DNA of 64,000 bases from the NCBI GenBank assembly GCA_963668695.2, contig CAXXLQ010000004.1, positions 512,001-576,000 on the forward strand. Reading direction: 5' to 3'. A program made the position numbers and the translations under genes. This document shows positions 1-64,000 of the stretch, in pieces (within the stretch, counting starts at the first letter, position 1; the number at the start of each line of letters is the position of its first letter). The DNA is from Vicinamibacteria bacterium. Its GTDB lineage: Bacteria > Acidobacteriota > Vicinamibacteria > Marinacidobacterales > Marinacidobacteraceae. The notes under the pieces were generated by a model, which worked only from the letters and a program-made list of their open reading frames with translations, was not told where the DNA came from and made no database searches.

Positions 1-510
1 GTTGCACCACTTCCCGAAGCTTGGGGGACAGGCCATCCAGTGCCGCCAGCAGACTGGCGCGCGCTTCGCGCCGTTCCAGGACGCGGTCCGGGCCGAGGAG
101 CGCATTCCCGGGAGTGCGTTCCAGCGGAGCCTCGTCCGGGAGCAGCCGCTGCCGCTCGCGGACCTTCGACCGGTAGCGGTCTATGCAGTAGTTCCGGGCG
201 ACGGAGTTCAGCCACACGGCGAAATGCGCCCGCGGGTCGAAGCGGTGCAGTTGGTGGTAGACCCGGACAATGATCTCCTGGGTCAGCTCTTCGGCCTCCT
301 GGTACTGGCCGGTAAAGCGATAGGCCATCGAGAAGAGACGCCGACGATGCCGCCCGATGAGGTCAGTCCACGCGGTATCGGGGTCCAGTTCGCCAGCCCG
401 GAGCGCCCGGATGGTTACGATGTCCTGTGAATTACGAAAGTCATCCGTTTCAGGTCCATCGCGGGCGCCGGCGGAGACTGCGGTCGGGTCGATGGTGGTG
501 AACTCGGTCA
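1..510 (-). CDS. ECF (sigma-70 group 4) RNA polymerase sigma factor, 3' end cut by the window edge; start uncertain
   Basis: Not in the ORF track (no stop in window). Manual minus-strand translation gives ...AWTDLIGRHRRRLFSMAYRFTGQYQEAEELTQEIIVRVYHQLHRFDPRAHFAVWLNSVARNYCIDRYR...LLAALDGLSPKLREVV, matching ECF region 2 and the start of region 4. Confidence 0.85.
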
Positions 511-529
511 GGATGAACGGTCGACGGGC

Positions 530-714
530 TAGCAGTCGGTGGTGGAACCCACGTGAGCGCCGAGGCCGGTGAGGCGCCCGGCTGACAAGGCGCGTGAGGG
601 AGGAATACCCGGTGTATTTCGACCGAAACGCAACGATGAGCGGCGCGCAGCGACGCGGTTCAGCCGGGATGGATCGCCGGCCGAACGCCGCGTGGGTTTC
701 GCCACAGGCTGCTA
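530..714 (+). mobile_element. MITE family A copy
   Basis: TA-GCAGTCGGTGG...CCACAGGCTGC-TA ends. Shared core GGCTGACAAGGCGCGTGAGGGAGGAATAC...GTATTTCGACCGAAACGCAACG. The right flank supplies the TAG stop of the adjacent gene. Confidence 0.85.
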
Positions 715-1533
715 GGTCTCAGGAACTTCGGGGCGCCCCGCCGCCACCCAGGCGGTGTACCAGAGACTCGCAGTGTTGCGCGCCGCGTCGGTCGTCAGCG
801 CTCCAATCAACCCGCCGAGCTCGTTCCACATGCCGTCCATGTAGAACCGGTCGAAGCCGGCGACCCCCCGGCGCGACATCAAGTCCGTGAAGATGATGTT
901 GTCCACCCAGATGTACGCCTTGAGCGGCAGCGAGCGGATGAACTCGTGCGGCCGATCGAGATACAGGGCGGCCGAGTCGCGCACCCGCAGCTTGTCGGCG
1001 AAGATCTCGATGAGTTGGGTGTCGAAGCGGCGGGCGAGACCGTCCTGTTGGGTGGCCTGTCCGTCTCCGGCGGCGGAAGTGTTCGGCGGAACCGCGAGTT
1101 CGCCTACGAGCCAGGCCACGTCGCTGGCGCGTTCCAGCGCGAGATCGAAGTCGGCCTCCTCGAACGCCTCGACGAGGGCGTCATGCGCTTCCAGAAGCCG
1201 CCAGAGCGCGTCGCCGTGTTCGGCGATCTCCTCCTCGGAAAAGCGCCTCAGCGCCAATTCGCGCGTTGCCGGTACGTCCCAGAAGGGAAACTCGTCGTAA
1301 CGCTCGAGGAAAAAGTGCGCCGGGTCGCGGCTGCGCGCCGGATCGTCGAGCAGTTCGTAAAACGTCTCCTCACGATCCTCGAAGAACTCCTTGAGGGGAT
1401 CGCGAAGGGATTCGATCGCCTTCTCTCCGATCTCCCGATGGCCCTCCGGGCCCCAGGACATGGCCGGACCAGCCCATACGGCCAGGCACGTGAAAGCCGT
1501 GAGCGCGCGAACCCGGCGCCGCGTGGTTTCCAT
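712..1533 (-). CDS. Secreted zinc-dependent phospholipase C / S1-P1 nuclease-like protein with degenerate metal ligands
   Basis: ATG at 1533, signal peptide then mature WGPEGH, plus GDALW and DGQATQQDG motifs of the family. The ORF-track extension to 2028 is repeat-derived. TAGAAT -10 at 1572-1577 on the minus strand. Confidence 0.75.
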   Translation of the reverse strand: METTRRRVRALTAFTCLAVWAGPAMSWGPEGHREIGEKAIESLRDPLKEFFEDREETFYELLDDPARSRDPAHFFLERYDEFPFWDVPATRELALRRFSEEEIAEHGDALWRLLEAHDALVEAFEEADFDLALERASDVAWLVGELAVPPNTSAAGDGQATQQDGLARRFDTQLIEIFADKLRVRDSAALYLDRPHEFIRSLPLKAYIWVDNIIFTDLMSRRGVAGFDRFYMDGMWNELGGLIGALTTDAARNTASLWYTAWVAAGRPEVPET

Positions 1534-1640
1534 GAGTAGTAAAGGCGATTGTCGCGTGGACGGCCGGACGAATTCTAGCCAGTGGCGGCGACCGGCGGAG
1601 TTTGCGCGGCTGGGAGCCCGAAGAGCCGCGTCGGCGCAGG

Positions 1641-2156
1641 GCAATCCGTGAACAAAGTCGCGCGAGCGCTTAACAGCCTGTGGTGGAACCCGGGTGAGCG
1701 CCGAGGTCGGTGAGGGGCCCGGCTGACAAGGCGCGTGAGGGAGGAGCCCCCACCGGGAGAACTGGCCCGGGTGTATTCCGACCGAAACGCAACGATGAGC
1801 GGCGCGAAGCAACGCGGTTGATGGACAGCCGGTCACCGGTGGATGGATCGCCGGCCGAACGCCGCCTGGGTTTTGCCACAGGCTGTTAACAGCCTGTGGT
1901 GGAACCCGGGTGAGCGCCGAGGTCGGTGAGGGGCCCGGCTGACAAGGCGCGTGAGGGAGGAGCCCCCACCGGGAGAACTGGCCCGGGTGTATTCCGACCG
2001 AAACGCAACGATGAGCGGCGCGAAGCAACGCGGTTCAGCCGGGATGGATCGCCGGCCGAGCCCCCACCGGGAGAACTGGGCCGCCCGGGTTTCACCACAG
2101 GCTGTTCAACGCCCAGCGGGAGAACCGGGCCGAGTACCTTTGTCCACGGGGCTGCC
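1641..2156 (+). mobile_element. Two tandem MITE A copies (1671-1888, 1887-2105) nested within remnant ends of an older copy
   Basis: Two full CAGCCTGTGG...CCACAGGCTG units share a TTAA junction. Partial left end at 1641-1669 and partial right end at ~2138-2155. Confidence 0.8.
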
Positions 2157-2168
2157 AGGACCGGCTGG

Positions 2169-2921
2169 TCAGGCCCCGCCCGAGCCCATGCTCCGGGCCA
2201 CCGTCAGGACATCCACCGGCCCGGCGCCAGCCCGGATCAGGGTCCGTACGGCCGCCTCCACGGTGCTCCCGGTAGTGAACACGTCGTCAACCAGAAGGAG
2301 GGGCCGGCCAACCAGTTGTTCAGGAAGCCGCCTTACCCGAAAAGCCCCCCGGACATTGCGGCGGCGGGCGCTCGGGGTGACCAGGGTTTGCGGAGGTCGA
2401 GCTCGCCGGCGCAGCACACTCCGCACCAGCGGAATCCCGAGCGCCCGGGCGACCGGCCTGGCGAGTTGTTCCGCCTGGTTGAACCCTCGACGTCGGCGGC
2501 GCCAGAACGGCAGGGGAACCGGGAGGACGGCGGCGGGAAGCATCGCCTCGCCGCCGGCTTCGCGATCCCTGGAAGCGTGACGGAAGGCGTAAGCGGCAGG
2601 CCCTGCCAGAAGCTCGGCGAGCACCTCCCGACGCCGGAACTTCAATTCAAGCAGGGCCCGCTGAAACACACCCTCGTAGGGCGCCGCCGCCACCGCCATC
2701 CGGAAAGGCCGCTTACGCACCCGGCATTCACCGCAGAGCCCCGGCGCCGCCGAAGGAGCGAAGAACAGGCCGCATTTCGGGCAGGCGGGGGCCGTCAGGG
2801 GACGGAGCCGGTCCACACACCCGGGGCACACCGGGCTGAGCAGGGGGTCCTCGAGAAATCCTTCACAAAGGCAGCAGCCCCGGGGGAAGAGGAGTTGTCC
2901 GAAACAACGCCTCCACCGCAT
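2169..2921 (-). CDS. comF: ComF family protein (double zinc ribbon + phosphoribosyltransferase fold)
   Basis: LFPRGCCLC, CPGC, CPKCG, CGEC, RGFNQA and LLVDDVFTTGST motifs. Start could be 2978. Confidence 0.9.
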   Translation of the reverse strand: MRWRRCFGQLLFPRGCCLCEGFLEDPLLSPVCPGCVDRLRPLTAPACPKCGLFFAPSAAPGLCGECRVRKRPFRMAVAAAPYEGVFQRALLELKFRRREVLAELLAGPAAYAFRHASRDREAGGEAMLPAAVLPVPLPFWRRRRRGFNQAEQLARPVARALGIPLVRSVLRRRARPPQTLVTPSARRRNVRGAFRVRRLPEQLVGRPLLLVDDVFTTGSTVEAAVRTLIRAGAGPVDVLTVARSMGSGGA

Positions 2922-3055
2922 TGCGAAGGATCCTCCCGCGGAATCCGGCAGGCGCCTCGGGTAGGGCTGCTCGGCCATGGAACGCAAACCCTTGCGGGAG
3001 GGGGGAGAGGAGGCCTGAGGCAAGCGAACTCCGCGGCGAGGACGCGAGAAGCCTT

Positions 3056-3873
3056 TTAGAGGATCCGGTAGTCCGTCAGGACACCGGCGGCGCACAACCT
3101 GACGTAGAGGTCCGTGACCATTACCCAGACCAGGCTCGCCCACGCGAAGTTCAGGTGGCGCAGATTCAGCCAGCTCATGCAGTCATAGGCGCACCGGCGC
3201 AGCGGCCGTCCCGACAGCCGGTCGAGGAACCCGCCCGCCAGGTGCCGCAACGAGTGACATCCCAAGGTGTATCCCGCGAGCAGCGCGGCGTTCACGGCCA
3301 TCACCACGGTTCCGACTCCGACGCCGAAGGAGACCTCCCCGGTGGCAGGATCGGCGAACTGGGTCGCTCCCCAGGTGTAGTAGAGATGGAATCCGATGAA
3401 GACCACCGCGACGTAGAGGAAGTAGCGGTGGACGTTTTGCAGGATGAGCGGGAAGCTGTTCTCGCCGCGGTAGACGTTCCACGGTTTGCCCACCGTGCAG
3501 GAGGCCGGACTGGCCCAGAAAGCCTTGTAGTACGAACCGCGGTAGTAGTAGCAGGTAAGTCGCAGCCCCGCCGGCGCCCAGAACAGGAACACACCCGGCG
3601 TCCAGGGCAGCAGAGCCGGCCACGCCGCGGGTTTCGGTCCGAACCAGGCGTGGGCCGTATCACCGAAGAGCACCGGCACGTGGATGGGCGATACGTAGTT
3701 GCCGAACTCCGCACCGTGATGCGCGAAGACCGCCCAGGTCGAATAGACGACGAAGACGCTAAGGCCAACGAAGTGGCCGTCGGTGTGATCCACCAGGGAT
3801 CGCGGCGCCTCGTGGCCCCGAAACGCTGCGGAACGGGTAGGACACCGCTGAGTCGGGGGAGCAATCGAGCCAC
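3056..3873 (-). CDS. Succinate dehydrogenase type F membrane anchor (Rv0249c-like) with a 1-nt frameshift near 3773
   Basis: RLTCYYYRGSYYKAFW, QNVHRYF and GCHSLRHL motifs. The N-terminal FGATRRRDPWW is in a different frame (GTG 3873) and joins FVGLSVFVVYSTW if one base is restored. Confidence 0.75.
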
Positions 3874-3887
3874 GCGGGCAGGAATTC

Positions 3888-4072
3888 TAGCGGCCTGTGG
3901 ACAAAGTGGCGTGAGCGCCGAGGCCGGTGAGGCGCCCGGCTGACAAGGCGCGCGAGGGAGGAATACCTGGTGTATTTCGACCGAAGCGCAACGATGAGCG
4001 ACGCGACGCGGCGTGGTTCAGCCGGGATGGATCGCCGGCCGAACGCCGCGTGACCTTGTCCACAGGCTGCTA
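3888..4072 (+). mobile_element. MITE family A copy
   Basis: TA-GCGGCCTGTGG...CCACAGGCTGC-TA ends and the conserved core. Confidence 0.85.
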
Positions 4073-4077
4073 GGCCA

Positions 4078-4130
4078 GGAGCGCCGGTCTTCAGACCGGC
4101 ATCGTGGCCCGAAGGGCCGCGAAACTCCCA
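4078..4130 (+). repeat. REP-like hairpin family B
   Basis: GGAG-CGCCGG-TCTTCAGA-CCGGC plus a second hairpin and GCGAAACTCCC tail, recurring elsewhere in the window. Confidence 0.7.
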
Positions 4131-4193
4131 AACTCAGCCACGCCCATCACCCGGACCCAACCCGGGACGGCGTAGCGCCGCTGCCCCGAAGGG

Positions 4194-5549
4194 TCAGACG
4201 GCCAGGGGCGGGGATCCCTCTGGCTCGCCGACGGGTACCCGGGGTCCCTCCTCCACGTCGAGATGCACTCCTCCGTACGTTCCGCACTCCGCGCAGGTAT
4301 CGCGCCAGTCCGGGCTGCGGGTTCCGCACACGGAACAGCTGTACTCGGCGGAAAGTGCCGGCTCCGCGGAAATGACCTCCCGGGCTCGGATCACCGCTTC
4401 GGCCAGATCGCCGCGGCCCTCCAGGATGCGCGAGAGGCGGGCGCCAAGTGCCGGGGCAGCCGACCGGGGCAGGTTGGCGAACATCTTGAGGGCATCGTCC
4501 AGCATGTAGAGGCGGTCGTACAGCTTTCCGAGCAGGTACTGGCTGTCGCCCGGGTTCTCAGCGGCGGTGATCGCTCGCTTCCAGACCGAGATCGCGTCCT
4601 CGGGACAGGTCCGGTCCAGGTAGTAGTCCTGGAGCGCGGAGAGGGGCGCCGTGGCTCCCGTCAGGTCGAACGCCTTCTGCCAGGTCTCGACGGCAGCCCT
4701 TTCGTTACCCCCGGCCAGGTACGCCTCCCCGAGGCGCACCCAGGCGGGTACAGCGCCGGGATCCTCCTCAAGGATGGCCCGGAAGACCCGCGCCGCCTCG
4801 GCCGGCTCGCCGTTGTCGAGCAGTTCCCTGCCGTACCTATGCCGGAGCGACAGCGTGCGCTGCTCTTCCGCAGCGCGGGCGGAGGGAGGAACGTGAGACA
4901 CCAGTTGCTGCTGGACCGACAGGGCGGCCTGGTTCTCGCCCGAGTCGACGAGGATGTCCCGCAACCGGGCGAGGGCCGTGATCGGAGCCTCGGGATCCTC
5001 GGAAATCGTTTTCTCGAGCAGCGCACGCGCCTGCTCCGGTTCTCCCATCGCCACCCGGGCCTCGGCCAGCGCGTACGACACCTCGCGATTCCCGCGATCC
5101 TCGGCCGCGGCCTGCTCCAGCGCTTCCGCAGCTTTTTCCGGCCGGCCGAGGCGTATGAGGCAATCGGCCTTGCGGCGGAGTGTCTTGATGTCGGCTCCCG
5201 CGTACTCCTGGGCGGCCTCGAAGCTCAGCAGCGCCTCCGGCCAGCGTCCGGATGCCATCTCATCGAGCCCGTCGAGATGCAGCCGCTCGCCCTCCTCGAG
5301 ATCCTGACGACCGCGGCGGAGGCGCCGTTCCCGAACCAGCCGCCGAACGCGTCCCGCGAGATCGAAAGCCAGCGCGACGGCGGCCCCGAGGCCCACGCCG
5401 CCGAGCATGACCTTCCAGAGTTCCACCCGAATCGGAAGGAAGAGCGGCAGGGTGACAGTCACGAACTGCGCGTTGGAAGCCACCACCACAACGAGGAAGC
5501 CCGCCGTCAGAAGGACCGCCGCCACAAGCAGCAGGGTGCGAATGCCCAT
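4194..5549 (-). CDS. LapA-LapB-like fusion: N-terminal membrane hairpin, TPR repeats and C-terminal rubredoxin-like domain
   Basis: ATG 5549 (MGIRTLLL). Two hydrophobic segments with NAQFVTVTL, TPR-like helices, and YSCSVCG...CAECG. Confidence 0.8.
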   Translation of the reverse strand: MGIRTLLLVAAVLLTAGFLVVVVASNAQFVTVTLPLFLPIRVELWKVMLGGVGLGAAVALAFDLAGRVRRLVRERRLRRGRQDLEEGERLHLDGLDEMASGRWPEALLSFEAAQEYAGADIKTLRRKADCLIRLGRPEKAAEALEQAAAEDRGNREVSYALAEARVAMGEPEQARALLEKTISEDPEAPITALARLRDILVDSGENQAALSVQQQLVSHVPPSARAAEEQRTLSLRHRYGRELLDNGEPAEAARVFRAILEEDPGAVPAWVRLGEAYLAGGNERAAVETWQKAFDLTGATAPLSALQDYYLDRTCPEDAISVWKRAITAAENPGDSQYLLGKLYDRLYMLDDALKMFANLPRSAAPALGARLSRILEGRGDLAEAVIRAREVISAEPALSAEYSCSVCGTRSPDWRDTCAECGTYGGVHLDVEEGPRVPVGEPEGSPPLAV

Positions 5550-5574
5550 CGGATCTCTATCTTTTGGTCGGATT

Positions 5575-5988
5575 CTAAGGGGTGTCCGGGGTGTCGGCGG
5601 CGGCGGCGGCGACCGCGGGTGGCGGCTCCGGATACCAGCGCCCGGCGTCGCCCCAGAGTCTTTCGAGCTGATACAGCTCGCGGCTCTCCGGCGAGAAGAC
5701 GTGGACCACGAAATCCACGTAGTCAGCGAGCAGCCAGCCGGCGGCCGGATACCCCTCGACGTGGTTGGGCTTTCGGCCAAAACGCTCTCGGAGGCGACGT
5801 TCGACGGCGTCCACGATCGTCCTGCGCCGCCGCTCGCTGCGTGCCGTGCCGATCACGAAGAAATCGGTGAAACCCGCAAGACCCCGGAGGTCGAGTACCA
5901 CCACTTCGTCGGCCTTTTCGATCAGCGCGGCCTCAGCCGATAGCCGGGCGCACGACTCTGCGGTGACGCTGGGAATGGATTCGCTCAA
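5575..5988 (-). CDS. rsfS: Ribosome silencing factor RsfS
   Basis: KADEVVVLDL, DFFVIGT and WLLADYVDFVVHVF...RELYQLERLW motifs; follows nadD. Confidence 0.95.
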   Translation of the reverse strand: MSESIPSVTAESCARLSAEAALIEKADEVVVLDLRGLAGFTDFFVIGTARSERRRRTIVDAVERRLRERFGRKPNHVEGYPAAGWLLADYVDFVVHVFSPESRELYQLERLWGDAGRWYPEPPPAVAAAAADTPDTP

Positions 5989-6656
5989 CGGTAAAACTCC
6001 TGTTCGGCGATGCGGGAAGCAACCCGGGAAGGCAGGAGATCGGAGACGGAAACCTGCGTACGGAGGAGTTCCCGAATCCGCTGGGACTCGGGATCCGGGA
6101 GGGAAATATCCATGGTGAAGACTCGCGGCGGCGTCAGGGGCAGGGAAAGATCATCAGTGATCCGGGACCGGAAGCGGGCAGGCAGAACGCCGACCGCCTC
6201 CGCGATGGAACATCCCGACCGGCGATGCACGAGGACCGGATGCCGGTTCAACAACTGCTCGTACCGGCTCCAGGTGCGGATTTCCCGGAACGCGTCCGTG
6301 CCGACCACGAACAGCACCGAAGCGCCGGCGCCGCTCGTCCGGGGCCGTTCGGCCGCCAGCGTATCGAGGGTGTCGAGTGTGAAGGACGGACCCTCGCGCT
6401 CGAGCTCGATGGAACTCGCCAGCAGGCGATCCCGGCCGAAGACCGCTTCCTCCACGAGCTGGAGCCGCTGCCGGCCCGAAAGACGCGGCGGCTCGGGGCG
6501 GTGGGGAGGAATCTTCGCCGGCACGAGCCAGACGGCATCGACCCCCATACGGTCGCGAACGGCTTCGGCCGCACGGACATGCCCCCAGTGCGGGGGATCG
6601 AAAGTCCCGCCGAACACCGCAATCACCCCGGGGCGCCGGACGGCAAAGTCCTTCAC
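5985..6656 (-). CDS. nadD: Nicotinate-nucleotide adenylyltransferase
   Basis: FGGTFDPPHWGH, PPHR, SFTLDTL and FVVGTDAF motifs; obg-nadD-rsfS synteny. Confidence 0.93.
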   Translation of the reverse strand: MKDFAVRRPGVIAVFGGTFDPPHWGHVRAAEAVRDRMGVDAVWLVPAKIPPHRPEPPRLSGRQRLQLVEEAVFGRDRLLASSIELEREGPSFTLDTLDTLAAERPRTSGAGASVLFVVGTDAFREIRTWSRYEQLLNRHPVLVHRRSGCSIAEAVGVLPARFRSRITDDLSLPLTPPRVFTMDISLPDPESQRIRELLRTQVSVSDLLPSRVASRIAEQEFYR

Positions 6657-7672
6657 GCCTCGGTCCGCCCTGCGTCGGTTGGCACCACCCGGGCGACAAG
6701 CTCGGCCACCAGGGCGGCGCAGCCCTCGCCGGTTGCCGCCGAGACTGCGAAGAAGGGCAAGCCTCCAGTCGCCGCCGCTCCGGAGAGCGCCTCAAGCCGG
6801 GCATCGTCGGTCAGGATGTCCGTCTTGTTGCCCACGACCAGGGCCGGTTTCCCTGGGAGGTCTCCGCCGTAGAGGGTCACCTCTTGCTGCAGGACGCCGA
6901 GATCGGCCGCCGGCGCCCGCCCCGACGACTCCGAGAGATCCACGAAATAAACCAGGAACGCGGTTCGCGACAGATGTTTCAGAAACCGCGTGCCCAACCC
7001 CGCGCCCTGGCTCGCCCCGGGAATGAGGCCGGGGAGGTCGGCGACCACGAATTCGGCGTCGTCCCCCAGCCGCACGAGCCCCAGATTCGGAGTGAGGGTC
7101 GTGAACGGGTAATCGCCGATGCGCGGCTTGGCAGCGCTCACCCGGGCAATGAAGGAGGACTTGCCGGCATTCGGAAAACCCACGAGGCCCACATCCGCAA
7201 GCAGCTTCAGCTCAAGCCGGACCGTGCGGGCGACCCCTGCCCCGCCGGGCTCGTTGCGCCGGGGCGCCTGGTTGGTGGGTGTCCGGAAGACGGCGTTCCC
7301 TCGTCCTCCGCGACCGCCGGGCGCCACCGTGAGGGAGCTTCCGTCCTCCACGAGATCCCCCAGCAGCACGCCCGTTTCCTCGTCGAAGGCCGCCGTGCCC
7401 GCAGGAATTCGCAGGAGGAGATCCTGCCCCGAACGCCCCTGCCGATTGTTGCCCGACCCGTGCCTCCCGGCTTCGGCCCGGTAGCTGGGCCGGTAGCGAT
7501 ACGCAGCCAGCGTGTGACGCCCCCGATCCGCAACCAGCACCACGCTGCCGCCGCGTCCCCCGTTACCGCCGTCGGGACCGCCCCGCGGCATGAACTTTTC
7601 CCGGCGAAAGCTGAGAGCGCCGTTCCCGCCGCGCCCTCCGGCCAGCTTCAGGACGACCTCGTCAACCAGCAT
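6653..7672 (-). CDS. obgE: GTPase ObgE
   Basis: MLVDEV...GGPDGGNGGRGG Obg fold, GFPNAGKS, YPFTT, DLPG and NKTD. ATG at 7672. Confidence 0.97.
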   Translation of the reverse strand: MLVDEVVLKLAGGRGGNGALSFRREKFMPRGGPDGGNGGRGGSVVLVADRGRHTLAAYRYRPSYRAEAGRHGSGNNRQGRSGQDLLLRIPAGTAAFDEETGVLLGDLVEDGSSLTVAPGGRGGRGNAVFRTPTNQAPRRNEPGGAGVARTVRLELKLLADVGLVGFPNAGKSSFIARVSAAKPRIGDYPFTTLTPNLGLVRLGDDAEFVVADLPGLIPGASQGAGLGTRFLKHLSRTAFLVYFVDLSESSGRAPAADLGVLQQEVTLYGGDLPGKPALVVGNKTDILTDDARLEALSGAAATGGLPFFAVSAATGEGCAALVAELVARVVPTDAGRTEA

Positions 7673-7680
7673 CAGCCACT

Positions 7681-7857
7681 CGTGGGGGAAGCGCCCCGCA
7701 CTGTTTCCTGGACGAAAGTCCCGCCGAATGTGCCGGTGTTTCCGAGTGCGGGGCGCTTCCCCCACGGGGTGATGCCGCGGTTCGCTTCGCGATCCGCGCC
7801 ATCGTTCTTCCTGGGGAGGGGAAACCCCTCGCCACCCCCGCGGCGCTCCGCGCCGGG
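7681..7857. repeat. Repeat family C (long inverted repeat plus GC hairpin)
   Basis: GTGGGGGAAGCGCCCCGCA...TGCGGGGCGCTTCCCCCAC. Related sequence at 30755-30940, 49725-49775 and 50127-50219. Confidence 0.7.
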
Positions 7858-7880
7858 CATCGAAACTCCCTTGCGCGCCA

Positions 7881-7949
7881 GGAGCGCCGGCCAGTTCTCC
7901 CGGTGGGGGCCTTCAGACCGGCATCGCCCGCGCAGGGGGCGAAACTCCC
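7881..7949 (+). repeat. REP-like family B carrying the 20-bp module in its loop
   Basis: GGAGCGCCGG-[CCAGTTCTCCCGGTGGGGGC]-CTTCAGACCGGCATCG...GCGAAACTCCC. Confidence 0.75.
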
Positions 7950-8277
7950 AATTTTCCGTAGCCGGGTTCCAGAGCGGTATCCGCGAGCGCGCTGCGGCGA
8001 GTTCCGATTCGTTGTTGCCTTTTGGTGAAAGGGGGGATGCCCCCCTTTCACACTTTCCCCCCGGTCTCGCGGGCAGCGAACAGAGTTCGCTGCCGTAAAT
8101 CTTTGCGCGCTCGGCGAGACGCGGCACAAAACCCCGGCGTTCCCACCGGTAGCGGTGCCCGACCGGGCACCCACCCGGAAGAACCCGCGGTGCACTCATG
8201 TCAGTTTCACCACGGCATCCGGACGGTCCGACGCGTCGGTCGGGGTTCGGCCGTTCGGGAATCCCCCCCTCGGGGAA

Positions 8278-8532
8278 TCAGTCCGAAGCGATCGAAATGA
8301 ACCGCCCGAGCCGGCCGCGGTTCCAGAACTGAACGACCCCGCCGATCTTGGCGAACAAGGTGTCGTCGTTCCCGCGCCCGACATTCGCGCCCGGCTTGAA
8401 CCGCGTACCCCGCTGCCGAACCAGGATGCTCCCGCCCGATACGCGTTCTCCGGCGAAGCGCTTGCAGCCGAGCCGCTTCGAGTGGCTGTCTCGCCCGTTT
8501 CTGGAGCTTCCCTGTCCCTTCTTGTGCGCCAC
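8278..8532 (-). CDS. rpmA: 50S ribosomal protein L27
   Basis: [16 protein letters not shown]...IVRQRGT-like motifs. Confidence 0.98.
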
Positions 8533-8613
8533 GGTGACCTCCTGAGTGTCTCAGCCGCTTTTCTTCCGTCGTGACTTTTGTCCTGGCGTGCGCCCGACCC
8601 GCAGCGAACCGAT

Positions 8614-8976
8614 TTACTCCGCTGCGGCGGATCCGTCTCCGCCTGTCCCGTCCGGTGTTCCCTCGTGAATGGCCTCCACGAGAACCTGAACGCGAGCCTG
8701 CCGATGTCCCTTCTTTTTCCGGTAACCCTTGCGCCGCTTGCGCTTGAACACCAAGATCTTGGGGTCTCGGTAGTGCGCGAGAACGGTTGCCGAAACCGTC
8801 GTATCCGACAGGTAGGGACTGCCGATGCGGCACTCGCCGCCTTCCGGATCCCGCACCATCAGGACGCGGTCAAACGAAACGGTGTCGCCATTGGCGGCGT
8901 CGAGCTTTTCCAGCGCAAGGCGCTGGCCGGGCTCGGCGCGGTGCTGTTTGCCGCCGCTCTCGATGATTGCGTACAT
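8614..8976 (-). CDS. rplU: 50S ribosomal protein L21
   Basis: MYAIIESGGKQH...KRKRRKGYRKKKGHRQ. TAGAAT -10 at 9004-9009 on the minus strand. Confidence 0.98.
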   Translation of the reverse strand: MYAIIESGGKQHRAEPGQRLALEKLDAANGDTVSFDRVLMVRDPEGGECRIGSPYLSDTTVSATVLAHYRDPKILVFKRKRRKGYRKKKGHRQARVQVLVEAIHEGTPDGTGGDGSAAAE

Positions 8977-9049
8977 GAGGTATCTGCCCGGAGAAACGCG
9001 GGATTCTAACAGTCGAGAGCGTATTGCAGGCCGCTCCGAAGTACGGACA

Positions 9050-10360
9050 TCAGGAGACCCGGATCGACGACAGCATTTCGACGTTGTTCTTCGTTCGTTC
9101 CATCCGGCCGAGCAGCAGGGACATGGCCTCCATCGGCTTCAGGCCGGCGAGCGCGCGGCGAAGCAGGTGGGTCTTCGGCAGTTCTTCCGGGGAAAGAAGG
9201 AGCTCTTCGCGCCGGGTTCCTGACTGGTGAAGGTCAATGGCCGGAAAGATCCGCGACTCCGCCAGCTTGCGGTCCAGGACGAGTTCCATGTTGCCGGTGC
9301 CCTTGAACTCCTGGAAGATGACCTCGTCCATCTGGCTTCCGGTGTCCACGAGCGCCGTTCCGAGGATGGTCAGGCTGCCGCCGTCTTCGATCTTGCGCGC
9401 CGCTCCGAAGAACTGGCGCGGGAACTCGAGCGCCCGGGAGTCGATGCCGCCGCTCATGGTGCGGCCCTTCCCGCGCATTTCCCGGTTCGCGGCCCGGCCC
9501 AAACGGGTAATCGAATCGAGGAGGATGACCACGTCTTCCTTCATCTCGACGAGACGGCGCGCCTGCTCCAGCACGATCCGGGCGACCCGGACATGGTCCG
9601 CACTGCCGCTGTCCGCGGTCGAGGCAACGACCTGGGCCTTCGGGACCGAACGCCGCATGTGCGTCACTTCTTCGGGGCGCTCGTCGATGAGCAGGATGAT
9701 GAGGTGGATTCCCGGATAGTGCTGCGAGATGGAAAACCCGATCTGTTCGAGCAGGATCGTCTTGCCGGTCCTGGGGGAGGCGACGATGAGGCCGCGCTGG
9801 CCTCGTCCGACCGGAGCGATCAGATCCACCACCCGTAGAGACAGCACAGCGGGCTCGGTGCGCGCGAGCTCGATGCGGGGAGCCGGATGTTCGCTGATCA
9901 GATCGGCGTAGTTTCGCCGGGGCGGCAGCGCGTCGACCGGGTACCCGTTGACCTCGAGAACGGTGTGGAGTTCCGCGCGCGGCGGCCCGCCGCGCCGACG
10001 GCCCCGTCGCGGCGGGCCGTGGTAGCCGAGGATCATGTGCCCCTCGCGGAGCTTGTGGCGATCGATCAGACCGAACGGAACCCGAACGTCCGAAGCCCGC
10101 GGTAGGAAGTTGTTGGCGAGGAGCCGCAGGTGGCCGCTATCGCGAGGTCCGATGTCCAGCAGGCCGGTGATCTCGACGCGGGGGATTTCGGGTTCCTTGA
10201 CTTGTGGTTCGGGTTCCTGCTCGCCAGCCTGGGATATCGGTTCCGTCACCGCGAAATCCTCGTTCGCGGCGGGGACGGGCAAGTCGGGCATGGTCGTTTC
10301 CTGAGGGGTGTGGGGCGTCTTCGGCCTGGAGGAGGTCTTTAGGTTGGGTGTGGTCTGCAT
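9050..10360 (-). CDS. rho: Transcription termination factor Rho with a divergent RNA-binding domain
   Basis: GRGQRGLIVASPRTGKT, LLIDERPEEVT, LDSITRL and EFKGTGNMEL. Start may be 10291. Confidence 0.93.
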   Translation of the reverse strand: MQTTPNLKTSSRPKTPHTPQETTMPDLPVPAANEDFAVTEPISQAGEQEPEPQVKEPEIPRVEITGLLDIGPRDSGHLRLLANNFLPRASDVRVPFGLIDRHKLREGHMILGYHGPPRRGRRRGGPPRAELHTVLEVNGYPVDALPPRRNYADLISEHPAPRIELARTEPAVLSLRVVDLIAPVGRGQRGLIVASPRTGKTILLEQIGFSISQHYPGIHLIILLIDERPEEVTHMRRSVPKAQVVASTADSGSADHVRVARIVLEQARRLVEMKEDVVILLDSITRLGRAANREMRGKGRTMSGGIDSRALEFPRQFFGAARKIEDGGSLTILGTALVDTGSQMDEVIFQEFKGTGNMELVLDRKLAESRIFPAIDLHQSGTRREELLLSPEELPKTHLLRRALAGLKPMEAMSLLLGRMERTKNNVEMLSSIRVS

Positions 10361-10731
10361 GGACGGCGCCGCCGGGTGCGGAACCGGAAGAGGCAGGGCT
10401 CATAGGCAGGGCTCGATAATTCGAGGGCTCCGGGAAAGCGAACGGCGCTGGCACTGGCGAGGGTCGCCGGACAGCAAGCCTCACAGGCGAGATCGGGTCA
10501 GCGCGCCCGCAGGCACACGGAACCAAGTCTGCCGATCCGCGGATCGGAGTCCTCTGGAACGTCGATCGTTCTAGCGGGGAGAACCCTCCGTCGCTAAAGA
10601 CCGGGTCACTCTGGGTGGGGAACGCACCGGCAATGAAGCCGCGTCATCCCCCAGCGAATCCGAGAAGCAATTCTAGCACGCAAGCGGTCTTTTGCCGACA
10701 GGAATCCGGGTGGCCCGAACGCGGCGCGCGG

Positions 10732-11082
10732 TTACCGGGCCGCGATGGAGTGGACGGTCACCATGGTCTTGTCCTCGCTGAGGACGCCCGTAACCACGAC
10801 ATCGGTCCCGGCGAACTCCTCCACCTTCTGCTGGTCGTCCACTGCGTACACGGCATCGTCCGCCGGCACGTAGAGCTGGAGCGCCGCCCCCATCTCCACG
10901 CACGCGATCGCGCACTCCGGATGGGTCATCCCGTCCATCATGTGCTCCTTGCCGCACATCTCGTCGGTGACGTGGGCCTCCCACGTCTGCTCCTGCATGG
11001 CGCCCGCGAAAACGAAGGCGGACGTCGCCAGGACGAGGGCCACCAAAACGGAAATGGATGCAAGGGTTCGAATCAGGCGCAT
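10732..11082 (-). CDS. Small exported Cys/His/Met-motif protein, putatively metal-binding
   Basis: Signal peptide followed by DEMCGKEHMMDGMTHPECAIACVEMG and a beta-rich C-terminus. Confidence 0.75.
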   Translation of the reverse strand: MRLIRTLASISVLVALVLATSAFVFAGAMQEQTWEAHVTDEMCGKEHMMDGMTHPECAIACVEMGAALQLYVPADDAVYAVDDQQKVEEFAGTDVVVTGVLSEDKTMVTVHSIAAR

Positions 11083-11138
11083 GATGCCCTCCCGCCGGCA
11101 ATCGTGCCGACTCTCATCCGGGATTGTGGCGCAGTCTG

Positions 11139-11351
11139 GCAGTCTGTGGATAACGTGACGTGAGCGCCGAGAGCGCCAGTTCTCCCGGTGAGGGCGAGGC
11201 GCCCGGCTGACAAGGCGCGCGAGGGAGGAGCCCCCACCGGGAGAACTGGCCCGAGCGTACTTCGACCGAAGCGCAACGCCGGGCGACGCCCGGAGCGTTC
11301 AGCCGGGATGCATCGCCGCTCGAACGCCGCGTGACGCTGTCTACAGGCTGC
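11139..11351 (+). mobile_element. MITE family A copy with two 20-bp modules
   Basis: GCAGTCTGTGG...CTACAGGCTGC ends and conserved core; lies just upstream of hisS. Confidence 0.8.
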
Positions 11352-11398
11352 TCGGGCCGGCCGACCACCCGCTTGGGTCAGTATGCTCCGCGCCGCCC

Positions 11399-12760
11399 AT
11401 GGGGAAAGCGCTAACCAAGCCGGTCAGCGGCATGCGGGACCACCTGCCTGCTCAAGCCCTGAAGCGCCAGGAAGCATTTCGCCGGGTCGAGAGCGCGTTC
11501 GCAGCGCATGGATTCGTCCCCCTCGAGACACCGGCGATGGAGCGGCTCTCCACCCTGCTCGGGAAGTACGGCGAAGAGGGCGATCAACTCATCTATCGCG
11601 TGCTCCACCGGGGCGAGAGGCTGTCCCGGGCGCTCGGCCGGGAGCGGGTGGAGGCGGCGGATCTCTCCGAACTTGGACTGCGCTACGACCTCACCGTGCC
11701 GCTCGCCCGGGTCACCGCCGAGTACCGCGCCGACCTGCCGGTGGTATTCCGCCGCTATCAGATTCAAGCGGTGTGGCGCGCGGACCGCGCTCAACGCGGG
11801 CGTTTCCGTGAATTCACCCAATGTGACGCCGACATCGTGGGGAGCAGTTCCCTCGTCGCCGACGCGGAGGCGCTTTTGGTGTTGCACGCGGCGCTGTCCG
11901 CCCTCGGTTTTTCGGATTTCACGATCCTGTTGAACCACCGGGAGCTCCTCCGGGCACTGATCGCGGCAAGCGGAATCTCCGCGCACTGTGAACAGAAAAC
12001 GCTGGTCGTACTCGACAAGATCGGCAAGATCGGCCGCGACGCGGTCAAAAACGAACTCGGCGGCCTCCCGGAAGTGGGACCCGACCGGGCGCGGCGACTC
12101 CTGGATTTCGTGCCGGGCGACGCCGAAGACCGGGAGGGCGATCTCGAGAGGCTTCGTCGTCTCGGCCAGGCACTGCCCGCCGGGCCGGGCCAAAACGCCG
12201 CCGCGGATCTCGTCGCGCTGCTCGATGCACTCGACGGAGCCCTGGGAGAAGCCGCTCCGGTCCGGTTCTCACCGAGCCTCGCCCGCGGCCTGAGCTACTA
12301 CACGGGGCCCATTTTCGAGGTGGTCGCAGCGGGAGGCGCGGGTTCGCTCGCGGGGGGAGGCCGCTACGACGGACTCGTGGGGATGTTCAGCGGAAGGGAG
12401 ACCCCGGCGGTGGGGTTTTCTTTGGGAATGGAGCGCATCCTGATGCTGCTCGAGGAAGGCGGGGCCTTTTCCGCGGAAGGCGCGGCGCCGCAGGCCATGC
12501 TCTGCCCACTCCCGGGAATCGCCGTCCGCGACACCCTGCGGATAGCTCGAACCCTGCGTGCCGCCGGATTGCGGCTCGACGTTCAGGTGGATTCGCTGAA
12601 AATCGGAAAGCAGCTCGGGCGCGCGGTGGCTGCCGGCGTCCCCTTCGCGCTGATCCTCGGTCCGGACGAACTCGCGGACGGCCGCTGCACGGTGCGGAAC
12701 CTCGGTTCCGGTGAACAGCGCACGGTCCCCCTCGCGGAAGTTCCGAAGCATCTGGACTAG
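11399..12760 (+). CDS. hisS: Histidine--tRNA ligase
   Basis: LRYDLTVP, GRFREFTQCDADIVG, LARGLSYYTG and GGGRYDGL. Confidence 0.97.
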   Translation: MGKALTKPVSGMRDHLPAQALKRQEAFRRVESAFAAHGFVPLETPAMERLSTLLGKYGEEGDQLIYRVLHRGERLSRALGRERVEAADLSELGLRYDLTVPLARVTAEYRADLPVVFRRYQIQAVWRADRAQRGRFREFTQCDADIVGSSSLVADAEALLVLHAALSALGFSDFTILLNHRELLRALIAASGISAHCEQKTLVVLDKIGKIGRDAVKNELGGLPEVGPDRARRLLDFVPGDAEDREGDLERLRRLGQALPAGPGQNAAADLVALLDALDGALGEAAPVRFSPSLARGLSYYTGPIFEVVAAGGAGSLAGGGRYDGLVGMFSGRETPAVGFSLGMERILMLLEEGGAFSAEGAAPQAMLCPLPGIAVRDTLRIARTLRAAGLRLDVQVDSLKIGKQLGRAVAAGVPFALILGPDELADGRCTVRNLGSGEQRTVPLAEVPKHLD

Positions 12761-12811
12761 GAACGCCGGCCTTCAGGCCGGCATCGCCGCCCGTAGGGGG
12801 GCGAAACTCCC
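12760..12811 (+). repeat. REP-like family B
   Basis: GGAACGCCGGCCTTCAGGCCGGCATCG...GCGAAACTCCC directly after the hisS stop. Confidence 0.7.
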
Positions 12812-12861
12812 GTCGCCGCGCCCCGCGTGATCTGTCGCCATCCAGCGCGTCCTAAAACCCT

Positions 12862-13158
12862 TCAGCGCACCGGCGTCAACAGGACCCGGCTGCGATCGCG
12901 TATCCGCGGGTTCAGGGGATCGGGATTCCCGGCGCGCGGATCGGGGATCTTCTCGGCCCGAAAGCGCCTGCCGGACGCGAAGAGTCCCGGGTCCCGGATC
13001 GGGGGTAGCGGCCGCGATGGATCCCTGACGTAAAGACCGTCCTCCGTTTCGCGCATCGCTCCGACGAACAGGATTTCCCGCCACTTCCGCCCCGGAAGGT
13101 GGAAGGCCCCCTGATCGCCCACCGGTTTCAGGTCGTGGAAGGGGCCGGGGTCAGGCAT
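12862..13158 (-). CDS. Hypothetical protein (98 aa)
   Basis: Fills the gap between repeats with an ATG start and protein-like composition; no recognised motif. Confidence 0.4.
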   Translation of the reverse strand: MPDPGPFHDLKPVGDQGAFHLPGRKWREILFVGAMRETEDGLYVRDPSRPLPPIRDPGLFASGRRFRAEKIPDPRAGNPDPLNPRIRDRSRVLLTPVR

Positions 13159-13183
13159 TCGAGAAGGGAACGAGATGTCGTCC

Positions 13184-13358
13184 TAGGAGTCTGTCCCGGT
13201 AATGTTGTGAGCACCGAGACGGTCGAGGCGCCCGGCTGACAAGGCGCGCGAGGGAGGAAGAGCAGCGTTCTTTCGACCGACGCGCAACGCAGAGCGAAGC
13301 GGTTCAGCCGGGATGCATCGGCCGTCGAATGCCACGAGATTATCGGGAGAGGCTCCTA
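13184..13358 (+). mobile_element. MITE family A variant with different terminal inverted repeats
   Basis: TAGGAGTCTGTCCCGGTAAT...ATTATCGGGAGAGGCTCCTA ends enclose the family-A core. Confidence 0.75.
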
Positions 13359-13374
13359 CGATAGGCACGATCCC

Positions 13375-14103
13375 ATGGCGCAGGTACATGTCGTTCTCGT
13401 CCGGCCCCGCCGGCCGGAGAACATCGGCGCGGTGGCCCGGGTGGTCGCGAACACCGGGCTCGCCGGGTTGCGCCTGGTCCAACCCGGAGACTGGCGCACC
13501 GTCGAAGCGTTCCGGATGGCCTGGCAGGCGGAAGAAGTGCTCGAGGACGCGGCGGTATTCCCGACCCTGGCCGAAGCCGTCGGCGGTTGCCGGCTGGTGG
13601 CCGGACTCAGCGGCCGCGGCCGGGAGGTGATTCAGCATCTGACCCCGCGGGAACTCGCGGGCGAAATCGGCGGGATCGAGGCCGCCGGTGAGGTAGCGGT
13701 CGTCTTCGGGAACGAATCGAGCGGCCTCACGCTCGAAGAACGAAAGCTCTGCCAGCGGCAGGTCCGGATTCCCGCTTCACCTCGCCAGCCCTCGCTGAAC
13801 CTGGCCCAGGCGGTGATGATCGCGGCTTACGAGATCTTCGTGGCGAACGGCCCTCCGCCCGAGGACCCCATCCGCAGGGCCACGGCGGAAGAGGCCGAGC
13901 GCGCGCTCCTCACCCTGCGCGATGCGATGCTGTCGGTCGGCTTCCTCCCCCCCGAGAAACCGGAATCGCGCTTCGCCGAGTGGCGGGAACTCTTCGGACG
14001 CGCCGGACTCACCGAACGCGAGACACGCATGCTGATGGCCTTCACCCGGCGGGTGAAGGACGCTGGGACGAGGGCAGGAAAGCCACCGGCCCGGAGCGGC
14101 TAA
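13375..14103 (+). CDS. trmJ: TrmJ/LasT family tRNA/rRNA methyltransferase (SPOUT)
   Basis: VVLVRP..PENIGAVAR, VFGNESSGL and SLNLAQAV. Confidence 0.88.
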   Translation: MAQVHVVLVRPRRPENIGAVARVVANTGLAGLRLVQPGDWRTVEAFRMAWQAEEVLEDAAVFPTLAEAVGGCRLVAGLSGRGREVIQHLTPRELAGEIGGIEAAGEVAVVFGNESSGLTLEERKLCQRQVRIPASPRQPSLNLAQAVMIAAYEIFVANGPPPEDPIRRATAEEAERALLTLRDAMLSVGFLPPEKPESRFAEWRELFGRAGLTERETRMLMAFTRRVKDAGTRAGKPPARSG

Positions 14104-14219
14104 GGAACGCCGGCTATCGGACCGGCATCGTTACCCGCGAGGCAGCAGAACGGCAAAACGCCGATCCGACCCGGCGCCCAGCCACCGCGCGGGTCTTGTC
14201 CATAGTCCCCTACCCTGTG

Positions 14220-14885
14220 TCAGAGGTTCTCCCGGAACAGGCGGATCACGCGGTCCCACGCATCCGCGGACGCCTCCGCGTCGTAGGCCGGACGTCGGTC
14301 ATTGAAGAACGCGTGGTCGGTTCCCGCATAGGTGTGGAACTCATGAGCTACCCCCGCCCCTGCGAGGGAAGCCGCCAGGTTGTTCACTGCCTCGGCGCTG
14401 ACGAAGCCATCGTTCTCGGCGAAGAGTCCGAGGACCGGGCAGCGGATCGCTTCGTAGTCGGGGTGGACGTTCGGGTGGACGCCGTAGAAGTCGACGCACG
14501 CCCCGATGCGCGGAGATTTGCTGGCGGCGTAGAGCGCGAGCTGGCCGCCCATACAGAAGCCGACGACTCCGACCGAATCTCCGGAAGCGACGGTCGCCAG
14601 GTGGTCGGCGGCGCCCCGCAGGTCCTGCTCCGCCCGGTCCACTGCGAGCGCCATCAACAGCTTGCCGGCCGCATCCGGCGAAGTCGTCTGTTCGCCGTGG
14701 AAGAGATCGGGAGCGAGCGCAGTGAATCCGGCCTCCGCGAAGCGGTCCGCTACCTCCTTGATGTGTCCCACCAACCCCCACCACTCCTGGATCACCAGGA
14801 CGCCGGGCCCCGGTTGATCCGGCACCGCCAGGTAGCCGTCCGCGGCGCCGCCGTTCGCCGCAAAGGAAACCATTTCACTGGGCAT
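14220..14885 (-). CDS. Dienelactone hydrolase family protein
   Basis: QEWWGL, GFCMGG and HAF motifs. Confidence 0.92.
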   Translation of the reverse strand: MPSEMVSFAANGGAADGYLAVPDQPGPGVLVIQEWWGLVGHIKEVADRFAEAGFTALAPDLFHGEQTTSPDAAGKLLMALAVDRAEQDLRGAADHLATVASGDSVGVVGFCMGGQLALYAASKSPRIGACVDFYGVHPNVHPDYEAIRCPVLGLFAENDGFVSAEAVNNLAASLAGAGVAHEFHTYAGTDHAFFNDRRPAYDAEASADAWDRVIRLFRENL

Positions 14886-15016
14886 TGCGACCCTCCTCGG
14901 AGGCGGCGATGCTACCAGCGGAGTCCCGCGGGATAGCGGAATTTCCTTCCGGAAAGCGCCCTTCCTTTGTTATCGTCGGCCGGTTGCTCCCGGCAGGAGC
15001 GAAAGGAAGGACGCCG

Positions 15017-16717
15017 ATGAGCCCACTGGTGGCGACCCTCATTTGTTTCGGGCTCTATTTCGTCGGCTACCGCTTCTACGGCCGGTACATTGGACGGCGC
15101 GCCTTTGGGCTGGACGATTCCCGCCCCACTCCGGCGCACGAATTCGAGGACGGACGCGACTACGTCCCGACCCGCAGGGCGGTCCTGTTCGGCCACCACT
15201 ACGCTTCGATCGCCGGCTTGGCTCCCATGCTGGGACCGGCGATCGCGGTGATCTGGGGCTGGGTCCCGGCGATGATCTGGGTGGTGCTCGGCACCCTGCT
15301 GGTCGGCGCGGTGCACGACTTTTCCGCGCTCTGCATCAGCATCCGCGCAAAGGGGAAATCCATCGGCCGGATCGCCGAGGACATCATCGGCCGCCGCGCC
15401 AAGTACCTCTTCCACGCCCTGATCGTCTTCCTCATCGGGCTTGCGATGGGGGTCTTCGTCCAGGTCGTCGCGCAGCTCTTCTCGAGCGTCTTCTATCCCC
15501 AGGCCGTGACGCCGAGCACCGCGGTGATGGTGCTCGCGATCGCCATCGGGTATCTCTCCTACCGGAAGGGCGTGCCGCTCAGGTACCTCGTGCCGGTGGG
15601 CGCCGCGCTCCTGTTCGGGAGCATCTGGCTCGGCATGGTGCTTCCGGCCCCGGATCTGTCGACCACCACCTGGAGCTTCGTGCTGCTGGCCTACGCCTTC
15701 TGCGCCTCGGTGCTTCCGGTGTGGCTGCTGCTGCAACCCCGGGATTTCCTGAACTCGATCCTGCTCTATCTCGGGCTCATCGGGATCTTCGTTTCCTTCG
15801 TCATCCTCAACCCCGAGTTCGCGGCCCCCGCCTACAACCCCGCACCCGCCGGCGCGCCACCCATCTACCCCTTCGTTTTCATCGTGATCGCCTGCGGCGC
15901 GGTCTCGGGGTTCCACGCCCTCGTGTCGTCGGGCACGACGGCGAAACAGCTCGACAAGGAGAGCGACGCCCCGTTCATCGGTTACGGGGGCATGATCGGC
16001 GAGAGCCTGCTCGGACTCTCCGCGGTGCTCGCCACCACGGCCGGCTTCGCGAGCAGAGAGGAGTGGCAGCAGCACTTCTCGAGCTGGAACTCGGCGAACG
16101 GCCTGGCCGAGAAACTGGACGCCTACATCACCGGCGCCGCCAACTTCCTCACCACCCTCGGGATTCCAGTGGAGGCCGGGAAAGCGTTCATGGCGCTGGT
16201 GGCCGTTTCCTTCGCTCTCACCACGCTCGACTCGGCGACCCGCATCCTCCGCTACAACATCGAGGAGATCTCGGAAAGCATCAAGGTGCCGTTCATCGGG
16301 AACCGCCACGTGGCCTCGTTGATCGCCGTCGTGATCATCGGCTTCTTCGCGCTGATGAAGGTTCCGGGCGGCCCCGACGGGGCCATGATGCCCGCGGGCA
16401 CGGCGCTTTGGGCCCTCTTCGGCACCACAAACCAGATCATGGCGGGCCTCACCCTCCTGTCGGTGACCCTCTACCTCTACTTCCGCAAGAAGCCGTTCGC
16501 CTTTGCGCTCATCCCGATGGTGTTCATGGTGGTGACCACGATCGCCGCCATGCTCTACAACATTCGGGAATACGCCGCTTCCGGGAACGTGCTCCTGCTG
16601 GTGGTGGGCGGGGCGATCATGGCGCTCGCGATCGCACTCGTCGTCGAGGGCATCCTCCGGGTCACGAAGGGCAGAGAAGCCGCGGTGGAGGGGATTCGCC
16701 GCGCCTTCGGGGACTGA
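15017..16717 (+). CDS. cstA: Carbon starvation protein A family transporter
   Basis: TPAH..DGRDYVPT, FGHHYASIAG, LLQPRD and IACGAVSGFH; SD AGGAAGG before ATG 15017. Confidence 0.93.
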   Translation: MSPLVATLICFGLYFVGYRFYGRYIGRRAFGLDDSRPTPAHEFEDGRDYVPTRRAVLFGHHYASIAGLAPMLGPAIAVIWGWVPAMIWVVLGTLLVGAVHDFSALCISIRAKGKSIGRIAEDIIGRRAKYLFHALIVFLIGLAMGVFVQVVAQLFSSVFYPQAVTPSTAVMVLAIAIGYLSYRKGVPLRYLVPVGAALLFGSIWLGMVLPAPDLSTTTWSFVLLAYAFCASVLPVWLLLQPRDFLNSILLYLGLIGIFVSFVILNPEFAAPAYNPAPAGAPPIYPFVFIVIACGAVSGFHALVSSGTTAKQLDKESDAPFIGYGGMIGESLLGLSAVLATTAGFASREEWQQHFSSWNSANGLAEKLDAYITGAANFLTTLGIPVEAGKAFMALVAVSFALTTLDSATRILRYNIEEISESIKVPFIGNRHVASLIAVVIIGFFALMKVPGGPDGAMMPAGTALWALFGTTNQIMAGLTLLSVTLYLYFRKKPFAFALIPMVFMVVTTIAAMLYNIREYAASGNVLLLVVGGAIMALAIALVVEGILRVTKGREAAVEGIRRAFGD

Positions 16718-16940
16718 GCCGGAACCCGCACCTCCCACCGAGGACGGGCAGCGCCGAGCGCCCTCGCTTCGCACAACCCGGCGCAAAGGCAGATAGGATC
16801 GCCAGATCCTCAAAGGGGATCCGCGGTTCAGTATCACGGCCCTGGCGGCGCCTGAGTTCGTGGTCAAGGACGGCAAGGTGTACCGGCGCGACTGGCAGAC
16901 CCGGAACAAAGTCACTCGGCGTGGTCCGAAGGAGACAACC

Positions 16941-18797
16941 ATGAACACTCTCGGTTTCCGATCCGGGATCGCACCCGGACGCAAGATTGCGCCCGCGCTG
17001 GCAGTTGTGGTGGGCCTCGCCGCACCTTCCTTCGCCCAGGAGAGCGCCCACCCGATCCGGGTCGGGGAGATGCGGAGCCAGGACCGCCCGGTGGTGCCCG
17101 GAGTCCACGGTCTCGTAACCGCGGGGCATCCGCTCGCGGCCATGGCGGGCATCCAGACCCTCATGAAGGGCGGGAACGCGATCGATGCCTCGGTCGCGGT
17201 ATTGGCCGTCCTGAACGTCGTCCGGCCGCAGATGGCCGGGGCCGCGGGCAACGGTTTCCTGACCTATTTCGACAAGGCGTCGGGAACGGTCCACTCCCTG
17301 AGCGCCACCGGGGCGGCCCCGAAGGCGCTTCGCGCCGAGGATCTGACCCCCGACCAGTTGAACAAGGGCATCAACGCCGGGGTGGTTCCGGGACTCTTCG
17401 GCGGCTGGATCTCGATGCTCGACCTCCACGGGACCATGAGCCTCGAAGAGGTGCTCGCGCCGGCGATCGACTACGCCAAGAACGGACATCCCATCGAGGA
17501 GTCGGTGTCACGGGCGATCGCGGCCTCGCGGGAGGCTTTCGAGCGCTTCCCGACGAGCGTCCGGATGTTCATGCCCGAGGGCCGTCCGCCCGAAACCGGC
17601 GAGCTTTACAAGATGCCCGATCTTGCCCGGACGCTCGAAAAGCTGGTCGAAGCGGAACAGGCGGCCCGGCGCGCGGGCAAGAGCCGTTCGGAGGCTCTGG
17701 GCGCCGCTTTCGATCGCTTCTACCGCGGAGACATCGCGGAGGAGATGGCCCGTTTCTACGAGGAAAACGACGGACCGTTCACGCTCGAAGACTTTGCTGC
17801 CTACGAGCCGATGTGGAAGGAGCCCCTCCACACCAACTACCGGGGCTACGACGTGTATTCCAGCCCGCCCACCTCCCGCGGCGGGCTCGAAGTGCTGATG
17901 CAGCTCAACCTGATCGAGGGCTTCGACCTCGCGGAACTCGGCCAGAATTCGCCGGAGGCGCTCCATCTGGTGATCGAGGCGATCAAGGTGGCCAAGTCGG
18001 ACATCTACCGCTACGTGGCGGACCAGGCGAAGTTCGAGGTGCCGCTGGAAGGGCTCCTCTCGAAGGGCTACGCCGAAAAGCGCCGGGCGCTCATGAACGA
18101 GCGCACCGCTATCGCCTACCCAGCCGGCGGCGTCCCACCGGGCGCGACCGCAACCGATGCCCCGCCGGGCGTCCTCTCCGCGGCCGATCCCGCCGGGAGC
18201 CGGTCCACCGCGGGCAGCACCACCAGCTTCTCCGTGGTTGACGGGGCCGGCAACGCGGTGGCGTGCACCCCGACGCACGGCGGCATGTTCGGCACCGCGG
18301 TGGTGGTCGGCAATACCGGCCTCACCTTCAACAACGGAACCCGCATCGGCTCGACGGCTCCGCATCCGGACCATCCGAACTACGCCCGCGGCGGGCAGAT
18401 TCCGATCCTGAACAACTCGCCGATCATCGTCCTCAAGGACGGCGAGCTCATGCTCGCGCTGGGGACGCCCGGGGGCGAGACCATCGGCCAGACTCAGTTC
18501 CAGGTGCTGCTGAACATCCTCGACTTCGGCCTGAAAATCCAGGAGGCGGTGGCAGCGCCCCGGCTCAGCCTCATCGCCGATCCCAACTTCTACACGCCGG
18601 GCTCCGACATCCTGGTGCGGGTGGAGAACCGCGTGATGCCGGGAGTGGTCGAGGCACTCATGGGGATGGGCCACCGGGCCGAACTCACCGGTGGTCATGC
18701 CCTCGGCAGCAACAACGGCATCCTCATCGATCTCGCGACGGGCACCATGACGGCGGGCGCCGACCCCCGCCGCGCCGCCTACGCCATCGGCTACTGA
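16941..18797 (+). CDS. ggt: Gamma-glutamyltransferase family protein, exported
   Basis: GGNAIDA, autoprocessing GSTTSFSVVD, GTPGG and GADPRR; SD AAGGAG. Confidence 0.9.
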   Translation: MNTLGFRSGIAPGRKIAPALAVVVGLAAPSFAQESAHPIRVGEMRSQDRPVVPGVHGLVTAGHPLAAMAGIQTLMKGGNAIDASVAVLAVLNVVRPQMAGAAGNGFLTYFDKASGTVHSLSATGAAPKALRAEDLTPDQLNKGINAGVVPGLFGGWISMLDLHGTMSLEEVLAPAIDYAKNGHPIEESVSRAIAASREAFERFPTSVRMFMPEGRPPETGELYKMPDLARTLEKLVEAEQAARRAGKSRSEALGAAFDRFYRGDIAEEMARFYEENDGPFTLEDFAAYEPMWKEPLHTNYRGYDVYSSPPTSRGGLEVLMQLNLIEGFDLAELGQNSPEALHLVIEAIKVAKSDIYRYVADQAKFEVPLEGLLSKGYAEKRRALMNERTAIAYPAGGVPPGATATDAPPGVLSAADPAGSRSTAGSTTSFSVVDGAGNAVACTPTHGGMFGTAVVVGNTGLTFNNGTRIGSTAPHPDHPNYARGGQIPILNNSPIIVLKDGELMLALGTPGGETIGQTQFQVLLNILDFGLKIQEAVAAPRLSLIADPNFYTPGSDILVRVENRVMPGVVEALMGMGHRAELTGGHALGSNNGILIDLATGTMTAGADPRRAAYAIGY

Positions 18798-18809
18798 TGA
18801 CACACGCCC

Positions 18810-18939
18810 GGGACCGTTCGCCAGTCCTCCCCGTGGGAGCCTTCAGACCCGCATAGCCCCCGGAGGGCCAGGAACGCCGGCCAGCTCTCCCGGTGGGGGC
18901 CTTCAGACCGGCATCGCTCCCTGGAGGGGAGCGAAACTC
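18810..18939 (+). repeat. Two REP-like family B copies, each with a variant 20-bp module
   Basis: Modules at 18821-18840 and 18881-18900, each followed by CTTCAGACC(C/G)GCA. Confidence 0.7.
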
Positions 18940-18957
18940 ACACCGCCACACCAGCTC

Positions 18958-19857
18958 ATGATCCGATCTCCCCACAACAAGACCCTTCTCTCAACCCTCG
19001 TCGCACTTCTCCTCGCAACCACCGCGTACCCCCAGGACTTCCCCGCCCCCGAAATGGTGGAAATCAGGGGCGGCGTCTTCTTCATGGGATCGCAGGCCGG
19101 CCCGCCCCAGGAAAAGCCGATCCACGCTGTCCAGGTCTCCGACTTCTGGATCTCGAAGTACGAGGTGACCCACGCCCAGTTCGCGGCCTTCGTCGAAGAC
19201 ACCGGCTACGTCACCGAAGCGGAAGAGTTCGGCACCGGCCGGATCCTGCTGGACGGCAGCTTCGGCTACTACCCCGGCTTTACCTGGAAGGAGCCCCACG
19301 GCCCCGGCTCGAAGGTCGAAGAGCCCGACAATTACTCCGTCGTCCAGGTGAGCTGGAACGACGGGGTGGCATACACCCGCTGGCTGAGCCGCAAGACGGG
19401 GCAGGCCTATCGCCTACCGACCGAGGCGGAATGGGAGTACGCCTGCCGCGGAGGCACCCAGACCACCTACTGGTGGGGCGACGAGTTCGATCCCACGATG
19501 CTGAACAGCTCGGTGACCTGGCGGCAGGGAGATGCCCCCTGGCCGCGGGACGAGCACACCCTGATCACCCCGGTGGACCGCTACCCGGCGAACCCCTTCG
19601 GCCTCCACGACATACTCGGCAACAACTGGGAGTGGGTCCAGGACTACGCCTCCGCCGACCACTACGCCACGGAAGTTCGCCGGCCGGAGTCTCCGGTGGT
19701 GGATCCGCAGGGCCCGGCCTCCGGCCACGAGCGCGTGCTCCGCGGCGGCGGCTGGAACGCAACCCCTTCCCGCGCGACCTGCTCCTTCCGCTTCCTCGCC
19801 GATCCGCCGGTGTACCGCAGTGATCACGTGAGCCTACGGGTGGTCCGGAACCCCTGA
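18958..19857 (+). CDS. Formylglycine-generating enzyme (SUMF1/PvdO) family protein, exported
   Basis: F.MGS, YEVT, RLPTEAEWEYACRGG, NPFGLHD..GN.WEW and RGGGW. Confidence 0.92.
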   Translation: MIRSPHNKTLLSTLVALLLATTAYPQDFPAPEMVEIRGGVFFMGSQAGPPQEKPIHAVQVSDFWISKYEVTHAQFAAFVEDTGYVTEAEEFGTGRILLDGSFGYYPGFTWKEPHGPGSKVEEPDNYSVVQVSWNDGVAYTRWLSRKTGQAYRLPTEAEWEYACRGGTQTTYWWGDEFDPTMLNSSVTWRQGDAPWPRDEHTLITPVDRYPANPFGLHDILGNNWEWVQDYASADHYATEVRRPESPVVDPQGPASGHERVLRGGGWNATPSRATCSFRFLADPPVYRSDHVSLRVVRNP

Positions 19858-19926
19858 CCCGGCGAGCAGCCACCGGGATCGCTGTCGGGCAGCCGGGTGG
19901 CGCGCCGCCTAACATCATCTGCAGGC

Positions 19927-21720
19927 ATGAGACCGCTGCACTTTCTCGAGATCGAGAACTTCAAGCGCTTCGGCGAGAAGCAACGTATCGAACTCGATCA
20001 CCCGACCGTTCTGATCGGCCCCAACAACTGCGGCAAGACCACCGCCATTCAGGCTCTGGCGCTCTGGTCCCAAGCGGTGCGCACCTGGTACGAAAACAAG
20101 GGCAAGGCACCGCCCAAGGAACGAACTTCGACTTCGATCAACCGACTCAGCATTGTTGCGGTTCCAGTCCAGCGAACGCGGTATTTCTGGGCCAACACAA
20201 ACGTCCGCCGCGGCAACCAGGACATCCATCTCGTCCTTCGGGTCGGCGTGCTCTACAACAACCGCGTCGAGCCGATAGCCATGCGCTTCCGAAACCAAGG
20301 GGACGAACTCGTCTATTGCACCCCGGACGAAACCACGCTGCAAAACCCCGAGGTCATCAAGCACGCGGCGCAACTGCGGGTCGAACTGCTCTACCCGATG
20401 TCGGGTCTCGAGACCGAAGAACCCGTCTTGCAGCCCGGTCGCATAGATGTGCTGTTGGGGCAGGGCCAAACCGCCCAAGTCCTCCGCAACCTCTGCCTGC
20501 TCGTGCAAAAGGACGCGCCACAGGACTGGGAGAGGATCACCCAACTCATGAAACGGCTGTTCGCGGTCTCATTGGGACAACCCCGACAAACGGCTCGCGG
20601 AAGCATCGATCTGAACTACCGGCAGGAAGGCGTCAGGGACCCGCTGGACATATCCCTGGCCGGACGGGGCTTCCAGCAGATGCTTCTCCTGCTCGCCTAC
20701 CTTTACTCGCACCGCGGCTGCGTGATCCTGATCGATGAGCCCGACGCCCACCTTGAGATTCTGCGCCAGAAGCAGGTGTACGTGCTGCTGCGTGAGCTAG
20801 CAGCCGAGAACGACTCCCAGGTCATCCTCGTTACGCACTCGGAAGTCCTCCTCGACGAAGCCCTTGACCACAATCTCACCCTCCTTCTCGAGGGACGGAC
20901 GGAAGATCTCACCGCGAAGCGGGACATCCGCAACGCCCTGCAGCACTACGGCACAGACTCCTATGTCCGGGCGCGTCAGTGCGGGCACGTCCTGTATGTT
21001 GAAGGAAGGACCGACCTCCAGATCCTTCGCGGGCTGGCACGCCGCCTGGACCACCCGGCGTCTGAGGTTCTGGACGAGGGGATCAACATCTACCACGTCC
21101 GCGACAACTTTCCAAGCGCAACGACGGAATCGGAAATGGCGCGAGTCGAGCGCAGCTTTGGAATGCCCCCGATGGACCACTTCTCCGCACTCCGGCCCCT
21201 GGTCCCTACCCTTCGGGGACTGGCCATCCTGGATTCGGATCGCGGCCGGAAGGAAGATCAGGATAGGGGTGGATTGCTTATCACCCACTGGCGCCGCTAT
21301 GAGGGCGAAAACTACTTTGTGACCCCGCAGCTCTTAAAGCGGTACGCGATGCGCGCCTATGAGGCCGCGACCCTCTTCAGCCAGTTCGAGCAGGAGATTC
21401 AGGACGTACTGGATGGGCTTGTCCAGGAACAGATCTTCGCCGGCAACTCCAAGGACTTTGGAACGTGGAAGGAGTTGGACGGCAATGCGGAACGAATCGT
21501 CTGGGAAGCCCGAACCGAGCGAATCAAACTGAGCACCTTCGCCGAGAACTTCTTTCGACGCCTCGCTCAGAGGGTGGGAAGTCCGATGCTGCTTCGCAAA
21601 GGGGAATTGCACCGGCTCCTGGAGCTTGTAGAACCGGAGCAGATTGACGCCGAAGTCGCAGAAAAGCTTGATCTGGTTGCCGACCTGTTGGCACCCAAGG
21701 CGGAGGGCGACGACAATTGA
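19927..21720 (+). CDS. ABC-type ATPase with a TOPRIM-like C-terminal domain (OLD-family-like nuclease)
   Basis: IENFKRF, Walker A GPNNCGKT, Walker B ILIDEPDAHL, VTHSE, then YVEGRTD...ILDSD...YEGENY. Confidence 0.8.
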   Translation: MRPLHFLEIENFKRFGEKQRIELDHPTVLIGPNNCGKTTAIQALALWSQAVRTWYENKGKAPPKERTSTSINRLSIVAVPVQRTRYFWANTNVRRGNQDIHLVLRVGVLYNNRVEPIAMRFRNQGDELVYCTPDETTLQNPEVIKHAAQLRVELLYPMSGLETEEPVLQPGRIDVLLGQGQTAQVLRNLCLLVQKDAPQDWERITQLMKRLFAVSLGQPRQTARGSIDLNYRQEGVRDPLDISLAGRGFQQMLLLLAYLYSHRGCVILIDEPDAHLEILRQKQVYVLLRELAAENDSQVILVTHSEVLLDEALDHNLTLLLEGRTEDLTAKRDIRNALQHYGTDSYVRARQCGHVLYVEGRTDLQILRGLARRLDHPASEVLDEGINIYHVRDNFPSATTESEMARVERSFGMPPMDHFSALRPLVPTLRGLAILDSDRGRKEDQDRGGLLITHWRRYEGENYFVTPQLLKRYAMRAYEAATLFSQFEQEIQDVLDGLVQEQIFAGNSKDFGTWKELDGNAERIVWEARTERIKLSTFAENFFRRLAQRVGSPMLLRKGELHRLLELVEPEQIDAEVAEKLDLVADLLAPKAEGDDN

Positions 21721-21941
21721 GCTGGGTCGGAGAGCTTGCCCTCCCAGTGGGTGGCGCGGGTCGCGTGTTCGGCCGCGCTTCCATCAGGGTCCGACGCTCC
21801 CGAGAATCAAGGTGAGACTGGGCATTCGCTGACGAGGTCGCTCCGCCCGCCGCCTTCCGGGAACCCCACCTTTGGAACAGCGGCGGCCGGGCGTTGCCGG
21901 GCGGTATCGTCCTGCCGGACTCTCCTCAGCCGCTGACCGCC

Positions 21942-22265
21942 ATGCCCATCCCTTCTGACCCCAAGATCCGACGAGCCCTCCTGGAACTCGCTTCCGACGG
22001 CAAGATCCACCGCCTGCTCCACGCCGTGGACTCGCTGACGAACCGTTTCGACCTGACCCCCGCCGAACGCAACGAGAAGACTCCTGCCGGCAACAAACGA
22101 TTCTACGACCGCGTCTCCTTCGCCAGTCTCGACGTGCGCCGGCACCACCTGCTCGACGCCATGGGACGCGGCCACTTTCGCATCACTCCCCGCGGCTACA
22201 CCCTCCTGAAGGAACACCCTGGCCCGTACCCCGACTCCGCCCTTCGAACCTACGGACGCAGCTGA
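21942..22265 (+). CDS. Mrr N-terminal winged-helix-only protein
   Basis: MPIP..., FDLTPAER, FYDRVSFA and RGHFRITPRG match Mrr_N; no catalytic domain follows. Confidence 0.75.
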   Translation: MPIPSDPKIRRALLELASDGKIHRLLHAVDSLTNRFDLTPAERNEKTPAGNKRFYDRVSFASLDVRRHHLLDAMGRGHFRITPRGYTLLKEHPGPYPDSALRTYGRS

Positions 22266-22326
22266 CGCCTAAACCGGCGCTATCGCGACTTTGTGTTTCC
22301 TCCCGCGAGCGGGGCCGACTTCCACC

Positions 22327-22560
22327 TCAGAGCCTCAGGTAGCTTCCGAAATCCGGGATCGCTCCCCCCTCCACTTCGGCCGCCCACGCGGACAGCCTCT
22401 CCTTGCCGCGGGGCCAGGAATCCGCGCAACGCGTGAAGTACTCCAGCACGACCGCGGACTCGCCCTGCTGCAGGAGATCGCGGGCGAGAGCCATGTTCGG
22501 GCGTTCGACCACTGTTCCGCCGGAGAATTCGGCGGCCATCAGGACACGCTCCCGGGCCTC
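22327..22560 (-). pseudogene. C-terminal fragment of a TPR-like protein
   Basis: EARERVLMAA...PNMALARDLLQQGE..VLEYF..C...W..G...L..W...V..G.IPDFG resembles a C-terminal module I recall from larger TPR proteins. It is preceded in frame by TGA. Confidence 0.5.
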
Positions 22561-22653
22561 TCATTCTTCTTCGATCCATGCGGACTACGGACCCACTCTC
22601 GCCTCGGTCCGGGACGTGGCGCGCCCGGCGGAGCCGAGCGACGCCGCGGGTGG

Positions 22654-23439
22654 TCAGCGGGCGCAGGTGAGGTGCCGTCCCCCGTCCACCGGAATCGTCA
22701 CCCCGGTACAGAAGCCCGCCTCGTCCGATAGCAGGAAGAGGGCGAGGTCGGCCACCTCTTCGGGCCTCCCGATCCGGCCGATGGGGTGGGTGGTCTTGCT
22801 GTGCTCCACGAACGCCGCGTAGCGCTCGTCGTCGAGACCGCCCGCGGTGTGGAGTTCGGTGCGGGTAACACCGGGGTTCACGGAGTTGACGCGCACTCCC
22901 TTGGCGGCGAGTTCGAGCGCCGCGCAGCGCGTCAACTGATCGAGGGCCGACTTGCTCGAGTTGTAGGCCAGCACTCCCGGGAAAGAACGGATCCCGTTGA
23001 CGCTGGAGACGTTCACGATGCTCCCCTGCCGCTCCAGCAGGTGGGGCACCGAAAGCCGCATCAGGTCGAAGACCGCCTCCACGTTCAGGGCGAACATCCG
23101 CTGCCAGGCGTCGAGCGCGGTGTTCTCGATGGTGCCGAAGGCGATCACTCCGGCGGAGTTCACGAGGTGATCGAGCCCGCCGAAACGGCTCACCGTCTCA
23201 TCGACGACCCGGGAGCGGAAGTCCGCATCCGTCACGTCCCCCGCGAGCGGCAGCGCTCCTCCGCCCGCTCCTTCGATCTCTTTGGCCAGCGCCCCCAGCC
23301 TCTCCGGCCGGCGGGCGGTAACGGTGACCATTGCCCCCTCGGCGCCGAGCGCCAGGGCGGTGGCCCGCCCGATGCCGCTGGAGGCTCCGGTCACGATGGC
23401 GACCTTGTTCTGAAAGCGGTTCTGCGCGCGATTCGGCAC
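22654..23439 (-). CDS. Short-chain dehydrogenase/reductase
   Basis: TGASSGIG, VNSAG, YNSSK and VNPG; GTG start after a GAGGAG SD. Confidence 0.92.
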   Translation of the reverse strand: MPNRAQNRFQNKVAIVTGASSGIGRATALALGAEGAMVTVTARRPERLGALAKEIEGAGGGALPLAGDVTDADFRSRVVDETVSRFGGLDHLVNSAGVIAFGTIENTALDAWQRMFALNVEAVFDLMRLSVPHLLERQGSIVNVSSVNGIRSFPGVLAYNSSKSALDQLTRCAALELAAKGVRVNSVNPGVTRTELHTAGGLDDERYAAFVEHSKTTHPIGRIGRPEEVADLALFLLSDEAGFCTGVTIPVDGGRHLTCAR

Positions 23440-23534
23440 CGTTGTTCTCCTCTCTCCGGCAGCGGCGGCTCTGCGCCGCCCGCTGGACATCCCCAAACCC
23501 CGAGCGGGAGACTATCGCCCACAGAACACGATTC

Positions 23535-24527
23535 GTGCCCGAATATCCCGACGTTGAGTTGTACCGCCGCGCAGTCGCAGCGCGGATCGTGGGCGCGCGT
23601 CTCTCCGGTTTCCGGATCGCGTCGCCACACCTGCTCGCCTCGGTCGAGCCGGCGCCCGAGGCGCTGGTCGGCCGCCACGCCACTGGGGTGCAGCGGATCG
23701 GAAAGCAGCTCGTGATGGAGTTCGAGGAGGATCTTTTCTGCGCCGTCCACCTGGCGGTGGCGGGACGGTTCCACTGGACGGAGGGTTCCGGTACCGGGAA
23801 ACCGGTGCGCCTCTCGCCCCGCGGGAATCTCGCAGTCTGGACTTTCGAGTGGACTTTCGAGTCTGGCCCGGCGGAAGGCGGACACCTCCGGCTCGTCGAG
23901 CGGAGTCCCAAGAAGCGGGCCTCCATCCGGGTCGGCCGAGGTCCGGATCAACTCATGGCGCTCGACCGCGGCGGCCTCGAAATCCCCGGTTCCACCCGGG
24001 AGGCTTTCGCGGCCCGGCTCGCGGGTTTGACCCGCACCATCAAGCGTGCACTGACCGAACCGGCCCGCTTCGCCGGGATCGGGAATGCCTATTCCGACGA
24101 GATCCTGCATCGCGCCCGCCTGTCGCCCACGAAGCGCGCCGGCAGCCTCAGCGACGAGGAGGTCGGACGGCTCCATGGGGCGGCCGAGTCCGTGCTCACC
24201 GAGTGGGCGGCGAAGCTCCAGGACGAGTGCGGGAGGGCTTTTCCCACCGGCGTCACCGCTTTCCGCGAGGGAATGGCCGTTCACGGCCGCTTCGGCCAGC
24301 CGTGCCCCGACTGCGGCTCCCCGGTGCAGCGGGTTCGACGCGCCGAGAACGAGTTCAACTACTGCGCGACCTGTCAGACCGGGGGGAAACTGCTGGCCGA
24401 TCGGGCGATGTCACGGTTGCTGCGGAAGAAGTGGCCGCGGACGCTCAAGGCGGCCGAGGAGCGCCGGCGGCGGCTGGGGGGGCCAACTTCCGAGTCACCG
24501 TCCGAGCAGGAGCCCGAATCAGCTTGA
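23535..24527 (+). CDS. Fpg/Nei family DNA glycosylase
   Basis: N-terminal (M)PEYPDV, RIGKQL, H2TH GIGNAYSDEIL and zinc finger CPDC...CATCQ. Confidence 0.9.
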   Translation: MPEYPDVELYRRAVAARIVGARLSGFRIASPHLLASVEPAPEALVGRHATGVQRIGKQLVMEFEEDLFCAVHLAVAGRFHWTEGSGTGKPVRLSPRGNLAVWTFEWTFESGPAEGGHLRLVERSPKKRASIRVGRGPDQLMALDRGGLEIPGSTREAFAARLAGLTRTIKRALTEPARFAGIGNAYSDEILHRARLSPTKRAGSLSDEEVGRLHGAAESVLTEWAAKLQDECGRAFPTGVTAFREGMAVHGRFGQPCPDCGSPVQRVRRAENEFNYCATCQTGGKLLADRAMSRLLRKKWPRTLKAAEERRRRLGGPTSESPSEQEPESA

Positions 24528-24566
24528 GTAGGGCGGAATCCCCGGGAACTCAGATCCTGGGAATGG

Positions 24567-24615
24567 TTGACACTTGCACGTTCGTGCACAAACACACTAG
24601 TCTTCTGTCTAGTCA
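24567..24615 (+). promoter_or_regulatory. Putative autoregulated promoter/operator of the phd-vapC module
   Basis: TTGACA/TTGCAC, palindrome TGCACG-TT-CGTGCA, TAGTCT -10 candidate and repeated CTAGTC. Confidence 0.5.
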
Positions 24616-24632
24616 GTAAAAGGGAGAACACC

Positions 24633-24893
24633 ATGAGCAACCGATGGCAGGTTCAGACCGCGAAGGCCCGATTCAGCGAGTTTTTGGAAAAGAGCCTGGA
24701 CGAGGGACCCCAGATCGTTACCCGGCGCGGAGTCGAGACTGCGGTGCTTGTGCCGATTGAGCAATGGCGGCGCCTCGAGCGCATGACCAAACCCGATTTG
24801 AAGCAACTGCTTCTCTCAACGGACGCTCGCACCGACTCCTTGACCCCACCTCGACGTCGATTCTCCCGGCGCCCGCCTCCGGATCTCGACTAG
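24633..24893 (+). CDS. Phd/YefM family antitoxin
   Basis: WQVQTAKARFSE...GPQIVTRRG..AVLV. Confidence 0.92.
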   Translation: MSNRWQVQTAKARFSEFLEKSLDEGPQIVTRRGVETAVLVPIEQWRRLERMTKPDLKQLLLSTDARTDSLTPPRRRFSRRPPPDLD

Positions 24894-24897
24894 CCCC

Positions 24898-25308
24898 GTG
24901 TATCTCCTCGACACGAATGTCGTCTCGGAACTTCGTCGCCAAAGACCTCACCCCGCGGTCGAGGAATGGATTCGACCCATACCCGCGGAAAAACTCCTTC
25001 TCTCGGCCGTGACGGTCGGCGAAATCCAGGCCGGAATCGAGTTCACCCAGGAACAGGACCGTTCCAAAGCCAAGGAACTCGAGGTGTGGCTTGACCAGGT
25101 GATCGCCAGCTACCAGATTCTGTTCCTTGATGCTCCGGTGATGCGCGAGTGGGCTCGGCTCATGCACCGGAAATCGGACACGCTGATTCAGGATGCTTTG
25201 ATTGCCGCAACCGCCGCAGTCCACCGATTGACCGTGGTAACCCGGAATGTCCGGGATTTCGAACAGTTCGGCGTCGGGACATTCAATCCATTTCGTCATC
25301 AGGCATAG
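24898..25308 (+). CDS. vapC: VapC PIN-domain toxin
   Basis: YLLDTNVVSE, DALIAATA and TRNVRDF. Confidence 0.93.
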   Translation: MYLLDTNVVSELRRQRPHPAVEEWIRPIPAEKLLLSAVTVGEIQAGIEFTQEQDRSKAKELEVWLDQVIASYQILFLDAPVMREWARLMHRKSDTLIQDALIAATAAVHRLTVVTRNVRDFEQFGVGTFNPFRHQA

Positions 25309-25430
25309 CTGTCGCCCCCGCGAAGGTCAGCGGCGGCGACATCGCGGCCCTCTCAGGCCGCGATGTCGGCACCGCAGGTCGGCGTTCCCTGCCCCGGCCG
25401 CGTTTCACGCGGATCAGGACTACGCGCTCC

Positions 25431-25508
25431 CGCGCGATATCGCGACACCTACGGAAGAAGTGGCCGAGGACGCTCAAGGCGGCCGAAGAACGCCGACGGC
25501 GGGTGGGG
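25431..25508 (+). repeat. Diverged duplicate of the Fpg/Nei gene 3' region (24402-24479)
   Basis: Encodes RAISRHLRKKWPRTLKAAEERRRRVG versus RAMSRLLRKKWPRTLKAAEERRRRLG in the intact gene. Confidence 0.85.
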
Positions 25509-25771
25509 CTCCGAGTCCGGGCCGCCCGAGGAAAGGCCGCCGGGACTGAAACCATTCCGATTCTCGGACGGGCGTTACTCGCCCAGATTTAAACCCGGCG
25601 AGTCCCTCGGCCGCCGGCCGAACTTCGGCTAACGAGCTGCCCGCTCCTGCCCCCGGCTCGAACAGAGCTACCCAGTCGACCGCCCCGCGCGCGCCGTGGG
25701 CCAGCTCGAAGGTCGCCTTTGACAGGAGCGGAGTGTCGGCGCGCTCAAGGGCGGTTCCTCACGAGCGAGCG

Positions 25772-27622
25772 TCACGGCTGTTCTTGGCGGAAGTACGGAT
25801 GTCCCATGAGGATGGGCGCTTGCTGCGGCCCGCCAATGCGCTCGATCTCGAGCTCCTCGAACAGAACCGACGGCGCGACGACAGCCGCCGGGATGCCCTG
25901 GCCACCGGGGCCGGCAAAGCCAAGGCCGCGAAAAAACCCGCCTCCGCCTGACTCCAGGAACCGATTGTTGACGTACTGATCCTCACCGCTAGCCACGATG
26001 TCCCGCAGGCTCTGCACCGACACATCCCGAAAGCGGAGACCACGCACCAGCTCTTCCCTGCCGTCCTCGACGTAGACCTTGTACGCAATGACCGGGCTCG
26101 TGAGTTGAGACTGGGACATTCCACCCTGCATGAGAACGAAGATGCTCGCCGGGCTCGACAGGTCGCTCCCGGTGATTCCGGGATCGTCGAGCACGCTTAC
26201 CAGAAGACCGTAGTCGAGCCCGGCGTCCCTGGCCATGTTGATCAGCTCCGCCTTCAACGCCTCCGCGCTCAGCCCGCCCTCGGCCCGAACGAGGAGGTTG
26301 CCCGGCTGGGCAGTCGCCGACCCGAACGTTCCAGCGCGACCATGCCCATTGGATTGGGGGATCTCCCGCCGCGGCCGACGAGACATCAGCAGCGTTCGCA
26401 AGATACCGCGTTCGATGAGCGTCACCGGCTGAGAACGCACGCCCTGATCATCGGCGGCGTAACTCCCGATGAGCGTCTCGCCGGCAAAGGACGCCTGCGT
26501 CGGGTCGTCAACCACATCGAAGGATGCCGGCAACACCCGCCGATTCAACCGGTTGGCGAGACCGCTGGACGGCATCATCGCCGCCATGCGTTCGTCCTCG
26601 AGGAGTGGAGGTCGATGGCCGGACAGTTGGGCACCGAGGAGCTGGGCGAAGAATTCGGGGGAGGCCTGCCCGGAGACCAAGACCGGGCCGATGTAGCCAC
26701 CGAGAACGGGAGCCGCAGCCAAGGCCGTCAATTCGCTTGCCATGCTTCGGACGGCAGCTTCCATCTCAGCTTCCGCCGGCAAGTCCTCAACGGCGCGCTC
26801 ATAGAACGGGGCGAAGTGCTTCAGCCGCATCCCGTCTGGCGCCCGGGTGGCCGCCCGCGCATAGAGGACGGCGAGTGATGCTGGCCGGCGGACTACGCTG
26901 CCATCGCTGTTGACGAGGTACTTGTGGCCCCGCTCGACGCGCAACGTCACGCTGGATTCGTCAATCGCCGAGTACTCCCTGAATACCTCGGACAACCTCC
27001 GCAGGGTCCCTTGCCATGCCTCCGCATCGAACGCGGACTCCGCAGGGGGCTCAACCAGCACGGAAGCCCCCTCGACGGAAAAGTCGGGCACGGGTTCGTC
27101 CTGAACCCGGTTCTGGAGGAAGGCACGCTTCTGCGCAAGCTGCTCCAAGGCCTCCTTGTACGCGGCATCGGTCGCCAGCCAGAGATCGTGGCGCAGGGCG
27201 TCATAGTCGTCGTCTCGCACGAGATTCCGCGGAAAGCGCCCGATCCGGATAAAGGACGGCCCTGCGACGAACTCGCTGTTGTCGAGCTCGTGGCTCCCGA
27301 CCCGGACGTCGACGCGCAGCGACCGCATGTGCGTCTGGTCGTTGCGCACACTCGCCCCGAACGTCGCCTCGATAACCGTCAGTTCCGTGTCGACCACCGC
27401 GTACTCGATGAAGTACGGCCGCTCCAGTTCCTCCAGTTGCAGCGTGTCGGTAGACCGTACGAGTTCATCGCGCATCGCGCGCAGCAGAACGTCGGATTGC
27501 TGTGCAGCTCCCGGCTGCTCTCCCGCCGTCTGCCACTCTCCGGCTGCAGGATGGGCACAGAGGGAGAGGAGCAAGACCCATATGCAGAAACGGGCCGACC
27601 GGATGCCTGAGCCAGTCATCAC
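25772..27622 (-). CDS. TldD/PmbA-family protein (non-catalytic partner-like), exported
   Basis: Signal peptide, AMRDEL.RS, VRVGS.ELDN, DDPT, DDQGV and SNGHGR; no HExxxH. Confidence 0.8.
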   Translation of the reverse strand: MMTGSGIRSARFCIWVLLLSLCAHPAAGEWQTAGEQPGAAQQSDVLLRAMRDELVRSTDTLQLEELERPYFIEYAVVDTELTVIEATFGASVRNDQTHMRSLRVDVRVGSHELDNSEFVAGPSFIRIGRFPRNLVRDDDYDALRHDLWLATDAAYKEALEQLAQKRAFLQNRVQDEPVPDFSVEGASVLVEPPAESAFDAEAWQGTLRRLSEVFREYSAIDESSVTLRVERGHKYLVNSDGSVVRRPASLAVLYARAATRAPDGMRLKHFAPFYERAVEDLPAEAEMEAAVRSMASELTALAAAPVLGGYIGPVLVSGQASPEFFAQLLGAQLSGHRPPLLEDERMAAMMPSSGLANRLNRRVLPASFDVVDDPTQASFAGETLIGSYAADDQGVRSQPVTLIERGILRTLLMSRRPRREIPQSNGHGRAGTFGSATAQPGNLLVRAEGGLSAEALKAELINMARDAGLDYGLLVSVLDDPGITGSDLSSPASIFVLMQGGMSQSQLTSPVIAYKVYVEDGREELVRGLRFRDVSVQSLRDIVASGEDQYVNNRFLESGGGGFFRGLGFAGPGGQGIPAAVVAPSVLFEELEIERIGGPQQAPILMGHPYFRQEQP

Positions 27623-29340
27623 CGGCCCTCTCTTTCCGGCCGAGGCAGCAACGGCGGTCTGTCGGCGGCCTTCGGTTGCTTCTGGATCTCGATTTGCGCC
27701 GTGAGGATGGCAGGAGCGACCCCCGAGACCGGGACCATTCCCGATTCGGCGCCACAGAAGCCGTTGAAGACTTGCTGCTCGGTCCCGGTGGCGATGATCC
27801 CGCTGAACGAGATCAGGGGAGTGCCGATCAGGTCAGCGCCGCGAACCAACTCGTCCGGCCGCCCGTCGGCGTACACCCGGTAGACCATGATCGGGGTCAC
27901 CTGGAACACCTGCGGAACCATGCGCCCCGTGAAGGTGAAGCCGCCGGCGATCTCGGTGAACAGCAGGCCGAACTCCTTCCCCTGTCGCTCGATCTCCTCG
28001 ACCAGCAGATCCCGCAGTTCCGAGTCCGACACGGTCTGGGAGGATTCGACAATCAGGTTGCTCTGCCGCCCAACCGGGGCCCGCCCCGGCTGCCTCCTCC
28101 CGTGTCCGTTCGATTGAGCGAAGCCCTCCACGGGTGACCGCGACATGAGGAAGTTCCGCAGCACGCCGTTCTCCACCACCGTTACGGGACGTGACCGCAC
28201 GCCCTCGTCGTCGATCCGGTAGTGACCCGCCAGGTCGGTGCCACCAGCGCGTTCCCGGGTCGGATCGCTGTATACGGAGACGAACTCCGGCAGGATCCGC
28301 TCGCCGATCTTCTTGGTGAACGTCTGGCCCTCCGTTTCGCTCTTCTGCCTATGGCCTTCAATCCGGTGACCGAAGATCTCGTGGAAGAAGACGGCCGCGG
28401 CACGACCCGAGAGGATCGCCGGCCCGGTGTAGGGCTCGATCGCCGGCGCTTCACGGAGTGCGAGCAGATCGGTCACCATACGGTCGATGGCTTGCCGCAC
28501 GGTGTCCTCCCCTGCGAGCCGATCGGGCGAGTGGGCATCGAACGACTCGTACCGATACAGTTCCATGCCGTCGTCCGCACTGGTCGCCGCGTACAGCGCG
28601 ACGCGTACTTGAACCGTGCCGTGCTGAACCTTGGTGCCCTCGCTGTTGACGAGGTACTTGTTGGTTGCGATGGCCGTCAGCGTGGCGTTGGACTCGTGGA
28701 TCTCGGGGTGCGAATCAAGCAGGGCCGAGTACTCCTTCAGGCGCTCTCTCCATGGCTCCACATCGATTGCGATGGAAGCGAGCGGCCCGATGGCCACCTC
28801 CGGTGATTCCCGGGAGAAGTCCGCCGAGCCGTCCTCCTCGTCGACCGTCACCGCCTGGTTGGTCTTGACCTTGACGAGTTGATCCGCAGCAGCCTTGTAC
28901 TTGCGATCGGTGTGCAGCCAGAGAATGCTCTTGATGGCATCGTTGTCATCCTCCAGCGGAATGGCCACGGGCCCGCTGAAGTCGCGCAGCCGCGCGAAGG
29001 GCATCGCGTCGCGAACCTCGTGGGTGTTGTCCAGTTGGTAGTCGCCGACCCGCACATCGACATCGAGAAGCCGCGATCGCCTGGACGTACTCGAGCGCAA
29101 TGCCCCGTATGACGAGACGAGCCTCGTCTGTTCGGTCTCGGTGACCGAGTAGCTCATGAAGTAGGGAGGCGGGTCGGCGTTCCCGCTCAGCTCGTTCATC
29201 GAGCGCTGCAGCTCCTCCTCCATAGGCCGCAGGAGCAGGCTACTCTCCGGCCCCTGCGCGCGGGCACGTTCCGCAGCGATGTAGCAACAGCCAACGGTCA
29301 CGACGACAGCGACCGCGAGAGTCTTCGTGAGTTGATTCAT
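27619..29340 (-). CDS. TldD-family metallopeptidase, exported
   Basis: FFHEIFGHRIEG, SNGHGR and FNGFCGAESG..PVS; signal peptide; 4-bp overlap with the partner gene. Confidence 0.88.
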   Translation of the reverse strand: MNQLTKTLAVAVVVTVGCCYIAAERARAQGPESSLLLRPMEEELQRSMNELSGNADPPPYFMSYSVTETEQTRLVSSYGALRSSTSRRSRLLDVDVRVGDYQLDNTHEVRDAMPFARLRDFSGPVAIPLEDDNDAIKSILWLHTDRKYKAAADQLVKVKTNQAVTVDEEDGSADFSRESPEVAIGPLASIAIDVEPWRERLKEYSALLDSHPEIHESNATLTAIATNKYLVNSEGTKVQHGTVQVRVALYAATSADDGMELYRYESFDAHSPDRLAGEDTVRQAIDRMVTDLLALREAPAIEPYTGPAILSGRAAAVFFHEIFGHRIEGHRQKSETEGQTFTKKIGERILPEFVSVYSDPTRERAGGTDLAGHYRIDDEGVRSRPVTVVENGVLRNFLMSRSPVEGFAQSNGHGRRQPGRAPVGRQSNLIVESSQTVSDSELRDLLVEEIERQGKEFGLLFTEIAGGFTFTGRMVPQVFQVTPIMVYRVYADGRPDELVRGADLIGTPLISFSGIIATGTEQQVFNGFCGAESGMVPVSGVAPAILTAQIEIQKQPKAADRPPLLPRPEREGR

Positions 29341-29720
29341 GACCACATCTCCACTCGGGTCAATGCCCTCCAAGCTTGATGCTTGCCCTCCGGCAGCAAC
29401 CTTGTCAAGGGCATGATCCAGAACGCAGACTTGACGGCCCGACGCTAGCACTATAACCCATTGATAATCGGCAATATTAGGGGCACACACCGGCACCTAT
29501 CGGAACGGGGTGGAACGTGGAGATTGCCGACCAGAGGTCTATACCTTTCCGGGCATCACATTTTCATGGGGCAGACACCTTGCGAACGAATGGCGCCGGA
29601 CGGGGTGCGTTGGGGCGCGGCAGGTAGCCGGGAGGCGGTGTCAAGAGGAGGAAGGCGGCGAAGGTTCCGGCGTTCCAAGCCGTCCCCGCGCTTCTTCGCG
29701 GTCGGCGATTCGCGCTCTCG

Positions 29721-29766
29721 CGGCCCTGCGGGCCGCGCGGTGCCGGCCTGAAGACCGGCGTTCCCT
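29721..29766 (-). repeat. REP-like family B, reverse orientation
   Basis: TGCCGGCCTGAAGACCGGCGTTCCC. Related degenerate copies at 14104-14130 and 25344-25390. Confidence 0.65.
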
Positions 29767-29842
29767 CGCCCTCGCGCCACCCTTCTGACCGGGGGTCGGC
29801 GTTCCCTCGCCGGCCCCCGCGCTCTGTTGGTGAAACCCTGGC

Positions 29843-30613
29843 TCAGGCGACTCCGGGCTCCACGCGGACGCCCATCAGGCGGCCGGTGTGGCCCACCGCC
29901 GCTCCGGCGGCCGTGATCCCCCAGAAGTAGCCCGGGATGGCGCCGACCAGGCACAGGATGAGGGTCAAGTCCGAAACGATCGCGAACAGGATCAGAGTCA
30001 GCAGCATCACGACGTAGGTGCCGAAACTGGCGCGAATCCAAGCGATGTTCTCGTCCAACCGGAAGGCGGCGCTGAAACGGCCCGTCGCCGCCAGTTGCAT
30101 GATGCCCGCCGGGATCAGCGCCTTGGCGACCAGTGCCGCGAACACGAGGAAGATCACGGAGGCGATGCTGCCCAGGACCGAAGTCACGACCACCGCGGGA
30201 GAACCCATGGACTGCCCGATCACCGCCCAGAGAATCCCGATCCCCACGAGAACCGCGCCCATGGCAACAGCCGCGAGCGAATATCCCAGGACAACCCCCA
30301 GCGCCCTGAGGCCGTCGACCAGCAGGCCGCCGAAATCATCCCAATCGGGCATCGGGTGCTCGTCACCCCGCAGCGTTCCCCGCGCCGTCCGCACCCCGAA
30401 GCCGAGCAGCGCCAGCAGGCCGAGACCCAGCAGGGGGATGAGCAGGACCATGAGGCTGCCGATCATGAACTTCGACAGCGCCTTCGGATCCCGGAAGGCA
30501 AAACCGAACAGGTGGCCGATGTCGAATCGCTCGGGCGCGGGGGGAGTCGGCGGTAGAGGTGGCGGCGGCGCCTGCTGCTCGCCGGTAGTCGGAACTGGTT
30601 GGTCTTCGGTCAT
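29843..30613 (-). CDS. DUF4013 domain membrane protein (paralog 3)
   Basis: FAFRDP..KF.IG, MPDWDDFGGLLVDG and multiple TM segments. Confidence 0.85.
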   Translation of the reverse strand: MTEDQPVPTTGEQQAPPPPLPPTPPAPERFDIGHLFGFAFRDPKALSKFMIGSLMVLLIPLLGLGLLALLGFGVRTARGTLRGDEHPMPDWDDFGGLLVDGLRALGVVLGYSLAAVAMGAVLVGIGILWAVIGQSMGSPAVVVTSVLGSIASVIFLVFAALVAKALIPAGIMQLAATGRFSAAFRLDENIAWIRASFGTYVVMLLTLILFAIVSDLTLILCLVGAIPGYFWGITAAGAAVGHTGRLMGVRVEPGVA

Positions 30614-30720
30614 CGTTTTCCTTCCGGGGACGCCGGGTTCGTTTCCGTTCCCCGAAACAAGCTAACGAAGACAGATCGCGAAAGTTCTTGCCGGCGTGAG
30701 CGTTGGGTCGGCGCAGCCAG

Positions 30721-31346
30721 ACTGCCCGTGGCGAACGACACCAGCGTCGGCCGGCGGCGCGGAGCGCCGCAGGGGTGGGGTGCGGGGAGGGGTTCCCCTC
30801 CCCGCGGAAAAGGATGGCGGGAATCGCACAGCGATTCCCGTCATCACCCCGTGGGGAAAGCACCCCGCATTCAGAGAGTCTCGCAGAGCCAACTCTCCTC
30901 GTGGCGGAGGGAGGATGCGGGGTGCATTCTCTACGGGCTGCTAGCAGCCTGTGGTGAAACCCGGGTGAGCGCCGAGGTTGGCCAGTTCTCCCGGTGGGGG
31001 CGAGGCGCCCGGCTGACAAGGCGCGTGAGGGAGGAATACCTGGTGTATTTCGACCGAAACGCAACGATGAGCGGCGCGAAGCGACGCGGTCAACAGCCGG
31101 TGGTGGAACCCGGGTGAGCGCCGAGGTCGGCCAGTTCTCCCGGTGGGGGCGAGGCGCCCGGCTGACAAGGCGCGTGAGGGAGGAATACCGGGTGTATTTC
31201 GACCGAAGCGCAACGATGAGCGGCGCGCAGCGACGCGGTCAGCCGGGATGAATCGCCGGCCGAACGCCGCGTGGGTTTCATCACCGGCTGTTTGGCCGGG
31301 ATGGATCGCCGGCCGAACGCCGCGTGGGTTTTGCCACGGGCTGCTA
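30721..31346 (+). mobile_element. Composite repeat cluster: family C element followed by two tandem MITE A copies and an extra right end
   Basis: CTAG junction at 30941-30944, MITE cores at 30942-31090 and 31092-31290, and a final CCACGGGCTGC-TA that supplies the DUF4013 stop. Confidence 0.8.
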
Positions 31347-32027
31347 GATACCCATCGAGCGGGCGGCGCGCCCGACAGCCACTCCCGAGGCGGCGTAACC
31401 CCAGAACAAGCCCGGAATGAGCCCGATCCCGCAGAGCGCGGAACTGGCGGTCGACAGCACCTCGATCAGAATCACGATCAGGAGAAAAACAACGTAGGTG
31501 CCGAGGTGGGCCTGGATCAGGCGGAGGTTTTCCTGGACGTCGAACGCGGACCGGATCTCGCCGCTCGCGACCATCTGCGCCAGAGCAACCGGCAAGAGGG
31601 CGAAGGCGAGCAAACTGAGAAGAAGCGTCAAGGGACCGAGCACCACGTTCGCGAGCCCTCCCAGCACCGGGATGAGGCCGAGAATCGCGGTGACGACGGT
31701 CAGGGCGAACACCGGCAGGAGATAGCCGAGAACCACGCCGAACACGCGAAGCCCGTCACCCAGTAGCTGGCCGAGATCTCCCCACTCCGGCATCGGGTGC
31801 TCTTCGCCTCGCCGGGCGCGTTCCGCCGTCTGGAACAGGTAGCCCGCCAAGGCGAGCAACCCGAGTCCGAAGAACAAAATCCCGACAACCGCGAGGCAGC
31901 CGCCGAGAAACTTCGGCAAGGCCCGCGGATCGCGGAAGGGAGCGCCGAGAATGTCGCCGAGTTGGAGGGTTCCGGACGCGGCGGCGCTGCCGTTCGGGGT
32001 GGGCTGTTCTTCGGTCATGCTGTTCAC
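31344..32027 (-). CDS. DUF4013 domain membrane protein (paralog 2)
   Basis: PFRDP, MPEWGDLGQLLGDG and FWGYAASG. Confidence 0.85.
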   Translation of the reverse strand: MNSMTEEQPTPNGSAAASGTLQLGDILGAPFRDPRALPKFLGGCLAVVGILFFGLGLLALAGYLFQTAERARRGEEHPMPEWGDLGQLLGDGLRVFGVVLGYLLPVFALTVVTAILGLIPVLGGLANVVLGPLTLLLSLLAFALLPVALAQMVASGEIRSAFDVQENLRLIQAHLGTYVVFLLIVILIEVLSTASSALCGIGLIPGLFWGYAASGVAVGRAARSMGI

Positions 32028-32039
32028 CTGTAACGGCGA

Positions 32040-32876
32040 TCAGTCCGCCGCGGTTTCCACCTCGACGCCCATGATGCGGCCGGCCTGGCCGATCGCGGCG
32101 CCGGAAGCCGTGAAACCCCAGAAGAGGCCGGGCACCAGGCCCACCAGGAAGAGCGACACGGTGGCGCCGACGAGGATGCCGAACAGGACGAGGATCAGCA
32201 GGAGCAGGATGTAGGTCCCCGGGTGGACGCGGATCCGTCGCAGACTGTTGACCCAACCAAGCGCCGGCCGGATCCGGTCGGTGGCGGCCAGTTGCATCAA
32301 CCCCGCAGGAAGCAGCGCTTTGACAAAGCCGGCCAGCAGCACCACGAACCAACCGGTGACCACCAGACCGAAGACGGCGGCCGCCCCGATGAGGCCAGCT
32401 CCCGCGACCGGGACGGCAACCAGCTCGGGAAGGATTTCGCCAAAGACATCGGGGCCCACCCCGATCTCCGTCACGGCGCCGACGACCCCGGCCAACACCC
32501 CGCCGGCAATCCCGACCGCGATCATCCCGATCAGGAAACTGACCAGGAACAGCGCGCCCCCCACGACGGCCACCACGGCCCCATAGAGGAGGGCGACTAC
32601 CACCGCCCGCAGACCGTCGGCGAGCTGGCTGGCCCAGGCGTTCCAGCCGGGCATCGGGTGTTCGTCGCCGCGGAGCGCGCCCCGCGCCGTCTGGACGGCA
32701 AACCCGAGCAGCAGCAGCAGCCCGAGCCCGAAGACCGGGATCAGCAGAACCGCGAGGCAACCGATCCCCCACTTGCGGAACGCCATGGGATCGCGGAAGG
32801 CGAACCCGAACAGGGAGCCGAGATCGAGACGCCCCCCGGGCGTCTCGACAGGAAGGGTTGCGTCTTCGTTCGTCAT
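32040..32876 (-). CDS. DUF4013 domain membrane protein (paralog 1)
   Basis: [13 protein letters not shown] and FWGFTASG. Confidence 0.85.
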
Positions 32877-32924
32877 GGTGTTGCGAGACCTCCGCGAGGC
32901 TATCCTTTAGCGCCTTTCGCGCCG

Positions 32925-35639
<2,715 letters not shown>

Positions 35640-36620
35640 TCAGCGGGCCGAAGTCGGCGTTTCTCCAGCGAGGATCCGCCGGAACACGCCCATTTCGATA
35701 TTCCCGCCGGAGACGACGCAGACGATCCGGCGCTTTCGGCCTTCCTCGCCCGAACGTCGCGGCACCCGGTCGGCGAGCGCCACCGCCACCGGGCTGGCGC
35801 CCGCGCCTTCGGCCACGATGCGGCTGCGGCCCGCGAGGATACGGACTGCCTCGGCGATCTCGTCGGGAGAGGCGAGCAGCGGCTCGTCGAGGAGCTCCTG
35901 GACCAGCGGCCACATCGGGTCCAGCACCGTGTTCCCGCCGATCCCGTCCACGAAGCTGGGCTGGGTATCGATCCACTGGGGAGCCCCATGGCGGACGGCG
36001 GCGGCGACCTTGGCCGAGGTGGTGACTTCCACCGGGTGGACCCGCGCCGGCGAGCCCTTCTGCCGGAGGGCGCTCGAAATGCCGCAACTCAGTCCCCCGC
36101 CCCCGAAGGGCACCAGGACGGCGTCCACGTTCGGCAGATCTTCGAGGATCTCCAGTCCGGCGGTGCCGTTGCCGGCCATCACCGGATCCCCTTCCACCGG
36201 GTGGACGAAGCGGGCGTCGGACCCCGGGTGGGTGTGGGTGACGATCGCCTTCCACCACTCGGCGAACGGCTCCACCACGATCTCCGCCCCCAGGGCGGCG
36301 ATGGCCTGACGTTTGTTTTCGGGCGAGGTCTCGGGAACCACCACGGTGCAGGGAACGCCCCGCTCCCGCGCCATGAAGGCAGCCGCCTGGGCCCAGTTCC
36401 CGGCGCTCGCGGTCACAACCCCGCGCGAGAGTTCCGCGTCGTCAAAGGACGCGAAGAGGTTGGCGGCAGCGCGGATCTTGAAGCAGGCGAAGGGCTGGAG
36501 GTTCTCCAGCTTCAGCCAGATCTCGTCCGGGCCGTCCACCGGCAGCCGGACCAGCGGCGTCCGGACCGCGTAGGGGGCGATCCGCGCGCGGGCCGCCTCG
36601 ATTTGTTCCAGGGGGATCAT
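35640..36620 (-). CDS. PLP-dependent threonine/serine dehydratase family enzyme
   Basis: KLENLQ...FKIR, SAGN, PFGGGGL and SGGN. Confidence 0.9.
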   Translation of the reverse strand: MIPLEQIEAARARIAPYAVRTPLVRLPVDGPDEIWLKLENLQPFACFKIRAAANLFASFDDAELSRGVVTASAGNWAQAAAFMARERGVPCTVVVPETSPENKRQAIAALGAEIVVEPFAEWWKAIVTHTHPGSDARFVHPVEGDPVMAGNGTAGLEILEDLPNVDAVLVPFGGGGLSCGISSALRQKGSPARVHPVEVTTSAKVAAAVRHGAPQWIDTQPSFVDGIGGNTVLDPMWPLVQELLDEPLLASPDEIAEAVRILAGRSRIVAEGAGASPVAVALADRVPRRSGEEGRKRRIVCVVSGGNIEMGVFRRILAGETPTSAR

Positions 36621-36795
36621 GGGCGCGGGAGTCTAAGCGGGAGCCTCAATCTGATGGCAAGCACCCGCGTTACGGGGTACGGGGCTCCTCCAGTCTGCCC
36701 CAGACGGCACAAGGCACGCCGACCGACGAACCGGAATAGGGAGTACCCACTCCCGGCATCCCAAGCAATCAGGGCACCCAGGCCCGCGTGCTCGC

Positions 36796-37016
36796 TAGCA
36801 GCCTGTGGTGGAACCCGGGTGAGCGCCGAGAGCGGGGAGGCGCCCGGCTGACAAGGCGCGTGAGGGAGGAATACCGAGTGTATTTCGACCGAAACGCAAC
36901 GCAGAGCGCCGCATAGCGCCAGTTCTCCCGGTGGGGGGGCGGTTCAGGCGGGATGCATCGCCGCTCGAGCCCCCACCGGGAGAACTGGGCCGCCTGGGTT
37001 TCACCACAGGCTGCTA
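36796..37016 (+). mobile_element. MITE family A copy with two 20-bp modules
   Basis: CTAG-CAGCCTGTGG...CCACAGGCTG-CTAG. Confidence 0.88.
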
Positions 37017-37033
37017 GAGGACGGACTCGCGAA

Positions 37034-37402
37034 TCATCCGTCCGTTTCTTCCTTCGGGTGGCCACGCAGAGCGACGGTGATGGGTGCGCCTACGCCGAAC
37101 GCCGCGATGGAGATCGCCAGGACCGTGCTTCCCGTCGGGTAGCGTGCCCCGATCGCCGCGCCGAAACCCACAACTGCCAGAACAAAGGCGAGGATCTGCC
37201 CCAGGCGCACCTGGCTGGCGTACGTGCGAGCCGCACGTTCCTCCATCCCATGGCGGTGATCCCGGCGGGCTGCGGCGTCCTTCAGGATTTCTCCCGGGAG
37301 ATTCCCGTCAATTGCTTGGTACGCCTGCATCTCGGAGGCGGAGGGAAGTGGTCCACTGATCTGTACCCGTTGCAGAAACCTGACCGCCGCCCCTTCAACC
37401 AC
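37034..37402 (-). CDS. DUF2335-like membrane protein
   Basis: SGPLP....Y..I..., HRH.ME and GQ..AF followed by two TM helices; start uncertain. Confidence 0.7.
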   Translation of the reverse strand: MVEGAAVRFLQRVQISGPLPSASEMQAYQAIDGNLPGEILKDAAARRDHRHGMEERAARTYASQVRLGQILAFVLAVVGFGAAIGARYPTGSTVLAISIAAFGVGAPITVALRGHPKEETDG

Positions 37403-37531
37403 TGCCGGATCGAGCGATCCGTCAGCCGATGATGTTGCGGCGAGCGGCGAGTCCTCCGACCCGTTTCCGTTGGGCCGATCTTCAGCTTGGCGTGACGACG
37501 ACTCGGTTGGTTTCGCCGCCGAAAACGTCGT

Positions 37532-37786
37532 TCACTGCGTCGATCTGGAGCGATCGGCTTCCGTCATCGCATCACGCAAATCACCGCCCAACGCAGCCCA
37601 ATCGGCCCACATACCTTCACCCTCGGAAAGCCAGGTTCTCCTTATCCGCGGTCGCGGATCGAACGCGGATGCAAATCCGATAAGGCACGCATTTCCTCTT
37701 GAATGGTGCCGCGGAAGCAGCCTCGCGATCGCCGCCAAAAGAGCGGCTTCCGCCCGGCGCCGAGAGTCATCCCTGACGTCGTCCAT
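37532..37786 (-). CDS. Small hypothetical protein upstream of the DUF2335-like gene
   Basis: ATG with AGGA SD, a DW..LG.DL..AM motif, and a TAGAAT -10 at 37854-37859. Confidence 0.6.
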   Translation of the reverse strand: MDDVRDDSRRRAEAALLAAIARLLPRHHSRGNACLIGFASAFDPRPRIRRTWLSEGEGMWADWAALGGDLRDAMTEADRSRSTQ

Positions 37787-37902
37787 TTGGTTTCCTGCTA
37801 GCGCTCATCCGGGACTTTCCTGCCTCACAGCAACTTTTCCTTGAGCATCGGCCATTCTACGCTTGAACTGCTAAAGCCAAGCGTGGTGCGGGAATGACGC
37901 GG

Positions 37903-38670
37903 CTATGAAGCCTGTCGGGAGTACACGATCCGGATTCCCTCCAGCGTCAGGCGCTCGTTCACGAGGTCCACGACCCCGGTCCAGTCGGCCACCTGCTGGG
38001 CGAGCCCGCCGGTGGCGATCACCGTGTAGTTCCCGCCGAGTTCTTCCTTTAGCAGCCGGACCATCTCGCGCACCATTCCGGTCCAACCGAGGACGAGCCC
38101 CGACTGCATGGCGGCGACGGTGTGCGTCCCGACGACGCGCTTCGGCGGCCGGAGTTCCACTCGGGGCAGGCGGGCCGTCCGCCGGACCAGTGCTTCGGCG
38201 GAAACTCCGAGTCCGAGCGCGATGGCCCCGCCCCGATATTCCCCCTCCTCGGACACCACATCGAAGGTGAGCGCGGTACCCGCGTCCAGCACGATGGCGG
38301 CGACTCCGTAGAGGTGATGGACGGCCACCGTATTCGCGATCCGGTCCGGGCCGGTCTCCTCGGGGGTGTCCACCGCCAGGCGAATCCCGCGGGCGGTCTT
38401 GTGGTTCAGCACGAAGAGCGGGCTCCCGAAATAACGCTCGGCCAGGGTGCGCAGGACTTCGGTCGCCGAGGGAACCACGCTCGCCGCCGCGAGCCCGCCA
38501 ATGTCCGCCCGCGAAACGCCGGCTCCGGCAAGCAGGCTGTCGAGCAGCGGCGCCATCTCGTCGGCCAGCCGCTCGGCCTGGGTGGAAATCCGCCAGTCGC
38601 AGACCCAGCGTTCGCCGTCGTGGAGGCCGATGGCGGTCTTGGTGTTGCCGACGTCGAAGACGAGGAGCAT
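37903..38670 (-). CDS. coaX: Type III pantothenate kinase
   Basis: DVGNT, SVVP, GPDR, DAGTA.TFD, GGAI and ATGG. Confidence 0.95.
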   Translation of the reverse strand: MLLVFDVGNTKTAIGLHDGERWVCDWRISTQAERLADEMAPLLDSLLAGAGVSRADIGGLAAASVVPSATEVLRTLAERYFGSPLFVLNHKTARGIRLAVDTPEETGPDRIANTVAVHHLYGVAAIVLDAGTALTFDVVSEEGEYRGGAIALGLGVSAEALVRRTARLPRVELRPPKRVVGTHTVAAMQSGLVLGWTGMVREMVRLLKEELGGNYTVIATGGLAQQVADWTGVVDLVNERLTLEGIRIVYSRQAS

Positions 38671-38698
38671 GGTTAGTCGCTGAATGCTACGGGAATGG

Positions 38699-39667
38699 TT
38701 ATCCCGTGTCCGACCCCGTCTTCGGGTCGCCGGAGGGGTGGCGCGCGGCGGTCGCGCGCCAGATCCCCGCCAGCACACTGCCGATGAGCGAATGGAAGAG
38801 GCTCGAAATGGCGCTTGGCACCGCAACCAGGGGGCTCGTGAAGTTCTGGCCGGCAAGGACTACCCCGAGCCCGGAGTTCTGCATGCCGACTTCGATCGAG
38901 ACCGTGCGCGCCGTCGCGACCCGGCGCGAAACGAGCCGGGTGAGCGCATAGCCGAAGAAGAACCCTCCCGCGTGGAGCAGGAACACCGCCACGATCAGCA
39001 GGTCGCCCGACTCGAGGATGATCGCCCGGCTGGAGCCGATGATGGAGGCCACGATCAGCGTGATCAGCACCACGGAGGTAAAGGGACCATAGGGGAGGAG
39101 TACCCGGGCGACGCCCCGGGCGTAGCGTCTCAGGAAGAGACCCGCCGCGATGGGAAAGATGACCACCTGAACCGTGCTGAGAAGCAGTCCGGCGGCCGGG
39201 ACGTCAATCCGGCTGCTCGCGAGCATGGAGGTCATCGCCGGCGTCATCAGCACCGACAGACTCGTCGAGACCGCCGTCATGGAGACGGAGAGCGGCACGT
39301 CGGCCAGGGCGAGATAGGAAATGACGTTCGAGGCCACCCCGCCGGGGCAACAGGAAACAAGGATCAGACCCACCGCGAACTCACGCGGGAGATCGAGCGC
39401 CCAGGCCACCGTCCAGCCCATCAGCGGCATCACCAGGTACTGAAGCACCACTCCGAGCCCGATGGGCGCCGGCCGCCGCAGAACGCGCCGGAAGTCGTCC
39501 ACTTCCAGCGTCAGCCCCATCCCCAACATGATGAGGCCCAATCCGACGGTGATCAGGTCGCCGCTGAACCAGGTGAAGACCTCCGGCCGCCAGAGCGCCA
39601 GCAGACTGGCGAGCAGAACCCAGACCGGAAACGCGAAGGTCCCAATCCGGAGGGCCCGGTGGAGCAC
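38699..39667 (-). CDS. Bile acid:sodium symporter (BASS) family transporter
   Basis: MLGMGLTL, CPGGVASN and SIEVGMQNSGL. Confidence 0.93.
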   Translation of the reverse strand: MLHRALRIGTFAFPVWVLLASLLALWRPEVFTWFSGDLITVGLGLIMLGMGLTLEVDDFRRVLRRPAPIGLGVVLQYLVMPLMGWTVAWALDLPREFAVGLILVSCCPGGVASNVISYLALADVPLSVSMTAVSTSLSVLMTPAMTSMLASSRIDVPAAGLLLSTVQVVIFPIAAGLFLRRYARGVARVLLPYGPFTSVVLITLIVASIIGSSRAIILESGDLLIVAVFLLHAGGFFFGYALTRLVSRRVATARTVSIEVGMQNSGLGVVLAGQNFTSPLVAVPSAISSLFHSLIGSVLAGIWRATAARHPSGDPKTGSDTG

Positions 39668-39757
39668 CGGGTGAGCTTAGTGGGGGGAAGAGCCGGGTTG
39701 AGTGCTGCGTCAGCCCCCCCGCGCTCGCGCGCCAGGAGCCGCTCGCCGGGGCTCTGT

Positions 39758-40891
39758 CTACCTGCGCCGTCTGGCCGTGAGGGTCAGCGACGGGCGGTCG
39801 CCGCCGGCGTGGACGAAATCCAGGACAAGGCGGCCTTCGGCGTCCCGGTGGGGTAGCGCCGGCTGGTCCAGCGAGGTGAGGTCCCAGCCCGGCGGCAGCA
39901 CGATCCGCGTCCGGGGACGGGCCAGGAAACGGAGCAGCCGGAGGTCCCCGTCCTCGAGCAGTTCAAGACCCGGATTGATCGCGGTCTGGTAAAGCCGGAC
40001 GCGCGCGCTCCCGCCCTCCGGAACCGGGTAGCCCAAATCGGCCACCAGGACCTTCACATCGGCGGGGAGGGGCGCCGGGGCATGGGGGATCGCGGCGGCC
40101 TCCTCCGCGGACACGATTCGGGTCGGCAGCTCGACCCCGCGGTCCACGTCGAGGGTCACGGGGTCGAGGATCTCGTCGGTGGGAATCAGCACCGAGAACA
40201 CCTGAGCCTGACCCGGGGTGTCCAGGAGCAGTTCCAGCGCGAGGCGCAGCCGGTGTTCGGCGGGATCCTCGAGCCAGTAGACGATGTTCTTCTCGTCTTC
40301 CGCCCGGAAGTCACCCTCGCCGGGGCGGACTGCTCCCGGGTCTCCGGGTTCGAATTCGAGCCGGACCGGGAGGGGCTCCGGACCCGGGTTCAGGATGCCC
40401 ACTTTGAGCCGTCCGTCCTCCACGGCGGTCTGCACGGGAAGCGTCGAACTCCCGAGAACGGTTCCCGGAGGCAGCACCACCGTGATCCGCCCCGGAGGCA
40501 CCGCGTGCTCGAAGATCAGTCCATCGGAATGCGGTCGCACGTAATGGGCCCGGTCTGCCGCCTCCTCGATGCGAAGACGCCGCTCCGCTCGTGCCCGAAG
40601 CGTCGTCCCGAGTGAAATCCGGAGCCCGTCGCCGGTTGGCGCGGAGGAGAGGGTGGATCCGGACGCCCGGTCGAGGGCGACGGCCCGTCCCGCATCGCTC
40701 CCGTGGGAGAGGGCGAACAGGTGCTCGCTGGTTCCGGCCCCCTCGACGATCCGATCCGAAACGATGCGGATTTCGGCTCCCGCCCCGATCTCGTAGCGCG
40801 TCGCGAGCGCCAGGATGCGGAAGGTGTCCGGTGGCTCGGCGGCGGCGGCAAAGGAACCCCACACCAGCGAAACGGCCAAGATTCTCTTCAT
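39758..40891 (-). CDS. Exported hypothetical protein with an internally duplicated domain
   Basis: ATG 40891 MKRILAV signal peptide. The halves share VVLPPG...P...EDGRL and IVLPPG...P...EGRL. Confidence 0.7.
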   Translation of the reverse strand: MKRILAVSLVWGSFAAAAEPPDTFRILALATRYEIGAGAEIRIVSDRIVEGAGTSEHLFALSHGSDAGRAVALDRASGSTLSSAPTGDGLRISLGTTLRARAERRLRIEEAADRAHYVRPHSDGLIFEHAVPPGRITVVLPPGTVLGSSTLPVQTAVEDGRLKVGILNPGPEPLPVRLEFEPGDPGAVRPGEGDFRAEDEKNIVYWLEDPAEHRLRLALELLLDTPGQAQVFSVLIPTDEILDPVTLDVDRGVELPTRIVSAEEAAAIPHAPAPLPADVKVLVADLGYPVPEGGSARVRLYQTAINPGLELLEDGDLRLLRFLARPRTRIVLPPGWDLTSLDQPALPHRDAEGRLVLDFVHAGGDRPSLTLTARRRR

Positions 40892-41007
40892 CGCGCCTCC
40901 GGGAGCCGAACAGGAGCCCCAAGCGCGACTAGTGTTGTGTCTCCGAGCCGCACCCGCAACTTCGCGGATCCCCGCGCGAAGCGCGGCGCAGGAAATCAGG
41001 ACCCGGA

Positions 41008-42386
41008 ATGAACACCGAAAAAGCCGACCCGGACCAACTGGAGGGCCGGATCGCCGCCTGGCGCGCCCAGGTACTGGGGCATCCGATCCGGATGGCGCCG
41101 CACTGGAAGATTTGGAGGCGTCGCTCTCCGGGCAGTTCGATGCGCTCCGGCAGACGGGCCTGGACGCCGACGAGGCATTCCTGATCGCCCTGAAGCGGGT
41201 CGGCGAACGCCATGCCCCAACCCGGGAGTTCCTGGGCGAATACGCCCGCCGGGTCCTGAACCGCGAGGAGCCGCATCCGCCGGGGGCGCCGACCGGCGGC
41301 CTCGCCGGGGCCCAGCGGCGGGAAACGCTGGTGGTCTTCGGACTCGCCGCGCTCGCGGCCGTCGCGATCAGGCTCCCGGAGCTCTTCGGCTTTCCGCTCA
41401 CGGACGGCGGCGGGGTCTATGTGCGGAACCTGAGCCTCTTCGTCTTTCCGTGTCTCGCGGGCTATTTCGGGTGGAAGCGCCGGCTCGAACCCCCGAGCGC
41501 GATCAGGGTCGGGCTGGCCTTCGTCGCGGCCGCCGTCCTGGTCAACGCCTTTCCGTTTGCCCCGGAAGGAGCGACCGAGTCGCTCGCCGCGCTGCATCTC
41601 CCGGTTGCCCTGTGGATGGCCGTCGGGGTGGCCTACGCCGGCGGGCGCTGGAACAGCACCTCGCACCGCCTGAAATTCGTGAGGTTTTCCGGCGAACTGT
41701 TCATCCACTGCGTGCTGATCGGGCTCGGCGGCGTGGTGCTCATCGGGCTGACGCTCCTCACCTTCCGCGCCATCGGGGTGGACGCCGAGTGGCTGGTGGA
41801 GGAATGGGTGCTTCCCAGCGGAGCACTCGGAGCGATCGTGGTCGCGGCCTGGCTCGCCGACACGAAAGCGAGCGTGGCCGGGAACATGGCGCCGATGCTG
41901 ACCCGCATCTTCACCCCGCTCTTCGCTGCGGTCCTGATCACCTTCCTCCTGACGATGGCCTGGGCGGGAACCGGCATCCGAATGGAGCGTGAGGTGCTCA
42001 TCGGCTTCGATCTGCTCCTCGTGGTGGTCGTCGGGCTGGTTCTCTACGCGGTGGCGGCACGGAACCCCGCCGCCCCGCCCGGCGTCTTCGATGGCCTTCA
42101 GCTCGTCCTGGTGATTTCCGCGCTCGCCGCGGACGCGCTGGCGCTCGGAGCGATCGGCGCCCGGATCTCCGAGTTCGGCTTCAGCGCCAACCGGACGGCG
42201 GCGCTCGGCATCAACCTGATCCTGTTCGCCAACCTTGCCGGATCGGCCTGGCTCTACCTCCAGTTTCTCCGGAGGCGCGGTTCGGGCGCAGCGCTCGAGC
42301 GCTGGCAGACCGCCTTCCTGCCGGTGTACGCCGGTTGGGCGGCGGTAGTGGTCGCGGTGTTTCCACCGCTGTTCGGCTACCGCTAG
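41008..42386 (+). CDS. Membrane protein with an N-terminal permease-prefix-like domain; apparent 1-nt frameshift at G-run 41076-41079
   Basis: ATG 41008 MNTEKADPDQLEGRIAAWRAQVLG joins ...LEDLEASL...GLDADEAFLIALKRVG if one G is added; about 10 TM segments. Confidence 0.75.
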
Positions 42387-42446
42387 CAGCCGGTGGCAGC
42401 ACGGCCAATGAGAACCTCGTCCCCGCCGCGATCGCCCGGATCACCG

Positions 42447-43526
42447 GTGCGTCCTCCGGACCCGCGCCACTACCGCGTCCCACGCCCGGTCATCGCGGTC
42501 GCGGGGTTCGTCTGCGCCCTGCTCCTGGACAGCAGTCCCGGCTGGGGGTACCGCTTCTACCCTTCGCGCGACGAGGACTCCATCGTCCCGCGCAGCGATA
42601 CGGCGAGGCATTGGCGGGAGACCGTATGGGGACCGGGCGACAGCCTGGTGTGGCACGTCCACGACGGTTCCGATTGGTCGCCGCATTTCGGGAGCGCCGA
42701 AGAGGTGGTCCCGCTGATCGAAACCGCGGCCGGAGTGTGGAGCCGGGTTGCGACCGCGGACCTCCGCATGCGGGTGGACGGCCTTGCCGAAGTTCAGGGC
42801 GCGGGGTTGGACGGCCTCAATCTCGTGGTCGTGGGAACCGAGGAACCCGAACGGAATTTCGCGCGGCGGTGGTCGGTTCGGAATCGCGCGACCGGCCGCT
42901 GGGAACACGTCGATTGCGATGTCACGCTCGGCGAGGGACGTCTCGAGAGAATCGCAGATGTTGATGTACCCAATCGCCTGAGCACGGTGATCCACGAGAT
43001 CGGCCATTGCATCGGCTTGTCGCACGCGGCGGTGACGCCGACAATGCGCTGGGATTTGGGCTGGACGGATTCGTCCGTCTGGCAGAAGGATCCGGTGATG
43101 TCCTACGGCTGGGACATTGACAACGAACTGGCCGGCGATGAGGTGATCGGAGCCTCGCTGCTTCGTCCGGCGCGCGGGTGGCTGCGAGCAACGGGAAGCA
43201 TCTCCGGATTGGTTCTGCACGACGGCGATCCGGCAGCCTTCGTTTCCGTCCATGTCCTGCGAAACGAGGGCGGCAGGGTGCGGCCCGGCGTTCAGGTGTT
43301 CACCAGCGAAACCGGCGAATTCCTTGCCGAGGGTCTCGCGCCCGGCGAGTACCTCCTCTGGATCCATCCGATCATCGCCCAAAACGCCCATGGACCCCTT
43401 GTCCAACAAGATGATTTCCTGTCGGACCTCAACGACTCCCTCGACTTGCAGATGCTCGTCGTGCGCGCCGGGCGGGAAACGCGGGCGGGCGAGTTCACCC
43501 TCTCGCGCGGACGGGTCGTCCCGTGA
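42447..43526 (+). CDS. Exported metzincin (matrixin-like) metalloprotease with a C-terminal carboxypeptidase-regulatory-like domain
   Basis: HEIGHCIGLSH, Met-turn PVMSY and GSISG...GLAPGEY; start approximate. Confidence 0.8.
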   Translation: MRPPDPRHYRVPRPVIAVAGFVCALLLDSSPGWGYRFYPSRDEDSIVPRSDTARHWRETVWGPGDSLVWHVHDGSDWSPHFGSAEEVVPLIETAAGVWSRVATADLRMRVDGLAEVQGAGLDGLNLVVVGTEEPERNFARRWSVRNRATGRWEHVDCDVTLGEGRLERIADVDVPNRLSTVIHEIGHCIGLSHAAVTPTMRWDLGWTDSSVWQKDPVMSYGWDIDNELAGDEVIGASLLRPARGWLRATGSISGLVLHDGDPAAFVSVHVLRNEGGRVRPGVQVFTSETGEFLAEGLAPGEYLLWIHPIIAQNAHGPLVQQDDFLSDLNDSLDLQMLVVRAGRETRAGEFTLSRGRVVP

Positions 43527-44356
43527 GCCGGGCGGCGAGACTCCTGGGAGCACTTGGAGCGCTCCTGGGGGCAGCCTGCGGCGGCGACGGCGGAGGAACG
43601 GCGCCGAGTGTCGTGGCGCCGGCAGTCCCGGAGGTGACCGTCTCCTTCGCCCGGAACGCGGTCACCGTTGGAGAAGGGGAGACCGCGGATATCGAGGTGC
43701 GGTATCGCATCAGCAGCCTTGCCAGTCCGGTCTCGCTGATGGTCTCCCCCCTGGACCAGGGAGCGGCTCCGGAAGACTACGAGCTGTCGGCCACGACCCT
43801 CGAGATCCCCGCCGGACAGGGGGTGAGCGGAACCGCGGCGCTGGCGTTCACGGCGCTCTCCGATGGCCGGATCTCGGAAGGAGAAGAGGTGGTGGCGCTG
43901 CGCCTCGTGCCGCCGGGGGGCGTCCGGGCCCAGCTTGGTAGCGACCTCGCGGTGACGATCGCCGACGGCCCGGGGGTCCCGTGTCCAGGCGTTGAGGTGC
44001 AGGCGTCCCCGGTCGCCCCGCTGGACTCCGTCCCACCGTGGCTGACGACGACCCTGGCGCTCCATCGGGAACCAGGCGCCGGACGCGTCCAGTTCGACTG
44101 GGAAGGACCGTATATCCATGACGAACACTGTGACGACGATGCGTGCCGTGAACGGTGGGAGACCCGATCCCCCTATTTCGAACTCAACGTGGTCGAGTGG
44201 CGGGTCGCGTCTTCCTCCGGCGGAACGGATCACTCGATGGACATCGAGTGGTTCGAATCCAAGACTGCCCGCCTCCGGTTCCGGTCGGCGGACGGGGCCT
44301 GCAAAGGCGAACCGACGGTCGCCTGCACATCGGCGGGCTGCGAACTGCGCCGGTAG
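43523..44356 (+). CDS. Lipoprotein with a Calx-beta-like domain
   Basis: Lipobox LGAAC; VSF....V.EG, DY...TL.IPAG, D....EG.E...L.L and VTIAD. Confidence 0.75.
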   Translation: MSRAARLLGALGALLGAACGGDGGGTAPSVVAPAVPEVTVSFARNAVTVGEGETADIEVRYRISSLASPVSLMVSPLDQGAAPEDYELSATTLEIPAGQGVSGTAALAFTALSDGRISEGEEVVALRLVPPGGVRAQLGSDLAVTIADGPGVPCPGVEVQASPVAPLDSVPPWLTTTLALHREPGAGRVQFDWEGPYIHDEHCDDDACRERWETRSPYFELNVVEWRVASSSGGTDHSMDIEWFESKTARLRFRSADGACKGEPTVACTSAGCELRR

Positions 44357-44387
44357 CTGGTTCCGGGCGCTCCGCTATGCCCTCTTC

Positions 44388-44427
44388 GCATCAATATAGA
44401 GATACGACTTGATGCTATGATGCTACT
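44388..44427 (+). promoter_or_regulatory. Operator and probable leaderless promoter of the second vapBC
   Basis: Inverted repeat GCATCAA-N14-TTGATGC, direct repeat TGATGCTA x2, TATGAT 6 nt before the ATG, and no SD. Confidence 0.6.
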
Positions 44428-44697
44428 ATGCGCACGACACTGACGATCGAGCCGGATGTCGCGATCGAGATCGACAGACGGCGACGGGCCTCCGGCAACT
44501 CGCTAAAGCGGGTCGTCAACGGCCTGTTGCGAAAGGGACTGCGCGCCGAAGCCGAGACCCCGCCCCCGGCGCCGTATCGGTCGGAGACTTTCGATCTGCA
44601 CTTCCGACCCGGCATCGATCCGCTGAAGCTGAATCAGCTCGTGGACGAGTTGGACGTGGACGCCTTCCTGGAAAAGGAAGCGACGGATCGTCCGTGA
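44428..44697 (+). CDS. VapB-type antitoxin
   Basis: MRTTLTIEPDV...SLKRVVN.LLR.GL; overlaps vapC. Confidence 0.88.
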   Translation: MRTTLTIEPDVAIEIDRRRRASGNSLKRVVNGLLRKGLRAEAETPPPAPYRSETFDLHFRPGIDPLKLNQLVDELDVDAFLEKEATDRP

Positions 44698-45134
44698 TCC
44701 TTCCGGACGTCAACCTGCTGATCTACGCGATCAACCGGAACAGCCCCTTCCACGACCAAGCCCGCGAGTGGTGGGATGCCGCGGTCTCCGCGGGGACCGT
44801 CGCGCTGTGTTGGCCAGCCGTGGTTGGATTCCTGCGGCTTGCGACGAATCGCCGCGTCGTGGTCAATCCCCTGTCGGTGGAAAAGGCGACGGGCATCGTG
44901 GACACCTGGCTCGCTCGGCCCGACGTTCACTTGCTGGTCCCCACTTCCGCGCACTGGGGCATCCTGGCCAGCTTGCTGCGAGCCACCCAGGTCGGCGGGA
45001 ACCTGACCACCGACGCCCACCTCGCCGCCTACGCCATCGAGCACGGCTGCACCCTCGCCTCCAACGACGCCGACTTCGGACGGTTCCCGGGGCTGCGCTG
45101 GCGGAATCCGATCACGCCTTCCCGCGCCCGCTGA
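44694..45134 (+). CDS. vapC: VapC PIN-domain toxin
   Basis: MILPDVNLLIYA, GNLTTDAHLAA and SNDADFGRFPGL.W.NP. Confidence 0.93.
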   Translation: MILPDVNLLIYAINRNSPFHDQAREWWDAAVSAGTVALCWPAVVGFLRLATNRRVVVNPLSVEKATGIVDTWLARPDVHLLVPTSAHWGILASLLRATQVGGNLTTDAHLAAYAIEHGCTLASNDADFGRFPGLRWRNPITPSRAR

Positions 45135-45198
45135 CCCGCTGGCGGCGATCAGGTGGATCGGCGGCGATCAGGTCGGTTGGCGCCGATTGCCGGGTCGA

Positions 45199-46158
45199 TC
45201 AGAAGCGGAGGTTCAGGAAGAAGGTGAGGGCCGCGTAGGAGACGTTCTCCTCGGTCCGGATCCGGAAGGTGACCGGCTCGCTGCCGTCGAGGCGCAGTTG
45301 CGATGCGTGGCTCCGGAGGCGTTCCCATTCGGTCTCGTCCTCGAAGGGGGCGGAACGGACATAGCGCCCCTGGAAGCCGACGGAGGCCCGGTCGGAAACC
45401 TCCCAGTCCGCACCGGCGAGAGCCTGGAACGCCGAACGGCGGTCGCCCAGTTCTCCCTGTTTGCTCGTGGTCGTCGCGGCGAGATTCCTCCGGATCTCCT
45501 CCTCGTTCGGAAGTCCCGCCGCGGTGGCGATCTTCGTCGGGTCCACACTGCGCACCCAGAGGTCGCCGTAGTCCAGTTCGGTCCAGGAAACCCCGGCGCC
45601 GAGCCCGGCAAAGGGCGTCACCGGGCCGTCCACCGGCAGGTCGAAGAGCAGATTCACGAAGACGTTGTGTGACGACACGCTGCCGATCCGGTCTTCGGCG
45701 CGCACGATCTCGCCCTCCAGCTTCCCGGCGGTGTCGCCCGTCGCGCTCGCCACCGGAGAGGTCTGGTCGTACTCCGACTCCCGGTGGAAGGTCTCCACCT
45801 CCATGCGGAACCAGTCCGTGATCCGGTGACCGACCGCAAAGCCGGCGAAAACGCCGTTGGCCGGGTCGAAAGCAGTCTGCCAGCCCGCCGCGGAGCCCCG
45901 GTCGGGATCGGTGCAGCCGGGGATTTCCGCGTACCGCGGATTGATGAACTCGTCGCACCGGCTCGCCCGGTCGTTGCTCTTCCCGTGCAACATGACGCCC
46001 GTCGCGAGGTTCGCCCCGAGGTCCCCTCGCAGGTAGAAGCCCGAACGCTTTTCCTCAGCGGAGGCTCCGGACGCCGCAACGCAAAGGACCGTGACCGCAG
46101 CGGCCGCCAGACTGGCCGCGAACCTCTCGCGCCGGACGGGAGCGAAATGCGATTTCAT
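45199..46158 (-). CDS. Outer-membrane beta-barrel protein (opacity/OmpA-like)
   Basis: Signal peptide, GFYLRGDLG, TPFAGLGAG, AFQALAG and a C-terminal Phe. Confidence 0.8.
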   Translation of the reverse strand: MKSHFAPVRRERFAASLAAAAVTVLCVAASGASAEEKRSGFYLRGDLGANLATGVMLHGKSNDRASRCDEFINPRYAEIPGCTDPDRGSAAGWQTAFDPANGVFAGFAVGHRITDWFRMEVETFHRESEYDQTSPVASATGDTAGKLEGEIVRAEDRIGSVSSHNVFVNLLFDLPVDGPVTPFAGLGAGVSWTELDYGDLWVRSVDPTKIATAAGLPNEEEIRRNLAATTTSKQGELGDRRSAFQALAGADWEVSDRASVGFQGRYVRSAPFEDETEWERLRSHASQLRLDGSEPVTFRIRTEENVSYAALTFFLNLRF

Positions 46159-46994
46159 CGGATGAGTTCGAAATCCGGGGCCTCCGGCACCACCCCCGCC
46201 CGTGCCGCCATCGAAAACAGCGCCCGAAGGGCCGCTTCTCCGGAATCTCCCATGTCGCGGGTGAGCGCCGAAACGTACATCTTGACGAACTGCCGGCCGA
46301 GCTCGCGGTCGAGGCCGCGGCCGAAGAGGAGGGCGTAGTCGAGCGCCTCGTCCTCATTCGCGTAGGCCCAGTCGATGCTCGCCCGCATCGCGCGATTCAC
46401 CTCGATCGCCAGATCCCGTCCCAGGTCGCGCCGCACGACGTCGAGCCCGAGCGGCAACGGCAGCCCGTGCTCCTCCTCGAAACGGACGCCGAAATCCGAG
46501 AGCAGGTGGAACCCGCGCGCCTCGTAGGTCAACTGCCCCTCGTGGATGACGACCCCCGCCTCGGCTCGGCCCTCTTCCACCGTCTCGAAAACCTGGTCGA
46601 AGGGCACCATGACCGGTTCGAACTCCCCGATGTAGCACCGGGCAAGGAGAGCCGCCGTGGTCCGGGGGCCGGGGAGCGCCACCCGGCGCCCCTGCAGGTC
46701 CTCCAGGTTTCCGGCTTTCCGGCTCACCACTACCGGGCCGTACCCCTCGCCCATGCTCGCGCCGCTCGCCATGATCCAGTAGCGATCCGCCACCGAGAGA
46801 TAGGCGTGCGCGGAGATCGCGGTGATCGGGAGTTCGCCGGCGAGAGCGCGATCGTTCAGGCTCTCGATGTCTTCGAGGACGTGCTCCACCTGGTAATCGC
46901 GAATGCGCACCGCGCCCCTGGCGAGGGCGCAGAACATGAAGGCGTCGTCAGGGTCGGGGCTGTGCCCGATGCGCAGGATGGGAGGAGGGGTCAC
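46155..46994 (-). CDS. mqnD: 1,4-dihydroxy-6-naphthoate synthase (futalosine pathway)
   Basis: GHSPDPDDAFMF, SMGEGYGP, IHEGQLTY and LPLG. Confidence 0.92.
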   Translation of the reverse strand: MTPPPILRIGHSPDPDDAFMFCALARGAVRIRDYQVEHVLEDIESLNDRALAGELPITAISAHAYLSVADRYWIMASGASMGEGYGPVVVSRKAGNLEDLQGRRVALPGPRTTAALLARCYIGEFEPVMVPFDQVFETVEEGRAEAGVVIHEGQLTYEARGFHLLSDFGVRFEEEHGLPLPLGLDVVRRDLGRDLAIEVNRAMRASIDWAYANEDEALDYALLFGRGLDRELGRQFVKMYVSALTRDMGDSGEAALRALFSMAARAGVVPEAPDFELIR

Positions 46995-47043
46995 GGACTC
47001 GTTCCTTTTGTTTGTGCGGAGGGAAGGGCGGAAGTATTGCCTT

Positions 47044-47264
47044 CAACAGCCTGTGGCAAAACTCACGCGGCGTTCGACGGGCGATGCATCCCGGCTGAAC
47101 TGCCCCGCTTCGCGGTGCTCTGCGTTGCGTTTCGGTCGAAATACACCCGGGCCAGTTCTCCCGGTGGGGGCTCCTCTCTCACGCGCCTTGTCAGCCGGGC
47201 GCCTCGCCCCCACCGGGAGAACTGGCCGTCTCGGCGCTCACGTGAGTTTTGCCACAGGCTGTTA
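47044..47264 (-). mobile_element. MITE family A copy, reverse orientation
   Basis: Reverse-complement core with two 20-bp modules. Confidence 0.85.
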
Positions 47265-47847
47265 GGCGCTCCGCGGCGCGGCCCACGCACACATCGCCCC
47301 AATCCATCGGAAAAACGAGGTCGGCGACACCCGCCGCGCCGGCGAGGTAGCGCCGCTGCGCCGGGATCACCATCGTCTCGAACCGGTCGCGCACCTCATC
47401 CGCCGAATAGGAGCGCCCCGCGCCATCCCTCTGGATGCGCCTCGAGAGCAGTTCATCGAGATCTCCCTCCAGCAGAATAGAGAGATCCGCCGCCTCGCGG
47501 ACCCGGGAATCCCAGAGGGCAAAGACCCCCTCCGCGACCACCAGGTTCGTCGGGCCGAGGGATCCGGACACCCGGCGCGCTCCGGTGCCGAAGTCGTAGG
47601 CGAAACGGGGGACGGTCCGACCGGAACGGAGCGTTCCGAGATGTTCGGCGAACAGATCGAGGTCATAGGACTCCGGCTCGTCGTAGTTGACCTTGGTGCG
47701 ATCGCTTCGGGACAGGTGGGAGGTATCCCGGTAGTAGTCGTCCTGGGAGAGCACCACCGGCTCCCAACCGGGAAACCGTTCCGCCAGAGCCCGGGCGAAG
47801 CGGGTCTTGCCGGCACAGGTCCAGCCGGCGATGGCGGCCACCCTCAC
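47191..47847 (-). CDS. udk: Uridine kinase family protein; last ~24 codons are MITE-derived
   Basis: IAGWTCAGKT, QDDYY, NYDEP, YDF, EGVFAL and RRIQRD. Confidence 0.82.
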   Translation of the reverse strand: MRVAAIAGWTCAGKTRFARALAERFPGWEPVVLSQDDYYRDTSHLSRSDRTKVNYDEPESYDLDLFAEHLGTLRSGRTVPRFAYDFGTGARRVSGSLGPTNLVVAEGVFALWDSRVREAADLSILLEGDLDELLSRRIQRDGAGRSYSADEVRDRFETMVIPAQRRYLAGAAGVADLVFPMDWGDVCVGRAAERLTACGKTHVSAETASSPGGGEAPG

Positions 47848-47913
47848 GCCCGGAACCGGCGGACTCCCGTCAGATTCCCCGTCAGATTCCCCATCAATTT
47901 CAAGGTCCGGCGC

Positions 47914-48153
47914 TAACAGCCTGTGGTGGAACCCGGGTGAGCGCCGAGAGCGGCCAGTTCTCCCGGTGGGGGCGAGGCCCAGTTCTCCCGGTGGGGGTCC
48001 GGCTGACAAGGCGCGTGAGGGAGGAGCCCCCACCGGGAGAATGGGCCCGGGTGTATTGCGACCGAAACGCAACGCAGAACGGAGCGAAGCGGAGTGGTTC
48101 AGACGGGATGCATCGCCGCTCGAACGCCGCCTGGGTTTCACCACAGGCTGCTA
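47914..48153 (+). mobile_element. MITE family A copy with three 20-bp modules
   Basis: TA-ACAGCCTGTGG...CCACAGGCTGC-TA. Confidence 0.85.
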
Positions 48154-49628
48154 CCGGCGTCCAGCACCCGCTCGAGCGCCGCCCGGGCCTCGCGCGCGTC
48201 CACCTTCCCCCGGAGTTCGCGCATCAGTTGGCCCACGAAGAAACCGATCACCTTCTTCTTGCCGGCGCGGTAGGCGTCCCGGTCCGCGGGGTGTGCGGCG
48301 ACCAGCCGGGTGGCGATCTCGTCCAGCCGGGCTCCGCCGGCCAGGTCGGCGAACCCCAGGTCGCTCATGAGTTCGCGGGCGGCGCGTCCGCTCTCGCACA
48401 TCGCGGCGAAGACCTCGCGCGCGGCGTTTCGCGGCAGTTCCTTCGCCGCCAGCAGATGCATCAGTTCACCGAGCCGTTCCGGCGCTACCGCGAGCTTTCC
48501 GTCCGCTTTCTCACGGGACGCGACTTCAGTGGTAATCCAGCCCGCGGCAACCGTCGCCGCCTGCCCGAGAGGCGAACCGGCGGCCGTCGCGGCGGCCAGC
48601 GTCGCCTCGTAGTAGTCCGCCAATTCGCGGCGCGCGGCAACCCGCTCGGCCTGATCGGCGGCGATCCCATGTTCGCTCCGGTAGCGGGCCGCGCGAGCGT
48701 CCGGGAACTCGGGAAGCTGACGACGCGCCGCATCCAGCAGGCCTTCCGGGAGCCGGAGCGGGGGAAGGTCGGGATCCGGGAAGTAGCGATAGTCGGCAGC
48801 GTCTTCCTTGCTGCGCATGGGCTCCGTGATCCCCCGCGCCTCGTCGTAAAGACGCGTCTCCTGGACGACCGGCCGTCCGGCGGCCAGGAGTTCGCGGTGC
48901 CGTTGCTCTTCGTACTCGAGGGCCCGGTGGAGGAACCGGAAGGAGTTCAGGTTCTTGAGCTCCACCTTGACCCCGTAACGGGGTTCCCCGCGCCGCCGGA
49001 CCGAGATGTTGCCGTCCATGCGGAGGTTGCCCTTCTCCATGTCCGCATCGGACACCCCGCAATAGACGATCCGGCGCCGTACCTCCCGCGCGTAAGCGCA
49101 GGCTTCAGCTACCGAGCGCATTTCCGGGTCACTCACGATTTCGATGAGCGGTACGCCGGCCCGGTTGAAATCCACTCCGCTGCGCCGGTCGGAGCCTCGG
49201 AAACCATCGTGGACCAGCTTTCCGGCGTCCTCTTCGATCTGGATCCGGTTGATCCCGATTGTGCGGTCCACCGCCTCGGAATCCGGGCCCGCGTCCAGCC
49301 GGACGCGGACGGCCCCGGCCTCCGCCAGCGGAAACTCGTACTGGGTGATCTGGTAGCCCTTGGGAAGGTCCGGATAGAAATAGTGCTTCCGTTCGAAGAC
49401 CGACTCTTCGTTGATTTCGCAGTCCAGGGCGAGCCCCGCGAGCACCGCGAGTTCCACCGCTCTCCGATTGGGTACCGGCAACGCTCCCGGGAGGCCGTAG
49501 CACACCGGGCAGAGGTGGGTGTTCGGCGGCGAACCGAACTCGTTCCGGCAGCCACAGAAGAGCTTCGTCCGGGTATCGAGCTGGACGTGCACCTCCAGCC
49601 CGATGACGGTTTCGAAAGCGTCGGTCAT
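48138..49628 (-). CDS. gatB: Asp/Glu-tRNA amidotransferase subunit B
   Basis: IGLEVHVQL, YFYPDLPKGYQITQ, NRAGVPLIEIV and YRYFPDPDL; the stop lies inside a MITE. Confidence 0.97.
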   Translation of the reverse strand: MTDAFETVIGLEVHVQLDTRTKLFCGCRNEFGSPPNTHLCPVCYGLPGALPVPNRRAVELAVLAGLALDCEINEESVFERKHYFYPDLPKGYQITQYEFPLAEAGAVRVRLDAGPDSEAVDRTIGINRIQIEEDAGKLVHDGFRGSDRRSGVDFNRAGVPLIEIVSDPEMRSVAEACAYAREVRRRIVYCGVSDADMEKGNLRMDGNISVRRRGEPRYGVKVELKNLNSFRFLHRALEYEEQRHRELLAAGRPVVQETRLYDEARGITEPMRSKEDAADYRYFPDPDLPPLRLPEGLLDAARRQLPEFPDARAARYRSEHGIAADQAERVAARRELADYYEATLAAATAAGSPLGQAATVAAGWITTEVASREKADGKLAVAPERLGELMHLLAAKELPRNAAREVFAAMCESGRAARELMSDLGFADLAGGARLDEIATRLVAAHPADRDAYRAGKKKVIGFFVGQLMRELRGKVDAREARAALERVLDAGSSLW

Positions 49629-49724
49629 CTAGCCCGGATCACGAAACACGCGGCGGAAACCTGCCGGCGCGGCTATTTCCGACACCCAACAGCGGGTGGC
49701 GACAGTCGGCCAGCGTCAACCTGC

Positions 49725-50222
49725 GGCGCGTAGCGCCGCAGGGGTGGGGTGTGGGGAGGGGTGTCCCCTCCCCACGAAAGACGGTGGCGCGAATCGCGCA
49801 GCGATTCGCGCCACAAGCAGCCTGTAGACAAAGTGACGTGAGCACCGAGAGTGGTGAGGCGCCCCGCTGACAAGGCGCGCGAGGGAGGAGCCCCCACCGG
49901 GAGAACTGGCCCGAGTGTATTTCGACCGAGGCGCAACGATGAGCCACGCGAAGCGGGGCGGCCAGTTCTCCCGGTGGGGGCCAGCCGGGATGTATCGCCG
50001 CTCGCTTCCGGAGCGGGGCGCGAGCACCGCGGAGACCCCGGAGCGAGAGGGACGGGGGACGGGTTCACCCGGCCCCCATCTCTCTTGGCTCGGGAATGCC
50101 GCGTAACTTTGTCCACAGGCTGCTCGCCCGTGGGGAAAGCGCCCCGCCTCCGAAGAACACCCGGGAATGGGTGTGCCTCCCCACGTGGGCGTGATGCGGG
50201 GTGCTTTTTCCACGGGCTGCTA
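49725..50222 (+). mobile_element. Composite cluster: family C hairpin, MITE A (49817-50123) and family C inverted repeat
   Basis: Shared sequence with 7681-7857 and 30721-30943; the terminal CTAG provides the stop of the acyl-CoA ligase gene. Confidence 0.8.
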
Positions 50223-52007
50223 GTTCGCGTACAACGCTTTGATCTGGTCGGTGTACCGCTCCGCCACCACCCGACGCCTCACCTTCATGGTGGGCGTCAG
50301 TTCCCCGCTCTCGATGGAAAAGGCCGCCGTCACCACGGCGATCTTCTTGATTCGCTCGAACGACGCGAACCCTTCGCTCAACCGGTCGATCTCGGACATG
50401 AGGTGCTTCTGCACCCGGTTGTCGCGGGCTATCGCCTCCGGGCCGTCGGCAGGAATTCCCTTGCGTTTGCACCACCGTTCAAGCTGATCGAAGTCGGGCG
50501 CGACCAGCGCCGAGAGGAACGGCTTGCCGTCCCCGACCATTACCAGTTCCGTGATGTACACACTCGACTTGAGCCTCCCCTCGATCGGCTGCGGCGCAAC
50601 GCTCTTGCCGCCGGCGGTGACGAGCAGATCCTTCTTGCGATCCGTGATTCGCAAGAAGCCATCCTCATCAAACTCGCCGACATCTCCGGTGTGAAACCAG
50701 CCGTCCACGACCGCCTTCCGGGTGGCTTCGTCGTTGCCGAAGTACCCCTTCATCACGTTGTGGCCACGGCAGAGGATCTCGCCGTCCGCGGCGATCTTGA
50801 CGTCCACTCCGCGAATGGGAATACCGACCGAGCCGAACCGGAAGCGGTCGAGACGGTTCACGGTAATGACCGGCGAGGTCTCCGTCAGGCCGTAGCCCTC
50901 GATCACGACCCAGCCGGCAGCCAGGAAGAACTCGGCAACGTCGCGGGGGAGCGCCGCGCCCCCGGAGACGAAGAGGCGCACGCGCCCGCCCATCCGGGCG
51001 TGGAGCTTGCTGAACACCAGCTTCGTGGCCACCGCGTACTTCAGTTTCAACCCGACGGAAGGCGTGGTTCCGTCCTGGCGATGGCGGCCGACTTCGTAGC
51101 CGACCGCAAACGCCCAATTGAAGATCTTCTGCTTCAGCGGACTCCCGGCAGCAGCCGACTCGAGGACCCGGTCCCGCATCTTCTCGTAGAAGCGGGGCAC
51201 ACAGGCCATCACGGTGGGATGGACCTCGCCGATGTTCTGGACCAGGGTGTCCATGCTCTCGGCGATGGCGATCGTGACCCCGGCGTGCGGATAGAGGTAG
51301 TGGGCCACCATCCGGGCAAACACGTGGCTGTAAGGCAGCACCGAAATCGCCCGATCCTCCGGAGTGAGCCTCAGCGCTTCGTGGGAGGCCAGGGTGTTCT
51401 GAACGAGATTCTGCTGGCTGAGCATCACCCCCTTCTCCTTCCCCGTGGTTCCGGAGGTGTAGATGATGGTGGCGACGTCATCGCCGGAAACTGCCGCCGC
51501 GAGGCGCTCGGCCGCCCCGGAATCCACCCCGCGAGACCCCTTCCCCGCGTCCGTCACCGCCGACCAGGACCGTGCTCCCGAGCCCGCGACGGGAGGGTCG
51601 AGAGTGAAGATCATCTCGACGTCGGGCAGCGAATCCCGGACCTCGGCGATCTTCGCCTGTTGTTCGGCAGAAGACGCGATGACCACCCTCGCCCCCGAGT
51701 CCCGAATGATGTGGGCGGCCCGCTGCGCGGGGAGCGTCGGGTAGATCGGAACCGTGACCGCACCCAGGATCTGGAGTCCCGCCTCGATGATGAACCACTC
51801 CAGACGGTTCTCCGAAAGGAGCACCACCCGGTCTCCCTTCCGCACCCCCCGCATCGAAAGGCCCACGGCCGCATCCCGCGCAGCATCGAGCCAGTCCGCT
51901 GACGAGAGCTTTTTCCACTCGCCTCCCACCTTGTGGAGGATGGCGTCATCCTTGTTGTGCCGGGCACAGGCGGCGGCAAATAGCTGATTGATGGTCTGCG
52001 CTTCCAT
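50220..52007 (-). CDS. Long-chain fatty acid--CoA ligase
   Basis: IYTSGTTG, EGYGLTE, GWFHTGD, DRKKD and LTPTMKVRR. Confidence 0.93.
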   Translation of the reverse strand: MEAQTINQLFAAACARHNKDDAILHKVGGEWKKLSSADWLDAARDAAVGLSMRGVRKGDRVVLLSENRLEWFIIEAGLQILGAVTVPIYPTLPAQRAAHIIRDSGARVVIASSAEQQAKIAEVRDSLPDVEMIFTLDPPVAGSGARSWSAVTDAGKGSRGVDSGAAERLAAAVSGDDVATIIYTSGTTGKEKGVMLSQQNLVQNTLASHEALRLTPEDRAISVLPYSHVFARMVAHYLYPHAGVTIAIAESMDTLVQNIGEVHPTVMACVPRFYEKMRDRVLESAAAGSPLKQKIFNWAFAVGYEVGRHRQDGTTPSVGLKLKYAVATKLVFSKLHARMGGRVRLFVSGGAALPRDVAEFFLAAGWVVIEGYGLTETSPVITVNRLDRFRFGSVGIPIRGVDVKIAADGEILCRGHNVMKGYFGNDEATRKAVVDGWFHTGDVGEFDEDGFLRITDRKKDLLVTAGGKSVAPQPIEGRLKSSVYITELVMVGDGKPFLSALVAPDFDQLERWCKRKGIPADGPEAIARDNRVQKHLMSEIDRLSEGFASFERIKKIAVVTAAFSIESGELTPTMKVRRRVVAERYTDQIKALYAN

Positions 52008-52159
52008 GGGTCACCTCCCGGCGCCCATCTTAGTCAACGGCTCCCGCGCGCGCAGCCCCCGCACGCGCAGCCACAGCCCAGGATCGGCCGCGGTACCGGA
52101 GTCCACGGCCGACGGAACATCACGGATCGCCGGTCGGAGGGGGCCGCGCTGCCCGGCCG

Positions 52160-52300
52160 GGAACGCCGGTGTTCACACCAGGAGCGCTGGGCAGTTCTCC
52201 CGGTGGGGCCCTTCAGACCGGCATCGCGGCCGCAGGCCGCGAAACTCCCATCGCTAACCGCGAAAAAGCGCGGGGACGGCTGGGAGCGCCAGTCTTCAGA
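52160..52300 (+). repeat. REP-like family B cluster with a 20-bp module variant
   Basis: GGAGCGCTGG-GCAGTTCTCCCGGTGGGGCC-CTTCAGACCGGCATCG...GCGAAACTCCC, plus a further GGAGCGCCAGTCTTCAGACC. Confidence 0.65.
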
Positions 52301-52499
52301 CCTGTGTCGCGGCCCAGGGCCGCGAGAGCCCCTCCGTCGACGTTCATGGGTCAGCCCACCCCTATCGGGCCAGATCGCGCGACCAGAAACTTCCCGGTGT
52401 TCGGCGTCTACGCTTTGCGCCGCGTCGTCGCACCCCGACCACTGGGGCAATGCTGGTCCCCACCGGGAGAACCCTCTCCGCGCAGCGTCATCCCCTCCC

Positions 52500-53099
52500 A
52501 TGTTCGAACTCGTCTATCCCGTGGCGCTGTTCGCGGTCTCGATGTCCATTACCCCCGGACCCAACAACGTCATGGTGACCGCTTCGGGGGCGAACTTCGG
52601 ATACCGGCGGACGATCCCGCATCTCCTGGGAATCGGCCTCGGATTCCCGGCAATGGTTTGCGCGGTCGGGTTCGGTCTCGGGGGCGTCTTCGACGCGGTC
52701 CCCGAGGTACACACCGTCCTCCAGTACGTGGGCTCCGCGTACATCCTCTGGATGGCCTGGAAGATCGCAACGGCCAGCGGGATCAGCCGGGCGCAGCAAA
52801 AACCAGGGCGTCCGCTCACCTTCCTGCAAGCCGCCGGCTTCCAGTGGGTCAACCCGAAGGGCTGGGTGGTCGCGATCGGAGCGATCAGCGCATATACGAC
52901 CCTCCAGGGAGATCTCTTTTTCGAGGTCGGGGTGATCACGCTGACCTTCGCCTGCGTGAACTATCCCTGCGCCTCGCTCTGGACCCTCTTCGGGGTCGGA
53001 ATCGGGCGGCTCCTGAAGCGCGGCAGGTGGCTCCGGATCTTCAACGTGGCAATGGGGCTGCTCCTCGTCACCTCCATCGTGCCCCTGTTCGCCCGCTGA
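52500..53099 (+). CDS. LysE/RhtB family translocator
   Basis: SITPGPNN, Y..WMAWKIA and FQWVNPKGW. Confidence 0.92.
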   Translation: MFELVYPVALFAVSMSITPGPNNVMVTASGANFGYRRTIPHLLGIGLGFPAMVCAVGFGLGGVFDAVPEVHTVLQYVGSAYILWMAWKIATASGISRAQQKPGRPLTFLQAAGFQWVNPKGWVVAIGAISAYTTLQGDLFFEVGVITLTFACVNYPCASLWTLFGVGIGRLLKRGRWLRIFNVAMGLLLVTSIVPLFAR

Positions 53100-53262
53100 G
53101 CCAAAGGAGCGGTCAAGAGTCGGGATCCTGGCCCGGCGCGAGGGGTCCGCCGGCGATCCAGCGCTGGAGACATCCGTTCTCCTCCGGGCCCCTTACCCCT
53201 TCCTCGGGGACATCTCTCCGTGGGAGGGCGTAGCGAGCGGTCTGTTAGGATGCCGGGCTCAT

Positions 53263-54198
53263 ATGGCCACGGTGGAGGGGCGCGGGAATCCGGGCGCGAG
53301 CGCCGACAACCGTCCCGGTCCGCAGGTCCCCAAGGGCCTGTTCGTTCGCTGCGACGGATGCTCGGAGATCGTCTACGGACGGGCGCTCCGCGAGAACCTT
53401 GAGGTCTGTCCGCGTTGTGACTTCCACATGCGGCTCGGGGCGCGCGACCGCATCGAGATGCTCGTGGACGAGGGTGTGTATCGGGAGATCTCGGGGGGCA
53501 TCCGATCCAACGATCCGCTCCGCTTCCGGGACCGGGTGGACTACTGTGACCGGCTCCGCAAGGGAGCCGAAATCACCGGCCTCGACGACGCCATCATCGT
53601 AGTGCGCGCCGAGATCGAGCGGACTCCGGTGGTTCTCGCCGTCATGGAATACGCCTTCATCGGCGGCAGCATGGGCGTCGTGGTCGGCGAGGAGATTGCC
53701 CGGGCGGTGGAAACCGCTTGCGACGCACGCATCCCGCTGATCGTGGTCTCCTGTTCGGGCGGCGCCCGGATGCAGGAAGGCGCGCTTTCGCTGATGCAGA
53801 TGGCGAAGATTGCGTCGGCGCTCGCCGTACTCGACGACGCGGGAGTGCCCTACGTCTCGCTGCTTACCCATCCCACCACCGGGGGAGTCACGGCCAGCTA
53901 CGCGATGCTCGGCGATCTGAACCTCGCCGAGCCCGGAGCCCTGATCGGCTTCGCCGGCCCTCGCGTGATCCAGCAGACGATTCGCGGCGAACTGCCTCCG
54001 GGCTTCCAGCGTTCCGAATTCCTGCTCGACCACGGGATGCTCGACCGGGTGGTCCACCGCCGTGAGCTTCGCGGCGTGCTGGGCGGCCTCCTGCGATTCA
54101 TGTACGAGCCCGCCGGAGCGACGGCTTCAGCGGAGGAGGACACCGCCGCCAAGGTGCAGACCGCACCGGAGCCGGCGCTGGTCCGCGCCGTCCGATAG
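53263..54198 (+). CDS. accD: Acetyl-CoA carboxylase carboxyltransferase beta subunit
   Basis: CDGC...CPRC zinc finger, GGSMG, SGGARMQEG, PTTGGV and GFAGPRVI. Confidence 0.96.
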   Translation: MATVEGRGNPGASADNRPGPQVPKGLFVRCDGCSEIVYGRALRENLEVCPRCDFHMRLGARDRIEMLVDEGVYREISGGIRSNDPLRFRDRVDYCDRLRKGAEITGLDDAIIVVRAEIERTPVVLAVMEYAFIGGSMGVVVGEEIARAVETACDARIPLIVVSCSGGARMQEGALSLMQMAKIASALAVLDDAGVPYVSLLTHPTTGGVTASYAMLGDLNLAEPGALIGFAGPRVIQQTIRGELPPGFQRSEFLLDHGMLDRVVHRRELRGVLGGLLRFMYEPAGATASAEEDTAAKVQTAPEPALVRAVR

Positions 54199-54223
54199 AG
54201 CGGGCGCTCCATCCCGCTCCTGA

Positions 54224-54454
54224 ACAGCCGGTGGACAAAGTCGCGTGGCGTTCGGCCGGCGATCCATCCCGGCTGAACCACGCCGCTTCGCGTCGTTCAT
54301 CGTTCCGCTTCGGCCGAAATACAGCCAGGCCAGTTCTCCCGGTGGGGGCTCCTCCCTCGCGCGCCTTGTCAGCCGGGTTGTCAGCCGGGCGCCTCCCCCC
54401 CACCGGGAGAACCGCGGGCCTCGGCGCTCACGTCACGTTGCCCACCGGCTGTTA
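54224..54454 (-). mobile_element. MITE family A copy, reverse orientation, between accD and folC
   Basis: ACAGCCGGTGG...CCACCGGCTGT ends and reverse core. Confidence 0.85.
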
Positions 54455-54471
54455 ACAGCCGGATCGGTACC

Positions 54472-55884
54472 ATGCAGTACGAGGACGCGCTCGCGTTCCT
54501 CCGGGAACGTGAACAGTTCCACGTCAAGGTAGGTACCCGGAACATCCGGCTGCTCGCCAAGGCGCTCGGCCACCCCGAACGCCGGTTCCCCTCCGTGGTG
54601 GTGGCGGGGACGAACGGGAAGGGGTCCACGGTCGCCATTCTGGACTCGATCCTGCGCGCCCACGGACTGCGGGTGGGACGTTTCACCTCCCCGCATCTCG
54701 TATCCATCAACGAGCGCATCCTGGTGAACGGCCGTCAGCTTCCGAATGAGGAGTTCGCCGACCTGGTGGGGGCGATCGCGTCGGCTGCCCGCGGCCTGCT
54801 TCCGGACCAGCAGCCATCGTTCTTCGAAACGATCACCGGGGCCGCTTTCCTGGCGTTCGCCCGGCACGGGCTCGACGCCGCGGTCTTCGAGGTGGGGATG
54901 GGCGGACGCTGGGACGCCACTACCGCGACCGACGCTCCGCTCGGCCTCGTGACCCGCATCGCGCTCGATCACGAACGCTATCTCGGTCGCACCGTCGCCG
55001 AGATCGCCGGCGAAAAAGGGGCGGTGGCCCGTCCCGGGGGAGAACTGCTGATCGCCCCGCAGGAACCGGAGGCCGCCGCGGTGCTCCACGAGAGCGCCCG
55101 TAAGCGGGGCGCCCGTCCGCGGGACCTGGCCGTCGAAACCGAGACCGACTTCACGATCCTCCGTGCCGGAGCGACGGGTCGGCTCCTTACGCCCGAAGCC
55201 ACTTACGACGATCTCTGGCTCCCGCTCCCGGGGCGCCACCAACTCGACAATCTGGCGCTCGCGGTCCGGGGGGCGGAACGGTTCTTCGCGCGCGAGGAAC
55301 TGGGAACGCTCGACCCCGTGCGGGTCCGTCAGGGCGTCTCCGCGGTCCGCTGGCCGGGCCGGCTCGAGTGGTTGCCCCGAGAGGGCGCTCGTCCACGCGT
55401 GCTCCTCGATGCCGCCCACAATCCCAGCGGCGCCGAGCGGCTGGCCGACTACCTGGGTTCCCTCGGCCGGAACGGCCGGCGGGTGCTGGTCTTCGGAGCG
55501 ATGCGCGACAAACGCGTCGAGGGGATGTTGCCCCCCCTGGCGCCGCACTTCCAGCGGGTGGTGCTGACCGCCGCCGCCAACCGCCGGGCCCTCTCCGCCG
55601 CTGACCTGCGAGTGCGAGCAACCAGCGAAGCGGTGTTTTCCGCGAACGGAACCCGCTGCGAGGCCGTGGAGCAGGTCCCGGACGCGCTCGCGCGCGCCTT
55701 CCGGCTCGCCGGTGAGTCAGGCGAGGTCGTGATCGCCGGATCCATCTACCTCCTCGGGGACGCTCTCAAGACGCTGCGATCGGAGGAAGGCGACGGCATT
55801 GACCAGAGCGTGATCGAGATGCCGGTGGTCCCGACGGATCGGGTCAGCCAGGCGGGAACCGATCGACAGACCTCAGCGGCCTGA
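54472..55884 (+). CDS. folC: Folylpolyglutamate synthase/dihydrofolate synthase
   Basis: AGTNGKGS, FTSPHL, EVGMGGRWDAT, WPGRLE, LDAAHN and GSIYL. Confidence 0.95.
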   Translation: MQYEDALAFLREREQFHVKVGTRNIRLLAKALGHPERRFPSVVVAGTNGKGSTVAILDSILRAHGLRVGRFTSPHLVSINERILVNGRQLPNEEFADLVGAIASAARGLLPDQQPSFFETITGAAFLAFARHGLDAAVFEVGMGGRWDATTATDAPLGLVTRIALDHERYLGRTVAEIAGEKGAVARPGGELLIAPQEPEAAAVLHESARKRGARPRDLAVETETDFTILRAGATGRLLTPEATYDDLWLPLPGRHQLDNLALAVRGAERFFAREELGTLDPVRVRQGVSAVRWPGRLEWLPREGARPRVLLDAAHNPSGAERLADYLGSLGRNGRRVLVFGAMRDKRVEGMLPPLAPHFQRVVLTAAANRRALSAADLRVRATSEAVFSANGTRCEAVEQVPDALARAFRLAGESGEVVIAGSIYLLGDALKTLRSEEGDGIDQSVIEMPVVPTDRVSQAGTDRQTSAA

Positions 55885-55929
55885 CCGCCGTACACTCCCC
55901 GCGCCTGAACCGCCCGTGTTCTCCATCTG

Positions 55930-57699
55930 ATGCGCCTTTCCCACCATTTCGGCCTCACGCTCCGTGAAGCGCCGGCCGGCATTGAAGCCGAGAGCCACCG
56001 GTTCCTGCTGCGGGCCGGTTTCATCCGGCAACTCGGGCAGGGTCTGTATTCCTACCTGCCGCTCGCGCACCGATCCATCACCCGGATCGAGAACATCCTG
56101 CGCGAGGAAATGAACCGGATCGGCGGGCAGGAAATGACCATGCCGGTCGTCCACCCGGCCGAAATCTGGCGCCGGTCGGGTCGCTACGACGCCGTCGGCC
56201 CCGAAATGGCGCGGTTCAAGGACCGGAAGAACAGTGACCTCGTCCTCGCCATGACCCACGAGGAGGTGGTGGCCGACCTCTGCCGGACCGAAATCCGTTC
56301 CCACCGGCAGCTTCCGCAGCTCGTCTACCACATCCAGACCAAGTTCCGGGACGACCCCCGCCCCCGGGCCGGACTCATCCGGGTCCGCGAGTTCACCATG
56401 AAGGACTCCTACACCCTCGACCACGACGCCGCGGGTCTGGCTCGGCAGTACCGCGCCCACTACGAGGCGTACTTCCGCATCTTCGGCCGGTGCGGACTGC
56501 CCACCATCGCCGTCGGCTCCGACGTCGGGATGATGGGTGGCAGCCAGGCGCACGAGTTCATGTACCTCACGCCGGTGGGCGAGGACACCCTGGTGCTCTG
56601 CGACGCCTGCGGCTATTCCGCCAACCGCCAGATCGCCCGCTTCTCGAAGGCGCCGGCGGAACCCGAAACGCCGCTTCCCCTCGAACGGGTCGCGACGCCG
56701 GGAGCCCGGACGATCCGCGAGCTGGCGGAGTTCCTCAAGGTCCCGGCGGCGCGGACCGCGAAGGCCGTGTTCCTCACCGCCGGCCTCGACGGCGGCGCCC
56801 GCGAGGAACTGGTGGTCGCCATCGTCCGCGGCGACATGGACGTCAACGAGACGAAGCTCGCGAACGCGGTCGAGGCTTCCTGGCTCCGTCCGGCGGAGGA
56901 CGAGGCGATCCGGAGCGCCGGCGCTACCCCGGGATACGCCTCCCCGATCGGGCTCAGCTCGGGCACGGTGGTGGTGGACGATGGGGTCCCGGCATCACCG
57001 AACCTGGTGGCGGGGGCGAACGAGCAGGACGTGCACTTCCGGAACGTGAACGCGGGACGGGACTACGACCCCGGACTGGTAACCGACATCGCGGTGGCGG
57101 AGGACGGCCATTCCTGCGTGGAATGCGGAGAGCCGCTCCGCACTTCCCGCGGCGTCGAGGTCGGCAATATCTTCCAGCTCGGCACCCGCTACGGGGACGC
57201 CGCCGGGGCTCGCTTCCTCGACGAATCGGGAGCCGAACGCCCTATCTGGATGGGCTCCTACGGCATCGGCTCGGGACGCCTGCTGGCATGTGTAGCGGAA
57301 GAACATCACGACGAAAACGGCCTCTGCTGGCCGATGAGCGTCTCTCCCTATGACGTTCACCTCATTCCGCTCGTCGGACGTTCGGCCGAGCAGGATGAAG
57401 CCGGACGGCAGGCGGAACGACTGCACGACAGTCTTGAGGAAGCGGGATTCGAAGTACTGCTCGACGACCGGGACGAGCGCGCGGGGGTGAAGTTCGCGGA
57501 CGCCGATCTGATCGGGATTCCGCTGCGGGTGGTGATCTCCCGCCGGTCCCTGGACCGGGGCGGCGTGGAAGTTCGGGTGCGGGGAGGGGAATCCGCGGAA
57601 ATCGTGCCGCTGGAGCACCTCGCGGAAGCCCTCGCATCACGCCGGGCGGAACTCCTGGGCCGCATCGAGGCAGCGGTCCGGATCCCGGAATTCGGCTGA
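55930..57699 (+). CDS. proS: Proline--tRNA ligase (bacterial type with editing domain)
   Basis: LAMTHEE, KFRDDPRPRAGLIRVREFTMKD, GNIFQLGT, MGSYGIG and GVKFADADLIG. Confidence 0.97.
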   Translation: MRLSHHFGLTLREAPAGIEAESHRFLLRAGFIRQLGQGLYSYLPLAHRSITRIENILREEMNRIGGQEMTMPVVHPAEIWRRSGRYDAVGPEMARFKDRKNSDLVLAMTHEEVVADLCRTEIRSHRQLPQLVYHIQTKFRDDPRPRAGLIRVREFTMKDSYTLDHDAAGLARQYRAHYEAYFRIFGRCGLPTIAVGSDVGMMGGSQAHEFMYLTPVGEDTLVLCDACGYSANRQIARFSKAPAEPETPLPLERVATPGARTIRELAEFLKVPAARTAKAVFLTAGLDGGAREELVVAIVRGDMDVNETKLANAVEASWLRPAEDEAIRSAGATPGYASPIGLSSGTVVVDDGVPASPNLVAGANEQDVHFRNVNAGRDYDPGLVTDIAVAEDGHSCVECGEPLRTSRGVEVGNIFQLGTRYGDAAGARFLDESGAERPIWMGSYGIGSGRLLACVAEEHHDENGLCWPMSVSPYDVHLIPLVGRSAEQDEAGRQAERLHDSLEEAGFEVLLDDRDERAGVKFADADLIGIPLRVVISRRSLDRGGVEVRVRGGESAEIVPLEHLAEALASRRAELLGRIEAAVRIPEFG

Positions 57700-57711
57700 C
57701 GTACGGAGGGT

Positions 57712-57896
57712 TAACAGCCTGTGGATAAAGTGACGTGAGCACCGAGGCCGGTGAGGCGCCCGGCTGACAAGGCGCGCGAGGGAGGAATACCGAGTGTATT
57801 TCGACCGATGTGCAACGCAGAGCGTCGCGAAGCGGCGCGGTTCAGCCGGGATGCATCGCCGGTCGAATGCCGCGTGACTTTGTCCACAGGCTGTTA
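57712..57896 (+). mobile_element. MITE family A copy
   Basis: TA-ACAGCCTGTGG...CCACAGGCTGT-TA. Confidence 0.88.
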
Positions 57897-57908
57897 GCAG
57901 GGCAGCCA

Positions 57909-59324
57909 GTGCTCCAACCCGTTTCCGTCCCGCTGATCGTCCTCGCACTGCTTTCGGCCGGCTGCCTCTACGGACTGATCGTTCGACCTCTCTGGCAGCG
58001 GCGCCGAGAGCGGCGGAACTCCTACGCGTTCCACGACGCGCAGGGCCGGCTGGCCATCCAGCCTTCGGCGTTCCAGCTCCTGAAACCAACGAGCACCGCC
58101 GACCTGCTGATGGTGGACCCGCTCGTTCAGGAAGCGATCCTCCAGGAGACCGAGCGGAGCGGTACCGACCCGTGCGACGTGCTGGTGCAGGCGCGGGGTT
58201 ACGCCCGGGAGATCGTTCCGTCGCTGAGCGCCGGCTTCTACTTCCGCCTCATCCACGGACCCGTGAAGCGATGGATGCTCCGGCTCTTCCGGGTCCGGGT
58301 GCGGTACCTGGACGAGGAAGCGATCGTGCGGGCGGCCAGAACCTCAACGCCGGTCTTTGTCCTGAATCACCGCAGCAATCTCGACTACGTGATCGCCGCC
58401 ACTTCGCTCGCCGACCGGGCCATCCTCTCGTTCGCGGTGGGCGAATGGGCGCGTTACTGGCCGCTTGAAGGGCTGCTCCGCGCCCTCGGCGGCTTCTTCG
58501 TCCGACGGGGGTCGGGCAATCCGCTCTACCGGGCCGTCCTCGCCGCCCACGTCAAGACCGCGACTCGCGCCGGAGTCCCGCAGGCGTTCTTCATCGAGGG
58601 CCGCTTTTCCGATGACGGGAGGCTGGGGAGTCCCCGCCTCGGCCTGCTCGACTACGCCGTCCGGGCCTTCGATCCGGAGTCGCGGCGCGATGTGGCGTTC
58701 GTCCCGGTGGCGGTGAACTACGACCGGGTCATCGAGGACAAGAACCTCCAGATCATGAAGGCTCAGGGCAAACGCGCCACCCGGACCGGATCGTGGCGAG
58801 CTACCGCCGCCTTTCTCGGCCACCAGCTCTGGCTGCGCCTCAACCGCCGCTGGCGGCCCTTCGGCTACGCCACCCTCAGCGTGGGCGAACCGGTATCGCT
58901 CAGGGACTGGCTCGCGAGCCGGGACTTCGACCCCCGGGAAGCCGACCGCGGGGAACGCTTCCAGGAGGTCGGATGTCTCGCCGAACACCTCATGCGGCGC
59001 ATCGCCGAAATCATGCCGGTGCTGCCGGTCCCGCTGATGGCGACGGTGATCCGGAACGGGGGAGAGGAGGGAATCACGCGGGCCGAGGCGCGCGCCGCCG
59101 CCTTCAAAATCCTCGAGACGCTCGCGGTCCGCCCCGGCGAGCCGGACATCCCTCCCGAGGATTGGGAGCCGGCGGTCGAACTTGGGCTCCAGCTCCTGAT
59201 CCAGCGGCAGATGGTGAAAGCCGAGCGGGAAAGGCTCACCATCGTCGAGCCGCGCCGCCACTTCGTGAACTACTACGCGAACAGCATCGCGCACCTGGTG
59301 CCCGAACGGGCCGGGGTTCCGTAG
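57909..59324 (+). CDS. PlsB/PlsC-family glycerol-3-phosphate acyltransferase
   Basis: NHRSNLD (HxxxxD), FFVRR, FFIEG and FVPVAVNYD; GTG start inferred. Confidence 0.85.
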   Translation: MLQPVSVPLIVLALLSAGCLYGLIVRPLWQRRRERRNSYAFHDAQGRLAIQPSAFQLLKPTSTADLLMVDPLVQEAILQETERSGTDPCDVLVQARGYAREIVPSLSAGFYFRLIHGPVKRWMLRLFRVRVRYLDEEAIVRAARTSTPVFVLNHRSNLDYVIAATSLADRAILSFAVGEWARYWPLEGLLRALGGFFVRRGSGNPLYRAVLAAHVKTATRAGVPQAFFIEGRFSDDGRLGSPRLGLLDYAVRAFDPESRRDVAFVPVAVNYDRVIEDKNLQIMKAQGKRATRTGSWRATAAFLGHQLWLRLNRRWRPFGYATLSVGEPVSLRDWLASRDFDPREADRGERFQEVGCLAEHLMRRIAEIMPVLPVPLMATVIRNGGEEGITRAEARAAAFKILETLAVRPGEPDIPPEDWEPAVELGLQLLIQRQMVKAERERLTIVEPRRHFVNYYANSIAHLVPERAGVP

Positions 59325-59349
59325 GAATCCCGCCGAGTTTGGGGCGGCT

Positions 59350-60582
59350 TCAGGGAAGCCTCATCCTTGGCAGTCGCCCGTAGGTGAGCGTCCGCCACGC
59401 CCATTCCAGCGGCCCGTAGGAAAACCGGCGCAGCCAGATCGGCGACAGCCACAACTGGAGCGCCCACACCGCGAAGACGACCAGGAGCTGCTGGTACCTC
59501 TCCACGCGGCCGTAAAGACCCAGCCCGTGGCCGTAGAAGATCGAGGTGCAGAGCACCGTCTGGAGCAGGTAGTTCGTGAAGGCCATCCGTCCGACCGCGG
59601 CCAACCGCGCCTGGAGGTCCGGGAGGATTCCCCGCCGGACGGCGAGCATCACCAGGCCCAGATACCCGAGCGCCATCGGGACACATCCCCACGTGTTGAA
59701 CAGCTCACCGAAGAACATCGAGCGCTGCCAGCTCCAGTCGCCGGCAAAGTTCCACCAGATGCCGAAAGCGACGAGCGGCGCGCCGGCGAGCAGTCCAACC
59801 GCGGTGAGTCTCCGGTAGAAGCGATCGTCCTTCGCGGCGCTCAGGACTCCCCATTTGTAGAGCGCCATGCCGATCAGCATCAGGCCGCCGCAGAACCAGA
59901 GGACGAAGAACGGCACCGTGCCGAGATGGATGCCGAGCGCCTGCTCCATCCGCAGCGGCTGCTGCCCGCTCCACCCGCCTCGGTAAGCCGCGATCTCGGC
60001 GTCGAGTGCGGACGAATCCGGCGCCCACTCCATCTCGACCTCCTGGGTTACCTCCTCCGGAAGGCCCGGAACCAGCAGGGCGGCGCCGACAAGCAGAAAC
60101 ACCAGGCTCGTCACCGAGAAGAGCGCCGACCCGGCGACCAGCAGCGTCCGCGGCCGCCAGCGGCGCGCCAGATACACCAGACAACCGCAGACCGCGTACG
60201 GCACCAGGATGTCGCCGACCCAGAGGAGGTAAGCGTGGGCCAGTCCGAACGCCAGCAGCCAACCCATGCGGCGGTAGTGCCAGACCGCCGGCCGCCCGCC
60301 CCGGGCCTCGATCCGGTCGGCGAAGAGACAGATTCCGGCGCCGAACAGAAGGGAAAAGAGCGTGAGGAACTTCTGGCTGGCGAGCAGTTGACTCAGGGTC
60401 CAGACGCCAAGGTTGATCCCCGAGAGGTCGCCCCAGGCCGTCGGGTTGCCGTACGCCGCGATCGGCATCGCGAAGAGCTGGATGTTCATCACCAGGATGC
60501 CGAGCAGCGCGAAGCCGCGCAGCACGTCCAGGCTCTTGATCCGGGAGCCGACTTCGGTCGGCTTCGCCGGAGGGTCGCTCAC
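59350..60582 (-). CDS. DUF418 (YeiB-like) membrane protein
   Basis: RI.SLDVLRGFALLGIL, GDIL..YA, GRMAFTNYLLQ and GPLEWAWR.LTY. Confidence 0.92.
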   Translation of the reverse strand: MSDPPAKPTEVGSRIKSLDVLRGFALLGILVMNIQLFAMPIAAYGNPTAWGDLSGINLGVWTLSQLLASQKFLTLFSLLFGAGICLFADRIEARGGRPAVWHYRRMGWLLAFGLAHAYLLWVGDILVPYAVCGCLVYLARRWRPRTLLVAGSALFSVTSLVFLLVGAALLVPGLPEEVTQEVEMEWAPDSSALDAEIAAYRGGWSGQQPLRMEQALGIHLGTVPFFVLWFCGGLMLIGMALYKWGVLSAAKDDRFYRRLTAVGLLAGAPLVAFGIWWNFAGDWSWQRSMFFGELFNTWGCVPMALGYLGLVMLAVRRGILPDLQARLAAVGRMAFTNYLLQTVLCTSIFYGHGLGLYGRVERYQQLLVVFAVWALQLWLSPIWLRRFSYGPLEWAWRTLTYGRLPRMRLP

Positions 60583-60583
60583 A

Positions 60584-61261
60584 TCAGGTTTCTGAGGAGT
60601 CCGCCCGCTGGACGCCGCGATAGAGCCAGGCGGCAAACGGAGTCGCGATCGCCGCCCCGAGGATCTCCATCAGCACGAACGCCGGGGCGTCGAGCGGACG
60701 GATCCCGCAGAAGGTGTCGGTGAAGCTCCGCGCCAGGGTGACCGCCGGATTCGCGAAGGAAGTGGAGGCGGTGAACCAGCAGGCCGCGAAGATGTAAATC
60801 CCTACGGCCGCCGCCACCGCCTGTGGGCGGACCTTGATGCAGCCGAAGATGGTCAGGATCAGACCGAAGGTGGCTACGACTTCCGAGACCCACTGGCCGG
60901 GACCGGTGCGGACCTGGGTCGCGACCTGAATGAGCGGCAGGTCGAACATCAGGTGCGTCACGAGCATTCCGACAAGGCCGCCGGCCGCCTGCACCACGAC
61001 GTAGAGCCCGGCGTCCCGCCCGGAGATCTCCCGCCGGAGCAGGAATGCCAGGGTGACGGCGGGATTGATGTGACAACCCGACACCGGGGCGAACAGCCAG
61101 ATGAGGACGACGAGAGCGGCGCCGATGGCGGCAGTGCAGCCGATGAGCGCGACGCCATCGTTCCCGGCCGACAGGTTGTCGGCCATGATGCCGGAACCGA
61201 TGATTGCGACGAGCAGCCCCGCGGTCCCGAGGAACTCGGCGGCGAGGCGCCGGGTCAGCAT
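60584..61261 (-). CDS. MIP/aquaporin family channel
   Basis: AEFLGT, HINPAVT and STSFANPAVT. Confidence 0.9.
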   Translation of the reverse strand: MLTRRLAAEFLGTAGLLVAIIGSGIMADNLSAGNDGVALIGCTAAIGAALVVLIWLFAPVSGCHINPAVTLAFLLRREISGRDAGLYVVVQAAGGLVGMLVTHLMFDLPLIQVATQVRTGPGQWVSEVVATFGLILTIFGCIKVRPQAVAAAVGIYIFAACWFTASTSFANPAVTLARSFTDTFCGIRPLDAPAFVLMEILGAAIATPFAAWLYRGVQRADSSET

Positions 61262-61316
61262 GGGAATCACTCCGGCCGGATGGCAGTCCCGGAGCCCGGC
61301 GCGTCCGCGGGAGGAA

Positions 61317-62252
61317 TCAGCCGAGCAGGCTCAGATCGGCACGCCCGTCGCGGATCGGGGGACACCAGAAGTACGCGCCGGTCACCGGCCTCGTGAACCG
61401 GAACAGGTGATCCACGATCCGGTCCGAAGCCCCGACCATCCGGGAGAGGTGGTATTCGAAAGCGTCGAGCGTGTTGCCGAAGGCTACGAACACGAGACCG
61501 GCCCGCTGCGCGTCCGCCCAGGGCATGGAGCGGCGGAGCAGAAAGGCGGGCGGGTCGGGGGCTTCCTGTTCGGTGCGTTTCACGTGGGCCGCGTCCGGCC
61601 CGTCCTCGAGTTCCACATTGTCGCTCTTTCGCCGGCCGATGATGTGGTCTTGTGTCTGCGAGGAAAAGGATTCGAAGCGGTCGAGGTCGTGGACCCACTG
61701 CTGCACCGCCACGAAGGAGGACCCGTCGAGCCCGGGGCCGTGGCCGGCGACCAGCGCCGCCTCCGCGGCGTCATCTCCCTTCGGGTTCTCGGTTCCGTCC
61801 TCGTAGCCGGTGAGATCGAGGCCGGTCCGGTAGCGAAAGGCGTCCACCACCGAGTCCAGGACGAAGGCGCCGGAAAGCGCCTTTTCCACCCGGCGCGTCT
61901 CGTGGACGAGTTCGCCCCGTTCCTCGGCCCGGAGCCAGAGCCAGAGTTCGGCCGGGGTCGCAGGAACGCTGAATCCGGGTCCGCTGGACGCCGGGACGTC
62001 CCGAAGTCCGGGGACCGCGGCCCCCAGCTCGCGCACCAGCGACTGGCCCAGGCCGAAGACGAGCGGCAGTCCGGGATGGGGATCGGCGAGCCGCTCGAGG
62101 GCTTCGCGCGGGCTGGGCGCCGAGGGGCGGCGGCGGAAGGTGAGGTAGCGCGCGTGGGACGGGATTTCGGCCAGCACGCCGGGCTGGGGAAGGGACGACT
62201 GCGATCCGGATTGGGGTCCCCTGTTCATTCGTTCGTTCATTCTCTTGTTCAA
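61317..62252 (-). CDS. Dye-decolorizing (DyP-type) peroxidase
   Basis: DLTGYEDGTENP, QQWVHDL, IIGR, AHV and LRRSMP. Confidence 0.92.
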   Translation of the reverse strand: MNKRMNERMNRGPQSGSQSSLPQPGVLAEIPSHARYLTFRRRPSAPSPREALERLADPHPGLPLVFGLGQSLVRELGAAVPGLRDVPASSGPGFSVPATPAELWLWLRAEERGELVHETRRVEKALSGAFVLDSVVDAFRYRTGLDLTGYEDGTENPKGDDAAEAALVAGHGPGLDGSSFVAVQQWVHDLDRFESFSSQTQDHIIGRRKSDNVELEDGPDAAHVKRTEQEAPDPPAFLLRRSMPWADAQRAGLVFVAFGNTLDAFEYHLSRMVGASDRIVDHLFRFTRPVTGAYFWCPPIRDGRADLSLLG

Positions 62253-62311
62253 AGAAAGGTAGCGTGCTGACTACGCTCGGGTCTCTCGCGACGGCGTCCG
62301 TCGGCTGGACG

Positions 62312-64000
62312 AACATGTCGCTCTAGCGGAGTCTCCCGACCCGAACATGTCGCTCTAGCGAAGCCGGCCGGAATCAACATGTCGCTCTAACAGGGTCTCC
62401 CGCCCCGAACATGTCGCTCTAGCGAAGCCGGCCGGAATCAACATGTCGCTCTAGCAGGGTCTCCCGACCCGAACATGTCGCTCTAGCGAAGCCGGCCGGA
62501 ATCAACATGTCGCTCTAGCGGGGTCTCCCGCCCCGAACATGTCGCTCTAGCGAAGCCGGCCGGGATCAACATGTCGCTCTAGCGGGTCTCCCGACCCGAA
62601 CATGTCGCTCTAGCGAAGCCGGCCGGAATCAACATGTCGCTCTAGCGGGTCTCCCGCCCCGAACATGTCGCTCTAGCGAAGCCGGCCGGAATCAACATGT
62701 CGCTCTAGCGGGGTCTCCCGCCCCGAACATGTCGCTCTAGCGAAGCCGGCCGGAATCAACATGTCGCTCTAGCGGGTCTCCCGACCCGAACATGTCGCTC
62801 TAGCGAAGCCGGCCGGAATCAACATGTCGCTCTAGCGGGTCTCCCGACCCGAACATGTCGCTCTAGCGAAGCCGGCCGGAATCAACATGTCGCTCTAGCG
62901 GGTCTCCCGACCCGAACATGTCGCTCTAGCGAAGCCGGCCGGAGTCAACATGTCGCTCTAGCGGGTCTCCCGCCCCGAACATGTCGCTCTAGCGAAGCCG
63001 GCCGGAATCAACATGTCGCTCTAGCGGGTCTCCCGACCCGAACATGTCGCTCTAGCGAAGCCGGCCGGAATCAACATGTCGCTCTAGCGGGTCTCCCGCC
63101 CCGAACATGTCGCTCTAGCGAAGCCGGCCGGAATCAACATGTCGCTCTAGCGGGGTCTCCCGACCCGAACATGTCGCTCTAGCGAAGCCGGCCGGAATCA
63201 ACATGTCGCTCTAGCGGGGTCTCCCGCCCCGAACATGTCGCTCTAGCGAAGCCGGCCGGAATCAACATGTCGCTCTAGCGGGTCTCCCGCCCCGAACATG
63301 TCGCTCTAGCGAAGCCGGCCGGAATCAACATGTCGCTCTAGCGGGGTCTCCCGCCCCGAACATGTCGCTCTAGCGAAGCCGGCCGGAATCAACATGTCGC
63401 TCTAGCAGGGTCTCCCGCCCCGAACATGTCGCTCTAGCGAAGCCGGCCGGAATCAACATGTCGCTCTAGCGGGGTCTCCCGCCCCGAACATGTCGCTCTA
63501 GCGAAGCCGGCCGGAAGGGTCGCTCTAGCAGGGTCTCCCCCGTCGCTCGCCTCTGGAACGCTTAACATGTCGCTCTAGCGAAGCCGGCCGGAATCAACAT
63601 GTCGCTCTAGCGGGGTCTCCCGCCCCGAACATGTCGCTCTAGCGAAGCCGGCCGGAATCAACATGTCGCTCTAGCCGGGGTCTCCCGCCCCGAACATGTC
63701 GCTCTAGCGAAGCCGGCCGGAATCAACATGTCGCGAACTAGCGAAGCCGGCGGGGGTCTCCCGCCCCGAACATGTCGCTCTAGCGAAGCCGGCCGGAATC
63801 AACATGTCGCTCTAGCGGGTCTCCCGGTCCGAACATGTCGCTCTAGCGAAGCCGGCCGGAATCAACATGTCGCACTAGCGGGGTCTCCCGGTCCGAACAT
63901 GTCGCTCTAGCGAAGCCGGCCGGAATCAACATGTCGCTCTAGCGGGTCTCCCGGCCGAACATGTCGCTCTAAGCGAAGTCGCTCTAGCAGAAACATGTCG
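62312..64000. repeat. Dimeric tandem repeat array (63-64 bp unit containing two 17-bp cores)
   Basis: Core AACATGTCGCTCTAGCG recurs about 50 times at 31-32 bp spacing, alternating with AAGCCGGCCGGAATC and (G)GGTCTCCCG(A/C)CCCG. It continues to the window edge. Confidence 0.95.

Follow-up and report, generated by a model that had tools for sequence, protein, structure and literature searches.

An 18-bp module polymorphic at many positions within two unrelated repeat families of an acidobacterial genome

Mosaic intergenic repeats assembled from interchangeable sub-units are familiar from several bacteria, and include the BIMEs of E. coli, the pneumococcal BOX elements with their variable number of boxB units, and the neisserial NIMEs, with the 20-bp dRS3. 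Small dispersed repeats (SDRs, 21-27 nt) were reportedly described in Nostoc and Anabaena by Elhai et al. in 2008 (Genome Res 18:1484, cited in PMC3116915 and PMC3733652), as a unit of 21-27 nt that shares a stem-loop with its flanks and is nested within other repeats. BIMEs are also named in PMC3116915, and REP sequences carry, according to PMC3733652, a GTAG or CGTC tag conserved at one end. Within the IS110 family, PMC11208160 describes recombination as conservative and excision as scarless; IS621 (PMC11208160) and ISPpu9 (PMC12288879) are REP-targeting members with a bridge RNA.

The module treated here is, like the components of BIMEs, BOX and NIMEs, a short sub-unit that varies in number and combination within larger intergenic repeats, with tandem copy-number and strain variation. 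Unlike them, it is a single asymmetric 18-20-mer found in both orientations at eight or more positions inside a transposon-like MITE (MITE A), and that also interrupts the palindromic stem of an unrelated REP (REP B), replacing 1-3 bases at each site. It resembles SDRs in being a tiny non-coding repeat that lies within other repeats, varies in presence between orthologous loci and has no known enzyme, but it occurs in another phylum, has an unrelated sequence, forms no SDR-like stem-loop of module plus flank in REP B (z +1.48), and comes with evidence favouring homologous copying between host repeats. With REP/REPIN-RAYT systems it shares high copy number, extragenic location and use as an insertion-sequence target (PMC3116915 and PMC3733652), as well as inverted doublets with long hairpins, although a direct association, between sites b and d, is the stronger. 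It differs from REPs and REPINs in being non-palindromic, in lacking their tag (neither GTAG nor CGTC is seen on direct reading of its consensus and flanks), in the absence of a RAYT from the genome, and apparently in occurring most often as singlets, at sites b and d of MITE A.

The window, a stretch of 64,000 nt, holds 22 matches to the 20-mer GCCCCCACCGGGAGAACTGG at up to three mismatches (14 exact, four with one mismatch, two with two and two with three), where 0.02 would be expected by chance and none of 100 shuffles attained 22. All lie at the coordinates first listed in the initial annotation and, with a 15-base partial copy, account for the approximately 23 sites counted there. The organism is a sponge-associated acidobacterium, and its assembly (G000; 4.10 Mb) is 91.7% complete. 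The genome-wide count with flanking context that had been proposed as a check yields 1,646 matches, 962 of them exact, at a density of about 400 per Mb on three of the four contigs; flanks are repeated elsewhere for 1,631 copies, and the 15 with unrepeated flanks, read individually, lie within degenerate MITE or REP copies. A DNA uptake sequence of the DUS/USS type was considered and rejected on this distribution. No strand or replichore bias of modules was found in G000, and an Rfam search matched no family. Conservation among the genome copies falls abruptly at both edges of the 20-mer. The original observation is borne out, on a far larger scale than first noted; the true repeating unit is the 18-mer CCCCACCGGGAGAACTGG plus 1-2 junction bases, with a net insert of 18-19 bp. 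The 18-20-mer is asymmetric and lacks inverted ends, and the 20-mer by itself is not a palindrome (-1.4 kcal/mol, z 0.45, equalled by 133 of 200 shuffles). Adjacent modules form 151 tandem pairs at a period of 18 and 319 pairs in -/+ arrangement with strong hairpins.

MITE A has a consensus of 185 bp, is small, TA-flanked and devoid of coding capacity, and has inverted ends of about 25 nt; in G000 it is represented by 591 TIR pairs (~600 copies), of which 434 full copies were scored. Of 483 copies, 210 have the same TA at either end, as for a target-site duplication, and all four insertions between 46000 and 56000 of the window are missing (by HSP coordinates) from G001, the closest species. 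MITE A hence has the terminal inverted repeats, size, TA duplication and presence/absence at orthologous loci of a MITE. REP B, a palindromic REP with core GCCGGTCTTCAGACCGGC, is the second host family, and the two together offer at least 12 occupied positions. Individual MITE A copies carry 0-7 modules (none in 96 of the 434), more than the 0-3 first noted, and the original estimate of about six positions in this repeat was also too low. The scored copies show 64 module configurations, and any two sites display all four gametes, which upholds the view of a separable unit that enters many positions of two host families in both orientations, and makes MITE A a mosaic repeat of variable number and combination of sub-units. 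Modules co-occur most strongly at sites b and d (odds ratio 4.3), which are in direct, non-pairing orientation, and more so than at inverted partners; hairpin function therefore does not account for retention of the module. Reticulation extends beyond the module to the entire MITE A, whose backbone has 37 common SNP columns with four gametes in 95-100% of SNP pairs at any distance.

Within the window, the MITE A copy at 1673-1886 carries an exact module at site b (1746..1765, +), and the copy at 1889-2105 has exact modules at sites b (1962..1981, +) and d (2060..2079, +). At about 11139-11351, a module with one mismatch at site a (11176..11195, -) is the inverted partner of an exact one at site b (11230..11249, +). 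Two units of a MITE A array beginning at about 30943 each have an exact module at site a (30982..31001, -, and 31131..31150, -) and an empty ATA at site b. In the copy at 36796-37016, a site-specific variant with C at position 1 occupies site c1 (36919..36938, -) and forms a long hairpin with an exact module at site d (36969..36988, +). The reverse-oriented copy at 47053-47269, missing at the corresponding G001 locus, contains exact modules at sites b (47152..47171, -) and a (47206..47225, +), the latter within the last codons of the ORF at 47191..48144 (-); because this copy covers the final ~26 codons of that PRK-family ORF, the initial statement that no module lies in coding sequence holds with this small exception. 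At about 47918-48150, an exact module at site a (47954..47973, -) is accompanied by a variant with a private T/A end, the single allele of site a' (47979..47998, -), and by a module with two mismatches at site b (48026..48045, +). A truncated copy at about 49816-50000 has an exact module at site b (49890..49909, +), and another exact module is found at the rare site c2 (49962..49981, -; GCGG-module-CAGCC). The reverse-oriented copy at about 54228-54457 combines an exact module at site b (54330..54349, -) with a degenerate one, with three mismatches, at site a (54396..54415, +). Modules within REP B include an exact one between GCCGG and CTTCAGACCGGC (7891..7910, -), a degenerate one with three mismatches (18821..18840, -), one with a single mismatch (18881..18900, -), and one with two (52191..52210, -), followed by a module-free REP B unit at about 52270-52300. 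The partial copy, 15 contiguous bases at 52458..52472 (+), was described at the outset as lacking an obvious host repeat; it lies in non-repeated intergenic DNA and is kept in G001.

Every occupied position exists in two states, one fixed sequence when empty and another when filled, and the ~600 MITEs combine these states with almost complete freedom. At site b, 269 empty copies with ATA compare with about 304 filled ones (GGAGGA-ATA-CCGGG vs GGAGGA-module+C-CCGGG), and at site d 247 empty copies with AC compare with 271 exact filled ones (CGA-AC-GCCGC vs CGA-module-GCCGC), in agreement with the early proposal that the module replaces only a few bases. Site a' has three discrete alleles: an empty GC, a single module with a terminal T and a double module with a terminal C. 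Neither a target-site duplication nor a common junction of the module was found across the sites compared, and MITE status for the module itself was rejected, as it has no inverted ends of its own and no common duplicated flank. At several sites, including both strands of the REP B palindrome, REP B', and MITE sites a and b, the module is preceded by CCGG/GCGG and replaces T-rich bases, a shared local rule that resembles a target preference. A tail of rare positions in G000 (285 of 1,645 contexts were unclassified, many being diverged variants) and additional positions in other genera (x, e and c3 in G018, for example) argue that non-homologous founding events recur.

The assembly includes strain-level duplicate haplotypes, and these permitted the presence/absence comparison between strains that had been suggested. 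In an alignment of 275,104 columns with 0.69% mismatches and 104/106 modules, read from assembled sequence, 10 of the ~105 modules (~10%) differ. Seven of the ten changes are switches between genome-wide canonical alleles (a' T-single vs empty three times, double vs T-single twice, and b filled vs ATA twice), private base variants included, a pattern that is predicted by copying from another repeat copy and not by de novo insertion or excision. Two others are deletions at microhomologies, one of 15 nt that leaves CCAGT and one of 19 nt bounded by GCC repeats, and the last is complex; two SNPs lie within some 10 nt of one of the a' switches. A deletion between sites b and d in haplotype C1, mini-MITEs consisting only of TIR-module-TIR, and the period-18 tandems show modules serving as recombination substrates. 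The mean r2 between module state and backbone SNPs is about 0.01-0.02, compared with 0.06-0.12 between SNPs beyond 5 nt, and identical masked MITE backbones differ by up to 4 modules (20 discordant groups, several of which represent one locus counted twice). With combinatorial states, and near-identical strains differing in their resident copies, the initial contention that clonal descent of a single element is insufficient holds.

These patterns are, at a probability of roughly 0.5, best explained by a modular sub-repeat that moves between copies through ectopic gene conversion, slippage and recombination of one module with another, its positions being rarely founded by illegitimate events. 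Ectopic gene conversion between dispersed repeat copies would be part of the day-to-day homologous mechanism; tandem modules would change by 18-bp replication slippage, directly oriented modules may recombine with each other, microhomology deletions would remove modules, and transposition of MITE variants with differing module sets probably adds to the variation of states. Modules per MITE range from 0.02 to 3.8 between genomes which, together with the window insertions missing in G001, fits amplification of different MITE variants. Several observations count against this reading: module states are less linked to backbone SNPs than those SNPs are to one another, identical backbones can differ in their modules, non-homologous founding recurs, the local rule at several sites resembles a target preference, the constancy of the module across genera hints at constraint, and the strongest association joins non-pairing sites. 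New positions might arise when, on rare occasions, an illegitimate event guided by microhomology copies the module from a site that already has it, perhaps often beside CCGG/GCGG in a loop, and conceivably with no dedicated enzyme writing the oligonucleotide. The uniformity of the ~1,600 modules could reflect concerted evolution, a putative binding function, or both.

A dedicated writer of the oligonucleotide, as initially envisaged in the form of an HUH/RAYT, RT-templated or IS110 activity, is not supported: G000, at 91.7% completeness, has no match to PF01797 (Y1/RAYT; control detected in 6 of 14 genomes) or to PF00078 (RT), its single IS110 is located in a REP arm rather than at a module, and the alleles are uniform. 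The suggested search for a longer element with the 20-mer at its junction did succeed in sister species, where the module is the target of such elements. All six located copies of a 458-aa IS110-type element in G014 lie inside a module (the seventh locus, L156, gave no match to the element ends), in REP-type, MITE site d and truncated contexts, as does an IS110-family element in G009 in three of three examined of its 5 copies; in both genomes the module is split at GCCC-CC^...^CC-ACCGG, with the core CC on both junctions. Insertion of a DEDD-recombinase element at a single exact point within a short, high-copy repeat recalls IS621 and ISPpu9, but occurs here only in G014 and G009, not in G000, and the target is a nested module rather than a palindromic REP. 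Such precise insertion argues that the module is a target of IS110 and not its product, and the IS110 system explains recognition of the module, not its origin. It is very improbable that modules exist because of these elements, as attachment sites spread or maintained by their activity. The G014 and G009 insertions favour this, as do a GAGCCCC...GGTGG motif in the G014 left end, as in a target-binding loop, and the tendency of module-rich genomes to contain IS110; the motif is not significant, however (it is matched in 25 of 200 shuffles), differences in assembly contiguity and in overall repeat load confound the correlation, G000 is the richest of the genomes compared (1,497 modules at no more than one mismatch) yet has one IS110, of the REP-arm-targeting type, and G019 has 56 modules and no IS110. 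Recombination that is conservative and scarless (PMC11208160) would also be unable to synthesise an oligonucleotide, and IS110 as the cause of the modules in G000 is largely refuted. Rather improbable, too, is a very small mobile element, copied into and removed from the loops of hairpin repeats by CCGG/GCGG through some putative sequence- or structure-specific machinery. It would accommodate the 12 or more positions in two host families and both orientations, the same relative position on both REP B strands, REP B' and MITE site a, the further positions in other genera, the differences in about 10% of modules at 0.69% divergence, and module states nearly independent of backbone haplotype. Against it stand the absence of Y1/RAYT and RT and the unrelated position of the sole IS110 in G000, the lack of a target-site duplication or common junction, the inability of excision to yield empty alleles such as ATA and AC, the recurrence of site-private variants of filled alleles in strain-level switches, and the unstructured state of the lone module; G020, with 52 MITE A markers and 1 module, is equally explained by founder variants.

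Unlikely, though compatible with recombinational spread, is selection of the module as a binding site for a protein or RNA (a MITE transposase, host factor or nucleoid protein). The module was found in 21 of 41 related genomes. All 15 genomes sampled from the genus have the exact 20-mer as their consensus, as do four further genera of the family; this consensus does not change from genus to genus, whereas a 17-mer marker of the backbone differs through drift in G018, G019 and G043, which hints at constraint on the module itself. The major-allele frequency, 0.996-0.998 within modules compared with a median of 0.983 (mean 0.91) in the backbone, the asymmetric, sharp-edged motif, and its recognition as a unit by the RNA-guided recombinase of relatives point the same way. 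However, no candidate binder was found, the MITE spreads without the module (in the 96 module-free full copies, and in G020), the module is essentially confined to repeats without positional or strand bias, and concerted evolution of a large copy family can also give uniformity. An adapter, primer or assembly artefact, raised at the outset as a possible refutation, has no supporting point that we found and a negligible probability, as the motif has set positions within structured repeats and is present in MAGs that come from several independent projects, and its locus is represented in sponge-metagenome runs of several studies, by contigs that break at the repeats.

Alongside the shuffled sub-repeat that we prefer, we entertain as a long shot that the 18-mer is a "nano-element", the smallest mobile DNA, which might be copied and removed at defined positions in the loops of hairpin repeats, beside CCGG/GCGG, by an RNA- or structure-guided activity. 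If true, this would explain why both strands of a palindrome are occupied at the same relative site, why each genus has new positions, and why module states are almost unlinked to the backbone.

Within the window the 20-mer GCCCCCACCGGGAGAACTGG occurs 22 times at three mismatches or fewer, 14 of these being exact, against a chance expectation of 0.02, and none of 100 shuffled sequences reached that number. All 22 copies sit precisely at positions recorded in the initial annotation, which had also listed a 23rd site at 52458; module sequence is present there, if only as a partial copy of 15 bases (52458-52472). This fragment lies in unique intergenic DNA, ~40 nt upstream of an ATG, and is conserved in the closest species, G001, more distant relatives being unalignable at this point. 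Extending the count to the whole 4.10-Mb source assembly (G000; 67% G+C, four contigs), of which the window is C4:512001-576000, as had been proposed, gave 1,646 matches: 962 exact and 535, 104 and 45 with one, two and three mismatches, respectively. Module density is ~400 per Mb on three of the contigs, and a single 20-mer thus makes up about 0.8% of the genome. Across the genome-wide copies, the 20 positions have a high information content, which drops steeply on both sides. No strand or replichore bias was found in G000, which rules out for this genome the KOPS- or Chi-like strand bias suspected from the order of matches in G018, a genome of another genus.

Of 41 related genomes searched, 21 (counting G000) contain the motif: all 15 genomes of the genus and members of four other genera of the family. 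None of 16 genomes from the two other families of the order has it, and where it occurs the copy number ranges from 1 to about 1,500. Among the public matches listed (at least 107 stretches), exact copies fell in metagenome-assembled genomes (MAGs) titled Candidatus Marinacidobacterium, Vicinamibacteria or Acidobacteria, one 6-kb contig being binned as Gammaproteobacteria, and the locus itself is carried by sponge-metagenome contigs from several studies, these being short-read contigs that break at repeats. The recurrence of motif and locus in independent records therefore rules out an adapter or assembly artefact. An Rfam search returned no family at gathering scores, and a weak match to Pxr (E 0.087) was taken as chance.

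Modules reside almost entirely in two families of small repeats. Module-free copies of the first, MITE A, yield a 185-bp consensus with inverted ends of ~25 nt; G000 contains 591 pairs of such ends and 630 matches to a 17-mer marker of the element. Identical TA dinucleotides border both ends in 210 of 483 copies, and alignment with empty sites did not give a clean picture of target duplication. REP B, the other host, is built around the palindromic core GCCGGTCTTCAGACCGGC. Eleven classes accommodate 1,360 of 1,645 module contexts in G000, distributed over MITE A sites d (308), b (305), a' (223), a (178), c1 (55) and c2 (6), tandem copies (161) and three REP B classes (124); the remaining 285 are mostly diverged versions of these, with a tail of rare positions. 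Unrepeated flanks were seen in only 15 of 1,646 copies, all of which proved on reading to be degenerate MITE or REP copies. The load carried by the host varies widely: the MITE A marker matches G020 at 52 places and G010 at 93, against one and 11 modules, respectively, and modules per MITE show a ~100-fold spread between genomes.

Judged by Pfam hits, MITEs of the window are intergenic, near gatB, an AMP-binding enzyme, hisS and other genes, so that the initial statement that no module lies in ordinary coding sequence holds with one exception, the MITE at 47053-47269, which overlaps the end of an ORF. This young copy, which G001 lacks, provides the stop and the final ~26 codons of a PRK/uridine-kinase-family ORF (47191..48144, minus strand). 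Judged by alignment coordinates, none of the four MITE A insertions between 46000 and 56000 of the window is present in G001, which is 94-96% identical, and these insertions are therefore young; among the other species, window MITE insertions were not shared even with this closest one. The 52.2-kb REP B locus, too, is rearranged between species. At 52150-52320, G000 has two tandem REP B units with a module in the first, G001 (L119) has one hybrid module-bearing unit, and G008 (L120) has a module-free unit, differences that amount to unequal recombination between REP units.

The 434 oriented full-length MITE A copies carry from none to seven modules (0 in 96, 1 in 92, 2 in 83, 3 in 78, 4 in 56, 5 in 28 and 7 in 1). 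Minus-oriented modules occupy site a at MITE position ~40 (136 copies), a' at 46 (163) and c1 at 123 (48), and plus-oriented modules occupy b at 75 (205) and d at 157 (169); c2, e and a plus-oriented insert at 36 are rare positions, of various orientations and with few copies. Read by anchored extraction, alleles are discrete at each site. At b, empty ATA (n=269) stands against GC+18-mer+C (n=about 304); at d, empty AC (n=247) against the exact 20-mer (n=271); and a' has an empty GC form, a single module with junction base T (T-single) and a double that retains GC. Modules at c1 always have C, not G, in position 1. A filled site is longer by a net 18 bp in the case of a', b, c1 and d, and by 19 bp for a and REP B; tandem modules have a period of 18 (151 adjacent pairs), which identifies the 18-mer CCCCACCGGGAGAACTGG as the repeating unit. 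Modules of REP B come after GCCGG and take the place of one T; classes v1 and v2 represent the two strands of the palindrome, and class v3 is the same arrangement in a variant palindrome. Empty forms carry A or G. In folding predictions, inverted partners (a or a' with b; c1 with d) form long hairpins, the module folded alone has no structure, and the REP B fold is not stabilised by it.

These sites combine with considerable freedom. There are 64 module configurations, and all four combinations occur at every pair of sites. Associations are weak (odds ratios 4.3 for b-d, 3.4 for a'-d and about 2 for a-b and a'-b) and absent between the remaining pairs; since the strongest link, b-d, joins modules in direct orientation, selection for hairpin pairs is not what retains them. 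MITE A is reticulate as a whole: at 37 common SNP columns, four gametes are found in 95-100% of SNP pairs, and mean r2 is 0.25 for SNPs up to 5 nt apart, against 0.06-0.12 at greater distances. Between modules and SNPs more than 5 nt apart, r2 is about 0.01-0.02.

The assembly itself afforded the strain comparison that had been suggested at the outset. It contains about 275 kb of second haplotypes, 97.6-99.7% identical to the first: C1 corresponds to C4:304-421 kb at about 99.5%, C3 to C4:3505-3538 kb at 97.6-99.7%, and the head of C4 to its tail (C4:1-148000 and 3780-3914 kb) at about 99%. These are probably co-assembled strains, which would account for the 9.3% "contamination" of the assembly; they raise repeat counts by a few percent, and indels the size of a MITE and kb-scale insertions also distinguish them. 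The aligned haplotypes (275,104 columns, 0.69% mismatches) carry 104 and 106 modules, of which 10 differ. Three times site a' is T-single in one haplotype and empty in the other, twice it is double in one and T-single in the other, and at two b sites, in neighbouring units of a single array, a filled state faces ATA; the rest are a 15-nt deletion leaving CCAGT, a 19-nt deletion between GCC repeats of REP B giving the "G" empty form, and one complex case. A pair of SNPs accompanies one a' switch at no more than about 10 nt, another switch is clean across 580 nt, and the segment between modules b and d is lost in one haplotype. Of the 36 orthologous pairs of MITE ends, which overlap in part, 17 show no difference, 5 have SNPs alone and 14 vary in length.

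Seven of the 10 in-place changes reproduce, down to the private junction bases, site-specific alleles of which hundreds of copies exist elsewhere. The ATA state, or T-single arising from the double, is unreachable by deletion or de novo insertion, whereas copying from another repeat copy can produce it. Ectopic gene conversion and related homologous processes would thus move module states between repeat copies, with a contribution from transposition of MITE variants bearing different module sets. This combination is the best-supported proximate mechanism, because of these seven switches, slippage, deletions between modules or at microhomologies, the reticulation of the family, and the failure to find RAYT or reverse transcriptase genes. 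Homology leaves the first arrival at each position unexplained; positions may have been founded by rare illegitimate copying of the module guided by microhomology.

The initial annotation had suggested a writing activity, for instance of RAYT, reverse transcriptase or IS110 type, or else strong selection for a protein-binding site. Searches of G000 for RAYT/IS200 and for reverse transcriptase gave no match, which argues against the first two of these types. The suggestion in the initial annotation that a longer element might meet the 20-mer at a junction was borne out in relatives, by IS110-family elements lying within the module. In G014 a distinct, 458-aa type is inserted there (L150-L155), with junctions GGA-GCCC-CC^TATACGATCGG...GGAAAGT^CC-ACCGGGAGAACTGG in all six located copies; four contexts are REP-type, one is MITE A site d and one has a truncated right side, and a seventh locus had no match to the element ends. 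The same holds in G009 for all three copies examined (L157-L159; five found), so that GCCC-CC^IS^CC-ACCGG recurs in different host repeats. A GAGCCCC...GGTGG motif resembling a target guide occurs at the left end of the G014 element and is not significant (25 of 200 shuffles match). IS110 elements are described as excising scarlessly and targeting REP sequences via a bridge RNA (PMC11208160; PMC12288879). Precise insertion together with scarless excision therefore makes the module a landing site of IS110, not its product. The single IS110-family element of G000 (L133, G000:C4:480899-484372, at 482 kb of C4) interrupts an arm of the REP B variant REP B' at ccggaggtc^cggcg, and the same type occupies the same point in G004 (L146-L149) and G008 (L140-L145), with or without a module 9 nt upstream. 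A lineage in G018 (L160-L162) targets the left flank of REP B (ggagcgcc^), and left ends of these lineages all begin with TATA. Across 28 genomes IS110 counts rise loosely with module counts, a trend confounded by assembly contiguity and broken by G000, richest in modules with one IS110, and by G019, with 56 modules and no IS110.

Involvement of an unrecognised insertion activity we consider improbable, even though four observations point to something more directed: a CCGG/GCGG-T rule common to several sites, very low module-backbone linkage, a module consensus that is the same across genera as a backbone marker drifts, and, in G018, new positions and a co-varying variant pair. That genome (L017, L029, L031, L056) has a second module "dialect", GCCCCTACCGGGAGAACCGG, at site d and its exact complement at a site inside GGCTGAC..GGCGCG, the changes co-varying in the inverted pair; module positions additional to those of G000 and partial 13-nt tandem repeats are also present. 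Were the module actively written, it would represent a new class of mobile DNA.

As to mobility of the host, a search for inverted-end pairs 0.6-4 kb apart recovered only ordinary genes between two MITEs, and DDE_Tnp_1 elements were rejected as partners, their ends being unrelated, with weak resemblance in L138 only. A candidate autonomous partner of the TA-flanked MITE A is found at L166 (G000:C4:666125-669565), where a five-module MITE A on one side and a mini-MITE on the other, each with CTAG at its inner border, enclose an ORF for a DDE_3 (IS630-type) transposase.

BIME, BOX and NIME are mosaic repeats, and the module system works in a similar manner; it may likewise resemble the small dispersed repeats of cyanobacteria, reportedly treated by Elhai in 2008. 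It differs from REP/REPIN elements in that the module is not palindromic and has neither tag nor RAYT. A limited literature search, which included the genus name, found no description of this repeat. With its defined alleles per site, it offers a clear natural case of sub-repeat dynamics in bacterial MITEs, of note for its scale, for a turnover that co-assembled strains make measurable (differences in about 10% of modules for 0.7% divergence) and for its link to IS110, since in sister species the module is a natural high-copy target of bridge-RNA-type elements of that family. Module states can serve as strain-typing markers, and they show the extent of structural variation that ectopic recombination among small repeats generates in an uncultured sponge symbiont.
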